From an uncultured Acidobacteriota bacterium (lineage in GTDB: Bacteria > Acidobacteriota > Polarisedimenticolia > J045): 64,000 bases of DNA. Numbering within the stretch: the stretch's first letter is position 1; each line of letters starts with the position of its first letter. The notes beneath the pieces were generated by a model that worked only from the letters and a program-made list of their open reading frames with translations, searched no databases and was not told the origin of the DNA. Both the position numbers and the translations under genes were made by a program. Below, piece after piece: positions 1-64,000 of this stretch. Location: positions 791,013 through 855,012 of the forward strand of contig CAWDCL010000004.1 of assembly GCA_963800865.1 (NCBI GenBank), in the 5' to 3' direction.

Positions 1-200
1 GGCCAACCCCGCCGGGTCGTGCGGATGTCAGGCCAACCCCGCCGGGTCGTGCGGATGTCAGGCCGGCCCCGCCGGGTCGTGCGGATGTCAGGCCGGCCCC
101 GCCGGGTCGTGCGGATGTCAGGCCAACCCCGCCGGGTCGTGCGGATGTCAGGCCGGCCCCGCCGGGTCGTGCGGATGTCAGGCCGACCCCGCCGGGTGCG
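1..200. repeat. 30-bp tandem direct repeat, about 6.6 copies, running off the window start. Two unit variants (A = GGCCAACCCC..., B = GGCCGGCCCC...) occur in the order A-A-B-B-A-B, then a truncated copy.
   Basis: Exact reiteration of GGCC[AA/GG]CCCCGCCGGGTCGTGCGGATGTCA starting at 1, 31, 61, 91, 121, 151 and 181. There are no unique spacers, so this is not CRISPR. It sits immediately 3' of the minus-strand tsaC-like gene. Confidence 0.9.
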
Positions 201-206
201 GGGCTG

Positions 207-836
207 CTACGCGAACGGCGCCGGGTCTCCGGCCCCCTCGCGGATCACCTCGACGCCCCCCTCCGCCAGCTCCACGACCGTCGACGGTTCGACGCTGCCC
301 CAGCCACCGTCGAGGAACAGGTCGACCGCGTGTCCGACCCGCTGCTCGATCTCGTCCGGGTCGGCGAGCGGCAGATCGTCGCCCGGGAGCCGGACCGTCG
401 TCGCCAGCAGCGCCCCGCCGGCAGCGGCCGCGACCGCGCGGCAGACCGCGTTGTCCGGCACCCGCAGCCCGATCGTCTTGCGCTTGGCCAGCAGGATCCG
501 CGGCACCTCGCGCGTCGCCGGCAGGACGAAGGTGTAGGGGCCCGGCAGGTAGCGCTTCAGGATCCGGTAGGCGTGGGTGTCGACCAGCGCGTACGTGGCC
601 ACGTCCGACAGGTCGGGGACGATCAGCGAGAAGAGCTTCTTGTCCGGGTTCATCGCCTTGAGCTGCGCGATCCGGTCCAGCGCCTGGCGCGAGCCGGGCA
701 GGGCGACGAACGCGTAGCAGGTGTCGGTCGGGATCACGATCACGCCGTGGTCGGAGAGCACGCGCCCGGCGCGCTCGACCAGCCGCACCTGCGGCGTGAC
801 CGGGTGGATCTCGAAGCGCTGCCCGCCGCGGGTCAC
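207..836 (-). CDS. tsaC: L-threonylcarbamoyladenylate synthase (YrdC/TsaC/Sua5 family). The start is a GTG at 836; an alternative in-frame GTG at 887 would overlap the upstream gene by 44 nt.
   Basis: The translation contains IHPVTPQVRLVERAGRVLSDHGVIVIPTDTCYAF, LIVPDLSDVATYA and GPYTFVLPAT, which are YrdC-domain hallmarks. GAGGGA lies just upstream of the GTG at 836. Confidence 0.7.
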   Translation of the reverse strand: MTRGGQRFEIHPVTPQVRLVERAGRVLSDHGVIVIPTDTCYAFVALPGSRQALDRIAQLKAMNPDKKLFSLIVPDLSDVATYALVDTHAYRILKRYLPGPYTFVLPATREVPRILLAKRKTIGLRVPDNAVCRAVAAAAGGALLATTVRLPGDDLPLADPDEIEQRVGHAVDLFLDGGWGSVEPSTVVELAEGGVEVIREGAGDPAPFA

Positions 837-843
837 GGGTCCC

Positions 844-1695
844 TCACGCCCCGAGCTCGACCGGCTCGACCGAGAAGCGGCCGTCACCGTCGCGCACGAC
901 GCGCCCCGCCGCGACGACCGGGTCGTGCGTGAAGACCAGCGTGCCGTTCCGCCGGACGAGGTCTTCGAGGATCGCGCGCTTCTCGTCGATCACCAGCTCG
1001 GGGAAGCGGTCGTAGCCCATCGTGATCGGCAGGTGGACCCACGCCGCGCCGGGGATCAGGTCGCCGGGGTAGACGACCGGGCCGTCGTCGGTCTCGATTT
1101 CGCTCACCAGGAGACCCGGCGTGTGGCCGTCCGAGCGGCGGAAGCCGTAGCCGGGCCCCAGCGTGTCGCTGTGCCCGCCCTCGACCAGCTCCAGCCGGCC
1201 GCTGTCGTGCAGCAGCGCCGTCAGGCCGGGGATGAACGACGCGCGGTCGCGCGGGTGCGGCTCGAGCGCGCGCTCCCACGCCCCGCGGCCGACCAGGATC
1301 CGCGCCCGCGGGAAGAGCAGCCGCAACGGACGGCCCTCCTCCCACGGCGCGAGCAGGCCGCCGGCGTGGTCGAAGTGCAGGTGGCTGAGCACGACGACAT
1401 CGATGTCGAGGTCGGTCAGCCCCTGCCGCGCGAGGTTGTCGAGCAGCACGTGCCGCTCCTCCTGGACCGCGAAGCGCTCGCGCAGCCGGGGCTCGAAGAA
1501 GGTCCCGACCCCGGTCTCGAACAGGATGTTGCGCGACGGCTCGCGGACCAGCAGCGCGCGGCAGGCCAGCGGGATCCGGTGCCGCTCGTCGGGCGCGATC
1601 CAGCGCTCCCAGACGACGCGCGGCGCGTTGCCGAACATCGACCCGCCGTCGAGCCGCTGGGTGTTTCCCGCGACCGGGATGAGACGCCGCTCCAT
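844..1695 (-). CDS. MBL-fold metallo-hydrolase
   Basis: HLHFDH (HxHxDH) zinc motif. The ATG at 1695 ([11 protein letters not shown]) was chosen rather than the ORF-track start at 1815. Confidence 0.7.
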
Positions 1696-1846
1696 CCGGA
1701 GATTCTCGCTTCCGGCTGCCCGGCTGTCACGCTGCCGCTGCGGATCTCGCGGGCCCGCATCCGGTCCGCCGCCGCAGCGTGACAGACGGGGCCCTTTCGC
1801 CCCGCGCCCCGGCACGGCATCATCCCGGTCCTCCCGGACCCCCTCG

Positions 1847-2560
1847 ATGCCGACGACTCCCAGGCCTCCCCGCTCGACCGCCGGCGCCCCCGCTCCGGCG
1901 GCGGCGCGCGCGCCGGCGATCCTCGCCGGCCTCGAGCGGCTCTACCCGGACGCCGACTGCGAGCTGGTCCACGTCGACCCGTTCCAGCTGCTGGTGGCGA
2001 CGATCCTGTCCGCCCAGACGACCGACCGGGCCGTCAACCAGGTCACGCCGGGACTGTTCGCGCGCTTTCCGGACGCCCGGACGCTGGCCGTCGCCGACCC
2101 GCTCGACCTCGAGCCGCTGATCGCCACGATCGGCCTGTTCCGCAACAAGGCGAAGTCGGTCGTCGGCGCGGCGCGGGCGCTGGTCGAACGCCACGGCGGC
2201 GCGGTTCCGCGCGAGCGCGAAGCGCTCGAAGCGCTCCCCGGCGTCGGCCGCAAGACGGCCAACGTCGTGCTCTCGACCGCCTTTCGCGAGCCGGCCCTGG
2301 CGGTCGACACCCACGTCACCCGGCTGGCCGGGAAGCTCGGCCTCTCCGCCGCGACCGACCCGCGCCGGATCGAGGACGACCTGACGCGGCTGTTCCCGCG
2401 CGAGCGCTGGGGGTTCGTCAGCCACGCCCTGATCTGGCACGGCCGCCGCGTCTGCGACGCCCGGACGCCGCGCTGCGAGGCCTGCGGCCTCGCCCCCCAC
2501 TGTCCCTCGGCCTTTCTCGCCGCGAAGCGGCCGGCCGCGAAGAAACGGAGTCCACGGTGA
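1847..2560 (+). CDS. nth: Endonuclease III (DNA glycosylase/AP lyase)
   Basis: [24 protein letters not shown] and C-terminal Cx6CxxCx5C [4Fe-4S] cluster ligands. The protein is colinear with E. coli Nth. Its stop overlaps the wecB start (GTGA). Confidence 0.9.
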
Positions 2561-3667
2561 CCCTGCGGGTGATGCTGATCGCCGGCGCGCGGCCGAACTT
2601 CATGAAGATCGCCGCGGTCCACCGCGCGCTCGTCGCGCGGCCCGCCTTTCGAGGTCAGCCTGGTCCACACCGGCCAGCACTACGACGCCGCGATGAGCCG
2701 GCTCTTCTTCGACGAGCTGGGGATCCCGGCGCCGGACGTCAACCTCGAGGTCGGCTCGGGCACGCACGCGGCGCAGACCGCCGAGATCATGAAGCGCTTC
2801 GAGCCGGTCGTGCTCGAGCGCCGGCCCGATCTCGTCGTGGTGGTCGGCGACGTCAACAGCACCGCGGCCTGCTCGATGGTGGCGAAGAAGATCCCCGGCG
2901 TCGGGCTGGCCCACGTCGAGGCCGGGCTGCGCTCGTTCGACCGCTCGATGCCCGAGGAGATCAACCGCCTCGTCACCGACGCGCTGTCGGACCTGCTCTT
3001 CACCTCCGAGCCGTCGGGGGAGCGGAACCTGCGCGCCGAGGGGATTCCGGCCGAGCGGATCGTCCCGGTCGGGAACGTGATGATCGACACCCTGCGCACC
3101 CACCTGCCGCGGGCCGCCGCGGCCGGCGCGCGCCAGCGCCTGGGCCTCCCGGAGCGGACCTACGCGCTGATGACGCTGCACCGCCCGTCCAACGTCGACG
3201 ACCCGGCCGTCTTCGGGCCGCTGATGGACGCGATCGCCGAGGTCGCGGCGCGGCTGCCGGTCGTCTTCCCGGTCCACCCCCGGACCCGCGCCACCCTCGG
3301 GCGCTGGGGGGCGGAGCGGGGCGGGATCCCGGCCGGGCTGGTCGTCCTGGACCCTCTCGGGTACCTCGACTTCCTTGGCCTGATGACCGGGGCCCGCCTG
3401 CTGATGACCGATTCCGGCGGGGTCCAGGAGGAGACGACCGCGCTCGGGATCCCCTGCCTGACGCTGCGCGAGAACACCGAGCGCCCGGTAACGGTGGAGG
3501 TGGGGACCAACCGGCTGGTCGGGCGCGACCCGGCCCGGCTGCGCGACGCGGCGTTCGAGGTCCTGGCCGGGAAGGGGCAGCGCGGGGCGCTGCCGGAGGG
3601 CTGGGACGGCCGGGCCGCGGAGCGGATCGCCGAGGCCCTGGCCGGATGGGATCGGCGACTCCGTTGA
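2557..3667 (+). CDS. wecB: UDP-N-acetylglucosamine 2-epimerase (non-hydrolysing), interrupted by a +1 frameshift near 2647-2651.
   Basis: N-terminus [31 protein letters not shown] reads in frame 1. The remainder, EVSLVHTGQHYD...HVEAGLRSFD...DSGGVQEE, reads in frame 2. Both halves are colinear with E. coli WecB, and one extra base at about 2650 separates them. Confidence 0.8.
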
Positions 3668-3734
3668 CCGGAAGCCCCGGAGAGGCGAGACTTTACCCCC
3701 GGATCCGGCGGACCCGTCGCGGGCAGGCCCGCGA

Positions 3735-3763
3735 TTGACGCCCGCAGGAAACCGGACTACTTT
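3735..3763 (+). promoter_or_regulatory. Sigma-70-like promoter: TTGACG, 17-nt spacer, TACTTT.
   Basis: The hexamers lie about 100 nt upstream of the OMP gene at 3864. AAGGAGACG is an RBS 5 nt before the ATG. Confidence 0.4.
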
Positions 3764-3863
3764 GCCCGTGTTTTGAGACGTTCGGAGGGGAGCGGGAGTT
3801 CGTGCCGCAGGCACTCCGCCCGGCCGCCCTCCCCGTCCTTGAGATGCCAAGAAGGAGACGAAA

Positions 3864-4559
3864 ATGCGTTGGACCAAGGCAGCGATACTGGCTCTGGGCA
3901 TGACGATGCTGTTCGGCGCGGTGGCGCTGGCCGGGGATGACTTCACCGGACCCTACTTCGGCGGCACGCTCGCCTACGTGTCGCCCACCGGCAACGTCAA
4001 CGTGGACGGCGTGAACTCGGAACTCGCCAACGGCTGGGGCGCCGCCCTGCTCGGCGGCTACCGCTTCGACAAGCTGTGGCAGCTCGACGGCGAGATCATC
4101 TACTCCTCTCACACCTTCAAGTTCAACGACCTGGTCAACGACGTCTCGGGGGATGGTGACACCTCGGTCATTCAGTACCTGGCCGAAGCGAACTTCCATT
4201 TCCTGTACTACTGCGGCGTGCAGGTCTACGCCGGCCCGGTGATCGGGCTCGCGACGTTCGACGCGGTCGATCTCGGCACCGCGAACTTCGAGATCGACAA
4301 CACGTTCGTCTACGGCGCCAACATCGGCATCGACGTGCCGTTCTCGGGACGCGACGACGAGAAGGGCTGGAACTTCACCGCGCGCGTGAAGTACCTGATC
4401 ATGGAGCCGGATACCCAGAACACCGCGGACTGCGAATTCTGCGGCGGCGTCGGCGACGGTGGCGACTCGGGCGGTTCGAGCGGCTCGACCGACGTGAGCC
4501 ACTACAATCTGAAGGTCGACCCCTGGGTGCTCCAGGCGGGCATCCTCTACAAGTGGTAG
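3864..4559 (+). CDS. Outer-membrane beta-barrel protein (OmpA-like/OmpW-like small porin family, with signal peptide)
   Basis: Signal peptide MRWTKAAILALGMTMLFGAVALAG. The body has alternating amphipathic beta strands, and the C-terminus ends ...ILYKW with the aromatic terminal residue typical of OMPs. Confidence 0.7.
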   Translation: MRWTKAAILALGMTMLFGAVALAGDDFTGPYFGGTLAYVSPTGNVNVDGVNSELANGWGAALLGGYRFDKLWQLDGEIIYSSHTFKFNDLVNDVSGDGDTSVIQYLAEANFHFLYYCGVQVYAGPVIGLATFDAVDLGTANFEIDNTFVYGANIGIDVPFSGRDDEKGWNFTARVKYLIMEPDTQNTADCEFCGGVGDGGDSGGSSGSTDVSHYNLKVDPWVLQAGILYKW

Positions 4560-4615
4560 CCGGCGCTCCCCGGGGCCGCCTCCGGGCGGCCGCGGGGGCG
4601 TCCCGAACCGATCGC

Positions 4616-4649
4616 GGGCGCGGCCTCCGGGCCGCGCCCGTTGCTTTTC
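4616..4649 (+). terminator. Rho-independent terminator
   Basis: Stem GGGCGCGGCC, loop tccg, stem GGCCGCGCCC, followed by GTTGCTTTTCC. Confidence 0.6.
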
Positions 4650-4833
4650 CGGGCGCTGGGCTCCGGGCCGGAAGCCGCGCGGGGCGGGCGGTTTCGCGGT
4701 TCGGCCCGGCCGGGTGAGGGGCCCGTTGTCGGGCGGCCCTCCGGGCCCCACATTGTCAGGGAGCGGCGACCCGCGGGTCAGGGCGGTTCGCCTGCGCCGG
4801 CGGGAGGCCGGCCCCCGAGAGGAGACGCACCGC

Positions 4834-5523
4834 ATGAACTCGCTGAAGGTCCTCGCCCTCGCCACGCTGGCTATCGCGCTCGCGCCCGCCGCGTTCGCAC
4901 ACGATCCCACCAACGTGTACGACCCGGCCGTCAAGGTGGTCTCGACGGTGGAGAATCAGTACCTGTACACGCCGCACGCCAGCGGCCGGGTATCGCTGGT
5001 CTACGTCAGCCCGACCGGCGACGGCGACCTCTTCGGCTCGACCGCCGAAGCCGCAAGCGGCTGGGGCGGATCGCTCGGGTGGGAGTTCCGCTGCGGCCAC
5101 TGGATCGGGATCGACCTCAACGCGATCTACGCCAAGCACGACATCGACGTCGGAGGGTTCGGCACGATCGGCCAGACCGCCTTCGTGCCGATCACGCTCG
5201 GACTCAACGTGCACGTGACCCCCGAGAAGAGCCCGGTCGACGTCTTCCTCGGGCCGCTGTTCGGCTACGCGATGTACGACGACCTGTCGGCCAAGGTCGA
5301 CGGCTCGACGGTGGCGATCGACGTCGACTCCAATTTCATCTACGGCCTGAACCTCGGGATCGAAGTGCCGGCGCCCCGGCACGGCTGGGCTTTCTACGCC
5401 TCGGTGAAGTACCTCGTGACCGAGTACTACGGGAGCCTGACGGTGGACGGCGCGGGGATGGACAACGTGGGTGTCGACGTCGACCCGTGGATCGCCCAGG
5501 CGGGAATCGCCTTCCGCTACTGA
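4834..5523 (+). CDS. Outer-membrane beta-barrel protein, a paralogue of the 3864..4559 gene
   Basis: Signal peptide MNSLKVLALATLAIALAPAAFA, and the protein ends ...IAFRY. RBS GGAGACG precedes the ATG. The architecture is the same as the upstream gene. Confidence 0.7.
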   Translation: MNSLKVLALATLAIALAPAAFAHDPTNVYDPAVKVVSTVENQYLYTPHASGRVSLVYVSPTGDGDLFGSTAEAASGWGGSLGWEFRCGHWIGIDLNAIYAKHDIDVGGFGTIGQTAFVPITLGLNVHVTPEKSPVDVFLGPLFGYAMYDDLSAKVDGSTVAIDVDSNFIYGLNLGIEVPAPRHGWAFYASVKYLVTEYYGSLTVDGAGMDNVGVDVDPWIAQAGIAFRY

Positions 5524-5554
5524 TACCGACCGCGCCGCACGGCATCGTGCTCGA

Positions 5555-5589
5555 GGGCCGGGACCCGCGTCCCGGCCCTTCGCTTTTCG
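5555..5589 (+). terminator. Rho-independent terminator
   Basis: Stem GGGCCGGGAC, loop ccgc, stem GTCCCGGCCC, followed by TTCGCTTTTCGG. Confidence 0.6.
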
Positions 5590-5605
5590 GGCCCGCTTGG
5601 TCATC

Positions 5606-5785
5606 ATGGCGGGCGAGATGTGCCCCCCCTCCCAGCCGTCCCCGCTCCCGCCGGCGCCGCTCCCCGCCGAGCGGGCGATCCGGACCTGCCCCAACTGCGG
5701 CCGCGAGCTGGCCGAGCGGAAGTGCAAGCTCTTCTGCGAAACCTCCGGTTGCGGCTACTACCTCAGCTGCGCCGACTACTACTGA
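5606..5785 (+). CDS. Small zinc-ribbon protein (59 aa), function unknown
   Basis: Proline-rich N-terminus followed by CPNCG...CKLFCETSGCGYYLSC, which gives four or more Cys ligands. Confidence 0.4.
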   Translation: MAGEMCPPSQPSPLPPAPLPAERAIRTCPNCGRELAERKCKLFCETSGCGYYLSCADYY

Positions 5786-5795
5786 GCGCCCCCCG

Positions 5796-6308
5796 ATGCT
5801 GCTGACGCTCCACCTGCTGCTGGCGGTCGTCCCGGGGCTGCTCGCCCTCGCCGCCGCCGTCGCGCTGGCGGCGGGGATCGTGCGCGGGCGCCGGGAGCTG
5901 TTCGCGCGGGGCCTCGCGCTGCTGCTGGGCGCCGCGGCGTGCGCCGTGCCCGCAACCCTGACCGGGTGGCCGGCCTGGGGCGCGGTCGCCTTCGCGGACG
6001 GCTACTCGGCGGCGCATGCCGAAGCTCACCGCACCGCCGGCCTGTTCGCGGCCGGTGCGGCGGTCCTTGCCGCCGCCGTCGCCTGGCGGGCCCGCAGCCG
6101 GATGAAGGCGCGGGGCGGGGTCAGCCGGGCACTTGCGCTGGTCACCGCGCTGGTGGCGGCGTTCGCGGCGCTGCTCGGCGCCTGGGCGGTCGGCTCCGGC
6201 TGGCAGATCCGCCGCCCCGAACTGCGGCACTACGAGGCGCGCACCAACGAGCTGCCGGTGGAGCGGGGGACGCCGCGCGTCGGGAGCGGCCCGCCGCCCC
6301 AGGACTGA
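5796..6308 (+). CDS. Integral membrane protein (about 4 TM helices), hypothetical
   Basis: The ATG lies 10 nt after the previous stop. The product has Ala/Leu-rich hydrophobic segments separated by RR/K loops. Confidence 0.5.
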   Translation: MLLTLHLLLAVVPGLLALAAAVALAAGIVRGRRELFARGLALLLGAAACAVPATLTGWPAWGAVAFADGYSAAHAEAHRTAGLFAAGAAVLAAAVAWRARSRMKARGGVSRALALVTALVAAFAALLGAWAVGSGWQIRRPELRHYEARTNELPVERGTPRVGSGPPPQD

Positions 6309-6342
6309 GCCTCGATCCCGGTCCCGTCCGCGCTGCGGACCG

Positions 6343-7122
6343 TCAGACGCGCCAGGGCTCGGGAGCGGCCGGCCGATCCGGGAGGGGCGAGGCGGCGGCC
6401 AGCGCGCTGGTCACGAACCGGTGCGCGGCGGCAGCGGCGTCCGCGGCAGGCAGTCCCAGCGCGAGGTAGCCGGCCGCGGCGATCGATCGCGCCCCCGAGG
6501 CGCCGCGGCTGCCGGCGTGGGCGGTTGCGACCGCTTCGACGATCGACGCCTCCGCCGGCCCGGCGAGCGCCGCCGGCGTTCCGGTCGCAGCGTCGGCGCC
6601 CGCCCCGGCCCCGTCCGTGGCCCCGACCACCAGCGCGACCCGGGCCGGTCCCGCCAGCGCGCGGGCGAGTTCCAGGAGCGATTCCCGCGATCCGTCGTAC
6701 GGCCGCCCGGTCACCCGGGCGGCATCGGCGGCACCCGCGACCACGAGCGCCGCACCTGCGAGCGCTCCGAGCGCTCCCGGGCCGCGCCAGGCGAGGTCGG
6801 CCACCAGCGGCGCGCCCAGCGCCCCGGCGGCGGCGGCCACCGCCTCGGCCTGCGGCTCTCCGGCGAGGATCCCCGCGTGGACGACCCGCAGCGCGCCGTG
6901 CAACGCCTCCACGGCGGCGGCGAGCTGGTCGGCGAAAGTGCCGGGATCCACCGCGCGCCCCGGCCGCGTGCCGAGCGCACGGTCGACCGCGATCACCGCC
7001 GCGACCGGGGCCATCCGCACGCCCAGGCGCCCGAGGAACGCGCCATCGAGGCCGAGCCCGGTTTCGCCGGTGGGATCGAGCCGGCCGACGCTGAGGACGA
7101 TCGGGGTGGCACCGGAGAGCAA
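6343..7122 (-). CDS. ThiD/PdxK-like kinase of the ribokinase superfamily (divergent and possibly degraded)
   Basis: N-terminus VLSVGRLDPTGETGLGLDGAFLGRLGV aligns with ThiD TIAGTDPSGGAGIQADLKTFSALGA. Ala/Gly low complexity dominates, and the C-terminal GTGC motif is not obvious. The start is a TTG. Confidence 0.4.
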   Translation of the reverse strand: MLSGATPIVLSVGRLDPTGETGLGLDGAFLGRLGVRMAPVAAVIAVDRALGTRPGRAVDPGTFADQLAAAVEALHGALRVVHAGILAGEPQAEAVAAAAGALGAPLVADLAWRGPGALGALAGAALVVAGAADAARVTGRPYDGSRESLLELARALAGPARVALVVGATDGAGAGADAATGTPAALAGPAEASIVEAVATAHAGSRGASGARSIAAAGYLALGLPAADAAAAAHRFVTSALAAASPLPDRPAAPEPWRV

Positions 7123-7213
7123 GGGCCGCTCCTTCCAGGTGCATTATCCCCGCCCGCGCGCGCCGCGTCTCCGGCCCCGGGCGTCTCGGCGTATCTTCCG
7201 GCAGGAGCTGTCG

Positions 7214-10200
7214 ATGCGTGGAGGGGGGACCCGCCGGGCGTGGTGCGTCACGGTCCGCCGGGCTGCCCTCGCGGCGTGCCTCGCGGCGCTGCTCGCAGCG
7301 GGCCTGTCCGCTCCGCCCGCCCTCGCGGCACAGCCGCCCGCGGTGACGCACGACTGCGCGCCGCGGGTCAACACGCTGCCGCGGCCCTGTGACAACACCA
7401 CCGACGTGCCGTCCACCACGACGATCTACTTCGAGGTCACCGTCCCCTCGACGAATCCGGCCGCCGCCGACGTCGACCCGGACAGCGTCACCGCCTCGCT
7501 CTCGTGGCCCGGCGGCGGACCGCTGTCGATGCTCCTGCCGGGCCAGGTCCCCGGCGACGGGTTCGCCGGCCGCACGATCCCGCTCTTCACCGACGGCGGG
7601 CGGCGCGGCTACGGCTTCTTCATCGAGCCGCGGCAGCCGCTGCGGGCCTCGACCGTCTACACCGTGCGCGTCGACGCGCGGACCCTCTCCGGCGCGGCGC
7701 TCGACCCGGCCGGCGCGGCCTGGTCCTTCGCCACCCGCCGGCCGCTCGAGGGCGCGACGGCTCGTTTCGACGTCGACCTCGCCGCGCCCGCGTTGACCTG
7801 GCGGGGGCGGTTCTTCGCCGGTGCGATCAAGCCCAACTTCGGCACGTCGGCGCTGTTCCAGCAGGAGCCCGTCTACGCGCTGATCGATGCGGCGCGGGCC
7901 GACGCGCCGGAGTTCTTCCTCCAGCAGCGCGACTGGCCGCTGTTCGCCGACTTCTGGCAGGCCAACGGCTTCTTCGACGGCAACCCGAACCTGGTGCGCG
8001 AGCGCGAGACGCGGCGGATCACGCAGATGCAGGACGGCGGCTCGCGCACGGTCCTGACCGTGGCCGACATGCTCGAGGCACCGCTCTACAACATCGCGCC
8101 CAACCGGCCGCTGTCCCCGGACTACCATGCCGGCGACCAGGTACTGGTCTGCGACCGCAACAAGTGCGAGACCGCGACCGTGCAGTCGGTCAGCGACGCC
8201 CTGCGCCAGGTGAATGTCAGCCGTCTGGCGACCCCGCCGGGCAGCTGGACGCTGAACTGGGCCGGCTCGACGCCGCTGGACAACCCGGCGACCCCGGACA
8301 ACTTCTCGCTCCCGCTCGGCTCGTTGCGCAAGCTCGCGCCGGCGGGAACGCCCCGCTACTACTGGAAGCGCCTCGACGACGAGTGGGACCGCCACGTCGC
8401 GCACGGCCGGCGGCCGCACGTCAACTTCGCGGCCCCGCCCTACGACCTCAGCCGCACCGCGCTCGGCCAGGACCCCTCGGGCGGAGACTCGCCCTACCCG
8501 CCGAAGGACTGGACCGAGTGGCACCACGTGGTCCGGGCGGTCGTGTTTCACATCCTCGACCGCTACGGCGCACAGGTCGCCGACTGGACCTACACGGTCG
8601 GTAACGAGCCCGACCTCGACATCTTCTGGAAGGGGACCGACAACGAGTTCCTCGCCTTCTACGACCACACCGTGAACGCGGTTTTCAAGGCCTTCGAGGA
8701 GCGCGGGATCGACAGTGCGCGGATTCGCGTCGGCGGACCGGAAGCGACCGGCCTGTTCGAGGGCTACATCACGCAGATCCTCTACCACGCCTCGCCGACC
8801 GCGGTGAACCCGGCGGCCGGCTTCGAGGAGCGCAACTTCGTCTGCCTCGACCCGGCGTTCGCGCCGCTGCTCTCGCAGCGTCTCGCGGCGCACTGCGCGG
8901 CGCACCAGGACCGCGGCACGCCGCTCGACCTGGTCTCCGTCCACGGCTACAAGCGCGCCGCCGAGGCCGCGGCGACCCTGATCGGCGCGCGCAACCAGGC
9001 GCTCTCGATCGACGGGCCGTACTTCGCGGGGCTCTCGGTCAACAGCCACGAGACCACCCCGGACTGGATTCCCGGGCGCGATCCGGGATCGCGCGACATG
9101 TACCGCTGGGGCGGCTACTTCTCGTCCTGGGGGGCCGACTTCTTCCGCCGCCTGCTGGAGGAAGGGGCGGCCGATCCGCGCAAACGCGCCGGCGAGCTCA
9201 CGCTGACGACCTGGCCCTTCAACACCAACTTCTCCGGGTACGCCTGCATCGCCGGCCAGCTGCGGATCGACGCCGACGGCGACGGGACGCAGGACCGGGT
9301 CGACGCGGTGCCGGTCCCGTTCTTCCACATGGCGCACCTTGCGGCGCGGATGTCGCACGAGGTCGCCCCGCTGGCCGCTGTCGAGGACGCCGGCTCCCGG
9401 CTCTCCGGCTGGCGCTCGGTCGAGCCCGCGGCGGACCTCGTGCTGCTCTACGCGCACGACGCCGACGATGCGCCGGGCGAAGAGCGCGGAGGCTGGGACC
9501 TGACGCTGGCGCTGGCGAACCTGCGCTTCCCGCTGGTCGAGGTGACGGAGTACCGGCTCGACCGCGAGCACGCCGCGCGCGCGGCGCTCGACGCGCTCCC
9601 GGAGCGCGGCGAAAGCGGGGTCTACCGGCCGGACGAAGTGGCGGCGTTCGAGGCGGCGGCGAAGCTGGCGCCGTACGGTGCGCCGCAACGCCACGCCGTC
9701 GTCGCCGGCCGGCTCGATCTTCCGTCGCGCCTCGTGGCGCAGGGGGTCGTCTTCCTCGAGATCCGGCGCCCCGACCCCGATCGCGACGGCGTGTACGACC
9801 CGGACGACAACTGCCCCGACACGGTCAATCCCGACCAGCTCGACGCCGACGGCGACCTCCACGGCGACGCCTGCGACTGCGCGCCCGGCGATCCGCTGGT
9901 GTTCGCCGCGCCCCGCGAGGTGACGGGTCTCCAGCTCGGCGTGGACGGAGCGACGATCGCCTGGGACTCGGCGGCGCCGTTCTGCGGCAGCGCGACCGTC
10001 CACGACCTCTATCGCGAGGCCGCGGAGCGCGTGCCGGCGGGCGGCGCGGGGGGCGGCGCCTGCCTCGCCCCCGGGACGCCCGCGGCGTCGTTCGTGGACG
10101 CCGACCGCCCCGCGGCCGGGACCGGCTACCGCTACCTGGTGCGGGCGCGCAACGCCTGCGCGGCCGGGCCGTGGGGCGATTCCAGCGACGGCCTGCCGCG

Positions 10201-10222
10201 ACACGTGAGCGCTTGCCCGTAA
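7214..10222 (+). CDS. Large secreted protein (about 1000 aa). It has an N-terminal Ig-like region, a clan GH-A glycoside-hydrolase-like core, and a thrombospondin type-3 calcium-binding repeat near the C-terminus.
   Basis: Signal peptide AALAACLAALLAAGLSAPPALAAQP. The motif TVGNEPDLDIFWKGT contains NEP (the acid/base Glu context of GH39/GH5). DPDRDGVYDPDDNCPDTVNPDQLDADGDLHGDACDC is a TSP3 repeat. The ATG at 7214 was chosen. Confidence 0.6.
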   Translation: MRGGGTRRAWCVTVRRAALAACLAALLAAGLSAPPALAAQPPAVTHDCAPRVNTLPRPCDNTTDVPSTTTIYFEVTVPSTNPAAADVDPDSVTASLSWPGGGPLSMLLPGQVPGDGFAGRTIPLFTDGGRRGYGFFIEPRQPLRASTVYTVRVDARTLSGAALDPAGAAWSFATRRPLEGATARFDVDLAAPALTWRGRFFAGAIKPNFGTSALFQQEPVYALIDAARADAPEFFLQQRDWPLFADFWQANGFFDGNPNLVRERETRRITQMQDGGSRTVLTVADMLEAPLYNIAPNRPLSPDYHAGDQVLVCDRNKCETATVQSVSDALRQVNVSRLATPPGSWTLNWAGSTPLDNPATPDNFSLPLGSLRKLAPAGTPRYYWKRLDDEWDRHVAHGRRPHVNFAAPPYDLSRTALGQDPSGGDSPYPPKDWTEWHHVVRAVVFHILDRYGAQVADWTYTVGNEPDLDIFWKGTDNEFLAFYDHTVNAVFKAFEERGIDSARIRVGGPEATGLFEGYITQILYHASPTAVNPAAGFEERNFVCLDPAFAPLLSQRLAAHCAAHQDRGTPLDLVSVHGYKRAAEAAATLIGARNQALSIDGPYFAGLSVNSHETTPDWIPGRDPGSRDMYRWGGYFSSWGADFFRRLLEEGAADPRKRAGELTLTTWPFNTNFSGYACIAGQLRIDADGDGTQDRVDAVPVPFFHMAHLAARMSHEVAPLAAVEDAGSRLSGWRSVEPAADLVLLYAHDADDAPGEERGGWDLTLALANLRFPLVEVTEYRLDREHAARAALDALPERGESGVYRPDEVAAFEAAAKLAPYGAPQRHAVVAGRLDLPSRLVAQGVVFLEIRRPDPDRDGVYDPDDNCPDTVNPDQLDADGDLHGDACDCAPGDPLVFAAPREVTGLQLGVDGATIAWDSAAPFCGSATVHDLYREAAERVPAGGAGGGACLAPGTPAASFVDADRPAAGTGYRYLVRARNACAAGPWGDSSDGLPRHVSACP

Positions 10223-10249
10223 GCCGCCCGGGCAGCCTAGAATCGTCGG

Positions 10250-10990
10250 GTGCGCAGCCACGAGTCGAGTTCCCGCCCCCGGATCGTCGCCAACCTCGCG
10301 ATGAGCGCCGACGGCAAGATCGACAGCGTCTATCGCGAGGGGCGGGGCCTGGGCTCGCGTCTCGACCGCGACCGGCTCGACGAGCTGCGCGCCGAAGCCG
10401 ACGCGGTCGTCGTCGGCGCCGCGACGATCCGCGCCGAGGATCCGCCGCTGGGGGTGCGCGACCCGGGGCGCCGCCACCAGCGGCTCGGCGAGGGACGCCC
10501 GGCGCACCCGACGCCGGTCGTGCTCAGCCGCACCGCCGACATCCCTCTCACCGCGCGCTTCCTCGGCGGGGACGCGCCGCAGAAGATCCTGGCCGTTCCC
10601 GCGGATCTCGACCCCTTTGCGACCGCACCGTACGAAGCGCTCGCGGCGAGCGGCGGGGTGCGGGTGCTGCGGGCCGGCGCGGGCACGGTGGACCTGCAGG
10701 CGCTGGTCGCCGCGCTGCACGAGGACGGCGCGCGGCTGATCGTGGTCGAAGGGGGCGGCGACGTCGTCGCCGCGTTCCTCGCGGCCGGGCTGCTCGACGA
10801 GCTGCGCCTGACGCTGGTACCGGCGCTGCTCGGCGGCCGGGACGCGCCGACCCCGGTGGAGGGCGGGGGCTGGGCCTTCGCCGACCGGCGGCGGCTGACG
10901 CTGCTCGAGTCCGAGCGCGTCGGCGACGAACTGTACCTGCGCTACGAGGTCAATCTCCGGCCCGACGAAGACTCGCTTGCCAAGCCCTGA
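10250..10990 (+). CDS. RibD C-terminal-domain (dihydrofolate-reductase-like) reductase family protein
   Basis: RIVANLAMSADGKI...DAVVVGAATIRAEDPPL...LIVVEGGGDVVAAFLAAGLLDELRLTLVPALLGG. The start is a GTG. Confidence 0.65.
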   Translation: MRSHESSSRPRIVANLAMSADGKIDSVYREGRGLGSRLDRDRLDELRAEADAVVVGAATIRAEDPPLGVRDPGRRHQRLGEGRPAHPTPVVLSRTADIPLTARFLGGDAPQKILAVPADLDPFATAPYEALAASGGVRVLRAGAGTVDLQALVAALHEDGARLIVVEGGGDVVAAFLAAGLLDELRLTLVPALLGGRDAPTPVEGGGWAFADRRRLTLLESERVGDELYLRYEVNLRPDEDSLAKP

Positions 10991-11059
10991 CCGCGGGGGC
11001 AACATGCCCGCTTCCCGCGCGGCCGCGCCCCGCCAGCCGGCCCCCGGGACGAGGACTCC

Positions 11060-11323
11060 ATGACCTACGTGATCACCCAGCCGTGCATCACCGTGAAGGA
11101 CGCCTCCTGCGTCGCGGTCTGCCCCGTCGAGTGCATCCACCCGACCAAGGACGAGCCGGACTTCGCGACCGAGAGCCAGCTCTACATCGACCCCGAGACC
11201 TGCATCGACTGCGGCGCCTGCGAGCCGGAGTGCCCGGTGGACGCGATCTTCGAGGAAGAGTTCGTCCCCGAGAAGTGGAAGAGCTTCACGGCGATCAACG
11301 CCGACTGGTACAAGAAGCGCTGA
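11060..11323 (+). CDS. fdxA: Ferredoxin (7Fe, [3Fe-4S][4Fe-4S] FdxA type)
   Basis: CITVKDASCVAVCPVECIHP...CIDCGACEPECPV. The Cys spacing is the classic one. Confidence 0.85.
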   Translation: MTYVITQPCITVKDASCVAVCPVECIHPTKDEPDFATESQLYIDPETCIDCGACEPECPVDAIFEEEFVPEKWKSFTAINADWYKKR

Positions 11324-11324
11324 G

Positions 11325-12488
11325 ATGGGAGAGGCCCCGGCGCTCGCCCCCTGGGCGCAGCCCGACGCGCGGACGCGGGGCCGGCGCCACGACGAGCCGG
11401 AACACGGATACCGCCCCGTCTACGCCCGCGACCGCGACCGGATCATCCACTGCCGCGCGTTCCGCCGCCTCGAGTACAAGACGCAGGTCTTCGTCAACCA
11501 CGAGGGCGACCACTACCGCACGCGCCTGACGCACTCGATCGAGGTCGCGCAGATCGCCCGCACGGTGGCGCGGGCGCTCGGGCTCAACGCCGACCTGTCC
11601 GAGTCGCTGGCGCTGTCGCACGACCTCGGGCACACCCCGTTCGGGCACCTCGGCGAGGAGGTGCTCGACCCGCTGCTGCGCGCGCTGGGAGGCTTCTCCC
11701 ACAACCGCCAGACGCTGCGGATCGTCGAGGTCCTCGAGCAGCGCTACCCCGACTTCCCGGGGCTGAACCTGACCTGGGAGGTGCGCGAGGGGATCGCCAA
11801 GCACAGCGGCACGCCGGACCTGGCGCGCTTCCCCGAGGCGGCGGAGTACGACCCCGCCGTGCCGCCGCCGGTCGAGGCGCAGATGATCGACCTCGTCGAC
11901 GAGATCGCCTACAACCACCACGACATCGACGACGGGCTGGAGTCGCGGCTGCTCGAGGTCGACGACCTGGTGCGCACGGTGCCGCTGTTCGGCCGGGTCT
12001 ACCAGGACGCGGCGCGGCGCTGGCCGGCGCAGGGCGATCGGATGTGGGTCAAGATCGCGCTGCGCGGGGTGATCGACACCCTGGTGAGCGATCTCGTCGA
12101 CACCACGCGGGCCGAGTTGACGGCGCGCGGGCTGCATTCGGTGGACGACGTCCGCGCGCAGGCCCGCTGGCTGGCCGCGCTCTCGCCCCCCGTCGCCGCC
12201 GAGAACCGCGTGCTCAAGCACTACCTGCACGAACACCTCTACCGCCACCCGCGCATCCTCGAGACGAAGCGTCACCTGGCCGACGTGCTGCGGGACCTGT
12301 TCGCGGCCTACGCCGCGCGCCCGGCCGAGATGCCGGAGCGCTTCGCCGCGCTGGCCGAGACGGAGGGCGCGGCGCGCGCCGCGAGCGACTACCTGGCCGG
12401 CATGACCGACCGCTTCGCGCTGCAGGAGCACCGGCGGCTGTGCGGCGGGCCGGGGCCGGACGCGTTTCCGTTCGCGACGCGGCCGTAG
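11325..12488 (+). CDS. dGTPase-like deoxynucleoside triphosphate triphosphohydrolase (HD domain)
   Basis: YRTRLTHSIEVAQIAR...SHDLGHTPFGH...DIDDGL. Only a 1-nt gap separates it from the ferredoxin gene. Confidence 0.85.
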   Translation: MGEAPALAPWAQPDARTRGRRHDEPEHGYRPVYARDRDRIIHCRAFRRLEYKTQVFVNHEGDHYRTRLTHSIEVAQIARTVARALGLNADLSESLALSHDLGHTPFGHLGEEVLDPLLRALGGFSHNRQTLRIVEVLEQRYPDFPGLNLTWEVREGIAKHSGTPDLARFPEAAEYDPAVPPPVEAQMIDLVDEIAYNHHDIDDGLESRLLEVDDLVRTVPLFGRVYQDAARRWPAQGDRMWVKIALRGVIDTLVSDLVDTTRAELTARGLHSVDDVRAQARWLAALSPPVAAENRVLKHYLHEHLYRHPRILETKRHLADVLRDLFAAYAARPAEMPERFAALAETEGAARAASDYLAGMTDRFALQEHRRLCGGPGPDAFPFATRP

Positions 12489-12615
12489 GGGCCGGTCCGG
12501 GGGCGTGCCGGCCCGGCGACGCTTTGACAGTCCGGGCCGGTGGACCCGAGAATCCCGCCCTTCGCTTCACCGTCTTCGCCCGAGAGAAGTCACCGGAATG
12601 CCCCAAGGAGGCTCC

Positions 12616-13233
12616 ATGAAAGCGGCAACGATGTTCTCGATCTCCTCCCTGATCCTGGCGATGTCCGCCTCGATCCCGGCCGCGACGGCGGACAGCGCCG
12701 AGGCGACCTGCCAGCTCCGCAAGGACGGCGAGACCAAGGCGAGCGCGTCCGGCCCCTGCACCTTCTCGCAGCGGCAGGGCAACATCGACATCGACCTGAA
12801 GAACGGCGACACGGTCAGCCTGACCCTGGGGGACAAGGCGAACCACTACAAGGACCAGAAGGGGAGGACGGTCGTGCGGACCGTGCTCCCGGACGGCGCC
12901 CACGAGTACAAGTGGGAGGGGAAGAAGCTCCTCGTGACCTTCGAGACGACGGGGTCGGCCACCCACGGCCAGCAGGGTCAAAGCAAGCCGCAGGCCGATT
13001 CCGACACGCCCGCCAACCTGCGGGACCTCGTCGGGGGTCGCCGCGTCGGCGGCGAGGTGGACGACGAGCTGGTGCGGCGCGGCTACGAGCACATCAAGGA
13101 CGACGTCAACGAGCCCGACGTCTGGAGCTACTGGCGCCGGAAAGGCAGCTCGGAGTGCGTCGTCGTCCACTTCGACGCCAAGCGCGTCGTCCAGTCGATC
13201 GCTCCCGGGCTCGCGAGCAGCTGCAAGCGCTGA
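12616..13233 (+). CDS. Secreted hypothetical protein (205 aa)
   Basis: RBS AAGGAGG precedes the ATG at 12616. Signal peptide MKAATMFSISSLILAMSASIPAATA. Confidence 0.55.
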   Translation: MKAATMFSISSLILAMSASIPAATADSAEATCQLRKDGETKASASGPCTFSQRQGNIDIDLKNGDTVSLTLGDKANHYKDQKGRTVVRTVLPDGAHEYKWEGKKLLVTFETTGSATHGQQGQSKPQADSDTPANLRDLVGGRRVGGEVDDELVRRGYEHIKDDVNEPDVWSYWRRKGSSECVVVHFDAKRVVQSIAPGLASSCKR

Positions 13234-13288
13234 CGGTTGGCGGCATACGACCGCCGGTCCGGGCCCCCAGCGGCGGTCCGGGCCGGCG

Positions 13289-14037
13289 CTAGCCTCCCCG
13301 GACGAGAGCGTCCGGGACCTCGTACCGCTCGTCTTCTCCGAGCTTCACGACGGTGAGATCACCCGTGCGCGTGAAGGTCAGCGGGCCGGTCGAATCCGAC
13401 GCCACGGGATCGCCCTTGACGAACAGGACGCGGCGCACGAGGCCGCCGGGGCCGTGCACCTCGACCGTGGCGGTGCCGTCGAAGCCGCGGCGGGTGACGA
13501 AGGCCTCGCACTCCTGCGGCTTCGTCTCGAACGGCGGCACGCACGGGATCTTGGCCGAGGCGTGGAAGGAAGTGCCCGGGACGAGCGCGTCCTTCGAGGC
13601 TGCCGTCGGCGCGAGCGCCTGGCCGGTCACGCCGAGGGTCAGCGTGTAGTTGCTCGACTCGTTGCGGCGCGCGGCGGGGCGCATCAGGTAGACGCGGACC
13701 GTGTAGTCGCCGTCGGTCGGGGAGCATGCCCTTGAAGTCCGCGCCGCTGTCGCCGACGAACATCGCGACGTCCGAGCTGCCCGGCGGGAGCACGTTGAAA
13801 TAGTTCTGCGGGTTGGACTTCTTCAGCGCTACGACCAGCGTCTGGCCGGCCCCCGCGCGCAGGACGTAGTCGACGATCTGGTCACCCTTCAGGGCGCCCT
13901 GGATCGTGGCGCTGCTCGCGCCCGGCTTGAAGTGGACCGTTTCCTTGCGGATCTGCTGCGCCGTGGCCGGAACGGCGAGCGCCAGCAGGACCGCGACCGT
14001 CCCGATCGTCATCGACATCGATCTCATCTCGCCACCT
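13289..14037 (-). CDS. Secreted hypothetical protein, interrupted by a frameshift near 13718-13726 (a CCCC run on the coding strand)
   Basis: RBS GGGAGGTGG precedes the ATG at 14037. Signal peptide MRSMSMTIGTVAVLLALAVPATAQQ. The N-terminal part is in the 13359..14267 frame and the C-terminal part (TDGDYTVRVYLMRP...) is in the 13289..13684 frame. Confidence 0.55.
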
Positions 14038-14079
14038 CCCTCGACGCGCCCGGTTCTCGATCCCGGGATCCCGCCGCAG

Positions 14080-15201
14080 CTACCCTTTCTTCTTCTTCTC
14101 CTGCTCCGCTTCGACGACCGTGAAACCGGCGGGAGTCGTCGTTTCCGCGGTGGCTGCGGTCGGGGTGACGACCATCGTCGTTCCCGCGACCATCGCGCCG
14201 GCGACCTTCTCGACGAACTCGGGAGAGATCCGGACGCCCGAGAGCAGCGCCTCCGTCGTCTGCGCATCCATTTCCTTGCCCGCGAGCACCATCCAGCGCC
14301 GCTGCGGCGAGTCGGCTGCGCCGGCGCTCACCGCCACGCCCGGCGGCTGGAGCAGCGTGAAGATGTGCGGCATCAGCTTGCGCTCGGGATCGGTGAGCGT
14401 GAACGGGGCCCGGCCGATCTCGACCCCGTTGCGGAAGATCCGGACGCGGCCGTCCGCCCCGCTGACCAGGACCGACACCGGTCCCTCGGGGGCCGCCTCC
14501 GGTTTCCAGACGTAGTCCCCGGTGCGCACCGGCTCCGGGGCGTGATTGCCCGCCGCGTCGATCGGCGCGAACAGCCCGGGGTGGGCGACCGTCGAAGGGA
14601 ACTGGGACTCGTCGGAGACGACCACGGTCATCCCCTTCTTCGTCTCGGCGAACAGCAGCTTGGCGAACTCGTACGGCATGCGGACGCAGCCGTGCGAGGC
14701 GGGATAGCCGGGGAGCTTGCCCGCGTGAAGCGCCACGCCGGACCAGGTCAGTCGTTCCATGTACGGCATCGGCGCGTTGTTGTAGACGTTCGAGTGGTGG
14801 TCGACGTCCTTCTCGAGGATCGTGAAGACGCCGGTCGGCGTCTCGTGCCCCTTCTTTCCCGTCGACACCGTCGCGACGCCGATGACCACACCGTTGCGGT
14901 AGACGTGCGCGCGCTGATCGGGCAGCGAGACGACCATCACGATCGGCCCCTCCGGCGAAGCCTGGGGGTACCAGAAGTACTCGCCGGGCTTCAGCGTTGC
15001 GGGCGGTGCGGTCCGGGCGACCCCCACCGTGGAGGTGGACTTGGTCGGGACCTGCTCCGGGGCGGCGGTGGCCGGGAGGAGGGCGAGGAGGGCGAGGGGA
15101 CGACGAGGGGTGCGGGGGCCGAGATGCGCATGAGCTTCGTACTCTCCCTTGAGAAAACAGCCAGTCAGCCGGCGACAACCGCTGCCGCGAGCCGGTGCCA
15201 T
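14080..15201 (-). CDS. L,D-transpeptidase with tandem YkuD domains; the start is uncertain
   Basis: HGCVRMP catalytic motif in domain 1, and a second YkuD-like repeat (YVWKPEAAPEGPVSVLVSGADGRVRIFRNGVEI). There is a signal-like segment RRPLALLALLPATAAP. The ATG at 15201 is 34 aa upstream of the h-region, and an out-of-frame ATG lies at about 15132. Confidence 0.65.
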   Translation of the reverse strand: MAPARGSGCRRLTGCFLKGEYEAHAHLGPRTPRRPLALLALLPATAAPEQVPTKSTSTVGVARTAPPATLKPGEYFWYPQASPEGPIVMVVSLPDQRAHVYRNGVVIGVATVSTGKKGHETPTGVFTILEKDVDHHSNVYNNAPMPYMERLTWSGVALHAGKLPGYPASHGCVRMPYEFAKLLFAETKKGMTVVVSDESQFPSTVAHPGLFAPIDAAGNHAPEPVRTGDYVWKPEAAPEGPVSVLVSGADGRVRIFRNGVEIGRAPFTLTDPERKLMPHIFTLLQPPGVAVSAGAADSPQRRWMVLAGKEMDAQTTEALLSGVRISPEFVEKVAGAMVAGTTMVVTPTAATAETTTPAGFTVVEAEQEKKKKG

Positions 15202-15337
15202 TTTCCGCGCCCCGCGGAACAATGCAACGGTCGAGCGGTTCTCCTCCCTGTGCGTCCCGCCGCGTTCGCCCGGCGCTTGCCGCGGCCGGGAGCGGTCGCT
15301 AGACTCCCGCGGCCGCCAGCCACCAGGGAGATTCGAC

Positions 15338-16318
15338 ATGGCCCGCCCGACGACCCGATCGCTTGCCCTCCTCCTGTTCGCGACGCCCGCGCTGTTCGCG
15401 GCCGCAATCGGCTTCGCCGCCGCGCAGGAGTTGACCGAGGAGTGGGGCGTCAAGCGCCCGGGCGGCGAATACCGCACCTACCGCGCCGGCAACCTCGACA
15501 ACTGCATGGACGCCTGCCGGGCGGACCGGCGGTGCCGGGCATATGTGTACAGGACGGGCTCGACCGAGTGCTCGCTGAAGGGGACGGTCGGCAACAAGGA
15601 GCGGGACAGCAACCGCGTCAGCGGGGTGAAGAAGTCGGGCGGAGGCTCCTGGGAGAACGACTACGGCACGCACCGCAGCGCGTCGGAGGCCTGTCGCGCG
15701 GAGGTCGCGCGGAGGGTTGGCGTCGGCTCCCAGGACGTGCGGCTCGAGTACGACGACGGGCGCAACTCCAACAGCACCTTCATCTGGCGCGCCGCGAGGA
15801 AGCGCGGCAACTGCGTCGCCAACGACCGCGGCCGCATCGTCGAGTTCAACGACTGGGGCTGGGGGAACGCCTCGAACCCGCGGCCGCAGTGGAAGCAGGA
15901 CCCGGAAGGGGTCTGCCGCCGGGAGGTCGAGCGGCGCGTCGGCGTGCCGCGCCAGGACATCAACCTGTCGAGCGTCGAGTACGCGGGCGGTTCGGCCTTC
16001 ATCGACTGGCGGGGCGGGGGAGAGCGCGGAACGTGCGAGCTGAACGCGCGCACGGGCGAGTTCATCACCCTCCAGGGCCACGGCAACTCCTACGAGTCGT
16101 ACGACTCCGGGCGCCCGAGCCAGGACCAGATCTCGCGCGGCTCGCAGAAGTGCCGGGAGGAGGCGGCGGCGCGCACGAACACCCGCGCCTCGAACGTCAG
16201 CGTCGAGTTCAAGCGGGTCAAGGACGGGGCGCTGGTCTACGCCTGGAGGGCCGCGGGCGAGCGGGGAAAGTGCGGCGTCAGCGAGTACGGCCGCGTCGGC
16301 TACTTCGAGCGCGACTGA
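15338..16318 (+). CDS. Secreted protein with an N-terminal PAN/apple-like domain and three tandem ~60-aa cysteine-pair repeats
   Basis: RBS AGGGAG. Signal peptide MARPTTRSLALLLFATPALFAAAIGFAAAQE. The PAN-like segment is NLDNCMDACRADRRCRAYVYRTGSTECSLKG. The repeats start at about residues 118, 186 and 254 and share the pattern C[RK]xE...R...V.VE......W....RG.C......G.i.EF. Confidence 0.6.
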   Translation: MARPTTRSLALLLFATPALFAAAIGFAAAQELTEEWGVKRPGGEYRTYRAGNLDNCMDACRADRRCRAYVYRTGSTECSLKGTVGNKERDSNRVSGVKKSGGGSWENDYGTHRSASEACRAEVARRVGVGSQDVRLEYDDGRNSNSTFIWRAARKRGNCVANDRGRIVEFNDWGWGNASNPRPQWKQDPEGVCRREVERRVGVPRQDINLSSVEYAGGSAFIDWRGGGERGTCELNARTGEFITLQGHGNSYESYDSGRPSQDQISRGSQKCREEAAARTNTRASNVSVEFKRVKDGALVYAWRAAGERGKCGVSEYGRVGYFERD

Positions 16319-16335
16319 GGAACGCCGCCCGGCCC

Positions 16336-17385
16336 CTACCGGATCCGCACCACGACCTTCCCCAGCGCCTTGCGCTCCTCCAGCTTGCGGTGCGCGGCGG
16401 CCAGCTCCTCGAACGGGAAGACCGAGTCGACGACCGTCTTCAGCCGCCCCGCCCCGATCAGCTGCACGATCGTCACCAGGTCGGCGCGGCGGCCCATCGT
16501 CGAGCCGAGGATCTCGAGGTTCCTGAAGAAGACCGGGCGGAAGTCGGCCTTCATCTCGAAGCCCGACGAGGCCCCGACGAAGACGTATCGGCCCCCCTTG
16601 CCCAGCGTCTGCAGCGAGCCCGGGAAGCTCTCCTGCCCGACGTGGTCGGCGACGACCTGGATCCCGCGCGGGCCGGCCCAGTCGCGGACCCTCTTCACCC
16701 ATCCCGGGTCCTTCGAGTCGAACGCCTCCTCGGCCCCCAGCGTGAGCGCGAGGGCGCGCTTCTCCGGCGTCCCCGCGGTGGCGACGACGCGGGCCCCGTG
16801 GAGGCGAGCGACCTGGATCGCCGCCACCGAGACCCCCGACGCCGCGGCGTGGACCAGCACCCGCATCCCGGGCTCGACGCGCGCCTTGTGGACCAGCATG
16901 TGCCAGGCGGTGAGGAAGGTCAGCGCGAACGACGCGCCGCTCTCGAGGTCGAGCGCGTCGGCCAGCGGCCAGACGCTCGTCGCCGGCAGCACGAGGAACT
17001 CGGTCGCGGTCCCGTTGCGCGCCTCGCCGAGGATCGCGTAGCTGGGACAGAGGTTGTCCCGGCCGGCAAGGCAGCTTTCGCAGCGCATGCAGGAGACCCC
17101 CGGCATGATGAAGACCCGCGTCCCCGGCAGCGGCCCGGCCACCCCGTCTCCCAGCGCGTCGATCCGCCCCGAGCCGTCGCAGCCGGGGACGATCGGCAGC
17201 GGGAAGCGCACCCCGGGTATTCCGCGCCGGACCCAGATATCGAGGTGATTGAGCGCCATCGCCTCGAGCCGCACCCGGACCTCGCCCGGGCCGGGCTCGG
17301 GGAGGGGAAGCGCCTCCATCCGCAGCACCTCGGGGCCGCCGTGCTCGTGGATCCGGAACGCGCGCATCGTCGTCGCGGCCGCCAT
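16336..17385 (-). CDS. Zinc-binding alcohol dehydrogenase / quinone oxidoreductase (MDR superfamily)
   Basis: GGAGGAG RBS precedes the ATG at 17385. GHE-like catalytic region plus a structural zinc Cys cluster CMRCESCLAGRDNLC, and a Rossmann segment AAASGVSVAAIQVARLHGARVVA. Confidence 0.8.
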   Translation of the reverse strand: MAAATTMRAFRIHEHGGPEVLRMEALPLPEPGPGEVRVRLEAMALNHLDIWVRRGIPGVRFPLPIVPGCDGSGRIDALGDGVAGPLPGTRVFIMPGVSCMRCESCLAGRDNLCPSYAILGEARNGTATEFLVLPATSVWPLADALDLESGASFALTFLTAWHMLVHKARVEPGMRVLVHAAASGVSVAAIQVARLHGARVVATAGTPEKRALALTLGAEEAFDSKDPGWVKRVRDWAGPRGIQVVADHVGQESFPGSLQTLGKGGRYVFVGASSGFEMKADFRPVFFRNLEILGSTMGRRADLVTIVQLIGAGRLKTVVDSVFPFEELAAAHRKLEERKALGKVVVRIR

Positions 17386-17421
17386 CGGGCTCTCCTCCGA
17401 AAGCCGGATTATAGTCACCGG

Positions 17422-18364
17422 GTGCGCACGCCCCTCCCGCCCGCGTTGGCCGCCGCCGCGCTGCTCGCGTCGTTCGCGGGCGGCTGCTCGCCCGGTTCGG
17501 ACGAGCCCGAATCGCCGCTCCTCGACTCCCCGGCGATTGGAGCTGCGGATGCCCGCCGAGAGCGTCCCGCCCAACCTCGGGATCATCGACATGAAGGCCT
17601 ACCAGGTCCTGGTGTCGCGCGACGAGCGCCGGGTCCTGGTGCGGGCGCTGATCGAGAATCAGTCGGCGCACGACCTGCCCTCGCCGTTCCGGCTGGACGT
17701 CAGGCTGCACCGCGGCGGGCAGGCGGTCGGGACCTGCCGCGGCGACGAAGGGCTGCCGGCGGCGCGGGTGGCGCTGTGCGAGGTCTGGATCGACCCGAAG
17801 GACCCGGCGCTGGAGGGGGCGATCCTCGAGGTCGAGCTGGCGCGCAACGTCCCCGGCTTCGCGGAGTGGGACAAGGTCCCGGCCGACGACCGGCGCGAGG
17901 TCGTGCTGCGCACGCTGACCGAGGAGACCGGGACGCTCCGGATCACCGAGTGGTCGCTCGAGCCGGTCATGCTGCCGCGCGGGGGCGAGGTCAGCTTCCG
18001 CTTCGCGGTCGAGGGAGCGCACCTGGTCTGGCTGATGTCCGAGGAGAAGACGCCCCGCCTGCTCGCCGGGAACCCGGCCGACGGTCTGCTCGAAGGAGGC
18101 GGCCGGGTCAACGTCCTGACCACCGGCCCGGTCACGCTGATCGCGCGGAACTCGCTCGGCGTCTACGTCTACCGCGCGGCGCCGGTCTTCGTCAGCGGCA
18201 CCACCGGCGAGCTGTGGGCGGCGGCACAGGTTCCCACCGCGAGCGGCAACGCGCAGGCGCAGATCCTGGAGCCCGGGATCTACGACATCTACGAGCAGGA
18301 TCAGCTGCTGCTGGAGAGCATCCGCGCTTTCCAGCGCGGCCTCGCCGCGCCGGGGGCGCCGTGA
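17422..18364 (+). CDS. Lipoprotein, hypothetical; the signal peptide and the mature domain are in different frames (+1 near 17535-17550)
   Basis: GTG at 17422 opens VRTPLPPALAAAALLASFAGGCSPGSDEP, a lipobox-like signal, in frame 1. The mature region MPAESVPPNLGIIDMKAYQVLVSRDERRVL... continues in frame 2. Confidence 0.5.
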
Positions 18365-19281
18365 GCGGGACCGCCGCATCCGGGCGGCCCGGCGCCGTCC
18401 GGCTGTTCGAGGTCGGGCCGCGCGACGGGCTGCAGAACGAGGCGCTGCTGGTCCCGCTCGAGCAGAAGCTGCGCTTCGTCGAGCAGCTGATCGCGGCCGG
18501 GCTCTCCGACATCGAGGTCGGCGCCTTCGTGCACCCGAAGTGGGTGCCGCAGATGGCCGACGCCGACGAGCTGGTGCGGCGCCTGCCCGCGCGCGAAGGG
18601 GTCCGCTACTGGGCGCTGGTCCCCAACGAGCGCGGCCTCGACCGCGCGCTGGCCGCGGGCGCCGCGCACCTGGGACTGCTGGCCTCGGCCAGCGAGACCC
18701 ACAGCCGCAAGAACATCAACCGCTCGGTGGACCGCGTGCGGGCCGAGAACCGGCGCGTCGCGGCCCGCGCGCTGGCGGCCGGCGCGACGCTGCGCGGCTA
18801 CGTCTCGGTCGCCTTCGGCTGCCCCTACGAGGGAGAGGTTCCGCTGGACCGCGTGCTGATGCTGGCGGAGGAGTACCTCGAGATGGGCGTCGCCCAGGTG
18901 GCGCTCGGCGATACGACCGGGATGGCCGAGCCGGACCAGATCCGCCGCGCCGCGCGCCGCGCGCTGGACGCCTTCGGCGCCGAGCGCGTCGCGTTCCACC
19001 TGCACGACACGCGCGGCACCGGCCTCGTCCACGCGCTCACCGCGCTGGAGGAGGGGGTCGCGACGCTCGACGCCTCGACCGGCGGGATCGGCGGCTGTCC
19101 CTACGCGCCGGGCGCGGCGGGGAACCTGGCGACGGAGGACCTGCTCTACCTGCTCGACCGCCTGGGGATCGGGACCGGCGTCGAGCTCGAGGGGATCGTC
19201 GCGGCCTCGCAGTGGCTGCGCGACGAGCTGGGGCTGGCGATCCCGTCGCGCTACTTCCGGTTCGCGATCGCGGACCGGTGA
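18361..19281 (+). CDS. Hydroxymethylglutaryl-CoA lyase
   Basis: LFEVGPRDGLQNE...SFVHPKWVPQMADA...AFHLHDTRGTG...GGCPYAPGAAGN. The GTG start overlaps the upstream stop (GTGA). Confidence 0.85.
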   Translation: MSGTAASGRPGAVRLFEVGPRDGLQNEALLVPLEQKLRFVEQLIAAGLSDIEVGAFVHPKWVPQMADADELVRRLPAREGVRYWALVPNERGLDRALAAGAAHLGLLASASETHSRKNINRSVDRVRAENRRVAARALAAGATLRGYVSVAFGCPYEGEVPLDRVLMLAEEYLEMGVAQVALGDTTGMAEPDQIRRAARRALDAFGAERVAFHLHDTRGTGLVHALTALEEGVATLDASTGGIGGCPYAPGAAGNLATEDLLYLLDRLGIGTGVELEGIVAASQWLRDELGLAIPSRYFRFAIADR

Positions 19282-19320
19282 GATTCGGACCGGCCGGGGC
19301 TGGACCGTGGCAACCGGTCG

Positions 19321-19557
19321 TCAGGCGCTCCGACGTTTCCGCTGGCGACGGACGATCGGGGCCAGGGCCCGGAGGGCCTCGTTTACCGACGTCCCGTCCG
19401 GAAACACGTCGAGCACGTCCGGATCGATCATCACGATGTTCGCGCCTTCGGCATAGCGGGCTGCCGTCACCCCGCGGACCGCGTTCGAGAAGTCGTATTC
19501 GGGCCGCATCGTGTCACGATCCGATACCCGGGAAGGCGTGCTAGCTTTCTTCTTCAT
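19321..19557 (-). CDS. brnA: BrnA-family antitoxin (type II TA)
   Basis: MRPEYDFSNAVRGV...IVMIDPDVLDVFPDG...NEALRALAP matches the BrnA signature. The start overlaps the brnT 3' end. Confidence 0.7.
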   Translation of the reverse strand: MKKKASTPSRVSDRDTMRPEYDFSNAVRGVTAARYAEGANIVMIDPDVLDVFPDGTSVNEALRALAPIVRRQRKRRSA

Positions 19558-19559
19558 AC

Positions 19560-19868
19560 ATGCTCCGCTCTCTGCGAGTCGCCCGCCGCGCGGAGATCAA
19601 GCGGGTCCGTGGGGGCCGTTCGGCAAATGCTACCACCAGGAGACGCGCCGAGCGGACATGCCAAGGACAAGATACCGCTGTTCGCCGACCGAGTGGAAGG
19701 ATCGGATTGAAGCATGGCGAGGGGGTCCGCGAACGCCGTCGTGGCCTCGTCGAAAGAGACGCGGTGCTTGCGCCGGTTGGCGTCTGCCTTCCGCAGGTCC
19801 CATTCGAACAGGTAGCCCATGCTCGGCCTCGGACACGATTTCGTGACTCTCCGGACGGGGTCGCGCAT
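19560..19868 (-). pseudogene. brnT: BrnT-family toxin (DUF497) split across three reading frames by two -1 frameshifts (near 19695-19705 and near 19630-19645)
   Basis: Frame a reads MGYLFEWDLRKADANRRKHRVSFDEATTAFADPLAMLQSDP. Frame b reads HSVGEQRYLVLGMSARR. Frame c reads LLVVAFAERPPRTRLISARRATRRERSMY. Concatenated, these reproduce the BrnT consensus. Confidence 0.65.
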
Positions 19869-19871
19869 CGC

Positions 19872-20324
19872 CTACTTCTTGAAGAGCGAATCGAACAGCG
19901 ACTTGTTGTTCTGCGCCGGGACTCCGGCGAGTCGCTTGCCGGTGGCGTCGAGCACCAGGCGCGGCTCGTAGAGGTCGCACGCGTTCGGCGCCCACTTGTC
20001 GCCGATCGCCGCCGGGACTGCCTTCTTGCACTGGAAGCGCGCGCCGCTGTCGAAGAAGGCGCAGTGCCGGCACGAGTGCAGCGCGGTCCCGCACTTGTCG
20101 CAGGTGGTCATCGGGCCGATGAAGGCGGCCTCGGCCGGCTGCTGGTGGCCGCACTTCTGGCAGCGGATGACTTCCGCCGCCGAGCGCTCCATGCCGCGCT
20201 TGAGCCGCTTGACCTGCTCCTCGTTGCCGAGGTCGGGCCGCTGGGGGGGCTTCTCGGGAGTGCGGCGGTCGCGCTGAGCGCCGCCACGGTCCCGTTCCCG
20301 GTCCCGGTCGCGCCAACTGTCCAC
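19872..20324 (-). CDS. Cysteine-rich double zinc-ribbon protein with an Arg/Asp-rich N-terminal tail, hypothetical
   Basis: RCQKCGH...CDKCGTALHSCRHCAFF...FQC. The start is ambiguous: either 20324, or the internal Met MERSAAE at about 20192. Confidence 0.4.
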   Translation of the reverse strand: MDSWRDRDRERDRGGAQRDRRTPEKPPQRPDLGNEEQVKRLKRGMERSAAEVIRCQKCGHQQPAEAAFIGPMTTCDKCGTALHSCRHCAFFDSGARFQCKKAVPAAIGDKWAPNACDLYEPRLVLDATGKRLAGVPAQNNKSLFDSLFKK

Positions 20325-20470
20325 GGGGGGCCTCTCGAACTTGGGGGGAAAGGACGCTCTGGGAGAGAATACGACGAATGCCGGGCGGAGGGTACGGGGA
20401 GCGGGGGAATCGTCTCCCGGCCGTTGCCCGCGCGGGATTCGTCGGGGGCGCCGAGCCCTGGAGGAAGAGG

Positions 20471-21316
20471 ATGCTCGCAGCTGTTCGTCGGACCATGAGA
20501 AGCGCCGCGGCGCCCGCGATCGCGGCCCTGGCCGCTGTCGTCGCGGCGATCTGTGTCGCCGCAGCCCTGTGCGCCGGCGCGATCGCCGCGCCCGCGTCGC
20601 CCCCCGCGCCCGCCGGGCCCCCCGCCCTCGACGAGATCCTCGCCGGCTACGTCAAGGCGCGCGGCGGCCTCGGCGCGCTCAACGGCACGCACTCGATGCG
20701 CGCCGCCGGCACGATGACGCTCGGCAGCGCCGCGCCCGTGCCGTTCACGCTCGAGGTCCGGCGCCCGGACAAGATCCGCCTCGAGTACCGCACCGGCAGC
20801 GCGACCGTCGTCCGCGCCTACGACGGCAAGCACGGCTTCTCGCTCGTCCTGCGCGAGGGGGCGCCGGTCGAGCCGAAGCCGATGTCGCCCGAGGAGGAGC
20901 GGCTCGCGGCCGAGCAGGCCGACCTGGCCGGCCCGCTCATCCTCCCCAAGACGAAGGGGAACAAGGTCGAGTGGATCGGCGAAGAAGTGCTCGACGGACG
21001 CCGGACCTTCGCGCTGAAGGTCACCCCGAAGGGACGCACGCCGCGCACGATCTGGCTCGACGCCGAGACGCTGCTCAACGTGCAGGAGGAGGGGACGCGC
21101 CGCGCCGGGTCGACGGACGTGGCCTACGTGATCCGCACCGCGGACTGGCGCAAGGTTGGCGAGGCCGGGAAGGAGGCTCGGATCGCGGTGCCGTTCCGGA
21201 TCGAGACCGGGCTGAAGGACGGCCGCGACCGGCAGGTCTTCGTCTTCGAGACGGTCGAGCTGGATGTCGGCCTGTCCAACGCGCGTTTCGCGCCACCGGT
21301 TGAATCGAAGCGTTGA
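20471..21316 (+). CDS. Exported LolA-like / outer-membrane lipoprotein-sorting-family protein (putative)
   Basis: GGAGGAAGAGG RBS. Signal peptide MLAAVRRTMRSAAAPAIAALAAVVAAICVAAALCAGAIAA. The body is predicted to be a beta-rich sandwich. The family assignment is tentative. Confidence 0.45.
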   Translation: MLAAVRRTMRSAAAPAIAALAAVVAAICVAAALCAGAIAAPASPPAPAGPPALDEILAGYVKARGGLGALNGTHSMRAAGTMTLGSAAPVPFTLEVRRPDKIRLEYRTGSATVVRAYDGKHGFSLVLREGAPVEPKPMSPEEERLAAEQADLAGPLILPKTKGNKVEWIGEEVLDGRRTFALKVTPKGRTPRTIWLDAETLLNVQEEGTRRAGSTDVAYVIRTADWRKVGEAGKEARIAVPFRIETGLKDGRDRQVFVFETVELDVGLSNARFAPPVESKR

Positions 21317-21325
21317 GCCCCCGCC

Positions 21326-21676
21326 GTGGCCGCCCGCCGCCGCTACCGCGTCTACGTGATCGAACTGCTGAACGACGACGGCTGGCAGGGCGACCCGTCG
21401 ATCCCCTGGGTCTACGTCGGCCACACCGCCAAGCGGCTGGAGGAGCGCTGGCGCGAGCACGCCGAAGGGGTTCGCGGCAAGTCGACGAAGTGGACCGACG
21501 GCCGCTGCGGCCCGCTGCTCGCGGAACTGTACGGGACGATCGAGGCCGTGGCGACGCGCGCGGAGGCGCTGGAGCTGGAGCGCGCGCTGTCGATCCGGCT
21601 GCACGAGACCGGTTACGGCGTCCACGGCGATGGGCTGCCGCGCGGGCTGCGGCGCCGGAGCGGCCGCAGCCCGTAG
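21326..21676 (+). CDS. GIY-YIG nuclease-domain protein (small, YhbQ-like)
   Basis: YRVYVIEL...VYVGHTAKRLEERWREH fits GIY-(10-11)-YIG...R...H/E. Confidence 0.6.
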   Translation: MAARRRYRVYVIELLNDDGWQGDPSIPWVYVGHTAKRLEERWREHAEGVRGKSTKWTDGRCGPLLAELYGTIEAVATRAEALELERALSIRLHETGYGVHGDGLPRGLRRRSGRSP

Positions 21677-21800
21677 GGGCCGGGCTCCGTCCCGGCCCGC
21701 ACGTCGACTCCGCGTTTCGGGCCGGCACAGAGGCCGGCCCCTACGCTGCTGCGACGGCAACCGTTGCCCGTGTCCCGACCCAGGCCACAGCGGGCGGCCC
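21677..21800. repeat. GC-rich palindromic REP-like intergenic element cluster (two inverted copies)
   Basis: GTAGGGGCCGGGCTCCGTCCCGGCCCG and, in inverse orientation, GGGCCGGCACAGAGGCCGGCCCCTAC plus GGCAACCGTTGCC. The same modules recur at 46354-46520 and 56110-56176. Confidence 0.7.
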
Positions 21801-24251
21801 CTACCGCCCGTAGTGCCCGAGCAGCCCCTCGCCCTTGACCCCGACCGCCGACACCAGCCAGCAGGTCAGCGAGCCGGGCGCCGACGCCGAGCGGTCCGTG
21901 AAGGCGGTGTCGGACGCGCTGACATCCTCGCCGGTGACGTCGACGAAGCTGCCGGAGGCTTGCGGGTCGCTGCCGCGGTACACCGTGTAGGTCAGCGCCG
22001 AGCCGACCGGCCACCAGGTCAGCGCCGTCGCACCGCCGGCCTGGCGCGACAGGTCGCGCAGCAGGACCTCCGGGAGCGGGGTCTCCCAGGGGCGCGTCTT
22101 CAGCTCCAGCCGCCAGGACTGCAGCGAGCCCACGTTGCCGGCCGCCGCGTCCTGCACCTCGAGCGTCCAGGTCCCGAGCGACGACCGGCCGCGCAGCACG
22201 TCGAGGCTGTCGACCGGCGCGGTCAGCGTGTCGTAGGTCGTGTCGATGTTGTCGGCCGAGCCGCCCTGGCGGCTGTGCAGCCGCACCCGCGTCCCGTCGG
22301 GCGCGACGAGCGTCACGCGCAGGTCGGCGATGTAGGGGTGCGTGATCTGCACCCGCACGTCGACCTCCTCCAGCTCCTCGTCGAGCGTCACGCCGATGGC
22401 CGAGGTCGTCTTCCCGGGGTTGGGGATCGCCTTCGGGGTGTCGGTGGCATCGCGCTGCGTCAGCAGCGGCGCGCCGAGCGGGACGAAGAAGGCGTCGGTC
22501 GTGCCGGAGGCGCCCTGCGCCGTCGTCCAGTCGACCGCGAAGGCCAGCTTGTGCCCGGCCGGCGCGTTCGGCGCGACGGAGAGGCCGAAGTGCGGCGCGA
22601 CCGTCTCGGCCGACGCGCCGGTCCCGAGATCGGGCCACAGGGCGCCAGTCTGCGGCTGGCCGTAAACGGTCAGCGGCCGCAGCGTCCCGGAGATCCCGGT
22701 CGCCGCGCCGCCGGCGTTGCGCACCGTCACCGCGAGCTGTCCCGCCTCGCCGGGCGCGAACCAGCCGTCCGCGTTCGTCTCCTGCGCGGCGCGGCTGGCG
22801 GTCACGGCCAGCCCGGTCGGGTTCGGCGAGAGGGTCACGTCCAGCCGCGTCGCGTCGCCGCGCGAGCTGGCCACCGTGAACGGGACGACGCGGGTCTGGT
22901 ACCCGTCGGCGCTGACCTCCAGCTGGTACGAGCCGGCCTTCAGCACGCGCTGGTAGTCGCCCACCGGCAGGTCCGTGAAGAACGGGTGCTGGCGGCCGTC
23001 GACGCGCAGCGTCGCGGCGAGCGGCGCGCCGGTCGTGACGTCGGTGACGCGCCCCCGCACGCCGGTCAGCGCGCGCTCCATAGAGGAGAGCATCGACTCG
23101 CGGTTGTCGTTCCAGTAGCCGTCGAGGGTGCTGGCGGCCGGCGTCTTGGGGCCGCTCAGCTCGACCGTCAGGTCGAGGTCGCCCTGCCAGACCATGTTCC
23201 AGTCCTGCATCCCGCCGTAGATGACGTACCAGTCCGCGCCGTTGGTGATCCCCTGCGAGAACGAGCCGCTGCCGTGCATCGGCGCGTTGTCCTCGGCGTA
23301 GTCGAGCGCGATGTCGACCAGGACGTCGTCGTCGGGGGCCACCGAGTAGTTGGGAAGCCCGTTGGTGTTGCCGTCGTAGGGGTAGTTCGTCACGACCGCC
23401 CCGCCGTGGAAGTTCCCCGACAGGCTGGTCTGGTGTGCGAACTGCCAGTTCATCATCAGCCCGGTTTCCTTCGCGCGCCCGGCGGTCGTGTTGACCGGAT
23501 CGTTCCAGATGTCCGGGAAGTCGCGGTTGAGGTCGACGCCGGCCGCGTTGTAGCGCTGGGCCAGCACGTTCCCGTCGGGGTTCATCGAGACCATGATCCA
23601 GATCTCGAGGTTGTCGACGAGCCGCTGGACGCGCGTGTCGGTCGCGTAGCGGTCGGTCAGCCAGTCGATCAGCCGCAGCAGGTTCTCCGCCCCGACCTTC
23701 TCGTCGCCGTGCATGTTGCCGACGTACTTGAAAGCGGGCTCGTCCTCTTCGACGTCGGGGTTGTCGGTGATCTTCAGCCACCACAGCTCGCGCCCCTGCA
23801 CGCTCTTGCCGGCCGAGCTGAGGCGCGTGATCGCCGGGTGATCGTTCGCGACCTGCTGCAGCTGCGTGGTCCAGGAGCTGTAGTCGTGGTAGGTGGCCTC
23901 GGGGGCCAGCGGCCCGTCCTGCTGCTGCTGCCGGGCGAGGAACTCCGCCAGGCCGGGGTCGGGGAGCTCGGTCCAGGAGAGGCCCAGTGCCTCGAGCTTC
24001 TCCATCTCCTCGGCGGTGACGTAGGCGATCACCTCGCGCTGCTCGTCACGCTCGACGTCGAAGCCGGCGTTGAGCAGCTCGGCGAACTCGACCGGGCCGG
24101 CGCCCAGGATCCGCACGATCCGGTACTCGGCGCGGCCGAGGGGGCCGATCGGGCGCGGCGCGGGGCCGGCGGCGAGGAGGACGGGGAGAGAGGCCGCCAC
24201 GAGGAGGGCGGCGAGCGGGCGGATCCGGCCGAGGCCGGGCAAACGCGGCAT
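21801..24251 (-). CDS. Secreted M14 zinc carboxypeptidase with a C-terminal proprotein-convertase P-domain
   Basis: Signal peptide. KYVGNMHGDEKVG is the M14 zinc-binding HxxE signature. PYIADLRVTLVAPDGTRVRLHS...GNVGSLQSWRLEL is a P/Homo-B domain. Confidence 0.85.
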   Translation of the reverse strand: MPRLPGLGRIRPLAALLVAASLPVLLAAGPAPRPIGPLGRAEYRIVRILGAGPVEFAELLNAGFDVERDEQREVIAYVTAEEMEKLEALGLSWTELPDPGLAEFLARQQQQDGPLAPEATYHDYSSWTTQLQQVANDHPAITRLSSAGKSVQGRELWWLKITDNPDVEEDEPAFKYVGNMHGDEKVGAENLLRLIDWLTDRYATDTRVQRLVDNLEIWIMVSMNPDGNVLAQRYNAAGVDLNRDFPDIWNDPVNTTAGRAKETGLMMNWQFAHQTSLSGNFHGGAVVTNYPYDGNTNGLPNYSVAPDDDVLVDIALDYAEDNAPMHGSGSFSQGITNGADWYVIYGGMQDWNMVWQGDLDLTVELSGPKTPAASTLDGYWNDNRESMLSSMERALTGVRGRVTDVTTGAPLAATLRVDGRQHPFFTDLPVGDYQRVLKAGSYQLEVSADGYQTRVVPFTVASSRGDATRLDVTLSPNPTGLAVTASRAAQETNADGWFAPGEAGQLAVTVRNAGGAATGISGTLRPLTVYGQPQTGALWPDLGTGASAETVAPHFGLSVAPNAPAGHKLAFAVDWTTAQGASGTTDAFFVPLGAPLLTQRDATDTPKAIPNPGKTTSAIGVTLDEELEEVDVRVQITHPYIADLRVTLVAPDGTRVRLHSRQGGSADNIDTTYDTLTAPVDSLDVLRGRSSLGTWTLEVQDAAAGNVGSLQSWRLELKTRPWETPLPEVLLRDLSRQAGGATALTWWPVGSALTYTVYRGSDPQASGSFVDVTGEDVSASDTAFTDRSASAPGSLTCWLVSAVGVKGEGLLGHYGR

Positions 24252-24327
24252 GAGCGGAGGGCTCCCGGGAAGGGTGCCTCAAATGTACCCGAGAAATGGG
24301 GCAGCGGTCGTCCGGGCCGGCGACGCG

Positions 24328-25815
24328 TTACGGCGGGGCGTCCGCAGCCGGCGCCGGCAGGCCGGCGACGAACCCTTCCAGCCGGGCCTCGACGTAAGGG
24401 AAGAACGGGTTGTGGCGGAGCCGCAGGAAGGTCCCGGGGTCGAGGACCAGGACGCCGCGCTCGCCGCGCACCTCCGGCCAGCCGAGGAAGATCCCCTCGT
24501 CGCCGGGGCGGCGCTGAGCGCCGTACACCGGGTCGTCGGGCGGGAAGGGGAGGGCCACGTGCGAGAGCGAGAAGACACCGCGCGGCCACTCGAGGCCGAT
24601 CGGCTCGCGCCGGACCTCGCCGCTTCCCGTCGGGCGGTGGAGCGCGACCAGCGCGCCGCTCTCCGGGCTTTCGTTGGTCAGGACCGTGAGGTCGAACGGC
24701 AGCGGGGGGCCCTGGAGGAGATGCTCGCGCGGCGTGCGGGCCGAAGGGAGCATCAACTCGAGGCTCGCGGCGAAGCGGTTGATGTCGAACAGGACCAGCG
24801 CATGACCCTCCGGAGCGAGCCGGCGGAAGAGCGCATCGACGACCGCGTCGGTCGAGACCGTACCGTCGGCGACCGACTGGAAGGCCAGGATCGGGGCGAC
24901 CCCGGCGACGCCCCGCGGGCCGGCCAGCGCCTCGAGTCGGGTCCTGATCGAGCGCGTGATCCTGTGCATCTGGTCCGCACCGTTGACCGCGAACGAGTTG
25001 AACTTGTACGGGTCGTACTCCGGCAGGATCGAGCTCCAGGCGGCGCCCGAGAGGCCGGGGATCCCCTCCAGCCGGCCCTGCAGGCGCGCGAACGCCGCCA
25101 CGCGCGAGATCCCGATCGCGGGGGAGACCAGGACCAGCGCGGCCGGGCGCGGCAGGTCCTCGCCCTGCACGCGGGCCAGCTCGTACTCGACGGCCAGCGC
25201 GGCCCCCATCGAGTAGCCGACGATTACCAGCGGCCGCGATGGTCCGATCGCCTCCCGGACGGCGCGGGCGCCCAGCCGCACCGCGGCCTCGAGGTCCGCC
25301 ACCTTCACGTCGCGCATCCCCGACGGTGCAGCCCCGTGGCCCGGGAGCCGCAGGCCGACCGCCAGGAAGCCGCGCGCGTGGAACCACTCCGCGATCGCCC
25401 GCGTGGAGTACGGCGAGTCGGTGAGGCCGTGGAGCAGCAGCACGCCGCCCCGCGGGTCCGGCACGTCCAGCACGAACGTGCGGTTCCAGTTCGGCCGGCG
25501 CGCAAGCGGGTTGCTCCTGCTGCCGGGAGCGAAGCGGATGAGGCTCTGCGGGCCGGTCGCCGGAACCTCGGCGCAGACCTCGCGCTCCAGCTGCTCGAAG
25601 ACGCGGTCCTCGACGCGGCGGTAGTCGTCCAGCGTCCGCACCGTCGCGGCGTCGCCGGCCTGGAACTCCGCGTCGAGGGGAACGCGGTGCCAGAGCTGCG
25701 TCTCGGGGAGGCGGCGGAGGTGGACGATGTAGACCACCACCAGGGCAAGGAGCGCGCCGAGCGCCCCGTAGAGCAGGAACAGGCCGAGCTGCCTGATCGC
25801 GCGACCGCCCCGCAC
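24328..25815 (-). CDS. Membrane-anchored alpha/beta hydrolase (esterase/lipase fold)
   Basis: N-terminal TM helix. GYSMGAALAV is the GxSxG nucleophile elbow. Confidence 0.7.
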   Translation of the reverse strand: MRGGRAIRQLGLFLLYGALGALLALVVVYIVHLRRLPETQLWHRVPLDAEFQAGDAATVRTLDDYRRVEDRVFEQLEREVCAEVPATGPQSLIRFAPGSRSNPLARRPNWNRTFVLDVPDPRGGVLLLHGLTDSPYSTRAIAEWFHARGFLAVGLRLPGHGAAPSGMRDVKVADLEAAVRLGARAVREAIGPSRPLVIVGYSMGAALAVEYELARVQGEDLPRPAALVLVSPAIGISRVAAFARLQGRLEGIPGLSGAAWSSILPEYDPYKFNSFAVNGADQMHRITRSIRTRLEALAGPRGVAGVAPILAFQSVADGTVSTDAVVDALFRRLAPEGHALVLFDINRFAASLELMLPSARTPREHLLQGPPLPFDLTVLTNESPESGALVALHRPTGSGEVRREPIGLEWPRGVFSLSHVALPFPPDDPVYGAQRRPGDEGIFLGWPEVRGERGVLVLDPGTFLRLRHNPFFPYVEARLEGFVAGLPAPAADAPP

Positions 25816-25831
25816 GCCGCGGTCCTCCCGG

Positions 25832-26416
25832 CTACTTCAGCTCGTCCGCGACCTTGCGGTGGGCGTCCTCGGCGAAGAACGCCGCCAGCCGATCGAGCGC
25901 CTCCTGCTCCTTCGCGTCGATCCGCGGGCCGAGGCCGAAGAAGGCGCCCGACGCCTCCGCGACCCGGCGCGAGAGCGCGACGATCTGCTCGCCCTTGACC
26001 ACGTCGCCCTTGAGGAAGTCGCGCAGCACGAGCCGGAGTTCGTCGTACAGCGCTCCCGAGGGCCGGGTATCCAGCAGCGACGCCATGAAGAGCCAGGGGT
26101 TGCTCTCGGCGGAGTAGCCGCGCGCCTCGACCAGCTTCATCACCTCCGCACGCTCGGAACGCGAGACCGAGCCGTCGGCCCAGGCCACCATCACCAGCGG
26201 CACCAGGTCCAGCAGCGGGGCGGTCTCGGTGGTGATCCCGAGCGCCTTGAGGCGGTCGGCCAGCGACACGTCCGAGAGCCCGGCCGCTTGCGCCAGCCGC
26301 TCCTTCTCGGCCAGTTCCGCGGCCCGGAGCTCCATCTCGGCGCGCACCCGGCGGCGGTGCGCGGCTTCCTGCTCGGCGAAGTACTTCTGCTCGTTCTCGC
26401 TGGGGTTCACGGGCAT
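25832..26416 (-). CDS. TerB-like-domain hypothetical protein
   Basis: VMVAWADGSVSRSERAEVMKLVE resembles the TerB/DjlA-N helical repeat. The assignment is weak. Confidence 0.4.
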   Translation of the reverse strand: MPVNPSENEQKYFAEQEAAHRRRVRAEMELRAAELAEKERLAQAAGLSDVSLADRLKALGITTETAPLLDLVPLVMVAWADGSVSRSERAEVMKLVEARGYSAESNPWLFMASLLDTRPSGALYDELRLVLRDFLKGDVVKGEQIVALSRRVAEASGAFFGLGPRIDAKEQEALDRLAAFFAEDAHRKVADELK

Positions 26417-26480
26417 CGGGTCACCTCCGGGGCGGCGCGCGGTCGCGCGGGGGAGAGGATACCGGGCTGGGCGGCGGATG

Positions 26481-28575
26481 CTAGCGGTCCGCGAGCAGCC
26501 CGAGCAGCTCGGCGCCGTAGCGGTCGAGCTTGGCCGGACCGACCCCCTTGATGCGGGCCAGCGATTCCAGGCTGCCCGGACGGCGGCGCGCGAGCTCCTC
26601 CAGCACGCTGTCGTGGAAGACGGTGTAGGCCGGAGTGCGGGCCGCGGCGGCGCGGCCGCGGCGCCATTCCTTCAGCCGTGCAAGCAGGGCCGGGTCGGGC
26701 GGCTCGGCGGACAGGTCGGCCAGCGCCCGCGGCGCCTCGCGCGGCGCGCCGCGTCGGCGCGCCCGGGGCGGCGGCGGTTCGGCGGGGAGGCGCGGTGCGG
26801 GGAACGGCAGCTCCGGCCGCACGTCGCCTCTCATGACGCGAGCCCCTTCCGGCGCGAGGCCCAGCACCGCGGCCCCGGCGCGGGCCCCGGCGATTGCGCG
26901 CCGCTCGACCAGCCCGGCCGAGACGAGCACGTCGAGCAGCTCGCGGATCGCCTCCAGTGGCAGCGCCGCCAGCCGGCCGTGCGTCGGCAGCGCTGTCGAG
27001 CCCGCGGTCGACGACCTTCCGGTCGCTGCTCCCGGCCAGCACCAGCGCGATGACCTCTCCGCCGAAGCGGCCGTCGAGCCGTGCGACCGCGGAGAGCGCG
27101 ATCCTCACCCGCTCGTATTCGGCGTCGCTGAGCGGCCGCACCGGCGCCGTGCGCTCGCCCGAGCAGACGTCGCAGGCGCCGCAGCGCGGCGCGACGCCGC
27201 CCCGCGCCGCGCCGGCGAAGTAGTCGTAGATGTAGCGCGTCCGGCAGGCGCGGTGGAAGGCGTAGCGCACGATCGCGTCCAGTCGTTGACGGTCGCGCCG
27301 CGCCTTCTCCGCGCGCGCATCGAGGTCCAGCGGCAGCGGTCCCTGGCCCGGCGCGACGCCACGCGCCTCGGCCGCCTGCCGCAGCAGGCGCACCGCGGTC
27401 GCGGCGGCCATCGATTCCGCCGCGGTCCGCCCGGCGCGGGTCCCGAGCGACTCGAAGTCCTCCTCGCCTTCGCAGCCGGCGAGCAGCTCCCAGGTGCGCC
27501 GCAGCGTCGCCTCGTCGGGGTTCGAGCCCTCGAGGAAGAACTCCTGCGTGCGGATGTCGGCCGGCGAAAAGAGCAGCTCGCAGCGCGCCGGCTTGCCGTC
27601 GCGCCCGGCGCGGCCCGCCTCCTGGTAGTAGGCCTCGACGCTGCCCGGGATGTCGGCGTGCACGACGAAGCGGATGTCCGGCTTGTCGATGCCCATGCCG
27701 AACGCGTTGGTGGCGGCGATCGCGTCGAGTTCGCCCGCCAGGAAGGCGTCCTGCACCCGCACCCGCTCGGCGTCGGCCACGCCGCCGTGGTAGGCCCCGG
27801 CGGTGAGGCCCAGCGCGCCCAGCGCGTGGGCCCACTCGTCGACCGCCTTGCGCGTCGCCGCGTAGACGATCCCGGGCGTCCCGGCGGCGCGCACGACGCG
27901 GGCCAGCTCGCGGTGTTTCTCCGCCCGCGTGCGCACCGGGACGACCGCCAGCGAGAGGTTGGGGCGCTCGAAGCCGGTGACCACCTCGAGCGGGTCGTCG
28001 AGCGCCAGCTGGCGCGCGATGTCGGCCCGGACGTCGGGCGTGGCGGTCGCGGTGAAGGCCCCGGCCGGCACGCCGAGCTGCGCGCGCAGCGGACCGAGCC
28101 GCAGGTAGTCGGGGCGGAAGTCGTGGCCCCAGGCGCTGATGCAGTGGGCCTCGTCGACGACCAGCCGGACCACGCGCAGCGCCGCGAGCCGCGCCAGGAA
28201 GCCCGGCGCGGCGAGGCGCTCGGGCGCGACGTAGAGCAGCCGCAGCGCGCCGTCGGCGAGCGCGCGCTCGGCCGCCGCGCGCTCCGCCGGCCCCTGGCCG
28301 GAGTGCAGCGCGGCGGCGGCGAGCCCCTTCGCGGCCAGCGCGTCGACCTGGTCCTTCATCAGCGCGATCAGCGGCGAGACGACCAGCGTCACGCCGTCGA
28401 GCAGCAGCGCCGGCAGCTGGTAGCAGAGCGACTTGCCGGCGCCGGTCGGCATGACCGCCACGACGTCGCGCCCGGCGTAGAGCGCCTCGGCGGCCTCGCG
28501 CTGGCCGGGGCGGAAGGCGCCGTGGCCGAAGGCGGCGGCGAGGGCGGCGTCGAGCGAGGTCGGGGGAGCGGCCAT
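26481..28575 (-). CDS. recQ: ATP-dependent DNA helicase RecQ, interrupted by a +1 frameshift near 26985 between the RQC/WH and HRDC domains
   Basis: FRPGQREAAEAL...PTGAGKSLCYQLPAL...DEAHCISAWGHDFRP...ATNAFGMGIDKPDIRFVVH, plus the RQC Zn Cys cluster. The HRDC domain (ARLKEWRRGRAAAARTPAYTVFHDSVLEELARRRP) is in the adjacent frame. Confidence 0.85.
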
Positions 28576-28709
28576 GGAGGAGGGAGTGTAGCGGAGGCCG
28601 CTCCAGGGGGACGGTTCCGGTCGCGCGGCCGCCTCGCCGCCACGCCGTTGGGGCCGCGAATCGCGCGATAATCGCGTGGTTCCGCCCCTCCCGCCGGAGA
28701 ACCGACGCC

Positions 28710-29710
28710 ATGAGGCGCTGCCCGCCGCCCGTCCTGGCCCTGCTCGCATTCCTGCTCCTGGTGGCGTCGTGCGGCGGGCCTCCCGCGGGCGGGAAGCCCG
28801 ACGCGCCGTCGCCCGCGCCCGCCGGCCGTCCTCGCCGTCGCCGGCGGGCCAGCCCGCCGCCGGCCCGGCCAAGGTGATCGGCGTCACGCTGCTGAACCGC
28901 GGCGCGCTCTTCTACCGCGACCTCGAGGAGGGGCTCCGCGAGGCGGCGGGGCGCCACGGCTTCGAGCTGGTCGTCACCGCGGCCGACTTCGACCTGGGCC
29001 GGCAGTCGGCGCAGATGGAGGACTTCGTCGCCCGCAAGGTCGACGCGATCGTGCTCTGCCCGGTCGACTCCAAGGGGGTCGGCCCCGCGGTGCGGCGCGC
29101 GAACGCGGCCGGGATCCCGGTCTTCACCGCCGACATCGCGGCGCAGGAGGGCGAGGTCGTCTGCCACGTCGCGTCCGACAACGTGGCCGGCGGCCGCCTG
29201 GCCGGCGAGTACCTGGCGAAGGCGCTCGGCGGGAAGGGGCGCGTGGCGATCATCAACCAGCCGGTCGTCACCTCGGTGCTCGACCGCGTGCAGGGCTTCC
29301 GCGAGGCGATCGCGCGCTTTCCCGGGATCGAGATCGTGGCCGACGTCAACGGGCAGGGGGTGCGCGACAAGGCGCTCGAGGCGACCTCCGACGTGCTGCA
29401 GGCCCACCCGGAGCTGGGCGGCATTTTCGGGATCAACGACGACTCGGTGCTGGGCGCGCTCGACGCGGTCCGTCAGTTCAAGCGCGACGGCGTCGTGCTC
29501 GTCGGCTACGACGCGACCGAGCCGGCCGTGGACGCGATCACGAAGGGGACCGCGCTCAAGGCCGACGTGATCCAGTACCCGCGCAAGATCGGCGTGACGA
29601 CGATCGACACGATCGCCGCGCACTTCTCCGGCACCGCGCTGCCGAAGACGATTCCCGTCGAGGTCGGCATCGTCGACAAGGAGTCGCTGGCGGCCCCCGC
29701 CGCGCGATGA
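28710..29710 (+). CDS. Sugar ABC transporter periplasmic substrate-binding lipoprotein (RbsB/LacI-type fold); a frame change lies in the Pro/Ala linker near 28820-28850
   Basis: MRRCPPPVLALLAFLLLVASCGG lipobox in frame 0. The mature domain KVIGVTLLNRGALFYRDLEEGLREAA...DNVAGGRLAGEYL is in frame 2. Confidence 0.7.
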
Positions 29711-31258
29711 CCGCTCCGCCGCTGCTCGCGATGCACGGCGTCTGCAAGGCGTACGGGGGGGTCCCGGCGCTGCAGGACGTGTCGTTCGAGCTGCGGGCCG
29801 GCGAGGTCCGCGCGCTGGTCGGCGAGAACGGGGCGGGGAAGTCGACGCTGGTCAAGATCCTCTCCGGCGCGATCGCGCGCGACCGCGGCACGATCCGGCT
29901 CGACGGTGCGCCGGTCGAGGTCCGCTCGCCGGCGGCGGCGCTGGCGCTGGGGATCGGGATGATCTACCAGGACCCGCAGCTGGTCCCCGCGCTGACGGTC
30001 GCGGAGAACGTCTTCCTCGGCGCCGAGACGGTGCGCGGCGGCGTCCCGCTGGTCGACCGGCCCGCGATGGAGCGCGCGGCGCGCGGACTGCTGGCGGAGC
30101 TGGGCGAGGCGCTCGATCCGGCGGCGCCGGTCGGCAGCCTCTCCGCGGCCCGGCGCCAGGTCGTGGCGATCGCCCGCGCGCTGTCGCGCCGCGTTCGGAT
30201 CCTCGTGCTCGACGAGCCGACCGCCGCGCTGACCGGGCACGAGGCGGAGAACCTGTTCCGGATGGTGCGCCGGCTGCGCGGCGCGGGGGTCGGCGTCGTC
30301 TACATCACGCACCGGCTGGACGAGGTCTTCGCGCTGGCGGACAGCGTGTGCGGTGCTGCGCGACGGCCGCGAGGTGCTGACCGCGCCGGCGCTCGAGCTC
30401 GACCGGCGGGCCCTGATCCGCGCGATGGTCGGGCGCGACCTGGTCCGCGAGTACCCCGCCGCGAGCCGCGAGCGCGGCGAGGAGCTGCTGCGCGTCGAGG
30501 GCCTCGTCAGCGGCCTCGTCGGCCCGGTCGGCTTTGCGCTCTACCGGGGCGAGATCCTGGGCCTCGCCGGCCTGGTCGGGTCGGGCCGCAGCGAGCTGGC
30601 GGCCGCGCTCTTCGGCGCGGCGCCGCGCGACGCCGGCCGCGTGCTCCTCGACGGGCGCGAGATCGACCCGCGCACGCCCGGCGAGGCGATCGCGCTGGGC
30701 CTGGGCCTTCTGCCCGAGGACCGCGACCGGCTGGGCCTCGTCGGCTCGATGGACGTGCGCGAAAACGTCACGCTGGCCAACCTCGACGACGTCGCGACCG
30801 GCCCCTTCGTGCGCCGCGGGCGCGAGGAGGCCGCAGCCCGCGCGCGGGTCGACGAGCTGCACATCCGCCCGGCCGACACCGCGATGCCGGTCCCGCACCT
30901 CTCGGGCGGCAACCGCCAGAAGGTCGTGCTGGCGCGCTGGCTCCACACCCGCTCGCGCGTGCTGCTCTTCGACGAGCCGACCGCCGGCGTCGACGTCGGC
31001 GCGCGCTTCGAGATCTACACGCTGATCCACCGGCTGGCCGCGGCCGGGACCGGCGTGCTGGTCATCTCGTCCGACCTGCCGGAGCTGCTGGGGATCTGCG
31101 ACCGGATCCTGGTGATGTGCGAGGGGCGGCTGGCCGGGGAGTATCGCGCGGCGGAGGCGACGCAGGAGGGGATCATGCACCTCGCTTCCGGGGGCGCGGA
31201 TGGGGCCGGCGGCGGCGGGAGCGGGGCGGCCGGCCCGCCGGCGGGGGAGGACGCGTGA
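29707..31258 (+). CDS. Sugar ABC transporter ATP-binding protein (tandem NBDs, RbsA/MglA-like), with a +1 frameshift near 30345-30352
   Basis: NBD1: GENGAGKST, LSAARRQ, ILVLDEPTAAL. NBD2 is in the next frame: GLVGSGRSEL, LSGGNRQK, LLFDEPTAGVD. Confidence 0.85.
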
Positions 31259-32211
31259 CGGGCGCCCTCCTCCGGCGCTGGAACCGCAGCGGCGAGCTGG
31301 GGATCCTCGCCGCGGTGGTGCTGGAGTGCCTCGTGCTGGCCGCGCTCTCGCCCCACTTCTTCACCGCCGAGAACCTGCTCAACGTCTCGCTGCAGGCCTC
31401 GATCACCGCGATCATCGCGGCCGGGATGACCTTCGTGATCCTGACCGGGGGGATCGACCTGTCGGTCGGCTCGCTGGTCGCCGCGGCCGGGATCGCGGCC
31501 ACCAGCGTGCTCCAGGCCCACCTGGCGCCGGGGCTGGCCTACCCGCTCGCGGTCGCCGCGGGGCTGGCGCTGGGAGCGCTCTCGGGTGCGGTGGCCGGGC
31601 TGTTCGTCACGCGCTTCGGGATCGCGCCGTTCATCGTCACGCTCGCGCTGATGACGGTCTGGCGCGGCGCGGCCTTCGTGTTCACCGAGGGGCGGCCGGT
31701 CTGGGAGCTGCCCGAGGGGTTCGCGCGGCTCGGCGGCTCGCGGATCGCGGGGCTGCCGACGCCGACGATCGTGATGCTCGCGGTCTACGCCGTGGCGCAC
31801 GTCGTGCTCCGCGCCACCCGCTTCGGCCGGCACGTCTACGCGGTCGGCGGCAACCCCGAGGCGGCGCGCCTGGCCGGGATCCGGACCGGCCGCGTCGTCG
31901 CGGCGACCTACGTCCTGTGCGGCACGCTGGCCGCCGCCGCCGGGATCCTGCTCGCCTCGCGCATGAACTCGGGCCAGCCCAACGCCGGGATGATGTACGA
32001 GCTGGACGCGATCGCCGCGGTGGTCGTCGGAGGGACCAGCCTCTCCGGCGGGCGCGGCTCGATCGCCGGAACTTTCCTGGGCGCGATGCTGATCGCCGTG
32101 CTGCGCAACGGCCTGAACCTGCTCAACGTCAACTCCTACGTCCAGCAGGTCGTCGTCGGCGTCGTGATCCTGCTGGCCGCGCTGCTCGACCGCCTGCGCC
32201 GCAGGCCCTGA
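31255..32211 (+). CDS. Sugar ABC transporter permease (RbsC/AraH-like)
   Basis: GTG start with GTGA overlap. The product has multiple TM segments and the conserved loop GGTSLSGGRGSIAGTFLGA. Confidence 0.8.
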   Translation: MTGALLRRWNRSGELGILAAVVLECLVLAALSPHFFTAENLLNVSLQASITAIIAAGMTFVILTGGIDLSVGSLVAAAGIAATSVLQAHLAPGLAYPLAVAAGLALGALSGAVAGLFVTRFGIAPFIVTLALMTVWRGAAFVFTEGRPVWELPEGFARLGGSRIAGLPTPTIVMLAVYAVAHVVLRATRFGRHVYAVGGNPEAARLAGIRTGRVVAATYVLCGTLAAAAGILLASRMNSGQPNAGMMYELDAIAAVVVGGTSLSGGRGSIAGTFLGAMLIAVLRNGLNLLNVNSYVQQVVVGVVILLAALLDRLRRRP

Positions 32212-32220
32212 GAGGTCACC

Positions 32221-35200
32221 ATGAACCGTCGCTGCACCGTCGCCGCGCTCGCCGTCGCCCTGCTGGTCACGGGCCTCGTCTCCTTCCTCCCCGCGATCGC
32301 GGCGGACTCGGCGGTCGACCGGCTCGTCGCCCGCTTCGACGAGCTGACCCTGACCGGCCTGGACGGCTGGCGCGTCAGCCCCGACCTGAAGACCAGCCCG
32401 ATCGCGGGGGACGCGCCGGCGCAGCCGGCGTTCGACGACTCCGCGTGGGCGCACGCTGAAGATCGACGAGCGGCTCTACGCCGACTCGGTCTGGCTGCGG
32501 CGGCGCGTCGTGATCCCGCAGACGGTCGCCGGGATGGCGGTCGACGGGCCGCTGACGCTGAAGCTGACGGTCAACGACTACGGCTTCCTCTGGGTCAACG
32601 GGAAGGAGCTGGGCCGCTTCGACTGGAACGGCTCGTTCGCGCTGACGGACGACGCCCGCCCGGGCGAGGTCTTCGACATCGCGATCAAGGCGGTCAACAC
32701 GGCCGGCGCGCTGCAGCTGCTCCGCGCCGACCTGCTGCTCGAGGAGGCCGCGCGCCAGCCGGCAGGAGATCAACGACTTCGCGCTCAGCCTGCGGGTCGG
32801 GCAGAAACTGCTGGGCTTCGACACCTACCAGACCAACGCGCGCCAGAAGGTCGACCCGGGGATCGATCGCTCGACCGCCGATCGGGCGGAAAAGCAGCGG
32901 CTGAACGCGCTCCTGCAGGAGATCGCGGCGGGGATCGACACCAAGGCGCTCGAGGCGGGGGACCTGGCGCGCTACCGGGCGTCGGTCGACGCGGCGCGCG
33001 CGCGGCTCGGCCCGATCAAGGAGTTCGTGAAGAGCTACACCCTCTTCTTCGCCGCCAACGCCCACATCGACGCGGCCTGGCTCTGGCGCGAGGGCGAGAC
33101 GATCGCGGTCTGCAAGAACACCTTCGCGTCGGTGATGAACATGGCCCGCGCGCGGACCGACTTCAGCTACACCCAGAGCTCGGCCGCCTACTACGACTGG
33201 ATGGAGCGGCTCTACCCCGAGCTGTTCGGCGAGATCAAGGCGCGGATCGGCGAGGGGCGCTGGGAGGTCGTCGGCGGGATGTGGGTCGAGCCCGACTGCA
33301 ACCTGCCGTCGGGGACCTCGTGGGCCCGCCAGCTGCTCTACGGCAAGCGCTACTTCCGGGAGAAGCTCGGCGTCGACGTCACGATCGGCTGGAACCCCGA
33401 CTCGTTCGGCTACAACTGGAACATGCCGCAGTTCTACCGGAGCGCGGGCATCGACGCCTTCATCACCCAGAAGATCGGCTGGAACGAGAAGAACGTCTTC
33501 CCGCACCGCGCCTTCTGGTGGGAGGGGCCCGACGGCTCGCGGATCCTCTCGTACTTCCCGTTCGACTACGTCAACACGATCGACGACCCGGCCAGGCTGG
33601 TCGACTGGCTGCGCCAGTACGACGCCAACACCGGCTTCCGGAAGATGTTCGTGCTGTTCGGCGTCGGCGACCACGGGGGCGGCCCGTCGATCGAGATGAT
33701 CGGGCGGATCGACCGGCTGAAGACGCTCGACATCTTCCCATCGATCGACTTCGGGACCGCGGGCGAGTACCTGGGGTGGATCAAGCAGCAGGACCTGACG
33801 AAGCTGCCGGTCTGGCGCGACGAGCTGTACCTCGAGTACCACCAGGGGACCTTCACCACCCAGGCGAAGATCAAGGAAGCGAACCGCCGCAGCGAGATGC
33901 TGCTGACCGGCGCGGAGGCCTTCTCGGCGATCGCGGCGCTCTCCGGCCGGCCCTACGGGGGCGCGCGGCTCGAAGCGGCTTGGCGCGACGTGATGTTCAA
34001 CCAGTTCCACGACATCCTGCCCGGCTCGTCGATCCGCGAGGTCTATCTCGACGCCGCCGAGCGTTACCGCGAGGCCGAGGCGCTGGCGGGGCACGAGCTG
34101 TCGGGCGCGCTCGACCACCTCGCGGGGCAGGTCGACACGTCGCGGCTGGCGGGCGAGGCGGTCGTCGTCTTCAACCCGCTGGGCTGGGACCGCCCGGGCC
34201 TGGTGCGCGTGCCGCTTCCGGCCGGGGACGAGGCCGAGGTCGCGGTCTTCGACGTCGACGGCCGCGAGCTGCCGTCGCAGGCGGTCGCCACGGGGACGCT
34301 GACGCGCGAGGTGCTCTTCATGGCGCCGAAGGTCCCGTCGCTGGGCTACGCGACTTTCGAGTTGCGCCGGAATCCGCCGCGGGCGAAGTTCCCGGGGACG
34401 CTGACCGTCACGGAATCGGCCCTGGAGAACGACGCCTTCCGCGTCGCGCTCGACCCGGCCTCGGGCTGGATCCGCAGCATCGTCGACAAGCGCACCGGAC
34501 GCGAGGTGCTGGCCGGGCCCGCGAACCGGCTGCAGCTCCTGGAAGACAAGCCGGAGGCCTGGGACGCCTGGAACGTCGGGCTGACCGGCACCGAGTACCC
34601 GTCCACGCTGCGCTCGATCGAGGTCGTCGAGCGCGGGCCGGTGCGCGTCGTGCTGCGGGTCAAGCGCGACTTCCTCGCCCCCGGCACGAAGAAGGAGGCC
34701 CCGACCGAGGACTTCCCGAGCAGCTTCTTCACCCAGGACATCGTGCTCTACGCGGGATCCGACCGGATCGACTTCATCACGCGGGTCGACTGGTGGGAGC
34801 AGAAGACGATGCTCAAGGTCGCGTTCCCGGTCGCGGTGACCAGCGACGTCGCGACCTTCGAGATCCCGAACGCGACGATCGAGCGCTCGACCGGACTCGA
34901 AACGCCGCAGGAGCAGGCCCAGGTCGAGGTGCCCGCCCAGCGCTGGGCCGACCTGTCGCAGGCCGACCACGGGGTCAGCCTGCTCAACGCGGCGAAGTAC
35001 GGCTACGACGTCAAGGGGAACACGCTGCGGCTGTCGCTGCTCCGATCGCCCGTCTGGCCCGACCCGACCGCGGATCGCGGCAAGCACGTCATCGAGTACG
35101 CGCTCTACCCGCACGCGAAGGGCTGGCGCGAGGCCGGGACCGTGCGCCGCGGCTACGAGCTGGACCACCCGCTGCTGGTGGCACGCACCGGGCGCCACGC

Positions 35201-35489
35201 CGGGGCCCTGCCGGCCGAGCAGTCGTTCGTGCGGCTGGCGCCGGACAGCCTCGTGCTCACCTCGATCAAGAAGGCCGAGGACTCGGCCGCGTGGGTCGTG
35301 CAGTGGTACGACGCCCACGGCGACGGCGCGGCGGCGACGCTGACGCTCCCCGCGGCCCCGGCCCGGGCGGTGACCAGCGACTTCCTCGAGGCCGACGGCG
35401 CACCGCTGGCGGTGGAGGGGCGGGGGGTCAAGGCGCCGACCGGACGGCGCGCGACGGTGACGGTCAAGGTCGCGCTCCCGCCCGCCTAG
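32221..35489 (+). CDS. GH38 alpha-mannosidase with a ~270-aa N-terminal extension (signal peptide plus beta-sandwich sugar-binding-like region). There are two +1 frameshifts, near 32452-32456 and 32757-32763. A GTG at 33027 is an alternative start for a stand-alone GH38 protein.
   Basis: Signal MNRRCTVAALAVALLVTGLVSFLPAIAA. FDDSAWAH/LKIDERLYADSVWLRRRVVIP resembles a GH2-N-like segment. Three consecutive frames carry real protein. The GH38 core has FAANAHIDAAWLW (HxDxxW), WNPDSFG, GVGDHGGGP and EYHQGTFTTQ. Confidence 0.8.
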
Positions 35490-35595
35490 CCGCGGCCCCT
35501 CGCAGGGGGCGCGGGGCCCGCCGGGGGCCGCGACGGGGGCGGGGCAACGGCGCTACAATCCCCGCTCCCCGTCCCCCCTTCGCGAGAGCCATCCC

Positions 35596-37119
35596 ATGCC
35601 CGTCCGCATCACCGGCAAGAGCCTGTCCATCGAGGACGTCGTCCGCGTCGCGCGGCACGGCGAGCGCGTCGAGCTCGACCCCGCGGCGCTGGAGCGGATC
35701 AAGACCTGCCGCGCGATGCTGCAGCGCAAGCTCGACGCGCGCGAGGTGATGTACGGCACCAACACCGGGATCGGCGAGATGTCGGAGATCGTGCTGAACG
35801 ACGAGGAGGTCGCGCAGTTCCAGCGCTATCTCATCTACAACCACGCCGCGGGGATCGGCGAGCCGGCGCCGGTCGAGCACGTGCGGGCCGCGATGCTGTC
35901 GCGCATCAACGTCCACGCCAACGGCCACTCGGCCTGCCGGCCCGAGATCACCGGGACCTACGTCGCGCTGCTCAACGCCGGGATCACGCCGGTGGTCTGC
36001 GAGAAGGGAAGCGTCGGGGCCTGCGGCGACCTGGCGCCGATGAGCCAGCTCGCGCTGTCGCTGATGGGCGAGGGCGACTGCTTCTGGAACGGCGAGCGGA
36101 TGCCGACCCGCACGGCGATGGAGCGGGCCGGGGTCCCGGTGCCGGGGCTGCAGGCCCGCGACGGCCTGGCGGCGATCAACGGCAGCAACCTGATCACCGG
36201 GATCGGCTGCCTGTTTCTCTACGACGCGCTGCGCTGGACGAAGCAGGCCGAGATCGCGGCGGCGATGACGCTCGAGGCGCTGATCGCCAACCTCAAGCCC
36301 TACCAGTCGAAGCTGCACGAGCTGCGCGGCTTCCCCGGCGCGGTCGCCTGCGCGGCCAACCTGCGCGCGGTACTGGACGGCTCCGACCTGCTGACCGGCA
36401 AGCTCAAGACCAAGGTCCAGGACGCGTATTCCATGCGCTCGACGCCGCAGGTGATCGGCGCGCTGCGCGACGCGCTGGGCTGGGCGCGCGCACAGCTCGA
36501 GATCGAGCTGAACGGCGTCGCCGACAACCCGATCTTCGTGCCCGACGAGGACCGCGTCTACACCGGCGCCAACTTCCAGGGTTCGCCGATCAGCCTGCCG
36601 CTCGACATGGCGGCGGCGGCGGTGACGATGGTCTCGGTCCTCAGCGAGCGCCGGCTCAACCGGCTGCTCAACCCGGCGCTGTCGGTCGGCCTGCCGCCCT
36701 TCCTGACCGCGCACGCCGGGATGTTCTCGGGCCTGATGCTGAGCCAGTACACCGCCGACATGCTGATCGTCGAGCAGCGGATCCTGTCCACCCCGTCGTG
36801 CACGCAGTCGATCCCGGCCGCCGCGGACCAGGAGGACTTCGTCAGCATGGGGATGAACGGCGCGCTCAAGGCGGTGCAGATCCTGAAGAACGCGCACGGC
36901 GTGCTGGCGATCGAGTTCATCGGCGCGGCGCAGGCGCTCGACTTCCGGGAGCACGGCTTCGGGCGCGGGGTGAAGGCCGCCCAGGGCGCGGTCCGGAAGG
37001 TCGTCGCGCACCTCGGCGAGGACCGGCCGCTCTTCCCGGACCACAACGCGATGATGGCCGCGGTGGCCGGCTGCGCGGTGCTGGACGCAGTCGAGGCGGA
37101 GGTCGGGCGGCTCGGGTAA
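35596..37119 (+). CDS. Histidine/aromatic-amino-acid ammonia-lyase family (MIO enzyme)
   Basis: GTNTGIGE, YNHAAGIG and GSVGACGDLAPMSQLAL are colinear with HAL. The MIO-forming tripeptide reads Ala-Cys-Gly rather than Ala-Ser-Gly. No hutU or hutI genes are adjacent. Confidence 0.8.
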   Translation: MPVRITGKSLSIEDVVRVARHGERVELDPAALERIKTCRAMLQRKLDAREVMYGTNTGIGEMSEIVLNDEEVAQFQRYLIYNHAAGIGEPAPVEHVRAAMLSRINVHANGHSACRPEITGTYVALLNAGITPVVCEKGSVGACGDLAPMSQLALSLMGEGDCFWNGERMPTRTAMERAGVPVPGLQARDGLAAINGSNLITGIGCLFLYDALRWTKQAEIAAAMTLEALIANLKPYQSKLHELRGFPGAVACAANLRAVLDGSDLLTGKLKTKVQDAYSMRSTPQVIGALRDALGWARAQLEIELNGVADNPIFVPDEDRVYTGANFQGSPISLPLDMAAAAVTMVSVLSERRLNRLLNPALSVGLPPFLTAHAGMFSGLMLSQYTADMLIVEQRILSTPSCTQSIPAAADQEDFVSMGMNGALKAVQILKNAHGVLAIEFIGAAQALDFREHGFGRGVKAAQGAVRKVVAHLGEDRPLFPDHNAMMAAVAGCAVLDAVEAEVGRLG

Positions 37120-37146
37120 TCTCTCCCGTCGTCCCGGAGGTCACCG

Positions 37147-38151
37147 ATGCGCCCGCTCGCTGCCGTTCCGCTCGCCCTCTCCCTGCTGGCCGCCGCGCCG
37201 GCCGCTGCACCGGTCCTCGCCCAGGAGTTCGGCCCCGCCCGCCCGGTCACCGTGCGCGAGTTCGTGCTGACCTACGAGGTCCGGGTCAAGGACGTCCCGG
37301 CCGGCGCGAAGTCGGTCCAGGTCTGGCTGCCGATGCCGATGTCGACCGTACTCCAGGAGGTCAGCAACCCGCGGATCGATCCGGACCCGACCCCGAAGCG
37401 GTTCGTCAGCGACGACCCGTACGGAACGCGCTTCCTGGTGCTCGAACTGACCCCGCCGCCGGAAGGCGGGACGACGGCGCCGGTCACCGTCGCGTTCACC
37501 GTGCTGCGCAAGGGCTACCGCGGCGCCGCGCCGCTCACCGGCCAGGGGAGCCGCGTCCCGGCCGAGCGCTGGCTGGCCGCCGATCCGCGGACGCCGATCG
37601 ACGGCAAGGTCGCGGACGCGGCCCGCGCGGCGGTCGGTGACGCGACCGAGCCCGTGGCGAAGGCGAAGCGGCTGTACGACGCGCTGATGGCCGGTGTGAA
37701 GCTCGACCCGACCGGCGAGAGCTGGGGCGCCGGCGACGCGGCCTCGGTCCTCGACGTGAAGGCGGGTGGACCGCGCGACCTGGTCGCGCTGTTCGTCGGC
37801 GAGGCGCGCAGCGTCGGCGTTCCGGCCCGATTCGTCTCGGGCTTCGTGCTGCCGCCGGCCGTGAAGGAAGGATCGCTCGTCTCCGACGAGGCCTGGGCCG
37901 AGATCCGGCTCGAAGGGAAGGGGTGGCTGCCGGTCGACGTGGTCTCCGGGAAGCGCTACCCGGACGCGACGGAGGTCTACTTCGGCGCGGTCGACGAGCA
38001 CCGGGCGCAGGTCGCGATCGGCCGCGACGTGAAGGTCCCCGAGTACCCGGGACCGAAGCAGGAGATCGTCGCCTGGCCGCTCGCGGCGGTGGACGGCGCC
38101 GCCGTGCCGCCCGCCAAGGTCGACACCGCGCTGCGCTTCGCGCAGCGCTGA
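37147..38151 (+). CDS. Secreted transglutaminase-like-domain protein, probably non-catalytic
   Basis: Signal peptide. The core GDAASVLDVKAGGPRDLVALFVGEARSVGVPARFVSGF...DEAWAEIRLEGKGWLPVD keeps the TGase-like fold, but the Cys and His positions appear to be substituted. Confidence 0.55.
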   Translation: MRPLAAVPLALSLLAAAPAAAPVLAQEFGPARPVTVREFVLTYEVRVKDVPAGAKSVQVWLPMPMSTVLQEVSNPRIDPDPTPKRFVSDDPYGTRFLVLELTPPPEGGTTAPVTVAFTVLRKGYRGAAPLTGQGSRVPAERWLAADPRTPIDGKVADAARAAVGDATEPVAKAKRLYDALMAGVKLDPTGESWGAGDAASVLDVKAGGPRDLVALFVGEARSVGVPARFVSGFVLPPAVKEGSLVSDEAWAEIRLEGKGWLPVDVVSGKRYPDATEVYFGAVDEHRAQVAIGRDVKVPEYPGPKQEIVAWPLAAVDGAAVPPAKVDTALRFAQR

Positions 38152-38167
38152 GCGAGGCCGCCGGCGC

Positions 38168-39235
38168 GTGCCGCCGACCGTCCAGCTGATCGAGCCGTAC
38201 CACGGCGAGTCGCACGCCCGCCTCGTCGACGGGATGGTCCGGCGCCTGCCGTTCGACTTCCGCCTGCTGACGATGACGCCGCGCAAGTGGAAATGGCGGA
38301 TGCGCGGCGCGGCGCTGTGGGCGGCCGACGCGCTGGCCGGCGCGCCGCCGGCCGAGGTGCTGTTCGCGTCGGCCTACCTGTCGCTGCCGGACTTCCTGGC
38401 GCTGGGACCGCGCTGGTCGCGCGACGCGCTCAAGGTGGTCTACTTCCACGAGAACCAGTTCGTCTACCCGGCGCGGCTGGAGAAGGAGTGGGACTTCCAC
38501 TTCGCGCTCTCCAACGTGACGACCGCGCTGGCGGCCGACCGCGTGGCCTTCAACAGCGCCTACAACCGCGACTCGTTCCTGGGCGCGATCCCGGGCTTCC
38601 TGAAGAAGTTCCCCGACTACCGGCCCGAGCGCGTCGCCGAGCGGATCGCGGAGCGCTCGCGCGTGCTGCCGGTGCCGCTCGAGCCGGAGGAGTTCACGGA
38701 CCTGCCCCGGCCCGCGCGTGAGGGCCCGGCGCGGATTCTCTGGAACCACCGCTGGGAGTACGACAAGAACCCCGAGGAGTTCTTCGAGGCGCTGTTCCGG
38801 CTGGCCGACGCCGGCCTGCCGTTCGAGGTCGCGGTGGCGGGGGAGTCGTTCGCCGAACGGCCGCCGGTCTTCGACGCGGCGCGGGAGCGGCTGGGCGGGC
38901 GGATCGTGCACTGGGGCTTCGTCGAGTCGCGGCGGGCCTACCTGGAGCTGGCCGCCTCGTGCGACCTGGTGGTCTCGACGGCGCTGCACGAGTTCTTCGG
39001 CGTCGCGGTCCTGGAGGCGGTGCGCGCGGGGTGCTTTCCGGTGCTGCCGGACCGGCTGTCGTACCCGGAGCTGTTTCCAGCCGGGCACCTGTATCGCGAG
39101 GGGACGCTGGTCGAGACGCTCGCGCGGCGGATCGAGGCGATCGATGCCGTGCGGGGGCAGGACCTGCGGGGGCTGGCGGCGCGGTACGAGTGGCCGGCCT
39201 GGGAACCGGGCTATCGCGCGCTGCTGGAGCGGTGA
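38168..39235 (+). CDS. Glycosyltransferase with a DUF3524 N-terminal domain and a GT4-like C-terminal domain (homologous to GTDC1 / queuosine-tRNA mannosyltransferase)
   Basis: IEPYHGESHARLVDG...YFHENQFVYP N-terminus, and the GT1/GT4 C-terminal motif EFFGVAVLEAVRAGCFPVLPD. The start is a GTG. Confidence 0.65.
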   Translation: MPPTVQLIEPYHGESHARLVDGMVRRLPFDFRLLTMTPRKWKWRMRGAALWAADALAGAPPAEVLFASAYLSLPDFLALGPRWSRDALKVVYFHENQFVYPARLEKEWDFHFALSNVTTALAADRVAFNSAYNRDSFLGAIPGFLKKFPDYRPERVAERIAERSRVLPVPLEPEEFTDLPRPAREGPARILWNHRWEYDKNPEEFFEALFRLADAGLPFEVAVAGESFAERPPVFDAARERLGGRIVHWGFVESRRAYLELAASCDLVVSTALHEFFGVAVLEAVRAGCFPVLPDRLSYPELFPAGHLYREGTLVETLARRIEAIDAVRGQDLRGLAARYEWPAWEPGYRALLER

Positions 39236-39310
39236 GACGCGCCCCGGCCCCGCGAGGGAGCCGGGACGCGCGCGAACGCAATCAGACGATCAAGACCGAG
39301 GGTGAGCCCG

Positions 39311-39559
39311 TCACTCCGTCGGAACCGGGCCGCCGTCGGTCGGGTAACAGGGCTTCGGCGCCTTGGCCACGTCGGCGTAGCACTGGTTCGAGTAGACGAC
39401 GCCGTCGGCGCAGATCACCGGATCCCACACGTCCGGGCAGACCTTCCCGCCGCCGCCACCGCTGGGCGGCTTCTTGCCGGCCATGGCCGTTCCGATCGCC
39501 AGCGCGAGCGCCAGCACCAGCACGAATCCGATCAGCAGGCGAACACTCTTCTTCCTCAT
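39311..39559 (-). CDS. Small secreted Kazal-type-like protein (82 aa)
   Basis: GGGAGGA RBS. Signal peptide MRKKSVRLLIGFVLVLALALAIGTAMA. CPDVWDPVICADGVVYSNQCYADVAKAPKPC matches the Kazal pattern C..(PVC)..DG.TYsN.C....C. Confidence 0.55.
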   Translation of the reverse strand: MRKKSVRLLIGFVLVLALALAIGTAMAGKKPPSGGGGGKVCPDVWDPVICADGVVYSNQCYADVAKAPKPCYPTDGGPVPTE

Positions 39560-39784
39560 CCGGATCCTCCCTTGGCTGGGGCCGGACGATGCGGTCCGGC
39601 GGCAGGAGCCGTTGCTACCACAGCTCTCGGTGACGATTCAAGCGGCGGCCCGTGGGGGCACCTGGCCGCCATGTCCAGACCCCGACCGGGGGTACTTCCG
39701 CTGCACCGGCAGGACGCATTCTAGGCAGGTTCTTCGTCCCGGGATCAAGCGCGCAACCCCATCGGAGCAGGTCACCGCCCCCCG

Positions 39785-39950
39785 CGACGCGAAACGCGGC
39801 ATCCTCCCAGTGGCTGCGGTCGGCCGGAGTTCTTCCGGTACAGACCGTCCGATCCGCAGGCGCGGGAGCAGCGCTCCGCGTGACGAGATGCCTCGAGGCA
39901 CGCTAGGATCGGTGCTCCGGCGAGCCGGGTTGAAGCGAGGTCGGCCATGA
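39785..39950 (+). pseudogene. HicA-like toxin remnant (internally deleted or degraded) whose stop overlaps the hicB start
   Basis: IRRRGSS...MPRGTLGSVLRRAGLKRGRP* resembles the HicA segments RxKGSH and LPxGTLxSILKQAGL, but about 17 residues are missing between them. The last four bases overlap the hicB start as ATGA. Confidence 0.3.
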
Positions 39951-40210
39951 GGAAGTACCACTACCTGGTTCGAATCACGAGGGACGCCGACAGCGACTGG
40001 GGCGCATCGGTGCCGGATCTGCCCGGGTGCGTCGCCACCGGAAAAACGCTCGATACCGTCATCCGTCGCATTCAGGTCGCCATCACGCTTCACATCCGGG
40101 GGTTGCGCGACGACGGGCTGGCCGTGCCCCGGCCGCGGGCGCGCGCCGTGATGCCGCGCCGGACCGGGAAGCCGTTCGATGTCTGTGCCACCGTGGAGGT
40201 GGCCGCGTAG
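39947..40210 (+). CDS. hicB: HicB-family antitoxin
   Basis: YHYLVRITRDADSDWGASVPDLPGCVATGKTLDTVIRRIQVAITLHI is the HicB/UPF0150 signature. Confidence 0.75.
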   Translation: MRKYHYLVRITRDADSDWGASVPDLPGCVATGKTLDTVIRRIQVAITLHIRGLRDDGLAVPRPRARAVMPRRTGKPFDVCATVEVAA

Positions 40211-40224
40211 TCGCCGGCGTCCCA

Positions 40225-43763
<3,539 letters not shown>

Positions 43764-43769
43764 CGTGGC

Positions 43770-44213
43770 TCAGCGCAGCGGCGGCTCGTCCAGTGTGCGC
43801 AGCCGCAGCCCCGGGAAGCGCGCGAAGTCGCGGTCGCAGGTCAGGAGGTCGGTCGCGCCGTGCTCGAGGCAGAGCGCCGCGATCTGGGCGTCGAAGACCA
43901 GGTTCCCGCGCGCGTCGCCGCGCCGGACGCACTCCGCGAGCAGCCGCGGGAAGCCGGGCCCGGGCAGCAGCACGCGGACGCTCGGGCTGGCCATCAGTCC
44001 CTCCAGCGCGGCCAGCGCGTCGTCGACGGCGGTCGGCGGGTCGAACAGCCGCGGGTGGGTCACGACGCGCAGGAACTCGCCGAGGCAGAAGACCGGAAGC
44101 CCCCAGGGGATCGGCCCGGTGGCGAGGTGCTGCAGCCAGGCCAGCGCCGTCGCGTGCTCCGGGCGTCCGGGGCGCTGCGCGTGGACCAGCACGTTGGTGT
44201 CGACGGCGATCAC
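43770..44213 (-). CDS. vapC: VapC PIN-domain ribonuclease toxin
   Basis: VIAVDTNVLVH... are the PIN acidic residues. The GTG start overlaps the vapB stop (GTGA). Confidence 0.7.
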   Translation of the reverse strand: MIAVDTNVLVHAQRPGRPEHATALAWLQHLATGPIPWGLPVFCLGEFLRVVTHPRLFDPPTAVDDALAALEGLMASPSVRVLLPGPGFPRLLAECVRRGDARGNLVFDAQIAALCLEHGATDLLTCDRDFARFPGLRLRTLDEPPLR

Positions 44214-44461
44214 CGCCCGTCCTCGGCGCTCCCTTCCATGGCGTCGTAGAGCGCGTCGCGGTCGTTGAGATCGACGCCGGGACGGAGTCGCCCTTCGGTT
44301 GTGACCCAGCGCAAGCTGTAGACGCGGTCGTCGGGCCGCCGCCGGACGAGCGCCTCGCGCAACGCCTCCTCGATGACCGCGGTGATCGTCGTGCCGGCGT
44401 CGGCGGCCCGCTTGCGGACCAGCTTCATCAGCTCGTCGTCGAGGTTCAGGGTGGTTCTCAT
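44210..44461 (-). CDS. vapB: VapB-type antitoxin (RHH/CopG-like)
   Basis: MRTTLNLDDELMKLVRKRAADAGTTITAVIEEALREALVRRRP is an RHH motif. It is directly upstream of and overlapping vapC. Confidence 0.65.
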   Translation of the reverse strand: MRTTLNLDDELMKLVRKRAADAGTTITAVIEEALREALVRRRPDDRVYSLRWVTTEGRLRPGVDLNDRDALYDAMEGSAEDGR

Positions 44462-44578
44462 GCATATAAGCATACAGTCAAAGCAGCGATATGCCACACC
44501 TGGCTTCTAACCCCCGGAACCCGCCCCCGCCGCCGCCCGCGTTGACAGCACCTGCCCCCGGGGGCACAGTCCCGCCCC

Positions 44579-45496
44579 GTGTTCGCCGACCTCGAATCGC
44601 CCGGCCGGCCGGCCGCCCCGCCGGTCCGGCTGAAGGACCGCCTGGCCGATCCGCGCCCGCTGGTCGCGGTCGAGCTGCGCCCGCCGCGGCGCGACCTCGA
44701 GGGGGTCGGCGCGATGGAGGCCTGGATCGACGCCTACCACGCGGTCCAGAGCCTGTCGGCGACCGACACCGTCGTCTTCCTGACCGACAACGCGATCGGC
44801 AGCAGCGAGGAGGAGAACCTCGGCCACCTCGTGCGCAACCTCGGCCCCGCGGCGCGGCGCGAGCGGATCGTCCCGTTCCTGACGCTCAAGCACCCGCTGG
44901 ACTACTGCCGCCGCTACGCCGGCCGCGCGCGCCGCGAGCGCTTCCCCGGGCTGGTCGTGCTGGGAGGCGACACGCACGACGCGATCCCGCGCTGCCTGCC
45001 GCACAGCTGGCAGCTGCGCGAGGCGCTGCGCGCGGAGCAGCCGGGGCTGCTGCTGGGCGGCTGGGTCAACCCGTACCGCGATCCCGCCGAGCAGGTCTCG
45101 CTGCTGCTCGATCACGGCGCGGGGCTGGACTTCCTGCTGACGCAGATCGTCTCGCACCACGACCTGGCGCCGGTCGCCGCCTTCGCCGAGGAGGCCGCGC
45201 GGCGCGGGCTGGCGCTGCCGACCTTCGCGGGCGTCTTCTTCTACCGCAGCGCGCGCCGGCAGACGCTCGACGCGCTGGCGCAGTTCATCCCGGTCCCGGC
45301 CGCCGGCTTGTCGGCCGACTTCCTGGAGCGGAAGATGTCGGCCGAGGAGGTCGCGGCGGCGACGCTGTCGGCGCTGGCCGGCCTCGGCTTCACGCGCTTC
45401 TACATCTCGAACCTCGAGACGGGGCGGGCGCCCGCACGGCGGACGTCGATCGCGCGCCGCGCCGGGCTCTCCGCACCCGAAAGGACACCCCGATGA
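44579..45496 (+). CDS. Methylenetetrahydrofolate reductase family protein (MetF-like)
   Basis: VAVELRPP...VVFLTDNAIGS...FYISNLE is colinear with MetF VSFEFFPP...FHFYTLNRAE. It lies near metH. The start is a GTG. Confidence 0.5.
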   Translation: MFADLESPGRPAAPPVRLKDRLADPRPLVAVELRPPRRDLEGVGAMEAWIDAYHAVQSLSATDTVVFLTDNAIGSSEEENLGHLVRNLGPAARRERIVPFLTLKHPLDYCRRYAGRARRERFPGLVVLGGDTHDAIPRCLPHSWQLREALRAEQPGLLLGGWVNPYRDPAEQVSLLLDHGAGLDFLLTQIVSHHDLAPVAAFAEEAARRGLALPTFAGVFFYRSARRQTLDALAQFIPVPAAGLSADFLERKMSAEEVAAATLSALAGLGFTRFYISNLETGRAPARRTSIARRAGLSAPERTPR

Positions 45497-46353
45497 GTGC
45501 CACCACCTACGACGTGACCACCGCCGGATTCGAGAAGGACGTGATCGAGAGGTCCGACGAGGCCGTCGTCGTGATCGACTTCTGGGCCCCCTGGTGCGGG
45601 CCGTGCAAGACGCTCGGCCCGATCCTGGAAGACGAGATCGGCAAGCTCGACGGCCGGGCCGTGCTGGCCAAGGTGAATGTCGACGAGAACCCCGAGCTGG
45701 CGCAGGCCTTCCAGGCCCAGTCGATCCCGATGGTCGTCGCGATCCACAAGCGGCGGCCGGTCTCGTCGTTCCTCGGCGCGCAGCCGCGCGACGTCGTCGA
45801 GCAGTGGCTGAAGCAGGTCGTGCCGAGCGCGGCCGAGACCAGCCTGGAGTCGGCGAAGAAGCTGCTGGCCGAGCACGAGTACGCGCAGGCCGAGACGGTG
45901 CTGCGCAAGGTCCTCGCCGCCAACCCGAACGACCAGACCGCGCTGCTCGAGCTGGCGCGCGTGCTGGCGCGGCGCGGGGAGCGGGCCGAGGCGCTGGTGC
46001 TGCTCGACCGGATCCCCGCCGGGACCCCGGAGTACGACGCCGCCGAGCGCGAGCGGTTGATGTTTGCGATGTTCGACGCCGGGGAGCAGGCGGGGGACCT
46101 CGCGGCGGCCAAGGCGAAGGTCGCCGCGAACCCCGCGGACAGCGCGGCGCGCTTCGCGCTGGCCGGGGCGCACTGGCTGGAGGGGGAGATCGAGCCGGCG
46201 CTCGCGGAGTTGCTGACGATCGTGCGCAAGGACCGCGCCTTCTGGGACGATGGGGCGCGCAAGGCGCTGCTGGCGTTGTTCGACTACCTCGGCGAGGGGA
46301 TCCCGGCGGTCGACACCGCGCGCTCGGAGCTGGCGAACATCCTCTTTTCGTAG
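45493..46353 (+). CDS. Thioredoxin-domain protein with a C-terminal TPR-like domain (YbbN/CnoX-type chaperedoxin)
   Basis: VVIDFWAPWCGPCKTLGPIL is the WCGPC active site, followed by helical TPR-like repeats. The start overlaps the previous stop (ATGA). Confidence 0.75.
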   Translation: MSATTYDVTTAGFEKDVIERSDEAVVVIDFWAPWCGPCKTLGPILEDEIGKLDGRAVLAKVNVDENPELAQAFQAQSIPMVVAIHKRRPVSSFLGAQPRDVVEQWLKQVVPSAAETSLESAKKLLAEHEYAQAETVLRKVLAANPNDQTALLELARVLARRGERAEALVLLDRIPAGTPEYDAAERERLMFAMFDAGEQAGDLAAAKAKVAANPADSAARFALAGAHWLEGEIEPALAELLTIVRKDRAFWDDGARKALLALFDYLGEGIPAVDTARSELANILFS

Positions 46354-46520
46354 GCGGGGCCGGCCCGAACGGGGCGAACGGTTCCTTAGGGCCGGCCTCC
46401 GTGCCGGCCCGAAGGGCAGCGCAACGGTTCCTGTAGGGGCCGGCCTCCGTGCCGGCCCGAAAGGGCAGCGCAACGGTTCCTGTAGGGGCCGGCCTCCGTG
46501 CCGGCCCGAAAGGGCAGCGT
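46354..46520. repeat. REP-like tandem array: three copies of a ~50-bp unit, GGGCCGGCCTCCGTGCCGGCCCGAAAGGGCAGCGCAACGGTTCCTGTAG, plus a degenerate leader copy
   Basis: The perfect 8-bp stem palindrome GGGCCGGC/GCCGGCCC with a ctccgt loop is repeated. This is the same family as the elements at 21677-21800. Confidence 0.85.
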
Positions 46521-46521
46521 G

Positions 46522-46899
46522 ATGGCCGACGACGCGCTCCAGGTGAAGCTCGGCAAGCTCAACGTCGGCCGCGCGCGCCGGCACCTGTTCCTCTGCGCGC
46601 AGCAGTCCAAGCCGAAGTGCTCGACCTACGAGGAGAGCGCGGCCGTCTGGGCCTACGTCAAGCAGCGCCTGAAAGAGCTGGGGCTCGAGGGGCCGGAGGC
46701 CGGCGATCCGTGCGTCCTGCGCAACAGGGTCGACTGCCTGCGGATCTGCCAGGACGGGCCGATCGCGGTCGTTTACCCGGAGGGGGTCTGGTACCGCGGG
46801 GTGACCGTCGAGGTCGCGGAGCGGATCATCCAGGAGCACCTGATCGGGGGTCATCCGGTCGAGGAGTTCGTGATTGCTCGGGCGCCGTTGAACGGCTGA
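46522..46899 (+). CDS. Thioredoxin-like [2Fe-2S] ferredoxin family protein
   Basis: [13 protein letters not shown]...[19 protein letters not shown]. The Cys pattern is that of Trx-like Fd. Confidence 0.55.
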
Positions 46900-46969
46900 C
46901 GCGTGAAAGTGCCCCCCCGGGGCGCGGGCTCCATTCGGGCGCCCCGGGGGGGCACTTTCACGCGTCAGC
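46895..46969. terminator. Bidirectional intrinsic terminator: a 31-bp perfect inverted repeat with a 13-nt loop. Both convergent stop codons are inside the stem.
   Basis: GCTGACGCGTGAAAGTGCCCCCCCGGGGCGC ... GCGCCCCGGGGGGGCACTTTCACGCGTCAGC. The TGA of the + gene is at 46897-46899, and the TGA of the - gene is the complement of 46965-46967. Confidence 0.7.
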
Positions 46970-47693
46970 CTCCGGGCGCGAGCTGGACGGTTAGGACCGG
47001 CCGATCTTCGCACGGTGCTTCTGGCTGGTAGGTGAGTTGAATCGCCGTTCCCTGGACGGTGATCGTGGTGAGGCTGACCGTCTCGGCTTCGTCGCGATGC
47101 ATGCAGGGGGAGTAGGGGCCGCGGTCGGGGTGGTGGCTGCGGTGGAAGGCATCGAGCGCCGCGCGCGTGATCCCGCCGTGCTGAGCGGCGACGCGGGCGA
47201 GCGTGCCGCGACGGGAGCGGGCGACGCCGTCGGCGTCGCGGCCCGATGACGTCAAGGGAAGGGCGGCGGCGTCGAGTGGGAACGCCTCGATCGATTCGCC
47301 GTCCCAGCGCAGGGCGCGCGGCGCCTCGCCCACGCCGAAGAGGGCCAGCGTGAACGGCTGATAGCGCGCGAGGTCGGCGTGGGAGAGGGCCTCCCCGGCG
47401 GCCTCGACGGTCGTCGAACCTCCCAGCCCCAGCACCAGCAGCCCGCGGCTGATCGGCGGCCGGTCCAGCGGGAAGGGGTGGTCGCGGAACAGGTTCAGCA
47501 GGCAGGCCGCGACGCCCCGCTCGTTGACGAAGGCCCATGTCCCGCCGGCCTCCCCGTCGCGCGGCGCGACGAAGTGGAGGCCCGCGGCCGAGTCGATCCG
47601 CGGCGGCTCCGCCGGGCGGCGCGAGCGCCGCTCGTCGCGGTTGAAGAAGACCGCGTAGCCGTCCGGCTCGACGATCCAGCTGAGGGTGCACAT
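46965..47693 (-). CDS. NRDE-family protein (TANGO2-like, DUF833)
   Basis: MCTLSWIVEPDGYAVFFNRDE is the family-defining N-terminus. Confidence 0.7.
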   Translation of the reverse strand: MCTLSWIVEPDGYAVFFNRDERRSRRPAEPPRIDSAAGLHFVAPRDGEAGGTWAFVNERGVAACLLNLFRDHPFPLDRPPISRGLLVLGLGGSTTVEAAGEALSHADLARYQPFTLALFGVGEAPRALRWDGESIEAFPLDAAALPLTSSGRDADGVARSRRGTLARVAAQHGGITRAALDAFHRSHHPDRGPYSPCMHRDEAETVSLTTITVQGTAIQLTYQPEAPCEDRPVLTVQLAPGG

Positions 47694-47806
47694 GGCGCGG
47701 CGGGAGTATGCCTGAAACGGGGCAGCACCGAAGTCGGCGAAACGATAGGCGCCAAAGTCGGGGGCCGAGTGCTGGGCCCACCGGCTGACGGCGAGTCCCT
47801 GGAGGC

Positions 47807-48289
47807 GTGATGGATCCCGCGATCCTGCTGCTGATCGTCGTCTTCGTCCTGGCGCCGAGCTTCGGCATGTTCATGCTCGCCGCGGCCCGCACGCCGGCGC
47901 TGCACCGCGAGGTCGTGCGGGCGCTGCGCGAGACCGGCCGCGCCGGAGGTCCGGCCTACGACGACGGGGCGCTCGCGGGCTGGGTTCCGTGGCGCGTCCC
48001 GCCCGGCCTCGAGGAGGTCTACGCCGAACCCGAGCACGCCGGGGGCGAGCCGGTACGCAACGCCGTTGCCCTGTGGCGCGCCAACCGCCGTCTCGCCTTC
48101 GTCATGCTGGCCGCGCTGGCGATCGACGCCGTGCTGCTGGCGCCTGGTCGTGCTCTGGCTGGCGCGCGCGCTGACGCTCAGTGGTGCCGGCGCAGCAGCC
48201 GCCCGAGCGACGCGACCAGCAGCACCGCGACCAGCACCGGCCCGAACGGCTGGTCGAGCAGGATCGCCGCCGCGAACGCGACCAGGTAG
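47807..48289 (+). CDS. Hypothetical small membrane protein. The 3' end is uncertain (it may stop near 48174); it is convergent with znuB and overlaps it.
   Basis: Hydrophobic N-terminus MMDPAILLLIVVFVLAPSFGMFMLAAA and a second TM segment LAFVMLAALAIDAVLLA. Beyond about 48180 the translation looks like antisense of znuB. Confidence 0.3.
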   Translation: MMDPAILLLIVVFVLAPSFGMFMLAAARTPALHREVVRALRETGRAGGPAYDDGALAGWVPWRVPPGLEEVYAEPEHAGGEPVRNAVALWRANRRLAFVMLAALAIDAVLLAPGRALAGARADAQWCRRSSRPSDATSSTATSTGPNGWSSRIAAANATR

Positions 48290-48966
48290 CAGACGAGCGC
48301 CACCCCGACGCTCCCGATCAGCGTCTTCTTCCAGCCCGGCGCGAAGCGGAAGGCGATCCAGGGCGGCACGAAGACCAGCGCGAAGGCGGCGAAGACGCCG
48401 ATCGCCGTCGCCGCGAAGGCCAGCGTCACCGCGACCAGCAGGTCGAAGACGACGTCGTGGTGCGGGGTGGCCAGGCCGTTGGCGCGGAAGAAGTCCGGGA
48501 AGAAGCGCCCCAGCAGGAGCCGGCGCGAGATCCAGGGGAGGACCGCCGCGGTCAGCAGCACCAGCGAGCCCAGCCCCTCGAGGTGCGGCAGGCCGGTGAA
48601 GTAGAGCTGCCCCTGGATCAGCGCGCGCGACAGGTCGTCGCCGTGCGTCGAGTTGGCGGCGGCGATCAGCGCGACGCTCCAGCCGAAGAGGATCATCACC
48701 GCGTAGGCGTCGTTGCCGGTCCGGCCGACCAGCGCCTTGGCCGCCGCGGCCAGCGCCGCCGCGACCAGCGCGACCAGCAGCACCGGCTCGAGGAACATCC
48801 CGCCCAGCACCACGCCGGCCGCCGCCGCCTGCGCCAGGCCGAGCGCCGCCAGCCACTCCTCGCGCAGCCGGATGTAGCAGCCGAGCACGGGCAGCAGCAG
48901 CGCCAGCGCCAGCCCGTTCAGGAACGGCAGCAGGAACAGCCGGTCGAAGACGAGCCCGATGTTCAC
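48178..48966 (-). CDS. Metal ABC transporter permease (ZnuB/TroC family)
   Basis: GTG start overlapping the upstream stop. There are 7-8 TM helices and the characteristic LAQAAAAGVVLG segment. Confidence 0.8.
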   Translation of the reverse strand: MNIGLVFDRLFLLPFLNGLALALLLPVLGCYIRLREEWLAALGLAQAAAAGVVLGGMFLEPVLLVALVAAALAAAAKALVGRTGNDAYAVMILFGWSVALIAAANSTHGDDLSRALIQGQLYFTGLPHLEGLGSLVLLTAAVLPWISRRLLLGRFFPDFFRANGLATPHHDVVFDLLVAVTLAFAATAIGVFAAFALVFVPPWIAFRFAPGWKKTLIGSVGVALVCYLVAFAAAILLDQPFGPVLVAVLLVASLGRLLRRHH

Positions 48967-49529
48967 GCGCCCACCTCGACGATCGTCGTCGCGATCCGCT
49001 CCAGGAACTCGTGCTCGTGCGTCACGACCAGCACGCCGCGCTGCTCGCGCCAGGCCAGCAGCAGGTCGCCCAGCGTCTCGATCGTCCCGGGGTCCATGTT
49101 GTTGGTCGGCTCGTCGAGGTAGATCAGGTCGGCCGGGCTGCCGAGCGCGGCCCAGACCTGCAGCAGCTGGAACTGCCCGCCCGACAGCCGGTCGACGCGC
49201 GGGTCGAGCAGCGGCTGCAGCGCGGGCGGTGCGTCGCGGTCCCTGGCGCGCGTCAGGTGGAGCAGCTCGTGCCCCGTGATCGGCATCTCCGGCAGCTTCA
49301 CCGGCCGTTGCGTCTGGACCATCACGCGCGTTCCCGCACGCCGCACGACCGAGCCGGAGAAGACGCGCACGGAGCCGATGATCGCGCGCAGGATCGTCGA
49401 CTTGCCGCACCCGTTTGGACCGGTCAGGCCGACGATCTCGCCCGCGCGGACCGCGAACGAGAGGGGGCCGACCACGGGCTCTCCGTAGCCCGCGACCAGC
49501 CCCTTCACATCGAGCAGCGGCTCGCTCAC
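48963..49529 (-). CDS. Metal ABC transporter ATP-binding protein (ZnuC/TroB family, short form)
   Basis: GPNGCGKST, LSGGQFQ, LIYLDEPTNNMD, VVTHE. The GTG start overlaps the znuA-like stop. Confidence 0.8.
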   Translation of the reverse strand: MSEPLLDVKGLVAGYGEPVVGPLSFAVRAGEIVGLTGPNGCGKSTILRAIIGSVRVFSGSVVRRAGTRVMVQTQRPVKLPEMPITGHELLHLTRARDRDAPPALQPLLDPRVDRLSGGQFQLLQVWAALGSPADLIYLDEPTNNMDPGTIETLGDLLLAWREQRGVLVVTHEHEFLERIATTIVEVGA

Positions 49530-50417
49530 GAGCGCGAGCTTGCCACCGCAACGACCCACTTGTCGACGAGGTCGAGGTACGCCGTCGCGTCGCCGTCGAT
49601 CGCGACCTCGAGCGGGAGCTGCTGCGCCGTCCAGCCGAGTTCCTTCGCCACCCGGTTCGGGCCGTCCGAGGACTGGAAGACCGCGTAGAGGATCACCCCC
49701 TTCTTTCCCGAGAGGGTCGTCACGAGGTCCTTGATCGACGACGCGGTCGGGGGGATCCCGGGAAGCGGCTCGATGTAGCCCAGCACCGGGACGCCCAGCA
49801 GGCTCGCGAGGTAGTTGCCGTCCTTGTGATAGAAGACGATCCCCGGCGCTCCCGCCGCCCGCTGCTTCCACCCCGGAACGCGCGCGGCGACCGCTTTCCC
49901 GAACGCCGCGGCGTTGGCCGCGAACTCCGCCTTGTGGGCCGGGTCGAGCGCCGCCATCCGCTCCGCGAGCGCGGTCGCGATCGTCGCCATCCGTTCCGGG
50001 TCGAGATAGAAGTGAGGATTGCCGAGCGGGTGGACGTCCCCCTTGGCCCGGTCGGCCGCGCCCCCCTTCTCGATCAGGTCGACCTGCGCCGCTCCCTCGA
50101 AGTAACCCGGCTGGCCCGCGAGGATCTTCGGGTTGTTGCGCACTGGACAGCGCCGAGGGAAGCCAGCCGGTCTCCAGTTCGGCGCCGACCGCCACCAGCA
50201 GGTCGGCGTTGCGCAGCGCGATCATCATGCTCGGCTTGGCCAGCAGGTAGTGGGCGTCGCGGTCGGGCGGAGCGAGGACGGTGACCTTGACCTGGTCGCC
50301 GCCGACCGTGCGCGCCAGCATCCCCATGCTGGAGGTCGTGGCGACGACGTTGAGCCTGGCCTCGGCGGGCAGGGCGAGGGCGGCGGCGAGGATCGTGACA
50401 CAGGCGAGTCTGCTCAT
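49526..50417 (-). CDS. Periplasmic metal-binding protein (ZnuA/TroA family), with a +1 frameshift near 50143-50150
   Basis: Signal MSRLACVTILAAALALPAEA. N-terminus LNVVATTSSMGMLARTVGG...LRNADLLVAVGAELE in one frame. The C-terminus NPKILAGQPGYFEG...GDVHPLGNPHFYLDP is in the next. Confidence 0.8.
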
Positions 50418-50428
50418 GGCCGGCCCCC

Positions 50429-51847
50429 TCAGAACTTGTGCGCGCCGTGCGCGCCGAGGCTGAACTGCAGCTGGATGGTGTAGGCGTCGACCTTGGTCGG
50501 GGTGCCGTCCACCGTGACGTCGATCCGCTCGTACTGCGCGCGGCAGCGGGAGAACTCGGTCGGATTGAATGTCATGTCTCCGGACCACCGGGAGGTCGAG
50601 CCGAAGTTCTCCGTCACGCCGCCTCCGCGGACCTGGTTGGAGGAGCCGGCCTGGTCGTAGCGGACGCCGGCGGTCCAGCGCTTCGCGAAACCGTAGACCG
50701 CCTGGACGTAGTACGCGTCCTGGTCGAAGGTGAACGGGACGGGCGGGACCGACTCGCCGTCCACGGCCACCAGGTCGAGGTCCCGGTTGCGGGCGATGTA
50801 CTCCCCCTGGAGCGTCAGGTCGCCCTGGCCGAACTCCTTCGGCGAGTCGTACTTGTAGACGACGTCGATCCCCCAGAAGTCGGTCGAGCCCTCGTAGGCG
50901 TGGTCGACCTCGCCGTCGCCGTCCTGGTCCTGCAGCTCCTGGTGGGTCCGCCCCGTCCCGTAGAAGCCGCCGATCTGGAGCGCGTTGCTGTACCCGACGT
51001 CCGGCGCGACCTTCACGAACAGGTCGAACAGGCGCGGCCCGGCGTGGTTCTCGAACCAGGGCGTGTCGTCGCTCTCGCCGTAGTAGGAGGAGACCCCGGG
51101 GTTCACCCCCTGCGCCGCCTCGATCCCGATCCGCGTGTAGAAGGGGAGCGGCGGCAGCCAGTTGAGCTGGACGCCGGCCTCGTTCAGCGCGCCGCCGAAG
51201 ATCAGCTGGTAGGGGAGCGCGGTGTCGACGAAGTCCCACTGGTGCGGGTGCTGCGAGTTCTGGTAGCCGATGCCGCTGTAGAACTGGCCGACCTTGAGCT
51301 GGAACCCGGGGATGAACTTCCGGGTCTGCGCGTAGGCCTCCTCGACCTCGATCCCGTCGCCCGAGATCGCGAGGATCGCCCAGAGGTCGAAGTAGGGGTC
51401 GACGGTGCCGCTGAAGGAGAGCTCCGTCTCGCGCAGCGAGAATCCTTCCGCGGTCGCCTCGGGTTCGACGCCGGAGAGCGGGAAGCCGTCGGCTGCGGCC
51501 AGGATCTCGGCGCCTGCGCCGTCGACATCGTCCCGGTAGAAGACGCCGTCGAAGATCACGGCGATCGACGGATTGAAGGCCGACGGGTTGGAGACGGAGT
51601 CACTGCTGCTCCCCCCGACCAGGTTGTAGGGGACGAGCCCGACCGGGTCGAGCGGGCCGCGCGGCCCCGTAGCGGTGCTCGGCGGCTGTGCCGCGGTCGG
51701 GGCCGGGGGAGGGGATGGATCCTGCGGAGGAGAGGGGGCCGGCGGCGCCGGAACGGCCTCCTCCGGAGGGGTCTCGGCCCGGCTCACGTCCGCGGCGCAC
51801 GTCGCCGCGAACAGGAGCGCGAGCGGGATCGCGATCGCTCTTCTCAT
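50429..51847 (-). CDS. Outer-membrane beta-barrel protein (porin-like) with a His-rich C-terminal tail, co-located with the znu-like operon
   Basis: Signal peptide MRRAIAIPLALLFAATCAA, followed by a Pro-rich linker. The protein ends ...QFSLGAHGAHKF with a terminal Phe, and it contains many alternating beta strands. Confidence 0.6.
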   Translation of the reverse strand: MRRAIAIPLALLFAATCAADVSRAETPPEEAVPAPPAPSPPQDPSPPPAPTAAQPPSTATGPRGPLDPVGLVPYNLVGGSSSDSVSNPSAFNPSIAVIFDGVFYRDDVDGAGAEILAAADGFPLSGVEPEATAEGFSLRETELSFSGTVDPYFDLWAILAISGDGIEVEEAYAQTRKFIPGFQLKVGQFYSGIGYQNSQHPHQWDFVDTALPYQLIFGGALNEAGVQLNWLPPLPFYTRIGIEAAQGVNPGVSSYYGESDDTPWFENHAGPRLFDLFVKVAPDVGYSNALQIGGFYGTGRTHQELQDQDGDGEVDHAYEGSTDFWGIDVVYKYDSPKEFGQGDLTLQGEYIARNRDLDLVAVDGESVPPVPFTFDQDAYYVQAVYGFAKRWTAGVRYDQAGSSNQVRGGGVTENFGSTSRWSGDMTFNPTEFSRCRAQYERIDVTVDGTPTKVDAYTIQLQFSLGAHGAHKF

Positions 51848-51927
51848 GTCCGTTGTCCTCGTTCCGATCCTGAAAAATCCGCCCGCGCGTCCGGGGGGAC
51901 GCGCGGCGACACGAAGCACGCAAGGGC

Positions 51928-52194
51928 TCAGGCGAGCGGCGGGCTGCGGGGATCGGGAAGAGCGAAGAGCGGCGGGAAGCCGGGGAGCGACGCCTCGGAG
52001 GCCCGGACCGGCACCGCGCCGGCGTCCGGCGCGGGGACCGCGGCGGCATCCGGGAGGACGACGCCGTGGTGCGACGCGATCTGGCAGACGGGACACGCGA
52101 AGTGCTCGTCGGCGAGGCCGTGGTGGTGCACGAACGGGGCGAGGATCGTGACGGCGAGCGCCAGCACGCCGAGCAGCGCGATCCAGGACGTCAT
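51928..52194 (-). CDS. Small membrane-anchored protein with HHH and CxxC motifs (88 aa), a putative metal-binding protein
   Basis: MTSWIALLGVLALAVTILAPFVHHHGLADEHFACPVCQIASHHGV. It lies immediately upstream of the OMP gene. Confidence 0.45.
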   Translation of the reverse strand: MTSWIALLGVLALAVTILAPFVHHHGLADEHFACPVCQIASHHGVVLPDAAAVPAPDAGAVPVRASEASLPGFPPLFALPDPRSPPLA

Positions 52195-52351
52195 CCGTTC
52201 CCGCACGAGGGGCTTCACGGGGCGGAGGCTAGCGGGGTGGTGCGGGGCTGTCAAGAATCGGCGAGGTGACAGAGGCCGGGGGCGACCGCCCGCGCGCCGG
52301 GTACAATCGGCACCCTCCGCGGGAGAGCCGTTGGAAGCGCGCATCAAGGCG

Positions 52352-53185
52352 ATGGTCCCGGTCCTGGTCTGGCCGGTCGCGATGGTCACCGCCGTCGCGG
52401 TGACCGCCTGGGGCCTGTCGATCGGCCGCGGGCCGCTGGTCTACATCCTGGCCTACCTGGGGCTCGCCGGGGCGCTCTTCGCCCTCGAGCGCCGGGTCCC
52501 GCACGAGCCGGCCTGGCTCGAGAACGACGGCCAGGTCTTTCCCGACTTCGCGCACACGGCCGTCTCCAAGTCCTTCGCCTGGGCGCTGATCGTCTTCGGC
52601 GGGTCGGCCGGGCTGTTCGACGCGCTGCGCAGCGGCGCCGGGATCTGGCCGGAGCGCTGGCCGCTCGTGGCGCAGGTCGCGCTGGGCCTGGTGATCGCCG
52701 AGTTCGGCTTCTACTGGGGGCACCGGCTGTCCCACGAGTGGCCGTTCCTGTGGCGTTTCCACGCGGTGCACCACAGCGTGACCCGGCTCTGGTTCTTCAA
52801 CACCGGCCGCTTCCACTTCGTCGACACGCTGCGCGCGATGGCGTTCGGTCTGCCCCTGCTGTTCGTCGCCGGCGCGCCGGAACTCGTCTTCACGTGGGTC
52901 AGCGCGATCACGTCCTTCATCGGCCTGCTGACGCACTGCAACGTCGCGACCCGCACGCCGGGGCTCAACCGGGTCTTCGTCACCCCCGGGCTGCACCGCT
53001 GGCACCACTCGCGGGACCCGCGCGAGGGGAACCGCAACTACGGCGAGAATCTCGCGCTCTGGGACCAGCTCTTCGGCACCTTCCTCGACAAGCCCGTCCG
53101 CCCGCCGCGCGACATCGGGATCGACGAGCCGATGCCGGCCGGCTTCCTCGGCCAGCTCGCGGCGCCGTTCCGCGCGCGGGCCTGA
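52352..53185 (+). CDS. Fatty-acid hydroxylase / sterol desaturase superfamily membrane protein
   Basis: His boxes HRLSHE, HAVHH and HRWHH. Confidence 0.8.
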   Translation: MVPVLVWPVAMVTAVAVTAWGLSIGRGPLVYILAYLGLAGALFALERRVPHEPAWLENDGQVFPDFAHTAVSKSFAWALIVFGGSAGLFDALRSGAGIWPERWPLVAQVALGLVIAEFGFYWGHRLSHEWPFLWRFHAVHHSVTRLWFFNTGRFHFVDTLRAMAFGLPLLFVAGAPELVFTWVSAITSFIGLLTHCNVATRTPGLNRVFVTPGLHRWHHSRDPREGNRNYGENLALWDQLFGTFLDKPVRPPRDIGIDEPMPAGFLGQLAAPFRARA

Positions 53186-53201
53186 GCGGAAGGCGGGCCG
53201 G

Positions 53202-54260
53202 ATGCCGCGCGCCGCCGTCCTCGCCGCCCCGTTCGACCTTCGGCTCGAAGAGCGGGCCCGGCCGGCACTCGCGCCCGGCGACGCCCGCGCCCGCGTGCGG
53301 CGGGCCGGCATCTGCGGGACCGACGTCGCGATCTACCGCGGCGACTACCGCGTGCCGCTCCCGCTGGTCCTCGGCCACGAGTGGTCGGGCGAGGTGATCG
53401 AGGTCGCGCGCCCCGCCGACGAATCCTGGCTCGGCCGGCGCGTCACGGCGGAGATCAATCGCCACTGCGCCGCGCGTGGCGCGGCGGAACTCTGCCCGCT
53501 TTGCGCGCGCGCGCTTCCGACCCACTGCGCGACGCGGACGGTGACGGGGATCGCCGGCGCGGACGGCGCGTTCGCGGAGGAGATCGTCGTCCCGGCCGGG
53601 ACGCTGGTCGGGCTGCCGGAGTCGCTCGACGACGACGCGGCGGTGCTGGTCGAGCCGTTCGCGGCGGCGCTGCAGGCCTTCGCGCTGTCGCCGGTCACGC
53701 CGGGCGAGCTGGTCGTGGTGCTGGGCGCCGGCCGGCTCGGAGCGCTGATCGCGCTGGTCGCGGAGCGGCTCGGCGCGCGGGTCGTCGCGGTCGGGCGCGA
53801 GCGGACGCGGCAGCGGCTCGCGCCCCTCGGATTCGCGGTCGAGATCGCCGACATTTCCACGCGGGTCGCGCCGGACGACCCGCTCGCCGCCGCGCCGTCG
53901 GCGCTGCTCGACCGCGTCCGGTCCCTGTCGGACGGCTGCGGCGCGGACCTCGTCGTCGAAGCGACCGGCAGCGCGGAGGGGCTCGCGACGGCGCTCGACC
54001 TGGTCCGGCCGCGCGGCACGGTGGCGCTGAAATCGACGCCGGGTCAGCCCGTGGCGCGCTTCGACCTGACGCGGGCGGTCGTCAACGAGGTGCGGCTGCA
54101 GGGCTCGCGCTGCGGCTCGTTCGCCGAGGCGCTGGCCTTCCTCGAGCGCCACCCGCTGCCGCTCGACGCCCTGATCGAGGCCTCGTTCCCGCTGGCGGAG
54201 GCGGGGCGGGCGCTGGACGAGGCCGCGCTCGGCGGGAAGTTCGTGCTGGAGTGCGGGTAG
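53202..54260 (+). CDS. Zinc-dependent alcohol dehydrogenase (MDR; sorbitol/threonine-dehydrogenase-like)
   Basis: GICGTDVAIY...GHEWSGEV with a structural zinc Cys cluster, and GAGRLGALIALVAERLGA as the Rossmann segment. Confidence 0.8.
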   Translation: MPRAAVLAAPFDLRLEERARPALAPGDARARVRRAGICGTDVAIYRGDYRVPLPLVLGHEWSGEVIEVARPADESWLGRRVTAEINRHCAARGAAELCPLCARALPTHCATRTVTGIAGADGAFAEEIVVPAGTLVGLPESLDDDAAVLVEPFAAALQAFALSPVTPGELVVVLGAGRLGALIALVAERLGARVVAVGRERTRQRLAPLGFAVEIADISTRVAPDDPLAAAPSALLDRVRSLSDGCGADLVVEATGSAEGLATALDLVRPRGTVALKSTPGQPVARFDLTRAVVNEVRLQGSRCGSFAEALAFLERHPLPLDALIEASFPLAEAGRALDEAALGGKFVLECG

Positions 54261-54289
54261 AATCTCCTTCCCCCACCGAAGGACGATCG

Positions 54290-55042
54290 ATGCGAATCCG
54301 ACCGAAGGCTCTTACGTTCCTCCTCTGCGCGGTAATCGCCGCCGCTCCCGCTGCCCCCGCCGCGTTTGCCGAGCAGATGCCGGCCGCCGCGCCTCCGGCC
54401 CACTCCGAGACCAGCTGGCAGGTCCCCGAGCTGTTCGCCTTTCACGAGGTGATCGCCACGATCTGGCACGAGGCCTGGCCGGCCAAGGACATCGCGCAGC
54501 TCAAGGCGCTGACGCCGCAGGTGAAGGCCGGCGCGGCCAAGGTCGCGGGGGCGCAGCTCCCCGGCATCCTGCGCGACAAGCAGGCGGCGTGGGACGAGGG
54601 GGTCGCGGGGCTGCAGCGGACGGTCACCGACTACGAGACCGCCGCCGCGTCGGGCGACGACGCGCGCCTGCTGGCCGCTGCCGAAGCGCTGCACGCGCAG
54701 TTCGAGAAGCTGGTGCGCACGATCCGCCCGCTGACGAAGGAGCTCGACGCCTTCCACCAGGTCCTCTACCCGCTCTACCACCACCAGCTCGATCCCTACG
54801 ACGCGGCGGCGGTGAAGGCCACCGTCCCGCAGCTGCAGGAGAAGATGGCGGCGCTGGCCAAGGCTCCGCTGCCGGAGCGATTCGCGCCGAAGACCGGCGC
54901 CTATGACGCGGCCCGCGCGGAACTCGGCCGCGAGGTCGACGCCTTCGCCGCCGCGGTGGCGACCGGCGACCCGGCGAAGGCCAAGGCCGCGGCCGAGACG
55001 ATGCACTCGGCCTACGTCAAGCTCGAGGCCGTCCTCGGCTGA
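54290..55042 (+). CDS. Secreted hypothetical protein (helical, 250 aa)
   Basis: AAGGA RBS. Signal peptide MRIRPKALTFLLCAVIAAAPAAPAAFA. Confidence 0.55.
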   Translation: MRIRPKALTFLLCAVIAAAPAAPAAFAEQMPAAAPPAHSETSWQVPELFAFHEVIATIWHEAWPAKDIAQLKALTPQVKAGAAKVAGAQLPGILRDKQAAWDEGVAGLQRTVTDYETAAASGDDARLLAAAEALHAQFEKLVRTIRPLTKELDAFHQVLYPLYHHQLDPYDAAAVKATVPQLQEKMAALAKAPLPERFAPKTGAYDAARAELGREVDAFAAAVATGDPAKAKAAAETMHSAYVKLEAVLG

Positions 55043-55104
55043 CGAGGGCGAAGCGAAGCGCAGCCCCGCGTGGCTGCGCGGAAGCCGGGCGGGAGAGGAA
55101 CGCG

Positions 55105-56106
55105 ATGCCCCACGAGGTGACCCTGATCCCCGGCGACGGCATCGGCCCCGAAGTGGCCGAGGCGACCCGCCGCATCATCGACGCCTCCGGCGCGGCGATC
55201 GCCTGGCACGAGGTGCCGGCCGGGCTCGGCCCGTTCGAGGCCACCGGCAGCCCGCTCCCCCCCGAGACGCTGGCGTCCCTGAAAGCGACGCGCGTCGGGC
55301 TCAAGGGCCCGATCACGACGCCGGTCGGCGGCGGCTTCCCGTCGGTCAACGTCGCGCTGCGCAAGGCCTTCGACCTGTACGCCAACTACCGTCCCGCGCG
55401 CTCGATGCCGGGCGTGCCCACCCGCTTCACCGACGTCGACCTGATCGTCGTGCGCGAGAACACGGAAGGGCTCTACAGCGGGATCGAGCACCAGGTCGTG
55501 CCGGGAGTGATCGAGAGCCTGCGGATCGTCACCGCGACCGGCTCGGAGCGGATCCTGCGCTTCGCCTTCGAGGTCGCGCGGCGCGAGGGGCGGCGCAAGG
55601 TGACGGTGATCCACAAGGCCAACATCCTCAAGCTCAGCGACGGGCTGTTCCTGGAGATCGCGCGCCGGATCGCGGAGGAGTTCCCCGAGATCGAGTACGC
55701 CGAGTCGATCGTCGACGCGACGGCGATGCGGCTGGTCATGGACCCGAAGCAGTTCGACGTCCTGGTGATGGAGAACCTCTTCGGCGACATCCTCTCCGAC
55801 CTGGCCGCGGGGCTCGTCGGGGGCCTCGGGCTGGCGCCGTCCGGGAACATCGGCGAGTCGATCGCGCTCTTCGAGGCGGTCCACGGCTCGGCCCCCGACA
55901 TCGCCGGGAAGGGGATCGCCAACCCGACCGCGCTCCTGCTGTCGGGGGTGATGATGCTGCGGCACCTCGGCGAGGCTGCGGCCGCGGCGCGGGTCGAGGA
56001 GGCCGTGCGGCGCGTTCTGGGCGACGGGAAGGTCCGGACGGGCGACCTCGGCGGGACGGCGTCGACACGGCAGTACGCGGACGCGCTGATCGCGGCGATG
56101 GGGTGA
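55105..56106 (+). CDS. Isocitrate/isopropylmalate dehydrogenase family; most like NAD-dependent isocitrate dehydrogenase
   Basis: LIPGDGIGPEV, NLRKAFDLYANYRP, VRENTEGLYSGIEH. Confidence 0.75.
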   Translation: MPHEVTLIPGDGIGPEVAEATRRIIDASGAAIAWHEVPAGLGPFEATGSPLPPETLASLKATRVGLKGPITTPVGGGFPSVNVALRKAFDLYANYRPARSMPGVPTRFTDVDLIVVRENTEGLYSGIEHQVVPGVIESLRIVTATGSERILRFAFEVARREGRRKVTVIHKANILKLSDGLFLEIARRIAEEFPEIEYAESIVDATAMRLVMDPKQFDVLVMENLFGDILSDLAAGLVGGLGLAPSGNIGESIALFEAVHGSAPDIAGKGIANPTALLLSGVMMLRHLGEAAAAARVEEAVRRVLGDGKVRTGDLGGTASTRQYADALIAAMG

Positions 56107-56109
56107 GCG

Positions 56110-56176
56110 GACGACTTACCGGCTAACGGTTGCTGTCCCCGATTCGACCGACTTACCGGCTTACGGTTGCTGTCCC
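56110..56176. repeat. Two direct copies of GACTTACCGGCT(A/T)ACGGTTGCTGTCCCCG, related to the REP-like family
   Basis: The copies are at 56113-56139 and 56148-56176. They share the GC(A/T)AACGGTTGC(C/T)GTC core with the elements at 21755-21785 and 46420-46440. Confidence 0.6.
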
Positions 56177-58053
56177 CGGTTGCGGCGTAGCCACTGCGTC
56201 CGCGGGCGGACGTCGATCGTCACGACCGCCTCGTCGATCAGCACCGGCTCCGAGCGGCCGTAGGCTTCCCAGAGGGCGGCGAACTTCTCGCCGCGGTTGG
56301 GGCGCTCGTCGGGCTGGGTCGGGTCGCAGCCGTAGTCGAACGGATCGCAGGTCGAGCGGCTCTCGGCGGCCAGGAACCGGGAGTACTCGCGCGGCACGAC
56401 CTGGTGCCAGAGCCGGACGCGCACGAGCATCGGCCCGCTGGCCCGGGTCGGGATCCAGACCGGGTAGCGCGTGTCGTCCCAGTGCGCGAGCCCGCCGCTC
56501 GCGGGGTCGTCCGCGAAGCGGGCGCCGACCGGCTCGGTCTCGGCGTCCGGCCGGAAGCCTCGCGGCGGGATCCGGTTGTCCTTGACGACGCAGTCGTTGA
56601 GCACGAAGTGGAACATCTCGTGCCCGGTGGCGGCGTCCACGGTGTCGCAGTGCCCGTCGCCGTTGTAGTCGAAGATGCCGTGCTTCGCCTCGTAGACCTT
56701 GAGGTGCGGGTCCTCCGGCAGCGTCGCGGTGGCGGCGTCGTACCGGCCCGAGGACCAGGTCGTCTCCGCCGCGGTGAGCGAGCCGTCGCGGTCGGCGTCG
56801 ATCCCCGCCGCGACCTCCAGCCAGGCGCGCCGCCCCTCGGTGTAGCCGGTCGGGAACTTGTGCCCGCCGAGGTTGGTGACCCGGACGTCGACCGGGAGAT
56901 AGCGGCCGGAGAAGACCAGCTGCGTCGCCGAGACGCGCAGCTCCGCGGTCCGGTTCTGCAGCAGGTCGAGCGTGGCCGCGCGGGCCTGGGCGTAGGCCGC
57001 GGTCCGCCGCAGCGGAGCGCCGTACTCGGCGGCCAGGAGATCGAGCATGAAGACGTTCGCGCCCTGGAACTGGTGGGTGCGGTAGGGGCCCTCGAGCTCC
57101 GTGTTCGTACCGCGCGGCCCGGGCGGCGAGGAGCACGCGGTGGCGGCGTCGGCCCGTCCGTCGGCGTCGAGGTCGGGCCGGGGCATGTGGCAGGCCTGGC
57201 AGGTCGCGGCGACGCGCGAGCCGGGGCGCGCGTACTCCGACTGCTGCCACTCGCGGTAGGTCCGCTCGATCGGGAACCGGTAGCCGAGATCGGCTCCGCT
57301 CTTCGCGTCGCGGCGGTTCTTCACGGGGTTCGTGATGTCGTGGCACTGGCCGCAGAGCGCGGCCGAGCGCTGGAACGGCGTCGCCGCGAACTGGTGGCCG
57401 GTCGGGACGGAGTCGGCGAAGGGGCCGAACATCAGCTCGGGCGTCCGCGAGAGGTAGATCTGCGCGTTCCCGGCGTAGGGCGCGCGCGGGTCGGCGAACT
57501 CCCCCTCCGGCGGCCGCGAGGCGTCATACATCCGGTGGCAGCTGGCGCAGACGATCCCCTCGAAGTCGGTGTTGTTGCGCTGCGGCGTCCCCTGCAGGCA
57601 GCTCCCGTCGAACGGCTGGCCCCAGGCGTTCTCGCAGCTCGAGCGCCCCTCGTACCAGGCCTTGGGCGCGTGGCAGCGCAGGCAGAAGTCACCGACGCCG
57701 GCGTTGCCGAGCTTCGCGTCGTCCTGGTTGGCGACGTCGAGCGCGGCCCAGAAGAGCGGGTCGCGCGCGGCGTTCGCCATCAGCGAGCCGGCCCAGGTGT
57801 CGTACGGCTCGTAGGGCGCGGTCTCCGGCGCGCGATACCCGCCGTGGCAGACGTTGCAGCGCCCGGGCGGGTCGAGCAGCCCCGGGTCGTCGTGGTCGGC
57901 GAACGCGGGGAACCCCGGGTCGCCACTGCCGTCGCGAGGCTGCGTCCCGGGCAGGCGGACGCCCGCGGGGGCGGCGGCGAGCACCAGGAGGGCCGTCCCG
58001 GCGAGCAGCAGCAGCGCGGCGGGCAACCGGAGGCGGCGAGGTGACAGGGGCAT
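56161..58053 (-). CDS. Secreted multiheme c-type cytochrome with five CxxCH motifs
   Basis: Signal peptide MPLSPRRLRLPAALLLLAGTALLVLAAAPA. Heme-binding motifs CNVCH, CLRCH, CASCH, CGQCH and CQACH. Confidence 0.8.
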   Translation of the reverse strand: MPLSPRRLRLPAALLLLAGTALLVLAAAPAGVRLPGTQPRDGSGDPGFPAFADHDDPGLLDPPGRCNVCHGGYRAPETAPYEPYDTWAGSLMANAARDPLFWAALDVANQDDAKLGNAGVGDFCLRCHAPKAWYEGRSSCENAWGQPFDGSCLQGTPQRNNTDFEGIVCASCHRMYDASRPPEGEFADPRAPYAGNAQIYLSRTPELMFGPFADSVPTGHQFAATPFQRSAALCGQCHDITNPVKNRRDAKSGADLGYRFPIERTYREWQQSEYARPGSRVAATCQACHMPRPDLDADGRADAATACSSPPGPRGTNTELEGPYRTHQFQGANVFMLDLLAAEYGAPLRRTAAYAQARAATLDLLQNRTAELRVSATQLVFSGRYLPVDVRVTNLGGHKFPTGYTEGRRAWLEVAAGIDADRDGSLTAAETTWSSGRYDAATATLPEDPHLKVYEAKHGIFDYNGDGHCDTVDAATGHEMFHFVLNDCVVKDNRIPPRGFRPDAETEPVGARFADDPASGGLAHWDDTRYPVWIPTRASGPMLVRVRLWHQVVPREYSRFLAAESRSTCDPFDYGCDPTQPDERPNRGEKFAALWEAYGRSEPVLIDEAVVTIDVRPRTQWLRRNRGQQP

Positions 58054-58070
58054 GCCGCGATCGTAACCCG

Positions 58071-59561
58071 TCAGCCGCCGTAGAGCACGCTGTAGAACGC
58101 CTTCGGGGCCGGGTTGTTGTCGATGTAGCTGCCAGTCGGCGAGGCCCCGAGCATCAGGGCGTCGGAGAAGTCGGGCTTCGTCGCGCGCCAGACCTCGCAG
58201 ACGCCGGGGAAGTAGTGGGTCCACTGCAGCAGCGCCGCGCCGTTCGCGAGGCGGGTCACGGTCAGCTGGGCCCCCGACGAGTGCAGCTCGACGTGGCGGT
58301 AGTCGATCCGCGTGTAGGTCATCCGCGCCGGGTCGAAGCGCTGGCCCTGCGGCAGCGCGACGTGCTCGTGGACCCCCTGGCCCTTGGCCTCGGCGAACTG
58401 CAGGTAGCGGCGCGCCCACGAGCGGCTGGAACCGCAGCCGCCGTCGCTGGCCGGCTCGGCCTCGAGCAGGTCGATCATCACGGAATCGGCCGCGACCGGG
58501 TCGTCCGAGACGATCAGGTTGCAGGGCCACTCGCTGCGGAAGGTCACCCAGGGGCGCGGGACGACGTCGAAGTTCCGGCAGGGCTGCCCGTAGAGCATGT
58601 CGCCGACGGTCAGGACCGACTTCTGCGCCAGCGACCGGACCGACGGGTCGCCCGGCACCACCGGGCTGCCCATGATGTCGGCCAGCACCGAGGCCTCGGG
58701 GACGTCGCTGAAGAGCCAGGGGTGCAGCCGGTCGGCGCGATCGATCGAGCCGAGGTGCGCCTTGTAGCCGAGCGTCACGTTGGCCTGGCCGTGCCGCTTC
58801 ACGATCGGCACGTTGACCAGGTAGTCGCTGGTGCGGGCCACCTGCGCGATCCGCGTGTCGGGCGGCGGGCTGACGTAGGCCGTGCTCCAGGTGACGTACT
58901 CGCGCGGGTCCGGCGCGTCGCCGGACGGCGCGCCGAGCGGGTCGTCGGCCCCAGCCGCGAATCCCTCGCTCCCCCCCGCGGCGCGGAACTTCACGTCGGG
59001 GAAGACGGCCTTGACGCGGTTCTTGAACCACGGCGCCATGTGGCGCGTCGGCTGGGTGTTGGTCGAGTCGTAGATCGTGCAGTTGGCCGACAGCCCGCCC
59101 GCGCGCACGAAGCCCTTGATCACCGCGATGCACGGCTCGGGGACGGCGTCGATGAAGTTCCCCGCGCCTTCCACCGGGTCGGTCGCGTTGTTCAGGTTGA
59201 CCTTGATCGCCAGCGTCCGCGTCTGTGGCGCGGCGAGCGGGAAGACGCGGCGCCAGGCCTCGTCCACCCCGGCGTCCTTGAGCACCATCACCGCCTGGTC
59301 GAGCATCCGGTCGATCGAGGCCTGGTCGAGGAAGTCGCGGTAGAGGCCGGTCGTGCGCGACCAGCGCGCGGCGCGGCCGTGGTGGACGTGCACGACGCGC
59401 GGCAGGGCCGCGGTCCCGCCCGCGCCCGCCGTGCCGCTCATCCCTTCCGCCCACGCGAGGCGCCCGACGACGACCGGGGCCGCCGACGCGATCGCGGTGC
59501 GCCGGATGAACGCTCGCCGGCCCTGGTCCGCACCTTTCCCTGGGGACTTCCGCTCCGCCAT
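58071..59561 (-). CDS. Tat-exported DUF362-domain protein
   Basis: The twin-arginine motif RRAFIRRTAIASAAPVVVG follows the MAERKS start. Colinearity with DUF362 is a recall-based call. It sits 18 nt upstream of the cytochrome gene on the same strand. Confidence 0.6.
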   Translation of the reverse strand: MAERKSPGKGADQGRRAFIRRTAIASAAPVVVGRLAWAEGMSGTAGAGGTAALPRVVHVHHGRAARWSRTTGLYRDFLDQASIDRMLDQAVMVLKDAGVDEAWRRVFPLAAPQTRTLAIKVNLNNATDPVEGAGNFIDAVPEPCIAVIKGFVRAGGLSANCTIYDSTNTQPTRHMAPWFKNRVKAVFPDVKFRAAGGSEGFAAGADDPLGAPSGDAPDPREYVTWSTAYVSPPPDTRIAQVARTSDYLVNVPIVKRHGQANVTLGYKAHLGSIDRADRLHPWLFSDVPEASVLADIMGSPVVPGDPSVRSLAQKSVLTVGDMLYGQPCRNFDVVPRPWVTFRSEWPCNLIVSDDPVAADSVMIDLLEAEPASDGGCGSSRSWARRYLQFAEAKGQGVHEHVALPQGQRFDPARMTYTRIDYRHVELHSSGAQLTVTRLANGAALLQWTHYFPGVCEVWRATKPDFSDALMLGASPTGSYIDNNPAPKAFYSVLYGG

Positions 59562-59686
59562 CGAACCTCCGGGACTGCTGATACCGCGGCCGGGCGAGCG
59601 AAGCAAGCGGAAACCGTCGCGGACCGCGCTGGGCACCCGCGGGGGGCCTTTCCGCGCTCCGCGCGATGTGCCATCGTCCCGGGCCG

Positions 59687-62047
59687 ATGGCTGCTCCTCC
59701 CTGGGAGGAGGCGCTCGCGCGCCTCGCTCCCGACCTGCCGCGCCTCGAGACCGTGATCGACGTCGTCGACCAGCTGGTCGACATCGCGCTCGACTTTCGC
59801 CAGTCGGGTCACCCCGGCGGGTCGCGCTCGAAGGTCCCGATGCTGGTCACCCTCGCCCTGTCGGGGGCGATGCGGTGGGATCTCCGGCATCCGGAGAAGG
59901 TCGGCGCCGACCGGTTCGTGCTCGCGGCCGGGCACGCCGTTCCGGCGGTCTACGCGCTGCTGGCCGCGCTCCACGAGGCACTCGCAACCCGGGCGGACGC
60001 GACGGGCGACCCGCGGTTCGGCGCCGCGAACGCCGCACGCTGGTCGCTTCGCGCCGAAGACCTCCTGTCGCTGCGCCGCCGCGGGGGTCTCCCCGGGCAC
60101 GCCGAGTTCGCCGGCAGGTCGCTCTTTCTGAAGTTCAACACCGGGCCCTCGGGACACGGCCTGCCCGCCGCGGCCGGGATGGCGCTCGCGCTCCGGCGCG
60201 GCGGGCTGCCGGGCGTGCGCGTCTTCGCGCTGGAAGGGGAGGGCGGCGCGACCGCCGGCAGCACGCACGAAACGCTCAACGCGGCCTGGGGCCTCGGGCT
60301 CGACAACCTCGTCGTGCTGCTCGACTGGAACGACTTCGGGATCGACCCGCGGCCGGCCTCGGCGGTCGTCTACGGGACGCCGACGGACTGGTTCGCGAGC
60401 CACGGCTGGCGCGTCGCGGGCGCCGCCGACGGGGCGAGCCCGGCGCAGCTGGCGCGCGCGCTCTTCCAGGCGACGCTCGATCCGGAGCCGGGCGGCCGCC
60501 CGGCCGCGGTCTGGGCGCGCACCCGCAAGGGACGGGGCTACGGCCGCTTCGATGCCGCGAGCCACGGCGTGCCGCACGCCGCCGGCTCGCCCGCGTTCTG
60601 GGAGACGAAGCGCCCGTTCCAGGAGCGGTACGGCGTGCGCTTCGACGGCTTCGGCGAGCCGGCGCCGTCCGAGCCCGCCGCGCGCCGCTCGCGCGCCCTG
60701 GCGAACCTGCGCGCCGTGCTCTCGGTCCTGCGCGACGACGCCGAGTGCTGCCGCTTCGTCGCCGAGCGGCTGGTCGAGCTGGGCGAGGCGGTGCCGGAGC
60801 GGCCGGGCGGTCTCGCGGCGAAAGGCGCGCGCAACCCGTGGCACGACCCGCGGCTGACCGAGGCGCGGGCCTACCCCGACGCGCTCCGGTTCGCACCCGG
60901 CACGCGCGTCTCCAACAAGGTCGCGCTGGGTCGCTGGGGCGCGTGGGCGAACAGCTGGGCCCGCGAGGCGTACGGACGGCCGCTCTTCCTGGCGCTGTCG
61001 GCCGACCTCGCGGAGTCGACGAGCCTGGCGCTCTTCGCGCGCGACTTCGAGGGGCGCGCCGGCTTCGGCGACTACGAGCGCACGGCGAACCCCGGCGGCG
61101 TGCTGCTGCCTGCGGAGATCACCGAGTTCACCAACGCGGCGATGGCGGCGGGGATCGCCTCGGTCAACTTCGATCCGGCGCCGGACCGCGACTGGAACGG
61201 CTTCGCGGCAGCGCACTCGAGCTACGGGGCATTTGCCTACCTGCAGTACGGGCCGATGCGGCTCTACTCCCAGATGGCGCAGGACGCGGAGCTGAAGGTC
61301 GGTCCGGTGCTCTGGGTGCTCGGGCACTCGGGGCCCGAGACCGCGGAGGACAGCCGCTCCCACTTCGGCGTCTTCGCGCCGTCGGTGTCGCAGCTCTTCC
61401 CGGAGGGGCAGGTCTGCGACCTGCACCCGTGGGACCCGAACGAGGTCCCGGTGCTGCTCGCCGCCGGACTGGCCGCCGGGTACCCGATCCTCGCCCTGCA
61501 CCTCGCGCGGCCCCCCCTGCTCGTACCCGACCGCCGTGCCCTGCAGATTCCCACCGAGTTCGAGGCGGCGCGCGGGGCCTACCTGCTGCGCGAGGCGCGG
61601 CCCGGAGTGCCGCGCGACGGCGTGATCGTGGTCACCGGCGCGTCGAGCACGGCGAACGTCGTGGCGCTGCTGCCGGAGCTCGAGCGTCGCGGGCTCAACC
61701 TGAAGATCGTCGCCGCGCTCAGCCCGCAGCTGTTCGACCGCCAGGAGGCGGCCTGGCGCGAGCGCGTCCTGTCCGGGTCCGACCGACTCGACGCGATGGG
61801 GATCACGAACCGCTCGCGCGCGTCGCTGGCACGCTGGCTGCCGGACGGCGACGCGCTCGCCGCGTCGCTGTGCGCCGACTGGGACGATCGCTGGCGCACC
61901 GGCGGCACGGTCGAGGAGGTCCTCGAGGAGGCGCAGCTCGATCCGGGCGCGATCCTCGACGGGGTCGTCCGCTTCGCCGGCGCGCGCGAGGCTCGGCTCC
62001 GGCGGCACGCGGCGCGGCTGGAGGCGCTGCGGACCGGTCTGCCGTGA
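59687..62047 (+). CDS. Transketolase-family thiamine-diphosphate enzyme (long form, 786 aa)
   Basis: GHPGGSRSKVPMLVTLALSGAMRWD, RFVLAAGHAVPAVYA, and EGEGGATAGSTHE...LDNLVVLLDWNDFGID as the TPP/Mg site. The GDG Asp appears to be replaced by Glu. Confidence 0.7.
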   Translation: MAAPPWEEALARLAPDLPRLETVIDVVDQLVDIALDFRQSGHPGGSRSKVPMLVTLALSGAMRWDLRHPEKVGADRFVLAAGHAVPAVYALLAALHEALATRADATGDPRFGAANAARWSLRAEDLLSLRRRGGLPGHAEFAGRSLFLKFNTGPSGHGLPAAAGMALALRRGGLPGVRVFALEGEGGATAGSTHETLNAAWGLGLDNLVVLLDWNDFGIDPRPASAVVYGTPTDWFASHGWRVAGAADGASPAQLARALFQATLDPEPGGRPAAVWARTRKGRGYGRFDAASHGVPHAAGSPAFWETKRPFQERYGVRFDGFGEPAPSEPAARRSRALANLRAVLSVLRDDAECCRFVAERLVELGEAVPERPGGLAAKGARNPWHDPRLTEARAYPDALRFAPGTRVSNKVALGRWGAWANSWAREAYGRPLFLALSADLAESTSLALFARDFEGRAGFGDYERTANPGGVLLPAEITEFTNAAMAAGIASVNFDPAPDRDWNGFAAAHSSYGAFAYLQYGPMRLYSQMAQDAELKVGPVLWVLGHSGPETAEDSRSHFGVFAPSVSQLFPEGQVCDLHPWDPNEVPVLLAAGLAAGYPILALHLARPPLLVPDRRALQIPTEFEAARGAYLLREARPGVPRDGVIVVTGASSTANVVALLPELERRGLNLKIVAALSPQLFDRQEAAWRERVLSGSDRLDAMGITNRSRASLARWLPDGDALAASLCADWDDRWRTGGTVEEVLEEAQLDPGAILDGVVRFAGAREARLRRHAARLEALRTGLP

Positions 62048-63000
62048 GCGCGCCGGACACGCTCGTCGTCGTCAACCGGAACGCCGGCACGGCGGCGCGC
62101 CGGCGGGCGCTCCGCGCGGCGCTGGAGGCGTGCGCGGCGGAGGCCGCGGGGGCGGGAGGGAACGCTCCCGGTCGCGCCGGCTTCGCGGTGCGGGAGACCG
62201 CGACCTACGACGGAGGGCTCGCGGCCGCCCGCGAGGCGGCGCGCGACGGAGTCCGCCGCGTGGTGGCGGTCGGCGGCGACGGGACGCTGCAGGCCGTCGC
62301 GGCCGGGCTCGTCGCCGGCCAGCCCGACCCGGCGGCGCGCCCGCTGCTGGGACTCGTACCCGCCGGGAGGGGCAACGACCTCGCGCGCGCGCTCGACCTG
62401 CCGTTCGAGCCGCGCGCCGCGCTGGCCCTGGCCCTTACCGGGGAGCGGACGCTCGCGCTCGACCTCGGCCGCCTCGTCGCCGACGGGCGCGAGGTGATCT
62501 TCGTCAACGCCGCGGGGCTCGGGTTCGACGGCGACGTAGCGGTGCGGGCCCGGCGCCTGCCGCTGCACGGGTTCCCGGCCTACGCCCTCGCCGCGCTCGG
62601 CTCGATGGCGGCCCGCCCCGGGCCGTGGGAGATGGACGCCTCGATCGACGGCCGGTCCTCCCGCGGCGCGGTGATCCTCTTCACGGTGGCCAACGGCAGC
62701 ACCACCGGCGGCGGCTTCGTGATGGCCGCCGCGGCCCGGCCGGACGACGGGCTGCTCGACTACGCCCGGGTCGGACCGTCGAGCCGGGCCGAGGTGCTGC
62801 GCTTCCTCTGGCGGGCGTCCCGCGCCGGGCTGGGCGAGGAGCCCCGCTTCGAGTTCGGCCGTTTCCGGCGGCTTACGGCGAGTTTCACGCCCGGGATCCC
62901 GATTCACGCCGACGGCGAGATCGTGGCGACCGGAGCCGGCGAGGTGACGATCGATCTCCTGCCGGCGGCCCTGCGCGCGATCGTCCCCGGGCCGGAGTAA
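62044..63000 (+). CDS. Diacylglycerol-kinase-family lipid kinase (YegS/DagK-like)
   Basis: The GTG start overlaps the previous stop. VVAVGGDGTLQAVAAGL is the GGDGT motif, and PAGRGNDLARAL follows. Confidence 0.7.
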   Translation: MSAPDTLVVVNRNAGTAARRRALRAALEACAAEAAGAGGNAPGRAGFAVRETATYDGGLAAAREAARDGVRRVVAVGGDGTLQAVAAGLVAGQPDPAARPLLGLVPAGRGNDLARALDLPFEPRAALALALTGERTLALDLGRLVADGREVIFVNAAGLGFDGDVAVRARRLPLHGFPAYALAALGSMAARPGPWEMDASIDGRSSRGAVILFTVANGSTTGGGFVMAAAARPDDGLLDYARVGPSSRAEVLRFLWRASRAGLGEEPRFEFGRFRRLTASFTPGIPIHADGEIVATGAGEVTIDLLPAALRAIVPGPE

Positions 63001-63024
63001 ACTCCCGGGTCCTCCGGAGGCCCG

Positions 63025-64000
63025 ATGACCGCCGATCCCGCCGCGACGCGCGCCCTGCCGGCCCCGCCGCCGGCCTACCGCTGGGCCGTGCTGGTCGTGC
63101 TCAGCCTCGCGATGTTCGGGAACTACTACGTCTACGACTCGATCAGCCCGCTGGCCGACGTGCTCGTCAAGCAGCTGCAACTTCACCGACGACAACATCG
63201 GCCTGCTCAACGCGATCTACAGCTTCCCGAACATCATCATGGTGCTGATCGGCGGGATGATCATCGACCGCATCGGCGTCAAGAAGTCGACCTTCCTGTT
63301 CTCGATGCTCTGCGCGCTCGGGGCGGTCCTCACCGCGCTCACGCCCACCCTGCCGATGATGGCGGCGGGCCGCCTGCTGTTCGGGCTCGGCGCCGAATCG
63401 CTGATCGTCGCGATCACCACCGCGCTGGCCCAGTGGTTCCGCGGCAAGGAGCTCTCCTTCGCTTTCGGCATCAACCTGACGATCGCGCGCCTCGGCTCGT
63501 TCGCCGCGCTCAACTCGCCGACCTGGGCGCACGACGCCTACCAGGGCTGGCAGGGGCCGCTGCTGATCGCGACCGTCTTCGGCTTCGTGTCGCTGATCGC
63601 GGGGGCGGTCTACTGGATCATGGAATCGGGCGCGGTGAAGCGCTACGACATGGCCGCCGCCGGCTCGTCCGACAAGGTCGTGTTCGGCGACATCCGCGCC
63701 TTCGGCCGCTCCTACTGGTTCGTGGTCGCGCTGTGCGTGACCTTCTACTCCGGGATCTTCCCGTTCCAGACCTTCGCCGTGAAGTTCTTCCAGGACGCGC
63801 ACGGCGTGTCGCGCGAGGAAGCCGGCTTCCTGTCGTCGATGCTGACGCTGTTCGCCATGATCTGCACGCCGCTGTTCGGGCTGCTCGTCGATCGCGTCGG
63901 CAGGCGGACGCAGTTCATGATGGCCGGCTCGCTGCTGCTGGTGCCGGTCTACCTGATCATGGCCTACAGCAGCATCTCCCTCTACGTGCCGATGGCGATC
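63025..64000 (+). CDS. MFS transporter, 3'-partial (runs off the window end), with a +1 frameshift near 63175-63181
   Basis: N-terminus AVLVVLSLAMFGNYYVYDSISPLADVLVKQL in frame 1. NFTDDNIGLLNAIYSFPNIIMVLIGGMIIDRIGVKKS...GRLLFGLGAES continues in frame 2 through 64000. Confidence 0.7.
   Translation, partial: MTADPAATRALPAPPPAYRWAVLVVLSLAMFGNYYVYDSISPLADVLVKQLQLHRRQHRPAQRDLQLPEHHHGADRRDDHRPHRRQEVDLPVLDALRARGGPHRAHAHPADDGGGPPAVRARRRIADRRDHHRAGPVVPRQGALLRFRHQPDDRAPRLVRRAQLADLGARRLPGLAGAAADRDRLRLRVADRGGGLLDHGIGRGEALRHGRRRLVRQGRVRRHPRLRPLLLVRGRAVRDLLLRDLPVPDLRREVLPGRARRVARGSRLPVVDADAVRHDLHAAVRAARRSRRQADAVHDGRLAAAGAGLPDHGLQQHLPLRADGD

Follow-up and report, generated by a model that had tools for sequence, protein, structure and literature searches.

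Genes whose coding continues in an adjacent reading frame are known from programmed recoding, from decaying genomes and from sequencing error. At prfB-type sites the shift is conserved across orthologs and is marked by the motif CUU UGA together with an upstream Shine-Dalgarno-like element. Genome decay in Mycobacterium leprae and Sodalis glossinidius brings nonsense mutations, deletions, insertion-sequence expansion, relaxed selection and lowered coding density. For long-read assemblies, published descriptions of nanopore data stress homopolymer indels and associate reduced coding density with low coverage and low G+C (PMC9262707; PMC12313526). R10.4 consensus sequences free of frameshifts need about 40-fold coverage (PMC9262707), and the Microflora Danica (MFD) catalogue relies exclusively on Nanopore reads, with Flye as the assembler and a single round of Medaka polishing (PMC12313526).

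We analyzed a 64-kb stretch of DNA (hereafter the window) with 73% G+C, reading the coding frame from a frame plot of G+C at third codon positions, which resolves sharply at this composition. The plot revealed same-strand frame switches, with neither a stop nor a start, at all of the places described below, and each switch was then checked via homology or sister DNA, with coordinates given as window positions. Seventeen events disrupt 12 of about 58 genes. They include 12 one-base insertions, one two-base insertion, two one-base deletions (both in brnT) and one complex site, and the frame effect is +1 in 14 of 17 events and -1 in three. Insertions outnumber deletions 13 to 2 (two-sided binomial p~0.007), and the indel error rate is about 1 base per 4,000 with a strong skew to single-base insertions. 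The original prediction had listed 15 frame disruptions, every one of which was recovered by frame plot, together with homology or sister DNA, within about 10 bases of its predicted position, and two further +1 events beyond that list, at 48142 and 48164, lie in a small membrane-protein gene. Other frameshift candidates flagged by the frame plot, at the start of nth (~1919), where the HhH-GPD domain begins where expected, and at vapB/vapC (~44214), which are two separate genes, proved to be ordinary gene boundaries, and the same-frame gene runs at 10220, 10988 and 21314 belong to separate Pfam families and are not frameshifts. Rfam and tRNA scans of the window found no RNA.

The first group of broken genes begins with wecB, encoding UDP-GlcNAc 2-epimerase (2557-3667, + strand), which carries one extra base at 2644-2648 that shifts the frame by +1. 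The window reads GGCCCGCCTTTCG at this site versus GGCCC-CTTTTCG in L087 (JGI, 96% nucleotide identity), and the repaired protein covers positions 1-362 of 366 of TIGR00236 in one stretch and aligns without gaps to sisters of 369 aa. A gene for a secreted protein (14027-13292, - strand) has one extra base at 13717-13721 (+1) that is absent from L085, a Logan short-read contig of 98.6% nucleotide identity, and from L084; its sisters measure 245 aa, and one of them (P0195) is 99.6% identical to the repaired protein. At 17537 in a lipoprotein gene (~17422-18364, + strand), an extra T turns ATG into ATTG (+1) and splits the signal peptide from the mature part. This T is absent from L082, L084 and the MEGAHIT contigs L089 and L090, and the sister proteins are 313 aa long, begin with MRTPLPPALAAAALLASFAGGC and possess the signal peptide. 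The brnT toxin gene (19820-19540, - strand) lacks one base at 19696 (frame -1), where the window has GAGTG-GAAGG versus GAGTGCGAAGG in L084, and a second base at 19645 (again -1), where L084 has one base more. The BrnT_toxin profile is matched over positions 1-36 in the unrepaired sequence and over its full 77 positions only after both repairs, and L084 encodes an intact BrnT of 93 aa. Finally, recQ (28575-26484, - strand) has one extra base at 26991-26993 (+1) within the RQC domain, which Pfam finds split over two frames (positions 11-49, then 45-108). The window reads CGACAGCGCTG versus CGACA-CGCTG in L086 (MEGAHIT), and the remaining indels between the two are all compensated.

Three neighboring genes further along are broken in the same manner. 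The site in the ribose-type sugar-binding lipoprotein gene (28710-29710, + strand) is a two-base insertion and not a one-base deletion: alignment to L092 (JGI, 96% nucleotide identity) places two extra bases (GG) at 28824-28825 with a frame effect of -1 (CCCGCCGGCCGTCC in the window versus CCCGCC--CCGTCG in L092); the sisters are 332 aa with a signal peptide and 97-98% identical. The gene for a two-domain sugar ABC ATPase (29707-31258, + strand) carries one extra base at 30349-30352 (+1; GTGCGGTG versus CTGC-GTG in L083, MEGAHIT, 95% nucleotide identity), and its repaired protein aligns with the AraG and RbsA models over about 490 residues, unbroken across the junction, with a sister (P0232) of 507 aa. 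The GH38 alpha-mannosidase gene (32221-35489, + strand) is hit twice, by an extra G at 32451 that changes GCC to GCGC (+1; GGGCGCACG versus GGGC-CACG in L081, JGI, 96.0% nucleotide identity over 4557 nt) and by an extra C at 32753 that changes GCG GCC to GCGCGCC (+1, again versus L081). These two sites are the only uncompensated indels relative to L081. The GH38 sister protein P0121 is intact at 1088 aa, and the repaired N-terminus is covered by about 120 homologues of roughly 1070-1090 aa.

Further along the window, metH (43742-40228, - strand) has one extra base at 40489 (+1; CACGCCGCGG versus CAC-CAGCGG in L001) and a second +1 shift at 41095-41107, in the linker before the activation domain. 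The latter is a complex site at 41103, where the window is 8 bases shorter than L001, a +1 combined with a 9-base in-frame difference. The L001 metH open reading frame is intact at 1177 aa, and tblastn with its product places residues 1-880 in frame -3, 882-1090 in frame -1 and 1092-1177 in frame -2 of the window. The gene for a small membrane protein (47807-48179, + strand) carries an extra G at 48142 (GCC to GCGC, +1; GGCGCCTGG versus GGC-CCTGG in L001) and, by the L001 alignment, a second extra G at 48164 (+1), and its stop codon is that of L001 once both sites are repaired. In a gene for a ZnuA/AztC-type metal-binding protein (50420-49529, - strand), a net +1 shift falls within 50137-50161, given as a range because the stretch is divergent. 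Pfam ZnuA is matched at 1-70 and 88-258 in two frames, versus one frame in the L001 ortholog, and the repaired protein covers 1-267 of 277 positions of the AztC model in one stretch. An MFS transporter gene (63025 to beyond 64000, + strand) has an extra C at 63178 that turns CTG AAC into CTGCAAC (+1) and is absent from L093 and L094 (JGI, 91-92% nucleotide identity); positions 1-292 of MFS_1 are found only in the repaired protein.

Sister proteins were obtained through exact cluster look-ups; a chimeric query of eight concatenated junction regions returned only long proteins and no near-identical sisters. For wecB and the secreted protein, the alignments from that query were nevertheless usable.

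The original prediction had named comparison with a sister genome as a check, and this comparison found all 17 sites uninterrupted in sisters of 86-99% nucleotide identity over the aligned stretch, these sisters being other strains or populations and not the same DNA, such that a strain-specific mutation would look alike at any single site. L001 is the sister covering both metH sites, znuA, 48142 and 48164, and L084 the one covering both brnT sites. Twelve of the sisters are short-read contigs from JGI, MEGAHIT and Logan; across their combined length of about 38 kb, called-gene tables and alignments reveal no private frame breaks. Three sisters with Flye-style contig names that are syntenic with the window (L001, L082 and L084, of which L001 belongs to a Nanopore-only MFD MAG) together carry nine private +1 insertions, and zero deletions, in genes left unbroken in the window. 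L001 has one at its own position 8617. L082 has four, at window-equivalent 11855, 21941, 21959 and 22641, of which the last three scramble a P-domain that Pfam finds in the window and that is called in the product of the short-read contig L088, which keeps the window's frame throughout the stretch. L084 has four as well, at 13833, 13973, 18919 and 20989, where L085, L088-L091 or L082 agree with the window. An automated count of stop-less frame switches within 12 bases of a junction was too noisy, flagging ordinary boundaries in short-read contigs, and was left out as a rate estimate in favor of the called-gene tables and alignments. Assemblies also disagree on the length of a non-coding G run that directly precedes a gene start (20325-20330): the window has 6 bases, L082 has 5 and four MEGAHIT contigs have 7. 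Nanopore consensus sequences typically under-call long homopolymers.

Judged by these alignments, the breaks are private to the window's assembly, and other long-read-style assemblies carry different ones. The breaks are almost certainly consensus errors, because every close relative found, including the 12 short-read contigs, has the genes intact. Records at NCBI and ENA assign the window's own gene fragments to one contig of 3,269,294 bases (3.27 Mb); its size, its deposition there and the sisters together suggest that the window's sequencing platform was long-read. Very probably, then, as far as sequence comparison can tell, the frame breaks represent residual consensus errors of a long-read-only MAG, most likely produced by Nanopore sequencing with Flye and Medaka, rather than mutations of the organism, in which the genes are almost certainly intact. 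The preference for consensus or assembly indel error over biology in the original prediction is thus borne out by sisters that are uninterrupted at every site and by long-read-style contigs that have other private breaks.

The spectrum of these errors bears on how they arose. Most often a G or C has been added next to a wobble position, turning GCC or GCG into GCGC or CTG into CTGC. Several breaks had been placed in G/C runs such as CCCC or CCGG, which is true of some sites, but most resolvable events insert a G or C between two C or two G, and homopolymer runs hold only some of the errors. In four genes the residue at the junction varies from sister to sister: A or L in wecB, A or T in the secreted protein, M, L or I in the lipoprotein, and C or V in the ABC ATPase. 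Because several errors fall exactly on residues that are variable among close strains, we propose that many of them may mark substitutions between co-assembled strains, at which the consensus step would emit both alleles in series, which suggests strain variants collapsed by that step. Adjacency to the third codon position (about 10 of 13 insertions versus two thirds expected by chance) and a mismatch within 3 bases (about half of the indels versus about a quarter expected) are both statistically weak trends. We looked for a published description of an insertion-biased GCC-to-GCGC error mode and found none, and a search for a motif or methylation site shared by the breaks returned nothing beyond generic GC-rich context. 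Random homopolymer length errors of the long-read platform, without strain mixtures, would be a rather doubtful source. The classic error of nanopore consensus sequences is the homopolymer indel (PMC9262707), and run lengths do change at some sites, namely 13717 (C3 to C4), 17537 (T to TT), 30352 (G to GG) and the run at 20325-20330. At least six resolvable events, however, separate two identical bases by an unlike one (32451, 32753, 40489, 48142, 48164 and, in the L087 alignment, 2644), and the longest runs in the window (7 bases) do not coincide with breaks. Nanopore homopolymer errors are mostly deletions, whereas the events in the window are mostly insertions. Homopolymer error and strain collapse differ in sub-mechanism only, and the breaks are an artefact under both.

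Two biological readings, both raised in the original prediction, fare worse against the same evidence. Recent, genuine pseudogenization would mean massive frameshift inactivation of about 20% of the strain's genes, which we regard as improbable even though the breaks do exist in the sequence as given and number one or two per gene, as in very young pseudogenes. It is best matched by brnT, where the two -1 lesions, separated by 51 bases, fit the loss that toxin genes commonly undergo in nature, and where the toxin-antitoxin island is variable among the sisters; these deletions could be a genuine inactivation. Against pseudogenes in general, no sister is broken at any of the 17 sites, not even the 98.6% identical short-read contig, and lesions of the same kind appear elsewhere in other long-read-style contigs and are absent from the short-read contigs. 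Nonsense mutations, large deletions and insertion sequences were not seen among the approximately 58 genes, and the remaining 46 or so genes either cover their Pfam domains completely or have sisters of full length. Nor do the downstream fragments bear the relaxed selection that unusual pseudogenization would leave: the bias of substitutions toward third positions is unaltered 3' of the breaks (third-position fractions of 0.74, 0.80 and 0.62 for the metH pieces and 0.57, 0.50 and 0.59 for the GH38 pieces), and protein identity by tblastn is 94-98%, with 94-95% versus L001 for the fragments that follow each break. Mira, Ochman and Moran reportedly found in 2001 that bacterial mutation is deletion-biased, to which the 13 insertions versus 2 deletions run opposite, and a G between two C is not produced by slippage. 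We also know of no reason for genome decay in a free-living soil acidobacterium with 73% G+C. That the extra bases are truly in the DNA, at about one insertion-type frameshift per 4 kb in well-conserved genes, is slightly more remote still; its weaker and likelier version is that only the brnT deletions are real, as ordinary toxin decay. Real extra bases would mean either an unusual, insertion-biased mutational process at G/C wobble sites or expression that tolerates some frameshifts. Programmed recoding, with a lineage that reads through its breaks by +1 ribosomal frameshifting or transcriptional slippage, as at prfB or the many +1 sites of Euplotes, is the least probable reading of all. The 14 of 17 events with a +1 frame effect could suggest a single directional mechanism, and the downstream fragments would appear, from their sequence, fully functional. 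But no shift is conserved in any relative at 86-99% nucleotide identity, all orthologs examined being single-frame, and no heptamer, stop codon or upstream Shine-Dalgarno-like element is common to the sites. None of the 17 has an in-frame stop at the shift codon, and their contexts all differ. Three events need a -1 shift, two genes need two successive shifts within 22-51 bases, and the syntenic L001, L082 and L084 carry +1 breaks in other genes instead. Recoding is already refuted in practice by this lack of conservation.

With consensus error as the preferred reading, the breaks have no biological significance, since the organism itself almost certainly has these genes whole, and the consequences are those of annotation. 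Gene calling in this stretch of a public MAG has wrongly turned about one-fifth of the genes into fragments, such as GH38, recorded with 820 aa versus 1088 aa intact, and wecB, recorded with 324 aa versus 369 aa. The truncated products are already in protein databases and can distort pseudogene counts, pathway reconstruction and completeness estimates. Users would expect a homopolymer pattern, but the spectrum here consists mostly of G or C insertions at wobble positions, often where residues vary between strains, in a genome of high G+C. If confirmed by reads, it would merit a methods note on metagenome pipelines that use Flye and Medaka.

Among described systems, the window most resembles Nanopore-only assemblies and MAGs (Sereika et al., 2022, PMC9262707; MFD, PMC12313526), in which single-base indels likewise split conserved genes into adjacent frames, and the MFD catalogue itself contains a sister genome of the window (PMC12313526). 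Residual errors of Nanopore-only data are, as here, private to one assembly, absent from short-read assemblies of that lineage and placed elsewhere in other long-read contigs. Unlike the published nanopore errors, those of the window occur at 73% G+C, are mostly insertions and most commonly add a G or C at a wobble position instead of altering run length. The resemblance to +1 frameshifting at prfB and in Euplotes lies in an essential-looking open reading frame that goes on in the +1 frame with its coding quality kept, but the sites in the window have neither conservation nor motif, and some need -1. Similarly, M. leprae and S. glossinidius share with the window a high fraction of genes interrupted by frameshifts, whereas the window bears none of the signs of decay seen in those genomes and its close relatives are intact at every site.

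Along the window, G+C content is 73%, and because the third codon position is approximately 94% G+C at such composition, a simple frame-specific G+C model (frame plot) segments coding frames very cleanly. At every position where the original prediction placed a frame break, the frame plot showed a same-strand frame switch with no stop or start, and each break was verified independently. Two unlisted +1 events in a small membrane-protein gene, at 48142 and 48164, bring the total to 17 events in 12 genes. The intact 1177 aa metH ortholog of L001, a contig from a Nanopore-only MAG, aligned by tblastn to the window in three different frames (residues 1-880, 882-1090 and 1092-1177, with identities of 98%, 94% and 95%), consistent with the predicted double break. 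Profile matches were likewise divided in recQ, whose RQC domain breaks at profile positions 45-49, and in znuA, which has positions 1-70 in one frame and 88-258 in another. Once the indel was undone, the conceptual translations ran through the junction as one continuous match to full-length curated models: TIGR00236 for wecB (1-362 of 366), AraG and RbsA over approximately 490 residues for the ABC ATPase, and AztC for znuA. Repair extended the BrnT match from profile positions 1-36 to 1-77 of 77, and the MFS_1 match of the MFS transporter from 28-292 to 1-292.

Cluster look-ups for five of the proteins returned sisters with 91-99.6% identity, and the repaired lengths equal those of the sisters (secreted protein, 245 aa; lipoprotein, 313 aa; wecB, 369 aa; ABC ATPase, 507 aa; sugar-binding protein, 332 aa) or differ by known in-frame length differences only. 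Alignment through the junction was gapless for four of the five. The exception was the sugar-binding protein, whose sisters are one residue off the trial repair because the site is a two-base insertion with a frame effect of -1; the predicted break stands there, but the predicted one-base change does not. Near 41103 in metH the break also holds, with the window 8 bases shorter than L001 rather than differing by a single base, which is what a +1 plus an in-frame difference of 9 bases gives; the in-frame difference lies in a low-complexity linker.

We then fetched sister DNA for every site and found that short-read contigs are intact at every covered site. The JGI contig L081 (96.0% identical over 4557 bases) shows uncompensated indels relative to the window at the two GH38 sites only. 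The extra base is absent for the ABC ATPase from L083 (MEGAHIT), for the secreted protein from L085 (Logan, 98.6% identical), for recQ from L086 (MEGAHIT), for wecB from L087 (JGI), for the lipoprotein from L089 and L090 (MEGAHIT), and for the MFS transporter from L093 and L094 (JGI); L092 (JGI) lacks both extra bases of the sugar-binding protein. Both metH sites, znuA, 48142 and 48164 are unbroken in L001, and BrnT is intact (93 aa) in L084, a contig with a Flye-style name. All three Flye-style-named contigs carry private +1 insertions in genes that the window has intact: L001 at its own position 8617; L082 at window-equivalent 11855, 21941, 21959 and 22641; and L084 at 13833, 13973, 18919 and 20989, where a short-read contig or L082 agrees with the window. 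Private frame breaks were found in 0 of 12 short-read contigs, and the lesions therefore track assembly, not lineage. Intergenic DNA also departs by single bases from its nearest short-read sisters, at 13265-13267 and 28599-28641 (for example, TGTGGTGG in L085 versus TGGGGG in the window), so the indel error rate is probably above the coding-frame count.

The last three L082 insertions sum to +3, and the ORF therefore remains open. The resulting M14 peptidase (L082 18052-20508, window-equivalent 21800-24251) is 822 aa, but approximately 230 of its residues are out of frame. The insertions scramble and so remove the P-domain, which Pfam finds in the window and which was also called for the product of L088, a short-read contig. 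ORF-length checks cannot see such compensated errors in high-G+C genomes.

Run length changes at only a few events: C3 to C4 (13717), T to TT (17537) and G to GG (30352). In the most frequent form, a G sits between two C bases, or a C between a pair of G bases, next to the wobble position, as in GCC to GCGC at 32451, 48142 and 48164 (and probably in znuA) and GCG-GCC to GCGCGCC at 32753; at 63178, CTG-AAC became CTGCAAC. A neighboring substitution is often present (2644, 13717, 40489 and 48164). Long homopolymers are a familiar nanopore difficulty, seen here in the non-coding G run at 20325-20330: the window has 6 G and L082 has 5, against 7 in each of four independent MEGAHIT contigs. Where several sister residues could be compared and were not all the same (four sites), the junction residue is a strain-variable position (wecB, A/L; secreted protein, A/T; lipoprotein, M/L/I; ABC ATPase, C/V), and we therefore infer that many errors arise at strain substitutions. 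Co-assembled strains would differ by substitution, in this genome mostly a wobble-base G versus C, and a consensus or polishing step may keep both alleles in series, yielding an extra base; this would account for the insertion bias. Codon-position and nearby-mismatch statistics for this origin are weak, and we found no paper describing such an error mode.

Insertions outnumber deletions 13 to 2 (binomial p~0.007), and the nine private events of the other long-read contigs are insertions without exception; bacterial indels in nature lean towards deletion. Genuine mass pseudogenisation, one fallback of the original prediction, is very unlikely given this bias, the intact sisters and breaks that follow assembly. 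Downstream fragments are conserved as much as upstream ones and keep third-position bias, with third-position shares of substitutions versus sisters, in the sister's frame, of 0.74, 0.80 and 0.62 for metH and 0.57, 0.50 and 0.59 for GH38. No nonsense codons, large deletions or insertion sequences were found in the window, and in every other gene with a Pfam match the domains are covered essentially end to end. Programmed frameshifting, the other fallback, is excluded in practice: the sites are conserved in none of the orthologs and have no common motif, three events would have to go the other way, and in each of two genes a pair of shifts within 22-51 bases would be required. The two brnT deletions are the sole events for which we would keep real mutation open, because they are unlike the rest in kind and fall in a toxin gene that sits on a variable island; were they real, they would be ordinary biology.

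The brnT/brnA toxin-antitoxin pair (19300-19820, minus strand) is flanked on one side by the HMG-lyase-like gene and on the other by a 150 aa zinc-ribbon gene. Both the window and L084 carry it, but L082 and four MEGAHIT sisters (L088-L091) do not, making it a strain-variable island. A vapB (RHH/VapB) and vapC (PIN) pair directly upstream of metH (43773-44506, minus strand) is conserved in L001; its junction, a frame-plot candidate, was rejected as a normal gene boundary. The 640 or so bases at 39572-40213 have a weak coding signal and no L001 counterpart, and include a HicB-like antitoxin ORF (39947-40207, plus strand; Pfam HicB_lk_antitox 1-59 of 123, E=3.5e-12); they are probably a third small toxin-antitoxin island, adjoining metH. 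L001 has approximately 6.9 kb there, with one ORF of approximately 2000 aa. Approximately 580 internal bases (52561-53140) of the fatty-acid-hydroxylase gene (52325-53182) also lack an L001 counterpart, and the gene is truncated or absent in L001. At 5441-6305 (plus strand), a weak coding signal occupies one frame at 5597-5782 (Cys-rich tail, faint zinc-ribbon hit) and the next at 5784-6305 (low-complexity, Pro/Ala-rich); either a further +1 break or a pair of small genes might explain this, and no homologue or sister was found to choose between them.

The window's approximately 58 protein-coding genes are of ordinary soil-bacterium types and include Sua5, a metallo-beta-lactamase fold protein, nth, wecB, outer-membrane proteins, a GH39-like protein, RibD_C, ferredoxin, HD phosphohydrolase, YkuD transpeptidase, alcohol dehydrogenases, an HMG-lyase-like protein, M14 carboxypeptidase, recQ, a ribose-type ABC transporter, GH38 mannosidase, histidine ammonia-lyase, metH, a znu/azt-type metal transporter, isocitrate/isopropylmalate dehydrogenase, a transketolase-like protein, diacylglycerol kinase and an MFS transporter. 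tRNA and Rfam scans of the window found no tRNA genes and no Rfam families.

The intact sisters and the private breaks elsewhere in long-read contigs support assembly or consensus indel error, the reading preferred in the original prediction, and with high confidence the frame breaks are an artefact, of no biological interest. Their practical relevance is modest: long-read MAGs of high-G+C soil bacteria supply truncated proteins to public databases, and fragments from the window (GH38, 820 aa; wecB, 324 aa; sugar-binding protein, 313 aa) are already recorded as proteins of one 3,269,294-base contig at NCBI and ENA. For a soil organism, a contig of several megabases suggests long-read assembly, most likely of Nanopore reads. 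L001, found in a single genome-collection scan, is a contig of 'uncultured Acidobacteriota bacterium MFD00032.bin.3.232' and is syntenic with 39229-54337 at 86-95% nucleotide identity. It belongs to a Microflora Danica MAG, and that catalogue used Nanopore reads alone, Flye for assembly and a single Medaka polishing round (PMC12313526). The same group found R10.4 consensus to be free of frameshifts only from approximately 40-fold coverage (PMC9262707).

Follow-up and report, generated by a model that had tools for sequence, protein, structure and literature searches.

How did a nearly perfect 30-bp tandem array come to lie beside a YciO/TsaC-family gene of an uncultured Acidobacteriota bacterium, and does it do anything there? 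The array opens the 64,000-nucleotide stretch of DNA analysed here (hereafter the window), whose edge cuts it at coordinate 1. A sequence-only reading of the window had offered three options for it: a minisatellite, a protein-binding array, or the 3′ end of an upstream repeat-containing gene.

Results

A 30-bp tandem array in the 3′ flank of a YciO-like gene

Tandem Repeats Finder (TRF) reports an array of period 30 at positions 1-197 of the window, with 6.6 copies, 95% matches, 0 indels and a score of 352, by far the strongest tandem array in the 64 kb. Searching the whole window for GGCCRRCCCCGCCGGGTCGTGCGGATGTCA with up to 3 mismatches returned six matches, starting at 1, 31, 61, 91, 121 and 151, all at 0 mismatches (0.00 expected from 100 shuffles), and no further copy of the unit appears in the window even when 3 mismatches are allowed. 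The ~6.6 near-perfect copies counted by the sequence-only reading are borne out by both the TRF copy number and the six exact matches. The unit reads GGCC-(AA/GG)-CCCCGCCGGGTCGTGCGGATGTCA on the plus strand and TGACATCCGCACGACCCGGCGGGG-(TT/CC)-GGCC on the minus strand, and the units follow one another head-to-tail, without intervening unique sequence.

The six full units differ at positions 5-6 only, which read AA, AA, GG, GG, AA and GG (A A B B A B), exactly the variation and the succession described earlier. We find no ground for the accompanying claim that this pattern is ordered, three A and three B units in six positions offering no testable higher-order period. A seventh copy, with GA at positions 5-6 and a 2-bp deletion, fades into the flank; note that GA is one transition away from AA and one from GG. 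The GC content is 70-78% throughout the window.

The array lies in the 3′ flank of the YciO-like gene, as first read from the letters: the TAG stop, at 209-207 on the minus strand, is 9 nt from the end of the TRF array. The gene encodes a single-domain Sua5/YciO/YrdC protein (PF01300, Sua5_yciO_yrdC), and members of its protein cluster that are 4-9 aa away, from Acidobacteriota MAGs, bear the NCBI name L-threonylcarbamoyladenylate synthase, both of which agree with the initial tsaC-like identification. Its 209-aa product is on record exactly; the product of the longer YciO ORF has no record. The features discussed here are collected in Table 1.

Table 1. Features of the array region and of the REP-like hairpins in the window
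Feature	Position	Strand	Basis
Six full 30-bp units, cut by the window edge	1..180	none	TRF score 352 and six exact matches
Decayed seventh copy and proximal flank	181..206 (end ~206)	none	GGCCGACCCCGCCGGGT--GCGGGGCTG, from sequence
YciO/TsaC-family gene, L-threonylcarbamoyladenylate synthase-like, 209 aa	207..836	-	exact product on record, PF01300
Inverted pair of REP-like hairpins GTAGGGGCCGGCCTCCGTGCCGGCCCGAA, GTAG ends outward, ~14 bp apart	21673..21743	none	sequence search
Head-to-tail 49-bp x3.4 array, one full GTAG REP-like hairpin plus flank per unit	46359..46519	+	TRF score 273

The array is non-coding

Five of the six reading frames are open through the array, the exception being a minus-strand frame that meets a TGA in each unit. 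The three plus-strand frames run on to first stops at nt 535, 659 and >900, and any plus-strand frame across the array would overlap the YciO gene in antisense by at least 326 nt. On the minus strand, the frame beyond the YciO stop is open as well (DIRTTRRGRP); the position of this stop is conserved in all relatives compared. Open frames are expected from the composition, quoted at 73-74% GC for this purpose.

A joined query of the five open-frame translations found no protein match at E≤0.01 among 5.8 billion proteins. In a local phmmer control at the same database size, a target with two in-frame units would give E=1e-4. Because the proteins of the source genome are part of the searched collection and the control has this sensitivity, none of the genes called in that genome extends over two units or more. 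In the relatives, the orthologue of the upstream gene, a GlcD-like FAD oxidase, ends in ...GTLL* without any repeat. The array is thus non-coding. The proposal that it forms the 3′ end of an upstream repeat-containing gene is left without support by the stops deep in the YciO antisense, by the repeat-free end of the GlcD-like protein and by the lack of a protein match, and the doubt already voiced over a decapeptide translation was well placed, there being no plausible ORF and no homologue for any open frame.

RNA structure, known repeat classes and searches for other copies

Folding of the whole array as RNA gave energies no better than those of dinucleotide shuffles (z -0.44 on the minus strand and +0.77 on the plus strand), and the same holds for single units on both strands (z -1.5 to +0.8). 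We considered that the AA and GG variants might preserve a minus-strand hairpin via G-U pairs and rejected it, the folds being in disagreement (the better fold is that of the minus strand for A and that of the plus strand for B). An Rfam search of the array with E up to 10 returned sub-threshold miRNA-type noise and no family, and a scan for promoter and terminator consensus sequences found neither a sigma-70-like promoter nor a T-tract terminator.

Two classes of direct repeats were set aside. A CRISPR array, which the sequence-only reading had also dismissed, would need unique spacers between the repeats; here the units abut directly, with zero spacers, and no cas genes are present in the neighbourhood. 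An array of iterons or partition sites was rejected as well, as no replication initiator or partition gene is found in the window flank or in syntenic relatives: the neighbours on the visible side are an MBL-fold hydrolase, Nth, an epimerase and OMPs, and those on the other side, in the syntenic relatives, are the GlcD-like oxidase, ComFB and PMT glycosyltransferases.

The junction 21-mer GGGTCGTGCGGATGTCAGGCC had 0 exact matches in 185,579 species-representative genomes and 0 in JGI metagenome contigs. The periodic pattern GCGGATGTCA-N20-GCGGATGTCA, which leaves 20 of the 30 positions free, was found at 28 loci in the two collections, all unrelated (mostly period-15 coding repeats) and at a Hamming distance of at least 9/20 from the middle part of the unit. 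No second contig carrying the 30-bp unit was found in the genome and metagenome collections searched.

The window contains GTAG-tagged REP-like hairpins

Elsewhere in the window, a hairpin GTAGGGGCCGGCCTCCGTGCCGGCCCGAA recurs, which starts with GTAG and folds into a perfect stem of 8 bp with a loop of 6 nt (-19.8 kcal/mol, z -2.64). The features of this hairpin family match those of the published GTAG-tagged REPs (Di Nocera et al. 2013, PMC3733652). That survey does not list Acidobacteria among the carrier phyla (PMC3733652).

The hairpin occurs in two arrangements (Table 1). The inverted pair is intergenic and adjoins the minus-strand ORF 21801..24251. The head-to-tail array is a second minisatellite, each unit of which consists of the GTAGGGGCCGGCCTCCGTGCCGGCCCGAA hairpin and ~20 bp of flank; it sits between the plus-strand ORF 44491..46353 and an ATG at ~46522, and the TAG stop of this ORF is the TAG of a degenerate GTAG element.

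Close to the 30-bp array, the only GTAG lies in the proximal flank, where it belongs to the GCG-TAG stop and precedes a different hairpin. Positions 181-206 read GTAG-CA-GCCCCGC-ACCCG-GCGGGGT on the minus strand, with a 7-bp hairpin at 186-204 directly after the stop codon (-16.4 kcal/mol, z -0.53, no better than shuffles). Over 186-212 of the same strand, the GTAG formed by the YciO stop thus stands directly before the 7-bp GC hairpin (GCCCCGC-ACCCG-GCGGGGT). Relatives of the L003 type also show GTAG and then a GCCCC...GGGGC hairpin at the equivalent position after the YciO stop. Possibly, the GTAG and GC hairpin after the YciO stop represent a degenerate REP that belongs to a different sequence type; they may also be coincidental.

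The spacer is hypervariable among close relatives

We retrieved 20 contigs (L001-L010, L039-L049) whose YciO proteins are identical to that of the window or differ by at most 5 aa, GTG start-codon translation being counted apart. The spacer between YciO and the next gene is visible in 19 of them, L002 ending at the stop codon. The gene order is kept on both sides, with OmpW, an OMP beta-barrel, epimerase_2, Nth, the MBL-fold hydrolase and YciO, then the convergent GlcD-like FAD oxidase, ComFB and PMT glycosyltransferases, and the visible side of the window has the same order. From this conserved synteny, the gene just outside the window would be the GlcD-like FAD oxidase.

The flanking genes of the relatives are 95-99% identical to the window where measured, and the YciO-GlcD spacer measures 10, 27, 34, 37, 40 or 140 bp, against at least 197 bp in the window. 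In L001, L039 and L040, which encode an identical YciO protein in gene DNA 99.0-99.4% identical to that of the window, the spacer is 10 bp long and repeat-free; the match between L001 and the window ends at the second base of the stop codon, beyond which the two sequences diverge completely. The array is therefore absent from near-identical strains. Other relatives, ~95% identical where measured (L003, L007), have spacers of 27-40 bp with the same gene order on both sides. None of the 10-40-bp spacers carries a repeat; the 140-bp spacers of L041 and L049 carry a tandem repeat. The proximal flank of the window has no significant similarity to the short spacers of L001, L003, L004, L007 and L008.

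The 40-bp spacers of L003-L006 and L010 (6631-6670 in L003) are made of one arm of the REP hairpin. In the 34-, 37-, 40- and 140-bp types, the end CTAC, the reverse complement of GTAG, overlaps the GlcD-like stop codon. Overall, the YciO-GlcD spacer is hypervariable, with a rapid turnover, and hosts GTAG-tagged REP hairpins in this group.

The contig without a visible spacer deserves a separate remark. L002 (1-1046, Logan ERR10755939) has a single difference from the window over 627 nt, and its end falls exactly on the TA of the YciO stop, the point where the array-bearing and array-less alleles part. Such an end would fit an assembly graph that was broken, in this sample, by the two alleles or by the repeat as such.

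The 30-bp unit aligns with a REP junction in a relative

The 140-bp spacers of L041 (866-1005) and L049 (666-805) are made up of a 20-bp tandem repeat, in 2.5 copies, and then a pair of GTAG-tagged REP hairpins. In L041, whose gene is 95% identical to that of the window, the repeat is GCACGGCCTGCCTGACGGAC x2.5 and the hairpins are an inverted pair of GTAGGGGCCGGCCTCCGTGCCGGCCCGAA, the same organisation as that of the pair at 21673-21743. The spacer of L049, which comes from a different sample, is built likewise and differs by four substitutions, and the copy number of the 20-bp unit, 2.5 in both, does not vary between these two.

The minus strand of the window array aligns with the L041 spacer without gaps, with 31/39 matches and a score of 38 (window GGCCGGCCTGACATCCGCACGACCCGGCGGGGCCGGCCT; L041 GGCCTGCCTGACGGACGCACGGCCTGTAGGGGCCGGCCT), and the alignment spans the junction between the last 20-mer and the hairpin. 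Dinucleotide shuffles of the L041 spacer scored 19.4 +/- 3.5, with 0/500 reaching 38, and 1816 real 140-nt segments of the window, used as a control, reached a maximum of 33 as compared to 38 for the L041 spacer. The proximal flanks of the window and of the L041/L049 spacers also align. Because the ungapped alignment runs across this junction, the 30-bp unit is the homologue of ~20 bp of REP-flanking DNA plus the REP 5′ stem arm GGGGCCGGCC, an arm that the B variant of the unit includes. On either side of the matching 30 bp, L041 has GGCCTGCCT and GGCCGGCCT, which form an imperfect direct repeat of 9 bp (GGCCKGCCT) with its copies exactly 30 bp apart.

No GTAG stands next to the stem in the 30-bp unit, the window having CGGC in the alignment where L041 has GTAG. 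We also considered the unit to be a REP itself and rejected it: the GTAG, the loop and the second arm are all missing, the fold is not significant, and the 64 kb hold no dispersed copies.

Discussion

We consider it likely that the array is a non-coding, lineage-specific minisatellite, located in the spacer of two convergent genes and derived by slippage from REP-flanking DNA. The minisatellite option of the sequence-only reading fits in that the units are contiguous and of the 10-100-bp class, the array does not code, and the spacer length is polymorphic among close strains. For the DNA beyond coordinate 1, we predict a finite number of further 30-bp units, followed by one REP hairpin or a pair (GTAGGGGCCGGCC...) and, after it, by the GlcD-like stop, on the plus strand.

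Because the 9-bp direct repeat of L041 sits exactly one 30-bp period apart, we propose that slipped-strand mispairing or unequal recombination between such 9-bp microhomologies would have produced the first 30-bp duplication, and that further slippage would have amplified the unit. In the simplest history, a GA ancestor would have given rise to AA and GG by two single mutations, later duplications interspersing the variants. Interspersed variants are also found in eukaryotic minisatellites. In the L041 lineage, the same ancestral sequence expanded with a period of 20 bp.

Transcripts of one or both convergent genes probably include the array in their 3′ untranslated part. Strains with a 99% identical flanking gene do without it, which argues for a dispensable array, and most likely it has no sequence-specific function of its own; we infer that it is neutral. 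Any function would be limited to effects on transcript 3′ ends.

A functional cis-element, either tandem protein-binding sites or a 3′-UTR/terminator module tuning the expression of the YciO-like and GlcD-like genes, seems unlikely to us. Six near-perfect copies do imply recent homogenisation or constraint, the array is placed where relatives have a GC-rich REP hairpin that is a plausible two-way terminator, and REPs have been proposed to act in termination and mRNA stability (PMC3733652). However, an element of this kind is hard to reconcile with its absence from the 99% identical strains; moreover, the unit keeps one REP stem arm only, its folds do not go beyond shuffles, the array has no T-tract terminators and no Rfam family, and no gene for a regulator, for replication or for partition lies in the flanks, be it in the window or in the syntenic relatives, nothing having come to light in support of the protein-binding array suggested earlier. 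A coding repeat, whether as a decapeptide-repeat C terminus of the upstream gene, as a small ORF of its own or as an extension of YciO by read-through, could draw on a period that is a multiple of 3 and on the open frames, including that after the YciO TAG, but we hold it to be very improbable in view of plus-strand stops that come only inside the YciO antisense, GlcD-like proteins that end without repeats, 0 matches among the proteins searched with a control sensitive down to two units, a YciO stop common to all relatives, and frames that the composition would leave open anyway.

The array could also be in part an artefact, a real short repeat mis-resolved during assembly in its copy number, its variant order or its contig end. 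It stands at the very edge of the window, near-identical tandem units are hard to assemble, and L002, from an independent sample, breaks where the alleles diverge. This reading is nevertheless improbable: the source contig of 3.27 Mb (3,269,294 bp) points to long reads, which could cross 200 bp, interspersed variants with a decayed terminal copy are what real minisatellites typically show, unlike repeats that were collapsed or inflated, a homologous tandem repeat is present at the locus in two independent assemblies (L041, L049), and the break of L002 is equally explained by two alleles coexisting in the sample. More speculative, and in our view doubtful, is a REP-driven birth of the satellite, in which a half-REP and its flank would be under active amplification, possibly via a RAYT transposase or REP-induced replication stalling, and the hypervariable 3′-UTR block would alter termination or mRNA stability of the YciO-like and GlcD-like transcripts, leading to expression differences between strains.

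The minisatellite that we favour resembles the GTAG REP clusters and BIME-like arrays reiterated with their flank (Di Nocera et al. 2013, PMC3733652) in being extragenic, GC-rich and placed just past stop codons, in its homology to the DNA abutting a relative's GTAG REP, with the REP 5′ stem arm included, and in a presence that varies strongly between strains; the same genome has both a head-to-tail REP array (46359-46519) and an outward pair (21673-21743). Unlike these clusters, the 30-bp unit has neither the GTAG tag nor the loop nor the 3′ stem arm, is not a palindrome and has no significant fold, nor is it dispersed, being present at one locus in 64 kb and without a match in the public collections searched. 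With the bacterial intergenic minisatellites and VNTR loci (mycobacterial MIRU; Burkholderia and Xanthomonas MLVA markers), it shares head-to-tail units of tens of bp and high identity, interspersed variants, an intergenic position, presence or absence between close strains and a presumed origin by slippage or unequal recombination. MIRUs, in contrast, form a dispersed family at many loci, mostly inside operons, whereas the present array is a single locus between convergent genes; VNTR loci differ in that our 30-bp unit is known from one contig and copy-number polymorphism of the unit is not seen. With CRISPR it has in common ~30-bp direct repeats and a partial dyad symmetry in a GC-rich unit, but not the spacers or the nearby cas genes. 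Several direct repeats at a regular period also recall iterons and parC/parS arrays, from which it departs by its conserved chromosomal housekeeping neighbourhood, without rep or par genes nearby, and by being dispensable in near-identical strains.

The array is an ordinary feature, one more example of short tandem arrays arising in bacterial intergenic DNA. It is a traceable case, in which a relative keeps a state near that before expansion, 30 bp bracketed by a 9-bp microhomology beside a REP hairpin, and a sister lineage expanded another period (20 bp) from the same sequence. The accompanying family of GTAG-tagged REPs would extend such elements to Acidobacteriota and may be of minor interest for cataloguing REP/RAYT systems outside Proteobacteria. 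Within this uncultured Acidobacteriota population, the locus itself could be used to tell strains apart.

Follow-up and report, generated by a model that had tools for sequence, protein, structure and literature searches.

A secreted PAN-domain protein of an uncultured acidobacterium carries three repeats of a rare family with probable remote homology to the YsaB domain

An exported protein is encoded at positions 15338 to 16318

The window, by which we mean the whole 64-kb stretch of DNA analyzed here, has a G+C content of about 73%, and long spurious ORFs are common in it because of this high G+C. On its + strand, an ORF of 326 amino acids extends from an ATG at 15338 to a stop codon at 16316 to 16318, and we refer to it below as the PAN/repeat gene after the domains that it encodes. 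Direct reading of the sequence revealed a Shine-Dalgarno-like AGGGAG at 15325 to 15330 (+ strand), 7 nt upstream of the ATG. We found no sigma-70-like promoter match for the gene and no terminator-like site on its strand or 3' of it; the sole terminator-like matches were two mutually overlapping sites on the minus strand at 15158 to 15173. On one side lies a divergently transcribed L,D-transpeptidase (YkuD) gene on the minus strand at 14080 to 15160 (start approximate; PF03734, 78.3 bits), about 180 bp away, and on the other side the PAN/repeat gene is convergent with a gene for a zinc-type alcohol dehydrogenase.

The first 29 residues (15338 to 15424, + strand) form a Sec-type signal peptide, MARPTTRS-LALLLFATPALFAAAIGFAAA, cleaved before QE and recognized by its hydropathy and AxA motif. 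It contains two Arg residues, a hydrophobic core at residues 9 to 27, and the cleavage motif AAA followed by QE, and no lipobox Cys is present in its sequence. The N terminus is equivalent in all six orthologues, with conservation beginning at AQE[LM]TEEW, and the mature protein is basic (pI 9.1). The signal peptide thus bears out the proposal of an earlier note on this DNA that the protein is secreted.

Orthologues of the protein were found in six clusters from metagenomes, at 73 to 96% identity, and two Acidobacteriota metagenome-assembled genomes (MAGs; L001 and L002) each hold one orthologue. One further candidate, P0007, was discarded because it is probably an assembly chimera. The Nei-Gojobori method gave a dN/dS of 0.17 to 0.43 among the six orthologues across the mature protein as a whole, indicating purifying selection on the gene, and values for individual domains did not exceed 0.63 between orthologues. 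The interval from 15338 to 16318 on the + strand is a genuine gene, and its product is exported.

The mature protein begins with a PAN/apple module

The signal peptide is followed by a PAN/apple module at approximately residues 30 to 99 (15425 to 15634, + strand). Two Pfam models matched it above their cutoffs: PAN_4 (PF14295) with 35.4 bits against a cutoff of 27, over residues 39 to 81 (nucleotides 15452 to 15580), and PAN_1 (PF00024) with 31.3 bits against 21.4, over residues 48 to 89. PAN_2 stayed below its threshold (18.5 against 21.1). These matches confirm the four-Cys PAN/apple module that the earlier note had recognized by eye. The four conserved cysteines of a PAN core form two core disulfides. 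The window protein has all four by sequence, spaced C56-x3-C60-x5-C66-x11-C78, and each is invariant in seven orthologues. The conserved module extends beyond the Pfam match, beginning at AQE[LM]TEEWG.

In its gathering-level matches and its four-Cys core, this N-terminal module resembles other PAN/apple proteins. What sets the protein apart is the combination of PAN with the repeats described below, which we found only in this orthologue group and in three remoter clusters: P0008 with two repeats, P0033 with one, and P0041, a fragment. The earlier note called PAN domains rare in bacteria; in related Acidobacteriota MAGs, those of Thermoanaerobaculia and Holophagales (L003 to L005), secreted proteins carry this PAN module three times in tandem and lack the repeat. 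Literature searches on PAN_4 gave nothing useful on bacterial PAN proteins.

Three cysteine-pair repeats arose by an old triplication

The remainder of the protein consists of three repeats of about 65 residues, which we call YsaB-like for reasons given below. Repeat 1 spans residues 107 to 173 (15656 to 15856, + strand; Cys119, Cys159, and Trp150; 92.8 bits with the repeat HMM), repeat 2 spans residues 181 to 245 (15878 to 16072, + strand; Cys193, Cys233, and Trp224; 84.4 bits), and repeat 3 spans residues 260 to 326 (16115 to 16315, + strand; Cys272, Cys312, and Trp303; 96.1 bits). The two cysteines of a pair are exactly 40 residues apart in all three copies, and successive first cysteines are spaced 74 and 79 residues. 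Repeats 1 and 2 are joined by an invariant aromatic linker (15857 to 15877, + strand) within the conserved motif EFNDWGWG..NP.P.W at residues 169 to 185; the invariant columns in seven orthologues run from E169 to W185.

The 59-residue repeat cores align without gaps, with C, R, W, R-G, and C invariant between copies, and BLASTP of core against core returned E values of 1e-8 to 1e-12 at 29 to 41% identity. Smith-Waterman scores between repeats were 69 to 94, compared to a shuffle mean of about 24 and a shuffle maximum of 52 (z scores of 9.3 to 14.2), and none of 2,000 shuffles reached the observed score. The constant Cys spacing and these z scores uphold the claim of the earlier note that the protein has three cysteine-pair repeats. 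The motif that it had proposed for them, C[RK]xE...W...G.C...G.i.EF, describes repeats 1 and 3, whereas the end of repeat 2 is slightly shifted.

Each repeat is 75 to 95% identical to its counterpart in orthologues, compared to 25 to 40% identity to its paralogous copies, and no tandem repeat was found in the gene at the DNA level. Together, these observations indicate that the triplication is old. Within the window the repeat is confined to the PAN/repeat gene, and in the fetched loci it is confined to the orthologues.

The repeat belongs to a rare family of extracytoplasmic proteins

No Pfam or NCBIfam model matched the repeat at threshold, whether the query was the whole protein, sets of 17 and 63 isolated units, or 31 family members, in agreement with the earlier note, whose author had not recognized it as any named domain. 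To delimit the family, we ran an exhaustive hmmsearch of a 17-unit repeat profile against 1.84 billion representatives, which yielded 38 proteins at E values of 1e-3 or below. Five of these (P0010, P0012, P0019, P0026, and P0043) were rejected as false positives, being long repetitive proteins that sum many fragments of 2 to 8 bits. The true members amount to about 33 clusters (50% identity) among the 1.84 billion representatives. A word-indexed protein search with a 63-unit profile gave no matches.

Family members carry one to four repeat copies after a signal peptide or lipobox. Their named sources are Acidobacteriota, Gemmatimonadales, and Competibacteraceae, and all are labeled hypothetical. 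Many have, after the signal peptide or lipobox, no domain other than the repeat (for example, P0017, P0020, P0021, and P0036), and others are fusions to PAN (P0008 and P0033), to a ricin-B lectin domain (P0014), to bacterial SH3/SH3b domains (P0032 and P0039), or to DUF3011 (P0015, P0035, and P0042), the last region also matching the NCBIfam model lectin_2 weakly. In an alignment of 63 repeat units, both cysteines are invariant, and the Trp and one Gly are conserved in at least 90%. These findings support well the assignment of the repeat to a family of extracytoplasmic proteins that is both rare and unannotated. The architecture that combines PAN with the YsaB-like repeat is likewise unannotated, yet it is unsurprising for envelope proteins of uncultured bacteria.

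The repeat is probably a remote homologue of the E. coli YsaB domain

YsaB (PF13983) was the only weak Pfam match that recurred for the repeat. On the whole protein it scored 23.7 bits at residues 270 to 289, within repeat 3, and on single repeats it scored at most 14.7 bits, so that neither query reached the gathering score of 27 bits. Of the 63 units, 6 matched, the best with an E value of 0.0066. We therefore compared the repeat with E. coli K-12 YsaB (b4553), whose sequence was taken from NC_000913.3. Mature YsaB (...LCKDQAAKRYNTGEQKIDVT...FVCSFDADGHFLHL) presents its features in the same order as does repeat 3 (CREEAAARTNTRASNVSVE...GKCGVSEYGRVGYF).

With hhalign, the 63-unit profile matched the single E. 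coli YsaB sequence at 87.7% probability and an 18-sequence YsaB alignment at 95.1% probability (E value of 3.4e-8 over 56 columns), with both cysteines in register. Control alignments, consisting of the reversed and 20 column-shuffled YsaB alignments, scored at most 17.9, compared to 39.5 for the real alignment, and reached at most 9.4% probability. As a negative control we used YebF, a small protein that E. coli exports; it carries one Cys toward each end of its chain, and its helix-plus-sheet layout is similar to that of the repeat. Kinship with YebF was ruled out by an hhalign probability of 0.05%.

The repeat and YsaB share domain length and the order of conserved features: a Cys opens a C-[KR]-x-x-A-A-x-R-x-N-T helix motif, strands follow, and a second Cys about 40 residues on is succeeded by D/N-x-x-G. 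Both are extracytoplasmic. They differ in that the near-invariant Trp of the repeat family is a Met in YsaB and in that YsaB, which we found only in Enterobacteriaceae-type records, is a single-domain lipoprotein of about 100 residues. The window protein has neither the lipoprotein signal nor the single-domain architecture of YsaB, carrying instead an ordinary signal peptide without a lipobox Cys, a PAN module, and three copies of the domain. A PDB search returned neither a structure of YsaB nor a solved relative, and in the searchable literature YsaB is mentioned in gene lists only. These profile comparisons give good support to the repeat being a remote homologue of the YsaB domain, one that lies outside PF13983 as currently defined.

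Each repeat is predicted to fold as a helix packed on a four-stranded sheet

An AlphaFold2 model of repeat 3 alone, built from the 63-unit alignment, had a pLDDT of 92.4 and consists of a 19-residue helix (H3-21) followed by four antiparallel strands. The full-length model has the same layout in all three copies, with a helix at residues 110 to 127 and four strands in repeat 1 and a helix at residues 189 to 201 and four strands in repeat 2 (pLDDT of 80 to 92). The model places one invariant Cys, the first, within the helix and the other within strand 3. Due to the invariance of these cysteines and the predicted topology, we infer that the two are most likely joined in a disulfide bond, which would staple helix and sheet together.

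Structural comparisons placed the designed cystatin-fold protein 4r80 first, with a score of 9.1, followed by TraH and VirB8-type NTF2-like domains (7 to 8), copper amine oxidase N domains (about 7), the PepSY proteins UipA, YpmB, YpeB, and FoxB (7.0, 6.6, 6.4, and 5.7, respectively), the propeptide of fungalysin (6.8), and natural cystatins (5 to 6). All of these matches have approximately 10% identity to the repeat, and the full-length model yields the same list. Foldseek found no match in the PDB at an E value below 0.1. Sequence searches of the PDB with the whole protein and with the 17-unit and 63-unit profiles gave nothing meaningful, the best matches being ribosomal protein S7 and a homeobox protein at E values above 0.2. 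Given structural matches of such low identity and the lack of a Foldseek match at that cutoff, the repeat is predicted to belong to the common cystatin/PepSY-type class of helix-on-sheet folds, with no closer solved relative.

Membership in either named group is a separate matter from fold class. The modeled helix and four-stranded antiparallel sheet superpose on solved PepSY domains. However, neither the 63 units nor the whole proteins matched PF03413 or related PepSY models at an E value of 10 or below, and profile searches of the PDB brought up no PepSY chain at the same limit, so that the repeat differs at the sequence level from the tandem trio of YpeB and from YpmB, UipA, and DbfQ. We know of no conserved Cys pair in PepSY domains. 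The predicted fold likewise agrees with that of cystatins, stefins, latexin, and 4r80, but identity to these proteins is 8 to 11%. The inhibitory motif of cystatins is a QxVxG hairpin. It is absent from all three repeats, whose first hairpins read DDGRNSNST, YAGGS, and KDGA, and no finding ties the repeats to a protease. A BLIP-like identity was rejected since the similarity is not significant: such domains had no Pfam match and appeared solely at Foldseek rank 34 (4fr9; E value of 0.92; TM of 0.46). The earlier note had offered PepSY and BLIP-like domains as examples of well-known domains that the repeat might match; neither was found by sequence, and PepSY was approached at the fold level only.

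No neighboring gene is conserved beside the repeat genes

The earlier note had placed the gene beside that for an L,D-transpeptidase. The adjacency is correct, but the transpeptidase is not a conserved neighbor. The same divergent arrangement, again with about 180 bp between the genes, is retained in L010, which is the closest relative among those with upstream sequence. In L001, whose flanks are 90 to 94% identical to the window, the transpeptidase gene has an internal loss of about 735 bp that includes the catalytic domain, a gene for a membrane protein has been inserted at that site, and the PAN/repeat gene is intact. Next to the orthologues of L002, L007, and L012 lie other genes, with no transpeptidase gene among them. 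Because the transpeptidase is kept only in L010, its adjacency carries little functional weight.

Across eleven genomic contexts, we found no conserved partner gene, and the L,D-transpeptidase was rejected as a conserved association on this ground. In the remoter P0008, with PAN and repeats, the gene lies between aceE and a gene for a MacB-type transporter. One family member lies beside a two-component system, another lies near OmpA/PKD and PEGA genes, and further distant members lie among metabolic genes. A histidine kinase gene is nearby in 2 of the 11 contexts. Synonymous divergence from L001 is 0.29 for the PAN/repeat gene and 0.10 for the adjacent dehydrogenase gene, a difference of about threefold. 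The region from approximately 12780 to 16336 is a variable islet.

A binding role is tentatively favored for the PAN module and repeats

We consider the anatomy described above, in which the signal peptide is followed by a single PAN module and then by three YsaB-like modules, to be very probable. For its function, our tentative preference, held with somewhat less than even confidence, is for a Sec-exported, non-enzymatic, modular envelope protein in which PAN would target and the three repeats would hold a partner. The PAN module may bring the protein to an envelope or matrix ligand, either a glycan or a protein. The repeats, each with its putative disulfide staple, may serve to bind a partner protein and keep hold of it, much as hydrolases are held by PepSY domains in tandem or by inhibitors of the cystatin type, and this partner would most likely be an extracytoplasmic hydrolase or another envelope protein. 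That the repeats work specifically as a clasp or inhibitor is doubtful, an idea drawn by analogy.

The binding role is suggested by the family fusions, since every fusion partner (PAN, ricin-B lectin, SH3b, and DUF3011) is a binding module. It is also suggested by YpeB, whose three tandem PepSY domains have been proposed to wrap around a peptidoglycan hydrolase and hold it (PMC13556211). The conserved residues can be read in two ways. The conserved Cys, Trp, Gly, and hydrophobic residues of the 63 units look structural, which speaks against a binder, and no conserved surface motif pointing to a ligand was found in the 63-unit alignment; we nonetheless counted their core-like character as support for binding, as surfaces would then be free to vary. 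Also weighing against a binder are the eleven contexts without a common partner gene and the lack of a Foldseek match in the PDB at an E value below 0.1.

An adhesin or matrix protein, in which the lectin-type PAN module would do the work and the repeats would serve as a rigid stalk or spacer or themselves bind polysaccharide, is an unlikely alternative by comparison. It draws on the same fusions, as the partners are all glycan or wall binding (with DUF3011 counted through lectin_2), on the OmpA/PKD and PEGA envelope genes that adjoin one family member, and on the invariant Trp- and Tyr-rich linkers between repeats (EFNDWGWG..NP.P.W), which are typical of sugar-stacking surfaces. However, in many family members the repeat is the sole domain after the signal peptide or lipobox, so it must have a function of its own, and no carbohydrate-binding Pfam family matched it.

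The predicted PepSY-type fold also raises the idea that the repeats are modulators that would act on a histidine kinase by binding its sensor domain in the periplasm. For DbfQ, a small PepSY protein, such binding to DbfS is reported, as is a more than 60-fold enrichment of PepSY genes beside two-component systems (PMC12714742). In our family, the L012 orthologue is divergent to a HisKA/HATPase_c kinase gene, and the gene for a four-repeat Competibacteraceae protein has a LuxR-type response regulator gene two positions away and, three positions away, a gene for a HATPase_c-domain protein, presumably a sensor kinase. We regard this role as improbable for the window protein: a kinase is nearby in only the 2 contexts noted above, none is present at the window locus or in the nearest relatives, and membership in PepSY fails at the sequence level.

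More improbable still is a dedicated partnership, as inhibitor, chaperone, or targeting factor, with the neighboring L,D-transpeptidase, a reading prompted by the neighborhood remark in the earlier note. The close divergent pairing in the window and L010 fits such a role, as does the precedent of YpeB and SleB, in which tandem helix-on-sheet domains are proposed to hold a cell wall enzyme (PMC13556211). Yet the PAN/repeat gene has stayed intact in L001 beside a transpeptidase gene disrupted by the deletion, and both the orthologues in L002, L007, and L012 and the remoter P0008 have other neighbors. Periplasmic metal binding, by comparison with the PepSY proteins UipA (uranium/iron) and lanpepsy (lanthanides), is very unlikely, as the likeness exists only at the fold level, the mature protein is basic, and the 63-unit alignment has no conserved acidic or His cluster. 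For these four rivals, the positive evidence goes no further than analogy. Finally, many long spurious ORFs arise in high-G+C DNA, but the chance that this ORF or its repeat pattern is one such artifact of 73% G+C is negligible, being already refuted by six orthologous clusters with dN/dS below 0.45, a PAN match exceeding its Pfam threshold, repeat z scores of 9 to 14, the wider repeat family uncovered by the exhaustive search, and a confident AlphaFold2 model.

Returning to the preferred reading of a modular envelope-binding protein, a bolder version of it would make the Cys-stapled repeat a new PepSY/cystatin-type branch that serves as a modular chaperone-inhibitor of extracytoplasmic cell wall or proteolytic enzymes, with lectin-type modules delivering it. 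We consider this version speculative and less likely than the adhesin alternative; if true, it would offer a first way into the function of YsaB, an orphan lipoprotein of E. coli.

Implications for the YsaB family

For the gene itself, these results give a hypothetical protein of uncultured Acidobacteriota, from soil or sediment, a better annotation and reveal no new mechanism. They also define a small extracytoplasmic domain family that is missed by current Pfam and NCBIfam models and could enter domain databases. The repeat is no orphan, as it extends the YsaB family and falls into a very common predicted fold class. The link in turn lends YsaB a predicted fold of the cystatin/PepSY type, with an inferred disulfide from helix to sheet, and YsaB gains relatives whose lectin-like and wall-binding fusion partners suggest an envelope-binding role.

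Variation around the PAN gene

Comparison of the window with L001, a locus from another Acidobacteriota MAG carrying an orthologue of the PAN gene, delimited a variable islet (window ~12780..16336; L001 8251..11749) between flanks that are 90-94% identical. Synonymous divergence between the window and L001 reached 0.29 in the PAN gene, compared with 0.10 in the adjacent dehydrogenase gene. In the L001 islet, the L,D-transpeptidase gene contains an internal deletion, an extra membrane-protein gene is inserted (MDFLKVIRSLEELLYEVMTW...), and a remnant persists of an uncharacterised gene whose intact copy is found in L002, a second orthologue-bearing locus.

We also observed a gene for a secreted protein spread across two reading frames at window 13289..14029 (- strand), which lacks a counterpart in the L001 islet. 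One frame encodes MRSMSMTIGTVAVLLALAVPATAQQ...ADFKGMLPD followed by Arg-rich junk, and the second carries on with ...PTDGDYTVRVYLMRPAARRNESSNYTLTLGVTG...ALVRGG*, an apparent frameshift near 13700 that points to a pseudogene or to a mistake in the assembly. No Pfam model matched either of the two halves. Pfam searches likewise returned no match for two + strand ORFs, at 12616..13233, which has a clear signal peptide (MKAATMFSISSLILAMSASIPAATA), and at 17594..18364. Elsewhere in the window, the region 19321..19868 (- strand) encodes a BrnT-type toxin (PF04365, 34.9 bits against a cut-off of 34.5) and, directly downstream with a 4-nt overlap, a 78-aa ORF; the two genes look like a toxin-antitoxin pair.

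Conserved linker and related proteins

The linker following repeat 1 of the PAN protein (EFNDWGWG..NP.P.W; aa 169-185, window 15842..15892, + strand) is Trp-rich and invariant in all seven aligned orthologues, across which much of the folded repeats is less conserved.

Secreted proteins composed of three tandem PAN modules are encoded by Thermoanaerobaculia and Holophagales MAGs at L003 (9935..10741), L004 (9986..10822), and L005 (10004..10858). Their modules follow the pattern LTEE-G[YF]DR[KR]G.DY...C...C..D.RC.AYTF....CYLK and are joined by acidic or Gly-rich linkers, and each gene adjoins the same conserved opposite-strand gene of ~330 aa.

Among the metagenomic proteins, P0007 (330 aa) has a glycosyltransferase-like body (PF03033) and a C-terminus corresponding to the last 32 residues of the YsaB-like repeat family (KDGALVYAWRAAGEQGKCGVSEYGRVGYFERD), and is probably a chimeric assembly or chimeric gene call. 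The C-terminal modules of some family members (P0013 and P0024; P0040 and P0044) matched no Pfam model. These modules, exemplified by KCTFEVEVDGVAEVEI.GD.G.LR.LSG.PATWRRL.C and ...V.L.G.R.FR.TFYG..ER......FT.RI...., may represent further undescribed domains.

Follow-up and report, generated by a model that had tools for sequence, protein, structure and literature searches.

REP elements of the GTAG super-family are the described repeats closest to those reported here. They are palindromic units of 20-40 bp, usually present in more than 100 copies per host genome. According to the survey by Di Nocera, De Gregorio and Rocco (2013, PMC3733652), GTAG REPs supply TAG stop codons, form HH, TT and HT dimers, prefer the spacers between convergent or unidirectional genes and flank RAYT genes. 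Clusters of these repeats can carry flanking DNA, and head-to-tail arrays are said there to be rare among GTAG families (PMC3733652). In Stenotrophomonas maltophilia, the SMAG/REPSm repeats combine GTAG with an 8-bp perfect palindrome and a 3-nt loop, and binding and cleavage of single-stranded REPs by TnpA-REP are GTAG-dependent in Escherichia coli, in S. maltophilia (with its 8-bp perfect stem) and in Marinomonas (PMC8266576). At the RNA level, a REP cluster that resides between same-strand genes in E. coli (REP325) was shown to terminate transcription leakily and, in addition, to stabilise the upstream transcript (bioRxiv 10.64898/2026.03.23.713779).

The DNA examined in the current study is a 64-kb stretch of 73% G+C, hereafter called the window. 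The original prediction proposed that it carries a REP/BIME-like hairpin family, a view that our analyses support and sharpen to a GTAG-type REP with an associated RAYT transposase. Like the super-family as portrayed in PMC3733652, the repeats have an unpaired GTAG, a G+C stem in the range of 6-9 bp and sub-families with complementary stem changes. They also share with it HH dimers, clusters with flanking DNA, RAYT genes flanked by repeats, a distance of only a few nucleotides to the 3' ends of neighbouring genes in convergent or unidirectional order, and TAG stops that come from GTAG. However, the loop is 6 nt long (CTCCGT or CTCTGT), whereas most of the families described in that survey have loops of 2-4 nt. 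In addition, the host is an uncultured, high-G+C and probably acidobacterial organism, whereas all that the 2013 survey reports for that phylum are RAYT-like genes with long terminal inverted repeats on their flanks (PMC3733652).

Resemblances to REPIN-RAYT systems (Bertels and Rainey 2011, PMC3116915; Bertels et al. 2017, PMC5581495) include an inverted REP pair that is separated by a short spacer and folds into one long hairpin, as well as a RAYT gene in conserved context (four contigs), as expected of vertically kept single-copy Group 2/3 RAYTs (PMC5581495). Unlike in those systems, only one doublet is present in the window, and the remaining copies form a head-to-tail array and a singleton. 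REPIN-like doublets occur in many related loci too, and single units and direct arrays are also frequent there. The multi-unit cluster between two same-strand genes at 46350-46519 parallels the E. coli REP325 cluster in its layout. An E. coli-type BIME is not what we observe: E. coli BIMEs alternate in orientation and have bulged stems, whereas the units of this array are head-to-tail with perfect stems, and the linker GCAACGGTT is found only at two window loci and their orthologues.

For these analyses, gene boundaries were taken from crude GC3-based calls, domains were assigned by Pfam, and a covariance model of the REP family was built from ten distinct units. Metagenome sequences were scanned with the pattern GGGCCGGSCTCYGTSCCGGCCC, in which GTAG is omitted and two stem positions are left free, and at least 120 stretches matched. 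A scan of a genome collection for GTAGGGGCCGG-N6-12-CCGGCCC likewise matched at least 120 stretches. Fetched loci are designated below by L numbers where they must be told apart. No part of the window matches an Rfam family at the gathering threshold.

The 26-nt unit consists of GTAG followed by GGGCCGG(S), CTC(C/T)GT and (S)CCGGCCC, which together give an 8-bp perfect stem and a 6-nt loop. The GC-rich module with an 8-bp perfect stem that had been predicted is indeed present, as GGCCGGSCTCCGTSCCGGCC with up to three mismatches occurs seven times in the window (0.97 expected), a count reached by 0 of 100 shuffles. Five of these sites have at most one mismatch: 21678(+), 21720(-), 46390, 46438 and 46487. 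The shorter GTAGGGGCCGG, with up to one mismatch, occurs 15 times versus 2.6 expected. Six copies, at 46433, 46482, 21719(-), 21673, 46389 and 12485, reach E values of 1e-4 or lower with the covariance model, and all other sites score at noise level. These six are spread over three intergenic loci within the 64 kb (12485, 21673-21744 and 46385-46507), and decayed copies adjoin the main units at 21768-21804 and 46350-46383. Of the four loci originally claimed, 21677-21800 and 46354-46520 proved to hold family members and 4574-4639 and 56110-56176 did not. The copy at 12485-12514, the decayed copy at 21768-21804(-), the GTAG head and the overlap between heads and stop codons had all gone unlisted.

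Table 1. Repeat units and associated features in the window.
Feature	Position	Strand	Basis or score
REP variant, 7-bp stem, 12-nt loop, GTAGGGGCCGG tccgggggcgtg CCGGCCC	12485..12514	+	26.2 bits, E 8e-5
Possible head-only remnant GTAGGGGCCGG, without 3' arm; uncertain	16329..16339	-	10 bits by covariance model
REP unit, stem variant b, GTAG GGGCCGGG CTCCGT CCCGGCCC	21673..21698	+	covariance model 47.1 bits, E 2e-10
REP unit, stem variant a, loop CTCTGT, inverted relative to 21673-21698	21719..21744	-	covariance model 47.5 bits
Linker with GCAACGGTTGC at 21757-21767	21745..21767	-	alignment of locus 1 minus strand with locus 2 units
Decayed REP, stem variant c, GTAGGGGCCGCC CGCTGT GGCCTGGG	21768..21804	-	head only, 14.8 bits, E 0.085
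Degenerate first array unit GTAGGCGGGGCCGGCCCGAACGGGGCGAACGGTTCCT, without one arm	46350..46383	+	
REP unit, damaged head (TTAG-GGCCGG...)	46385..46410	+	46389-46410, 31.4 bits, model positions 5-26
Perfect REP unit, variant a	46433..46458	+	covariance model 48 bits
Perfect REP unit, variant a	46482..46507	+	covariance model 48 bits
Head-to-tail (HT) cluster, 49-bp unit (REP + CGAAAGGGCAGC + GCAACGGTTCCT) x 3.4	46359..46519	+	TRF score 273, 93% matches

At locus 1 (21673-21804), the repeats take up all 124 bp that separate a GIY-YIG-domain gene at 21326..21676 from the convergent, minus-strand M14 carboxypeptidase gene at 21801..24251. A plus-strand REP is followed by a spacer of 18-20 nt, an inverted REP, the GCAACGGTTGC linker and a decayed minus-strand REP, whose head gives a GTAGGGGCCGG-type match at 21794-21804(-) and whose stem variant (c) is present in intact form in 12 related loci. 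The two opposite-orientation copies reported for this locus were recovered as a 72-bp head-outside (HH), REPIN-like doublet at 21673-21744, in which 28-nt arms that are 89% complementary stand 18 nt apart. RNA folding, which had been suggested as a check, predicts a single long hairpin for this doublet, at -59.2 and -64.8 kcal/mol (z -6.4 and -7.9). The distance from GCAACGGTTGC to the GTAG of the preceding decayed REP is 37 nt, which equals the spacing within the 49-bp unit 46433-46481. The minus strand of locus 1 can be aligned from end to end with two successive 49-bp units from locus 2, and in both loci GCAACGGTT and GTAG are 37 nt apart.

Locus 2 (46350-46519) is flanked by same-strand genes, with a thioredoxin-TPR gene (45493..46353) upstream and a 125-aa gene that starts at 46522 downstream. 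The tandem array reported at 46354-46520 corresponds to the HT cluster in Table 1, and two of its 49-mers are 100% identical. The last unit ends 14 nt upstream of the ATG of the 125-aa gene. A CRISPR reading of this array was rejected because it has no unique spacers. Directly after the 12485-12514 copy, and upstream of gene 12631..13233, lies a promoter-like TTGACA-18-GAGAAT (10 of 12) at 12524-12553.

Several hairpins and repeats that had been grouped with these elements fall outside the family. With the covariance model, the 'simpler relatives' at 4574-4639 reach no more than 9-11 bits (E about 1-3), and they were rejected as family members on these noise-level scores. One of them, at 4614-4641, is terminator-like because TTGCTTTTCC (a T-tract) follows its 12-bp hairpin. 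Gene 3900..4559 ends with a GTAG stop codon, beyond which lies a longer bulged hairpin of about 17 bp (4562-4602). The core of this hairpin was seen again just once among 246 fetched loci. At 56110-56176, the direct copies exist, but they are not copies of a second module of the family, and the GTAG hairpin is absent. This feature is a local 37-bp duplication of a gene end, seen as a 33-nt direct repeat (94% identical, spacing 37) at 56112-56181, and its second copy holds the last codons and TAA stop of a multihaem cytochrome gene (56161..58053, minus strand). It shares only AACGGTTGCNGTC with locus 1 (three matches in the window versus 0.22 expected, two of which belong to the one local duplication), and AACGGTTGCNGTC is absent from all 246 other fetched loci. 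A link between 56112-56181 and locus 1 through this sequence is thus unproven. The proposed 'companion' GCAACGGTT does stand beside REPs at window loci 1 and 2 and in their orthologues. As a general module, however, GCAACGGTT/AACGGTTGCNGTC was rejected, being absent from 246 other loci that include dozens of REP clusters.

The stem of the repeat varies in a manner that preserves pairing. Across the ten distinct units, 98.8% of cells are paired and two pairs are changed on both sides, whereas control alignments slid by 1-3 columns are only 27-61% paired. Among the metagenome matches listed, the two free S positions could form a base pair in 133 of 134 unique contexts (104 C..G, 29 G..C and one mismatch). 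The third stem variant (c), GGGCCGCC...GGCGGCCC (as a whole unit, GTAGGGGCCGCCCTCYGTGGCGGCCC), represents a compensatory swap of G-C to C-G. This variant was absent from all search patterns and was found at 12 high-G+C loci, usually as an inverted partner. These compensatory changes point to a folded single strand, and not to a duplex site.

The head is similarly well defined. Four of the six model matches have a perfect GTAG that abuts the stem, one has GTAG before a 7-bp stem and one has TTAG. The window contains 316 hairpins whose stems are perfect and 7 bp or longer, and only six of these have a GTAG head, five being members of the REP family. Among the metagenome matches listed, which were retrieved with the pattern that omits GTAG, this tetranucleotide precedes 90 of 140 copies, on the side set by the orientation of the loop.

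Every window copy is intergenic and resides near 3' ends between convergent or same-strand genes according to the crude GC3 calls, which agrees with the convergent or tandem gene setting originally described. Among all called genes, the stop codons are TGA in 37 cases, TAG in 13 and TAA in five. In five of the 13 genes with a TAG stop, this codon belongs to a REP head. These five genes encode an HD-domain protein (11325..12488, with TAG at 12486-12488), an alcohol dehydrogenase (16336..17418, whose stop is supplied by the possible remnant at 16329-16339(-)), the GIY-YIG-domain protein (TAG at 21674-21676), the M14 carboxypeptidase (CTA at 21801-21803, which is TAG on the minus strand) and the thioredoxin-TPR protein (TAG at 46351-46353, within the degenerate first array unit). 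Moreover, G precedes TAG in 11 of the 13 genes and (C)GGGGCCG follows it in five, which hints that many TAG stops in the source genome may derive from repeat heads. In the fetched metagenome matches, 19 of 57 heads on contigs of at least 68% GC close a coding-like ORF. None of the REP loci in the window has a hairpin with a T-tract of the kind found at terminator-like sites.

Two other gene-end structures were encountered in the window. At 46894-46970, between convergent genes, two perfectly paired 32-bp arms around a 13-nt loop form an inverted repeat (-83 kcal/mol, z -8.9), and its arms include both GGCTGA gene ends. It has no second copy among the 246 loci. The orthologous spacer in L195 (flanks 87% identical) is shorter, different and without the inverted repeat, and therefore the structure looks like either an inserted palindromic element or a bidirectional terminator. 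At the other site, positions 1-197 hold a 30-bp tandem repeat, GGCC(A/G)(A/G)CCCCGCCGGGTCGTGCGGATGTCA, present 6.6 times with 95% matches and running off the start of the window. It resides just 3' of a minus-strand gene (207..836) whose stop also has a GTAG context. This repeat is absent from all fetched loci, and its fold is not unusual (z -1.5).

Relatives with about 87-92% DNA identity to the window, or 81-98% identity in a neighbouring protein, differ in the REP content of their orthologous spacers. The L140 contig is 91.6% identical to window positions 44263-46470, and L195 is 87% identical to 45754-46899. Past the thioredoxin-TPR stop codon, two units follow in L140, of which the first has a different loop, and the contig then ends inside the array. 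At the same place L195 has REP a, an inverted REP c, 41 nt and another REP a, whereas the window has 3.4 head-to-tail units. Because CGAAAGGGCAGCGTGATG upstream of the next gene is common to the window, L140 and L195, the window array repeats a REP together with flanking DNA, in line with the clusters of PMC3733652.

Homologues of the M14 protein share 98% (L241), 88% (L242), 81% (L243/L245) and 75% (L246) identity with that of the window, and their spacers also differ. The probable placement of the window in Acidobacteriota comes from the names of M14 homologues at 44-58% identity, and tblastn of window proteins against the fetched loci yielded no additional hint on taxonomy. The three-REP cluster after the M14 gene is the same in L241 as in the window. 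In L243/L245, the whole 66-nt spacer is a single inverted doublet whose outer GTAGs provide both stop codons. No REP is present in the M14 spacer of L242, where the neighbour gene is different. A 59-bp block consisting of the decayed REP, the linker and a second GTAGGGGCCG head, bounded by GTAGGGGCCG direct repeats, is present in the window and L241 but absent from L243/L245. Thus, the suggested use of these repeats in strain typing is plausible, as the orthologous spacers of relatives vary in REP content. The window has three REP loci in 64 kb and 7 kb of L242 adds one further locus, whereas no copy was found on the 13-kb L246 contig. If the window is typical, extrapolation places the REP density on the order of that of E. 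coli REP loci (355 annotated).

Among the matches listed, the exact 22-nt core occurs in metagenome contigs that range from 43% to 78% GC. The more general GTAGGGGCCGG...CCGGCCC type, with varied loops, is found among the listed matches in records named Oscillospiraceae, Acidobacteriota, Thermoleophilia, Gemmatimonadota, Chloroflexota, Streptomyces and others. Because the same core spans contigs of such different composition and the general type occurs in many phyla, the family is not lineage-specific, contrary to what had been proposed. Identical REP cores also reside in A+T-rich surroundings, in contigs of 43-47% GC and in a MAG named Bacillota (L228, L157, L026/L034 and others). The repeat keeps its sequence whatever the composition of the host.

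No RAYT-like ORF lies within the window, and we searched for one in the fetched loci by using phmmer on six-frame ORFs. The seed was an E. coli YafM sequence, and the RAYT matches were re-validated with Pfam, NCBIfam and PDB sequences. One contig (L194, 72% GC) encodes a 164-aa ORF in which an HLH (HUH-type) motif and YIRTNP occur, and the exact window REP is present on both sides. An inverted doublet of the exact window repeat is located upstream, a doublet of variants a and c is located downstream, and the stop codon of the ORF is the TAG of the downstream GTAG head. The best NCBIfam match is 'REP-associated tyrosine transposase' at 66 bits (cut-off 80), versus 24 bits for IS200. The ORF also matches Pfam Y1_Tnp and structures of IS200/IS605-family transposases and, more weakly, E. 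coli TnpA-REP (4er8). Six close homologues are 78-96% identical, three of which JGI calls 'REP element-mobilizing transposase RayT'. The upstream doublet of this contig (L194 4567-4690) is nested in a perfect 24-nt inverted repeat (GGGACCATCCCCCTGGCGGGATTC ... GAATCCCGCCAGGGGGATGGTCCC).

Four additional contigs (L247-L250, 71-72% GC) carry RAYT homologues that are 78-84% identical to that of L194, and two to eight perfect REP copies per contig (46-48 bits) adjoin the gene on both sides. Upstream of RAYT, a Tricorn protease gene or a gene of 1040-1043 aa occupies the same position in all four contigs, truncated in L248 where the contig stops. On the downstream side, a 1102-aa BNR-like gene precedes MlaE/ABC genes in L248 and L250, the contigs that reach that far. 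This synteny fits a RAYT gene that has probably been kept vertically in single copy. Sample 3300037307 yielded both the L250 contig and L243, which is a relative of the window. The RAYT contigs appear to be linked to the window lineage by an identical repeat, similar G+C and a shared sample, and not by one shared genome. For the general REP type, a Vicinamibacterales MAG (L029) has a Y1_Tnp ORF with GTAGGGGCCGGCTTTAGCCGGCCC on both sides, heads outward, which scores 103 bits against NCBIfam 'REP-associated tyrosine transposase' (cut-off 80), and a RAYT gene flanked by this REP type is also present in L048. All transposase genes found beside the repeats are of the Y1/RAYT type.

With phmmer, the RAYT of L194 matches that of an Oceanospirillaceae MAG with an E value of 2e-26, versus 2e-7 for the RAYT of an acidobacterial Vicinamibacterales MAG. 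Taken with the identical REP in contigs of 43-78% GC and in genomes named from different phyla, this could mean that a REP-RAYT system was transferred as a whole from one phylum to another, whereas RAYTs are generally regarded as domesticated genes of vertical descent. A smaller variant of this proposal would have the REP-37 nt-GCAACGGTT-REP block of loci 1 and 2 as a composite module that moves as one piece. We consider this scenario unlikely.

Our explanation, in which we place high confidence, is that the repeats are GTAG-type REPs, that they would be non-autonomous elements spread by RAYT, and that they would exert RNA effects at 3' ends. Family membership, covariation, the head, placement at gene ends, presence or absence in relatives and the RAYT flanks are the observations that form its basis. 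The transposition chemistry and the RNA-level effects are inferred from work in E. coli, Stenotrophomonas and Marinomonas.

Three other explanations deserve consideration. The repeats might be ordinary factor-independent terminators, or gene-end hairpins that arose separately and are alike only through the 73% G+C content. Such an origin would account for the location of every copy just 3' of genes and for the stable folds, and a true terminator-like hairpin with a T-tract does exist nearby, at 4614-4641. However, neither the loop, nor the stem, nor the GTAG head differs from locus to locus or among unrelated contigs, none of the copies is followed by a T-tract, and only six of the 316 perfect hairpins of at least 7 bp are GTAG-headed, five of them from this family. 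Inverted doublets and 49-bp tandem arrays exist, and the repeats flank RAYT genes, all of which makes this reading barely tenable. We assign an equally negligible chance to the proposal that a conventional DDE transposase, acting on terminal inverted repeats, moved the 21673-21744 doublet as a miniature inverted-repeat element, of which the single hairpins would be fragments. Although the doublet has the appearance of a 72-bp element with 28-nt inverted ends, and that of L194 lies inside another inverted repeat (24 nt, perfect), both single units and head-to-tail arrays occur commonly and no target-site duplications were seen. Moreover, both the GTAG head and the loop are strand-specific, which favours recognition of a single strand, and the only transposase genes beside the repeats are of the Y1/RAYT type.

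It is slightly easier to imagine, though still very improbable, that the repeats are host-protein binding sites maintained by selection without any transposase, where a nucleoid protein, gyrase or a regulator would recognise the palindrome or the GCAACGGTTGC linker. REP/BIME clusters of E. coli are reported to bind host proteins (PMC2817692), and GCAACGGTTGC is a near-palindrome with equal 37-nt spacing at two window loci. Nevertheless, the linker motif is absent from 246 other loci that include dozens of REP clusters, and the compensatory stem changes indicate a folded single strand and not a duplex site. Presence and absence between close relatives, together with the RAYT flanks, fit mobile DNA. 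Binding of a host protein could in any case be an added function of a mobile repeat and not an alternative to mobility.

If the repeats are GTAG REPs spread by RAYT, as we favour, the course of events can be drawn from the better-studied systems. RAYT (TnpA-REP, a HUH/Y1 enzyme) would make and spread REPs as non-autonomous elements by recognising the folded single-stranded hairpin plus GTAG and then cutting and rejoining nearby DNA. Clusters would grow and shrink by recombination or slippage between heads, and the head-to-tail array at 46350-46519 could form by slippage without a transposase. Copies would persist just 3' of genes, where GTAG can donate a TAG stop codon. Once transcribed, the hairpins would block exonucleases at 3' ends and leakily attenuate read-through, such that the 46350-46519 array would tune the ratio of thioredoxin-TPR to next-gene expression. 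The role in mRNA stability that had been envisaged is a reasonable inference by analogy with E. coli REPs. In E. coli, REPs no more than 15 nt from a stop codon are reported to reduce protein output through stalled termination, and hairpins that begin 1 nt past the TAG might act likewise.

This work adds a well-defined GTAG REP family with a RAYT, possibly distinct from the 24 published consensus families (PMC3733652), to an uncultured, high-G+C and probably acidobacterial lineage. Several genes of the window end in stop codons donated by repeats, and differences in spacer REP content between close relatives would be useful for typing. Assemblers and annotators should also take the REPs as a warning, since both L140 and L241 are broken off within them. 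Knowledge of REPs in general is unchanged by this family, and its points of note are the probable acidobacterial host and an identical repeat that occurs across contigs of very different composition.

Follow-up and report, generated by a model that had tools for sequence, protein, structure and literature searches.

Results

Gene organization of the locus

The window, by which we mean the whole 64-kb stretch of DNA that was analyzed, holds a gene of the ammonia-lyase family that uses the electrophilic cofactor 4-methylidene-imidazol-5-one (MIO). The lyase gene, its neighbours and the codons considered below are as follows (window coordinates; +, forward strand; HAL, histidine ammonia-lyase).

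33027-35489: GH38 alpha-mannosidase gene, upstream neighbour
35596-37119, +: MIO-family ammonia-lyase gene, 507 amino acids, a probable divergent HAL of the "Tyr-Asn-His" clade (PF00221 and HAL models)
35836-35853, +: codons for Tyr81-Asn82-His83-Ala-Ala-Gly, substrate-selectivity motif (Ser-His in HAL, invariant Asn-His in the clade)
36019-36027, +: codons GCC-TGC-GGC for Ala142-Cys143-Gly144, presumed MIO precursor tripeptide with Cys for Ser (sequence and alignments)
36736-36738, +: Met381 codon; the residue corresponds to Met382 in the pocket of P. putida HAL and is specific to HAL (Met in 81/81 clade members)
36826-36843, +: codons for Asp411-Gln-Glu413-Asp-Phe415-Val, where HAL has "NQEDHV" (Glu413 is HAL Glu414, invariant in the clade)
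37147-38151, +: transglutaminase-core protein gene with a signal-peptide-like N-terminus, starting 27 bp past the lyase stop (PF01841, E=1.1e-17)
38168-39235, +: QTMAN_N/GT4 glycosyltransferase gene, second downstream neighbour (PF12038, E=1.1e-55; PF00534)

The lyase open reading frame begins at an ATG that is the furthest upstream start of its frame, and its GC3 of 0.98, together with the frame plot, is consistent with a genuine gene. PF00221 (Lyase_aromatic) matches residues 10-467 over profile positions 1-465 of 466 (E=1.7e-160, 535 bits), and residues 1-507 are colinear with more than 100 homologues. An exact-protein look-up returned no database record for the window protein.

The transglutaminase gene is probably co-transcribed with the lyase gene; a scan of positions 32900-39700 revealed nothing resembling a promoter, and terminator-like sites were no more frequent there than expected by chance. 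A first-pass annotation had named a transglutaminase-like protein and a glycosyltransferase as the neighbours of the lyase, which is accurate for the downstream side but leaves the upstream alpha-mannosidase unmentioned. It had also reported that hutU and hutI are missing nearby, and indeed neither gene was found by tblastn or Pfam searches anywhere in the 64-kb window. No biosynthetic cluster lies near the lyase, and the surrounding genes have housekeeping or sugar uptake functions. The order lyase-transglutaminase-glycosyltransferase is shared only with locus L081, a very close relative (89% identical), and the transglutaminase gene is absent from the flanks of 80 other clade loci. As conservation limited to so close a relative is uninformative on the function of the lyase, we rejected the transglutaminase and the glycosyltransferase as its functional partners. 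Elsewhere in the window, recQ, an ABC ATPase gene and metH contain frame changes (indels); the assembly is not error-free.

Cysteine in the cofactor tripeptide

The MIO cofactor is defined in textbooks and reviews as arising from an X-Ser-Gly tripeptide. Its canonical form is Ala-Ser-Gly within the loop GS(V/L)GASGDLxPL, whereas the lyase reads GSVGACGDLAP, an intact loop around an Ala-Cys-Gly tripeptide encoded by GCC (Ala142, 36019-36021), TGC (Cys143, 36022-36024) and GGC (Gly144, 36025-36027). In phmmer alignments this tripeptide coincides with the MIO residue ("X") in two solved structures, the tyrosine aminomutase SgTAM (2ohy) and the HAL of T. acidophilum (7tqr), and it aligns with Ala142-Ser143-Gly144 of P. 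putida HAL, so that the Cys does occupy the position of the MIO serine, as had been noted from the sequence alone.

All 12 nearest homologues (P0001-P0012; 81-99% identity), which come from independent assemblies in JGI, ENA, NCBI and Logan, carry Ala-Cys-Gly (ACG), and among the 120 closest proteins in the database 111 have it as well. The presence of ACG across independent assemblies led us to reject a sequencing error at the Cys143 codon on comparative grounds. Among 200 clade members the middle residue of the tripeptide is Cys in 178 and Ser in 22, and among 81 clade genes taken from genome assemblies there are 67 ACG and 14 Ala-Ser-Gly (ASG) tripeptides. Cys is encoded by TGC in 53 genes and by TGT in 14, while the 14 Ser codons fall into both Ser codon sets (AGC 9, AGT 2, TCC 2, TCG 1). 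Fitch parsimony on a neighbour-joining tree gives about 12 Cys/Ser changes within the clade with Cys at the root, which suggests that Cys is probably the ancestral state. A search among the 200 clade members for an alignment column strictly co-varying with the Cys/Ser state found none, and the associations that do appear are partial and confounded by phylogeny. Exchange of Cys and Ser at the MIO position thus turns out to be common and, as far as trees and codons can tell, freely reversible in nature.

The exchange also extends to HutH proteins outside the clade. ACG occurs in P0194 and P0212, whose hutH equivalog scores of 650.6 and 550.6 bits exceed the cut-off of 539. The lineage of P0194 has 57 ACG against 63 ASG members, some of which are named histidine ammonia-lyase by NCBI; SSG and TSG tripeptides are also present among the family representatives. 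The first-pass annotation had called a natural Cys variant plausible but unusual. Its plausibility is supported. In the searchable literature we found no natural X-Cys-Gly MIO precursor. The word unusual calls for qualification, as the clade occurs in more than 600 species-level genomes with ACG as the majority state and ACG recurs in other HAL lineages. The annotation had further cited an active Ser-to-Cys mutant of HAL. This matches P. putida HAL S143C, which has its Ala-Cys-Gly precursor at the same position as the lyase, was reportedly shown by Langer, Lieber and Retey in Biochemistry in 1994 to be converted post-translationally to a fully active enzyme. Such maturation would imply elimination of H2S to the same electrophile. 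The mutant differs from the lyase in being an engineered single substitution in a canonical HAL, whereas the Cys described here is the natural majority state of a clade. Known natural variants of the tripeptide, from which MIO is still formed, likewise differ from the lyase, since in them the first residue is altered and Ser is kept as the methylidene donor, while here the donor itself is replaced.

Active site and family assignment

In order to compare active sites, we aligned the clade with P. putida HAL, using the sequence in the 1gkm alignment and its numbering. The HAL active site is conserved in its entirety: Y53, H83, N195, Q277, Y280, R283, F329, M382 and E414 are all found in the window protein and are invariant in 81/81 clade genes, and A142, G144, D145 and F329 around the cofactor are likewise invariant among clade genes. 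Five pocket-adjacent positions differ invariantly between the clade and canonical HAL (S82N, Q198N, S410A, N412D and H416F), two of which, N412D and H416F, are clade-specific changes in the "NQEDHV" region. A Ser-His dyad has been described as a substrate switch in HALs (PMC11432326). At position 82 of this dyad the clade has Asn in 81/81 genes, compared to Ser in 121/128 other family representatives, and at position 83 it has His in 81/81.

The best-scoring NCBIfam models for the lyase are those of HAL, NF006871 (519.7 bits, cut-off 524) and TIGR01225 (507.1 bits, cut-off 539.15), both of which it just misses. Other clade members reach 539-545 bits and pass NF006871, and none of those tested passes TIGR01225. 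The colinearity with HAL seen in the first-pass annotation is upheld. Models of other activities stay far below their cut-offs, namely Tyr 2,3-aminomutase (TIGR03832, 386.6 bits vs 501), Phe aminomutase (TIGR04475, 334.9 vs 800), the FlxA (NF053541, 321.6 vs 700) and BagA (NF041222, 218.2 vs 1000) tyrosine ammonia-lyases and phenylalanine ammonia-lyase (TIGR01226, 217.5 vs 519). Against the PDB, phmmer gives SgTAM (SgcC4), which has the same fold as the lyase, as the top solved structure at 307.7 bits, in a tie with an archaeal HAL at 307.1 bits. SgTAM has Ser-His at positions 82-83, Gln at the position of HAL Glu414 and Ala at that of Met382, whereas the lyase has Glu and Met at the latter two. 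The suggestion of a substrate other than histidine, and of an aromatic amino acid lyase or aminomutase, is not supported: the HAL-diagnostic His83, Met382 and Glu414 are invariant, HAL models score 507-520 bits compared to at most 387 for Tyr and Phe models, and orthologues lie in hut clusters (see below). The alignment around the selectivity motif YNHAAG that had been proposed as a check, made with HAL and TAM, shows that His is kept and Ser replaced by Asn, and that Met and Glu are of the HAL type.

Taken against HutH (EC 4.3.1.3; TIGR01225/NF006871; P. putida HAL, 1b8f and 1gkm), the lyase shares the fold, length, catalytic and substrate residues and GSVGAxGDLAP loop, and has clade orthologues in hutH-hutU-hutI clusters. 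It differs in the Cys in the middle of the tripeptide, the Asn-His dyad in place of Ser-His, the substitutions Q198N, S410A, N412D and H416F and an identity to P. putida HAL of 35%. The median pairwise identity is 72% within the clade, across many phyla, compared to 42% among canonical representatives.

Neighbourhoods of clade members

We clustered all open reading frames within 7 kb of the clade gene by all-against-all BLASTP for 80 loci and the window. Across these loci there is no conserved partner gene beyond hutU, seen at 5 loci, and a canonical paralogue of HAL, seen at 4, and the other recurrent clusters are of generic kinds such as histidine kinases and ABC ATPases. Urocanase (hutU) lies directly 3' of an ACG clade gene in L014, L015, L016, L066 and L067, that is, in 5/65 of the loci whose downstream sequence extends for 1.8 kb or more. 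In L014 hutU is followed by hutI (TIGR01224, 401.5 bits, cut-off 298), and in L067 a GntR/UTRA regulator, with HutC as its top match, stands before the clade gene. The ACG orthologues in such hutH-hutU(-hutI) clusters span three phyla. Most clade loci, the window included, have a context unrelated to histidine use, and in four Cloacimonadota loci (L029, L034, L060 and L080) the clade gene has a canonical hutH (681 bits) as its tandem neighbour, a hint that the clade gene may differ somewhat in function.

Discussion

The interchange of Cys and Ser, the use of both Ser codon sets and the occurrence of ACG in lineages that belong to the hutH equivalog make a divergent HutH with a Cys-derived MIO the best reading of these data. 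On this comparative evidence it is likely that the lyase is a histidine ammonia-lyase, converting L-histidine to trans-urocanate and ammonia, and that it belongs to a divergent and widespread HutH subfamily in which MIO would usually be made from Cys. The presence of hutU, hutI and a HutC-like regulator beside ACG orthologues in three phyla implies urocanate as the product. Swaps between Cys and Ser amid unchanging catalytic residues are expected only if both residues yield the same product, because what the two side chains have in common is that they can be beta-eliminated, and not their nucleophilic chemistry.

During folding, the amide nitrogen of Gly144 would attack the carbonyl of Ala142, leading to cyclization with loss of water. 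Beta-elimination of the Cys143 side chain would follow, releasing H2S instead of the H2O that comes from Ser, and the product would be the same MIO electrophile. We infer that the mature enzyme would then act on histidine as canonical HAL does, by way of Tyr53, His83, Asn195, Gln275, Tyr278, Arg281, Phe327, Met381 and Glu413 (window numbering), and its physiological role would presumably be that of an ordinary HutH.

A different reading is that the clade is a sub-functionalized HutH paralogue, which applies MIO chemistry to a different but histidine-like substrate (a histidine derivative, or histidine bearing a methyl group or another modification) or whose urocanate is used outside the Hut pathway, for instance by anaerobes as an electron acceptor. 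We regard this as unlikely, even though the five invariant pocket-adjacent differences, the tandem arrangement with canonical hutH in Cloacimonadota, scores under the hutH equivalog cut-off, the unusually tight conservation and the lack of hut neighbours at most loci all point in its direction. All the residues through which HAL contacts the imidazole, carboxylate and amine groups are kept, however, no gene of an alternative pathway recurs beside the clade gene, and the hut genes next to ACG orthologues imply that the product is urocanate. Related to this is the idea that the Tyr-Asn-His/Ala-Cys-Gly clade constitutes a functionally distinct MIO enzyme whose substrate or role is new and related to histidine, which would account for both the tandem with canonical hutH and the extreme conservation across phyla. 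Alternatively, maturation of its Cys-derived cofactor (release of H2S or a persistent sulfur species) might have consequences that Ser-derived MIO lacks. We consider such readings quite unlikely.

It is also conceivable that the Cys is left unprocessed, leaving a protein without MIO that is inactive, regulatory, dependent on a thiol or another mechanism, or equipped with a different sulfur-containing cofactor. The fold does include members without MIO, such as ergothionase (6s7j, a PDB match at E=5e-59), but the repeated swaps between Cys and Ser while the other catalytic residues of the clade stay fixed, the invariance of the residues that surround and shape the cofactor and the reported full activity of the S143C mutant make this explanation very improbable. 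A Tyr or Phe ammonia-lyase or 2,3-aminomutase feeding secondary metabolism would be consistent with SgTAM as the top PDB match, by a narrow margin, and with a window that has no hut genes. Its likelihood is smaller still, given the model scores far under the curated cut-offs for TAM, PAM, TAL and PAL, the HAL-type Glu413 and Met381 where SgTAM has Gln and Ala, the lack of a nearby biosynthetic cluster and the orthologues that adjoin hutU. As for an error of base calling or assembly at the Cys codon, or a gene in decay to a pseudogene, the frame changes in recQ, the ABC ATPase gene and metH might raise this suspicion, yet they are indels rather than substitutions, the lyase frame is unbroken, its colinearity with homologues extends over the full length and the same tripeptide recurs in independent projects, so that we give this possibility almost no weight.

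For the biology of the source genome a divergent HutH would change little; an ordinary histidine ammonia-lyase is what the gene most likely encodes. For the MIO family in general, we infer that Cys serves routinely as methylidene donor in nature, in hundreds of species of many phyla and in other HutH lineages as well, and annotation rules or signature patterns that require Ser would miss or down-rank real enzymes. The clade may offer a natural system for studying maturation of MIO by elimination of H2S instead of H2O. Furthermore, at an essential residue, Cys appears to be a viable bridge between the two sets of Ser codons, TCN and AGY.

The cysteine at the MIO serine position

The first-pass annotation had described a homologue of histidine ammonia-lyase (HAL) with Cys in the tripeptide from which the built-in MIO cofactor is made, and reading the sequence confirmed both the open reading frame and the tripeptide:

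35596-37119, + strand: lyase gene, ATG start, 507 aa
36019-36027, + strand: Ala-Cys-Gly (ACG) codons GCC-TGC-GGC, with the Cys codon at 36022-36024

The translation contains GSVGACGDLAP, and third-position GC in the ORF is 0.98, as in real genes of this 73% GC window. In a phmmer comparison with solved structures the A-C-G falls exactly on the MIO residue 'X' of tyrosine aminomutase 2ohy and Thermoplasma HAL 7tqr, and in a MAFFT alignment it falls on Ala142-Ser143-Gly144 of Pseudomonas putida HAL; the Cys therefore occupies the MIO serine position, as had been proposed. A sequencing error at the Cys codon could be ruled out because ACG is shared by homologues from several assembly sources, including all 12 of the closest database homologues (81-99% identity; JGI, ENA, NCBI and Logan assemblies), and the gene is colinear with its homologues over residues 1 to 507. 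ACG outnumbers the usual Ala-Ser-Gly (ASG) by 111 to 8 in the 120 closest proteins. Within the 'Tyr-Asn-His' subfamily of HAL-type proteins that holds the window lyase (hereafter the clade), the counts are 67 to 14 for 81 genes read from DNA (the window's own and those of 80 species-level genomes) and 178 to 22 for 200 pooled sequences.

Family assignment and substrate

The protein matches PF00221 in Pfam (E=1.7e-160). HAL models rank highest, yet the protein scores slightly under both HAL cut-offs, and it lies far under those of the aromatic lyase and mutase models.

NCBIfam scores of the lyase protein, in bits, with model cut-offs in brackets
HAL subfamily NF006871: 519.7 (524)
hutH equivalog TIGR01225: 507.1 (539.15)
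Tyr 2,3-aminomutase: 386.6 (501)
Phe aminomutase: 334.9 (800)
FlxA TAL: 321.6 (700)
BagA TAL: 218.2 (1000)
PAL: 217.5 (519)

Using the numbering of P. putida HAL (sequence taken from the 1gkm alignment; 35% identical to the lyase protein), the full set of residues with an implied role in HAL catalysis and substrate binding (Y53, H83, N195, Q277, Y280, R283, F329, M382 and E414) is invariant in 81/81 clade genes, and most of these are listed in the GkHAL paper (PMC11432326). The cofactor-surrounding A142, G144, D145 and F329 are likewise invariant. SgTAM has Gln at 414 and Ala at 382 in a phmmer alignment, whereas the lyase protein has the HAL-type Glu414 and Met382, and together with the low model scores this speaks against the earlier suggestion of a Tyr/Phe lyase or aminomutase. 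The clade also differs invariantly from canonical HALs by S82N, Q198N, S410A, N412D and H416F. Through S82N the dyad reads 'Asn-His' instead of 'Ser-His', which yields the YNHAAG motif flagged in the first-pass annotation.

Across 80 orthologous loci the clade gene has no conserved neighbourhood, with two exceptions. Urocanase (the hutU product) lies directly downstream in 5 of the 65 loci whose downstream sequence extends for 1.8 kb or more (L014, L015 and L016 from Elusimicrobiota, L066 from Planctomycetota and L067 from Anaerolineales), and all five carry ACG. Beyond its urocanase, L014 continues with DUF520 and then a bona fide hutI (TIGR01224, 401.5 bits; cut-off 298), and the L067 cluster opens with a GntR/UTRA regulator whose best match is HutC. 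Such an arrangement speaks for clade enzymes that convert histidine to urocanate. In the second exception a canonical hutH directly follows the clade gene in four Cloacimonadota loci:

L029, 4746-7862: tandem clade gene and hutH
L034, 120-3209: tandem clade gene and hutH
L060, 3097-6176: tandem clade gene and hutH
L080, 8724-11793: tandem clade gene and hutH

The tandem hutH products reach 681 bits on TIGR01225, have Ser-His and ASG, and are 42-43% identical to the adjoining clade gene product; no hutU lies near any of the four pairs. These tandems keep alive the alternative that the clade is a sub-functionalised relative of canonical hutH. The sequence evidence supports a putative standard MIO-dependent HAL, and residue conservation and orthologue context point to histidine as the probable substrate of the window lyase. 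The earlier reading thus stands in its idea of a Cys-derived MIO but not in its non-histidine substrate, since the HAL residues are invariant and urocanase adjoins orthologues. We consider it likely that the window lyase is a divergent HutH with a Cys-derived MIO.

Exchange of Cys and Ser

Ser143 would eliminate H2O and Cys143 H2S to give an identical methylidene. That MIO may form from Ala-Cys-Gly is suggested by Ser/Cys exchangeability and by an engineered P. putida S143C enzyme, which Langer, Lieber and Retey (Biochemistry 1994) reportedly found to be converted post-translationally into fully active HAL. By analogy with that mutant, a natural Cys donor would be unsurprising. A full-text literature search returned nothing on Ala-Cys-Gly with MIO, so the natural Ser to Cys replacement seems not to have been described before.

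Position 143 is encoded in the clade by TGC (53) and TGT (14) for Cys and by AGC (9), AGT (2), TCC (2) and TCG (1) for Ser, which places 11 Ser-bearing members in the AGC/AGT set and 3 in the TCC/TCG set. As both serine codon sets lie one step from TGY, at least two independent changes are required. Fitch parsimony on a neighbour-joining tree built without the position-143 column placed Cys at the root and counted about 12 Cys/Ser changes within the clade, an approximate figure on a rough tree, and no other column strictly tracks C/S at 143 in 200 clade sequences. ACG also extends beyond the clade, with 8 carriers among the 150 best-ranking representatives (50% clustering), and two of these, the database proteins P0194 (650.6 bits) and P0212 (550.6 bits), exceed the hutH equivalog cut-off. 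The P0194 lineage (57 ACG, 63 ASG) includes proteins named histidine ammonia-lyase by NCBI from Silvanigrellales and Bradymonadales MAGs, and both of its proteins from named Fluviispira species have ASG. At this essential residue Cys may link the two otherwise disconnected sets of serine codons as a functional intermediate one step from each, and repeated free swapping with the rest of the active site frozen would be expected if both residues are mere leaving-group carriers. The relevance lies in annotation rules, cofactor maturation and an example of a codon switch, rather than in new biology for this genome.

The clade and the window neighbourhood

The window protein is a new HAL-family member from an uncharacterised, unusually conserved subfamily. 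Pairwise identity in the clade has a median of 72% (minimum 62%), compared with a median of 42% among canonical HAL representatives, and the nearest representative outside is 52% identical. A genome scan found the clade in at least 600 matching stretches; the 80 loci kept, all from metagenome-assembled genomes, are labelled Acidobacteriota/Thermoanaerobaculaceae, Gemmatimonadales, Eisenbacteria, Elusimicrobiota, Planctomycetota, Anaerolineae, Bacteroidota/Ignavibacteria, Cloacimonadota, WOR-3, Aminicenantes, Vulcanimicrobiota and others. Such conservation across a dozen phylum-level labels, with 138/507 columns invariant in 200 clade sequences, is unusually high for a catabolic enzyme and would reflect either very strong constraint or large-scale horizontal spread of the gene.

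Searching the window by tblastn found neither hutU nor hutI, in agreement with the first-pass annotation, and the transglutaminase-like and glycosyltransferase neighbours are present as it described. Together with the upstream gene, the neighbours are:

33027-35489: GH38 alpha-mannosidase, upstream neighbour
37147-38151: secreted-looking transglutaminase-core protein, downstream neighbour
38168-39235: QTMAN_N/GT4 glycosyltransferase, next in order

Further out are recQ and a sugar ABC transporter upstream and metH downstream, and the remaining window genes are housekeeping. The lyase-transglutaminase-glycosyltransferase order is common only to locus L081 (an 89% identical relative) and is gone already in L082 (82% identity). 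L081 reads recQ-lyase-transglutaminase-glycosyltransferase; relative to it, the window has about 6.8 kb extra between recQ and the lyase gene (28676-35489), comprising genes for the binding protein, ATPase and permease of the sugar ABC transporter as well as the GH38 alpha-mannosidase gene. This block appears to be a mannoside-utilisation cassette that was inserted specifically in this lineage. Elsewhere, a 1201-aa ORF (6617-10222, + strand) has a weak partial GH39 match at residues 580-794 and is otherwise unannotated.

Frame changes, that is indels, occur in three window genes other than the lyase gene. recQ (26481-28887, - strand) is split over two frames at about 26992-27002, with the helicase, Zn-binding and RQC domains in ORF 26407-28887 and HRDC in a separate ORF (26481-26930); its L081 orthologue is one 684-aa gene, and the split is probably an indel error of assembly or else a pseudogene. 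The GC3 frame plot, along with Pfam domains that are divided between overlapping ORFs, places further switches near 30250 in the two-domain sugar ABC ATPase gene (29707-31258, + strand) and near 41000 and 40400 in metH, the B12-dependent methionine synthase gene (39638-43763, - strand). The occurrence of three such cases within 15 kb points to indel errors in the assembly.
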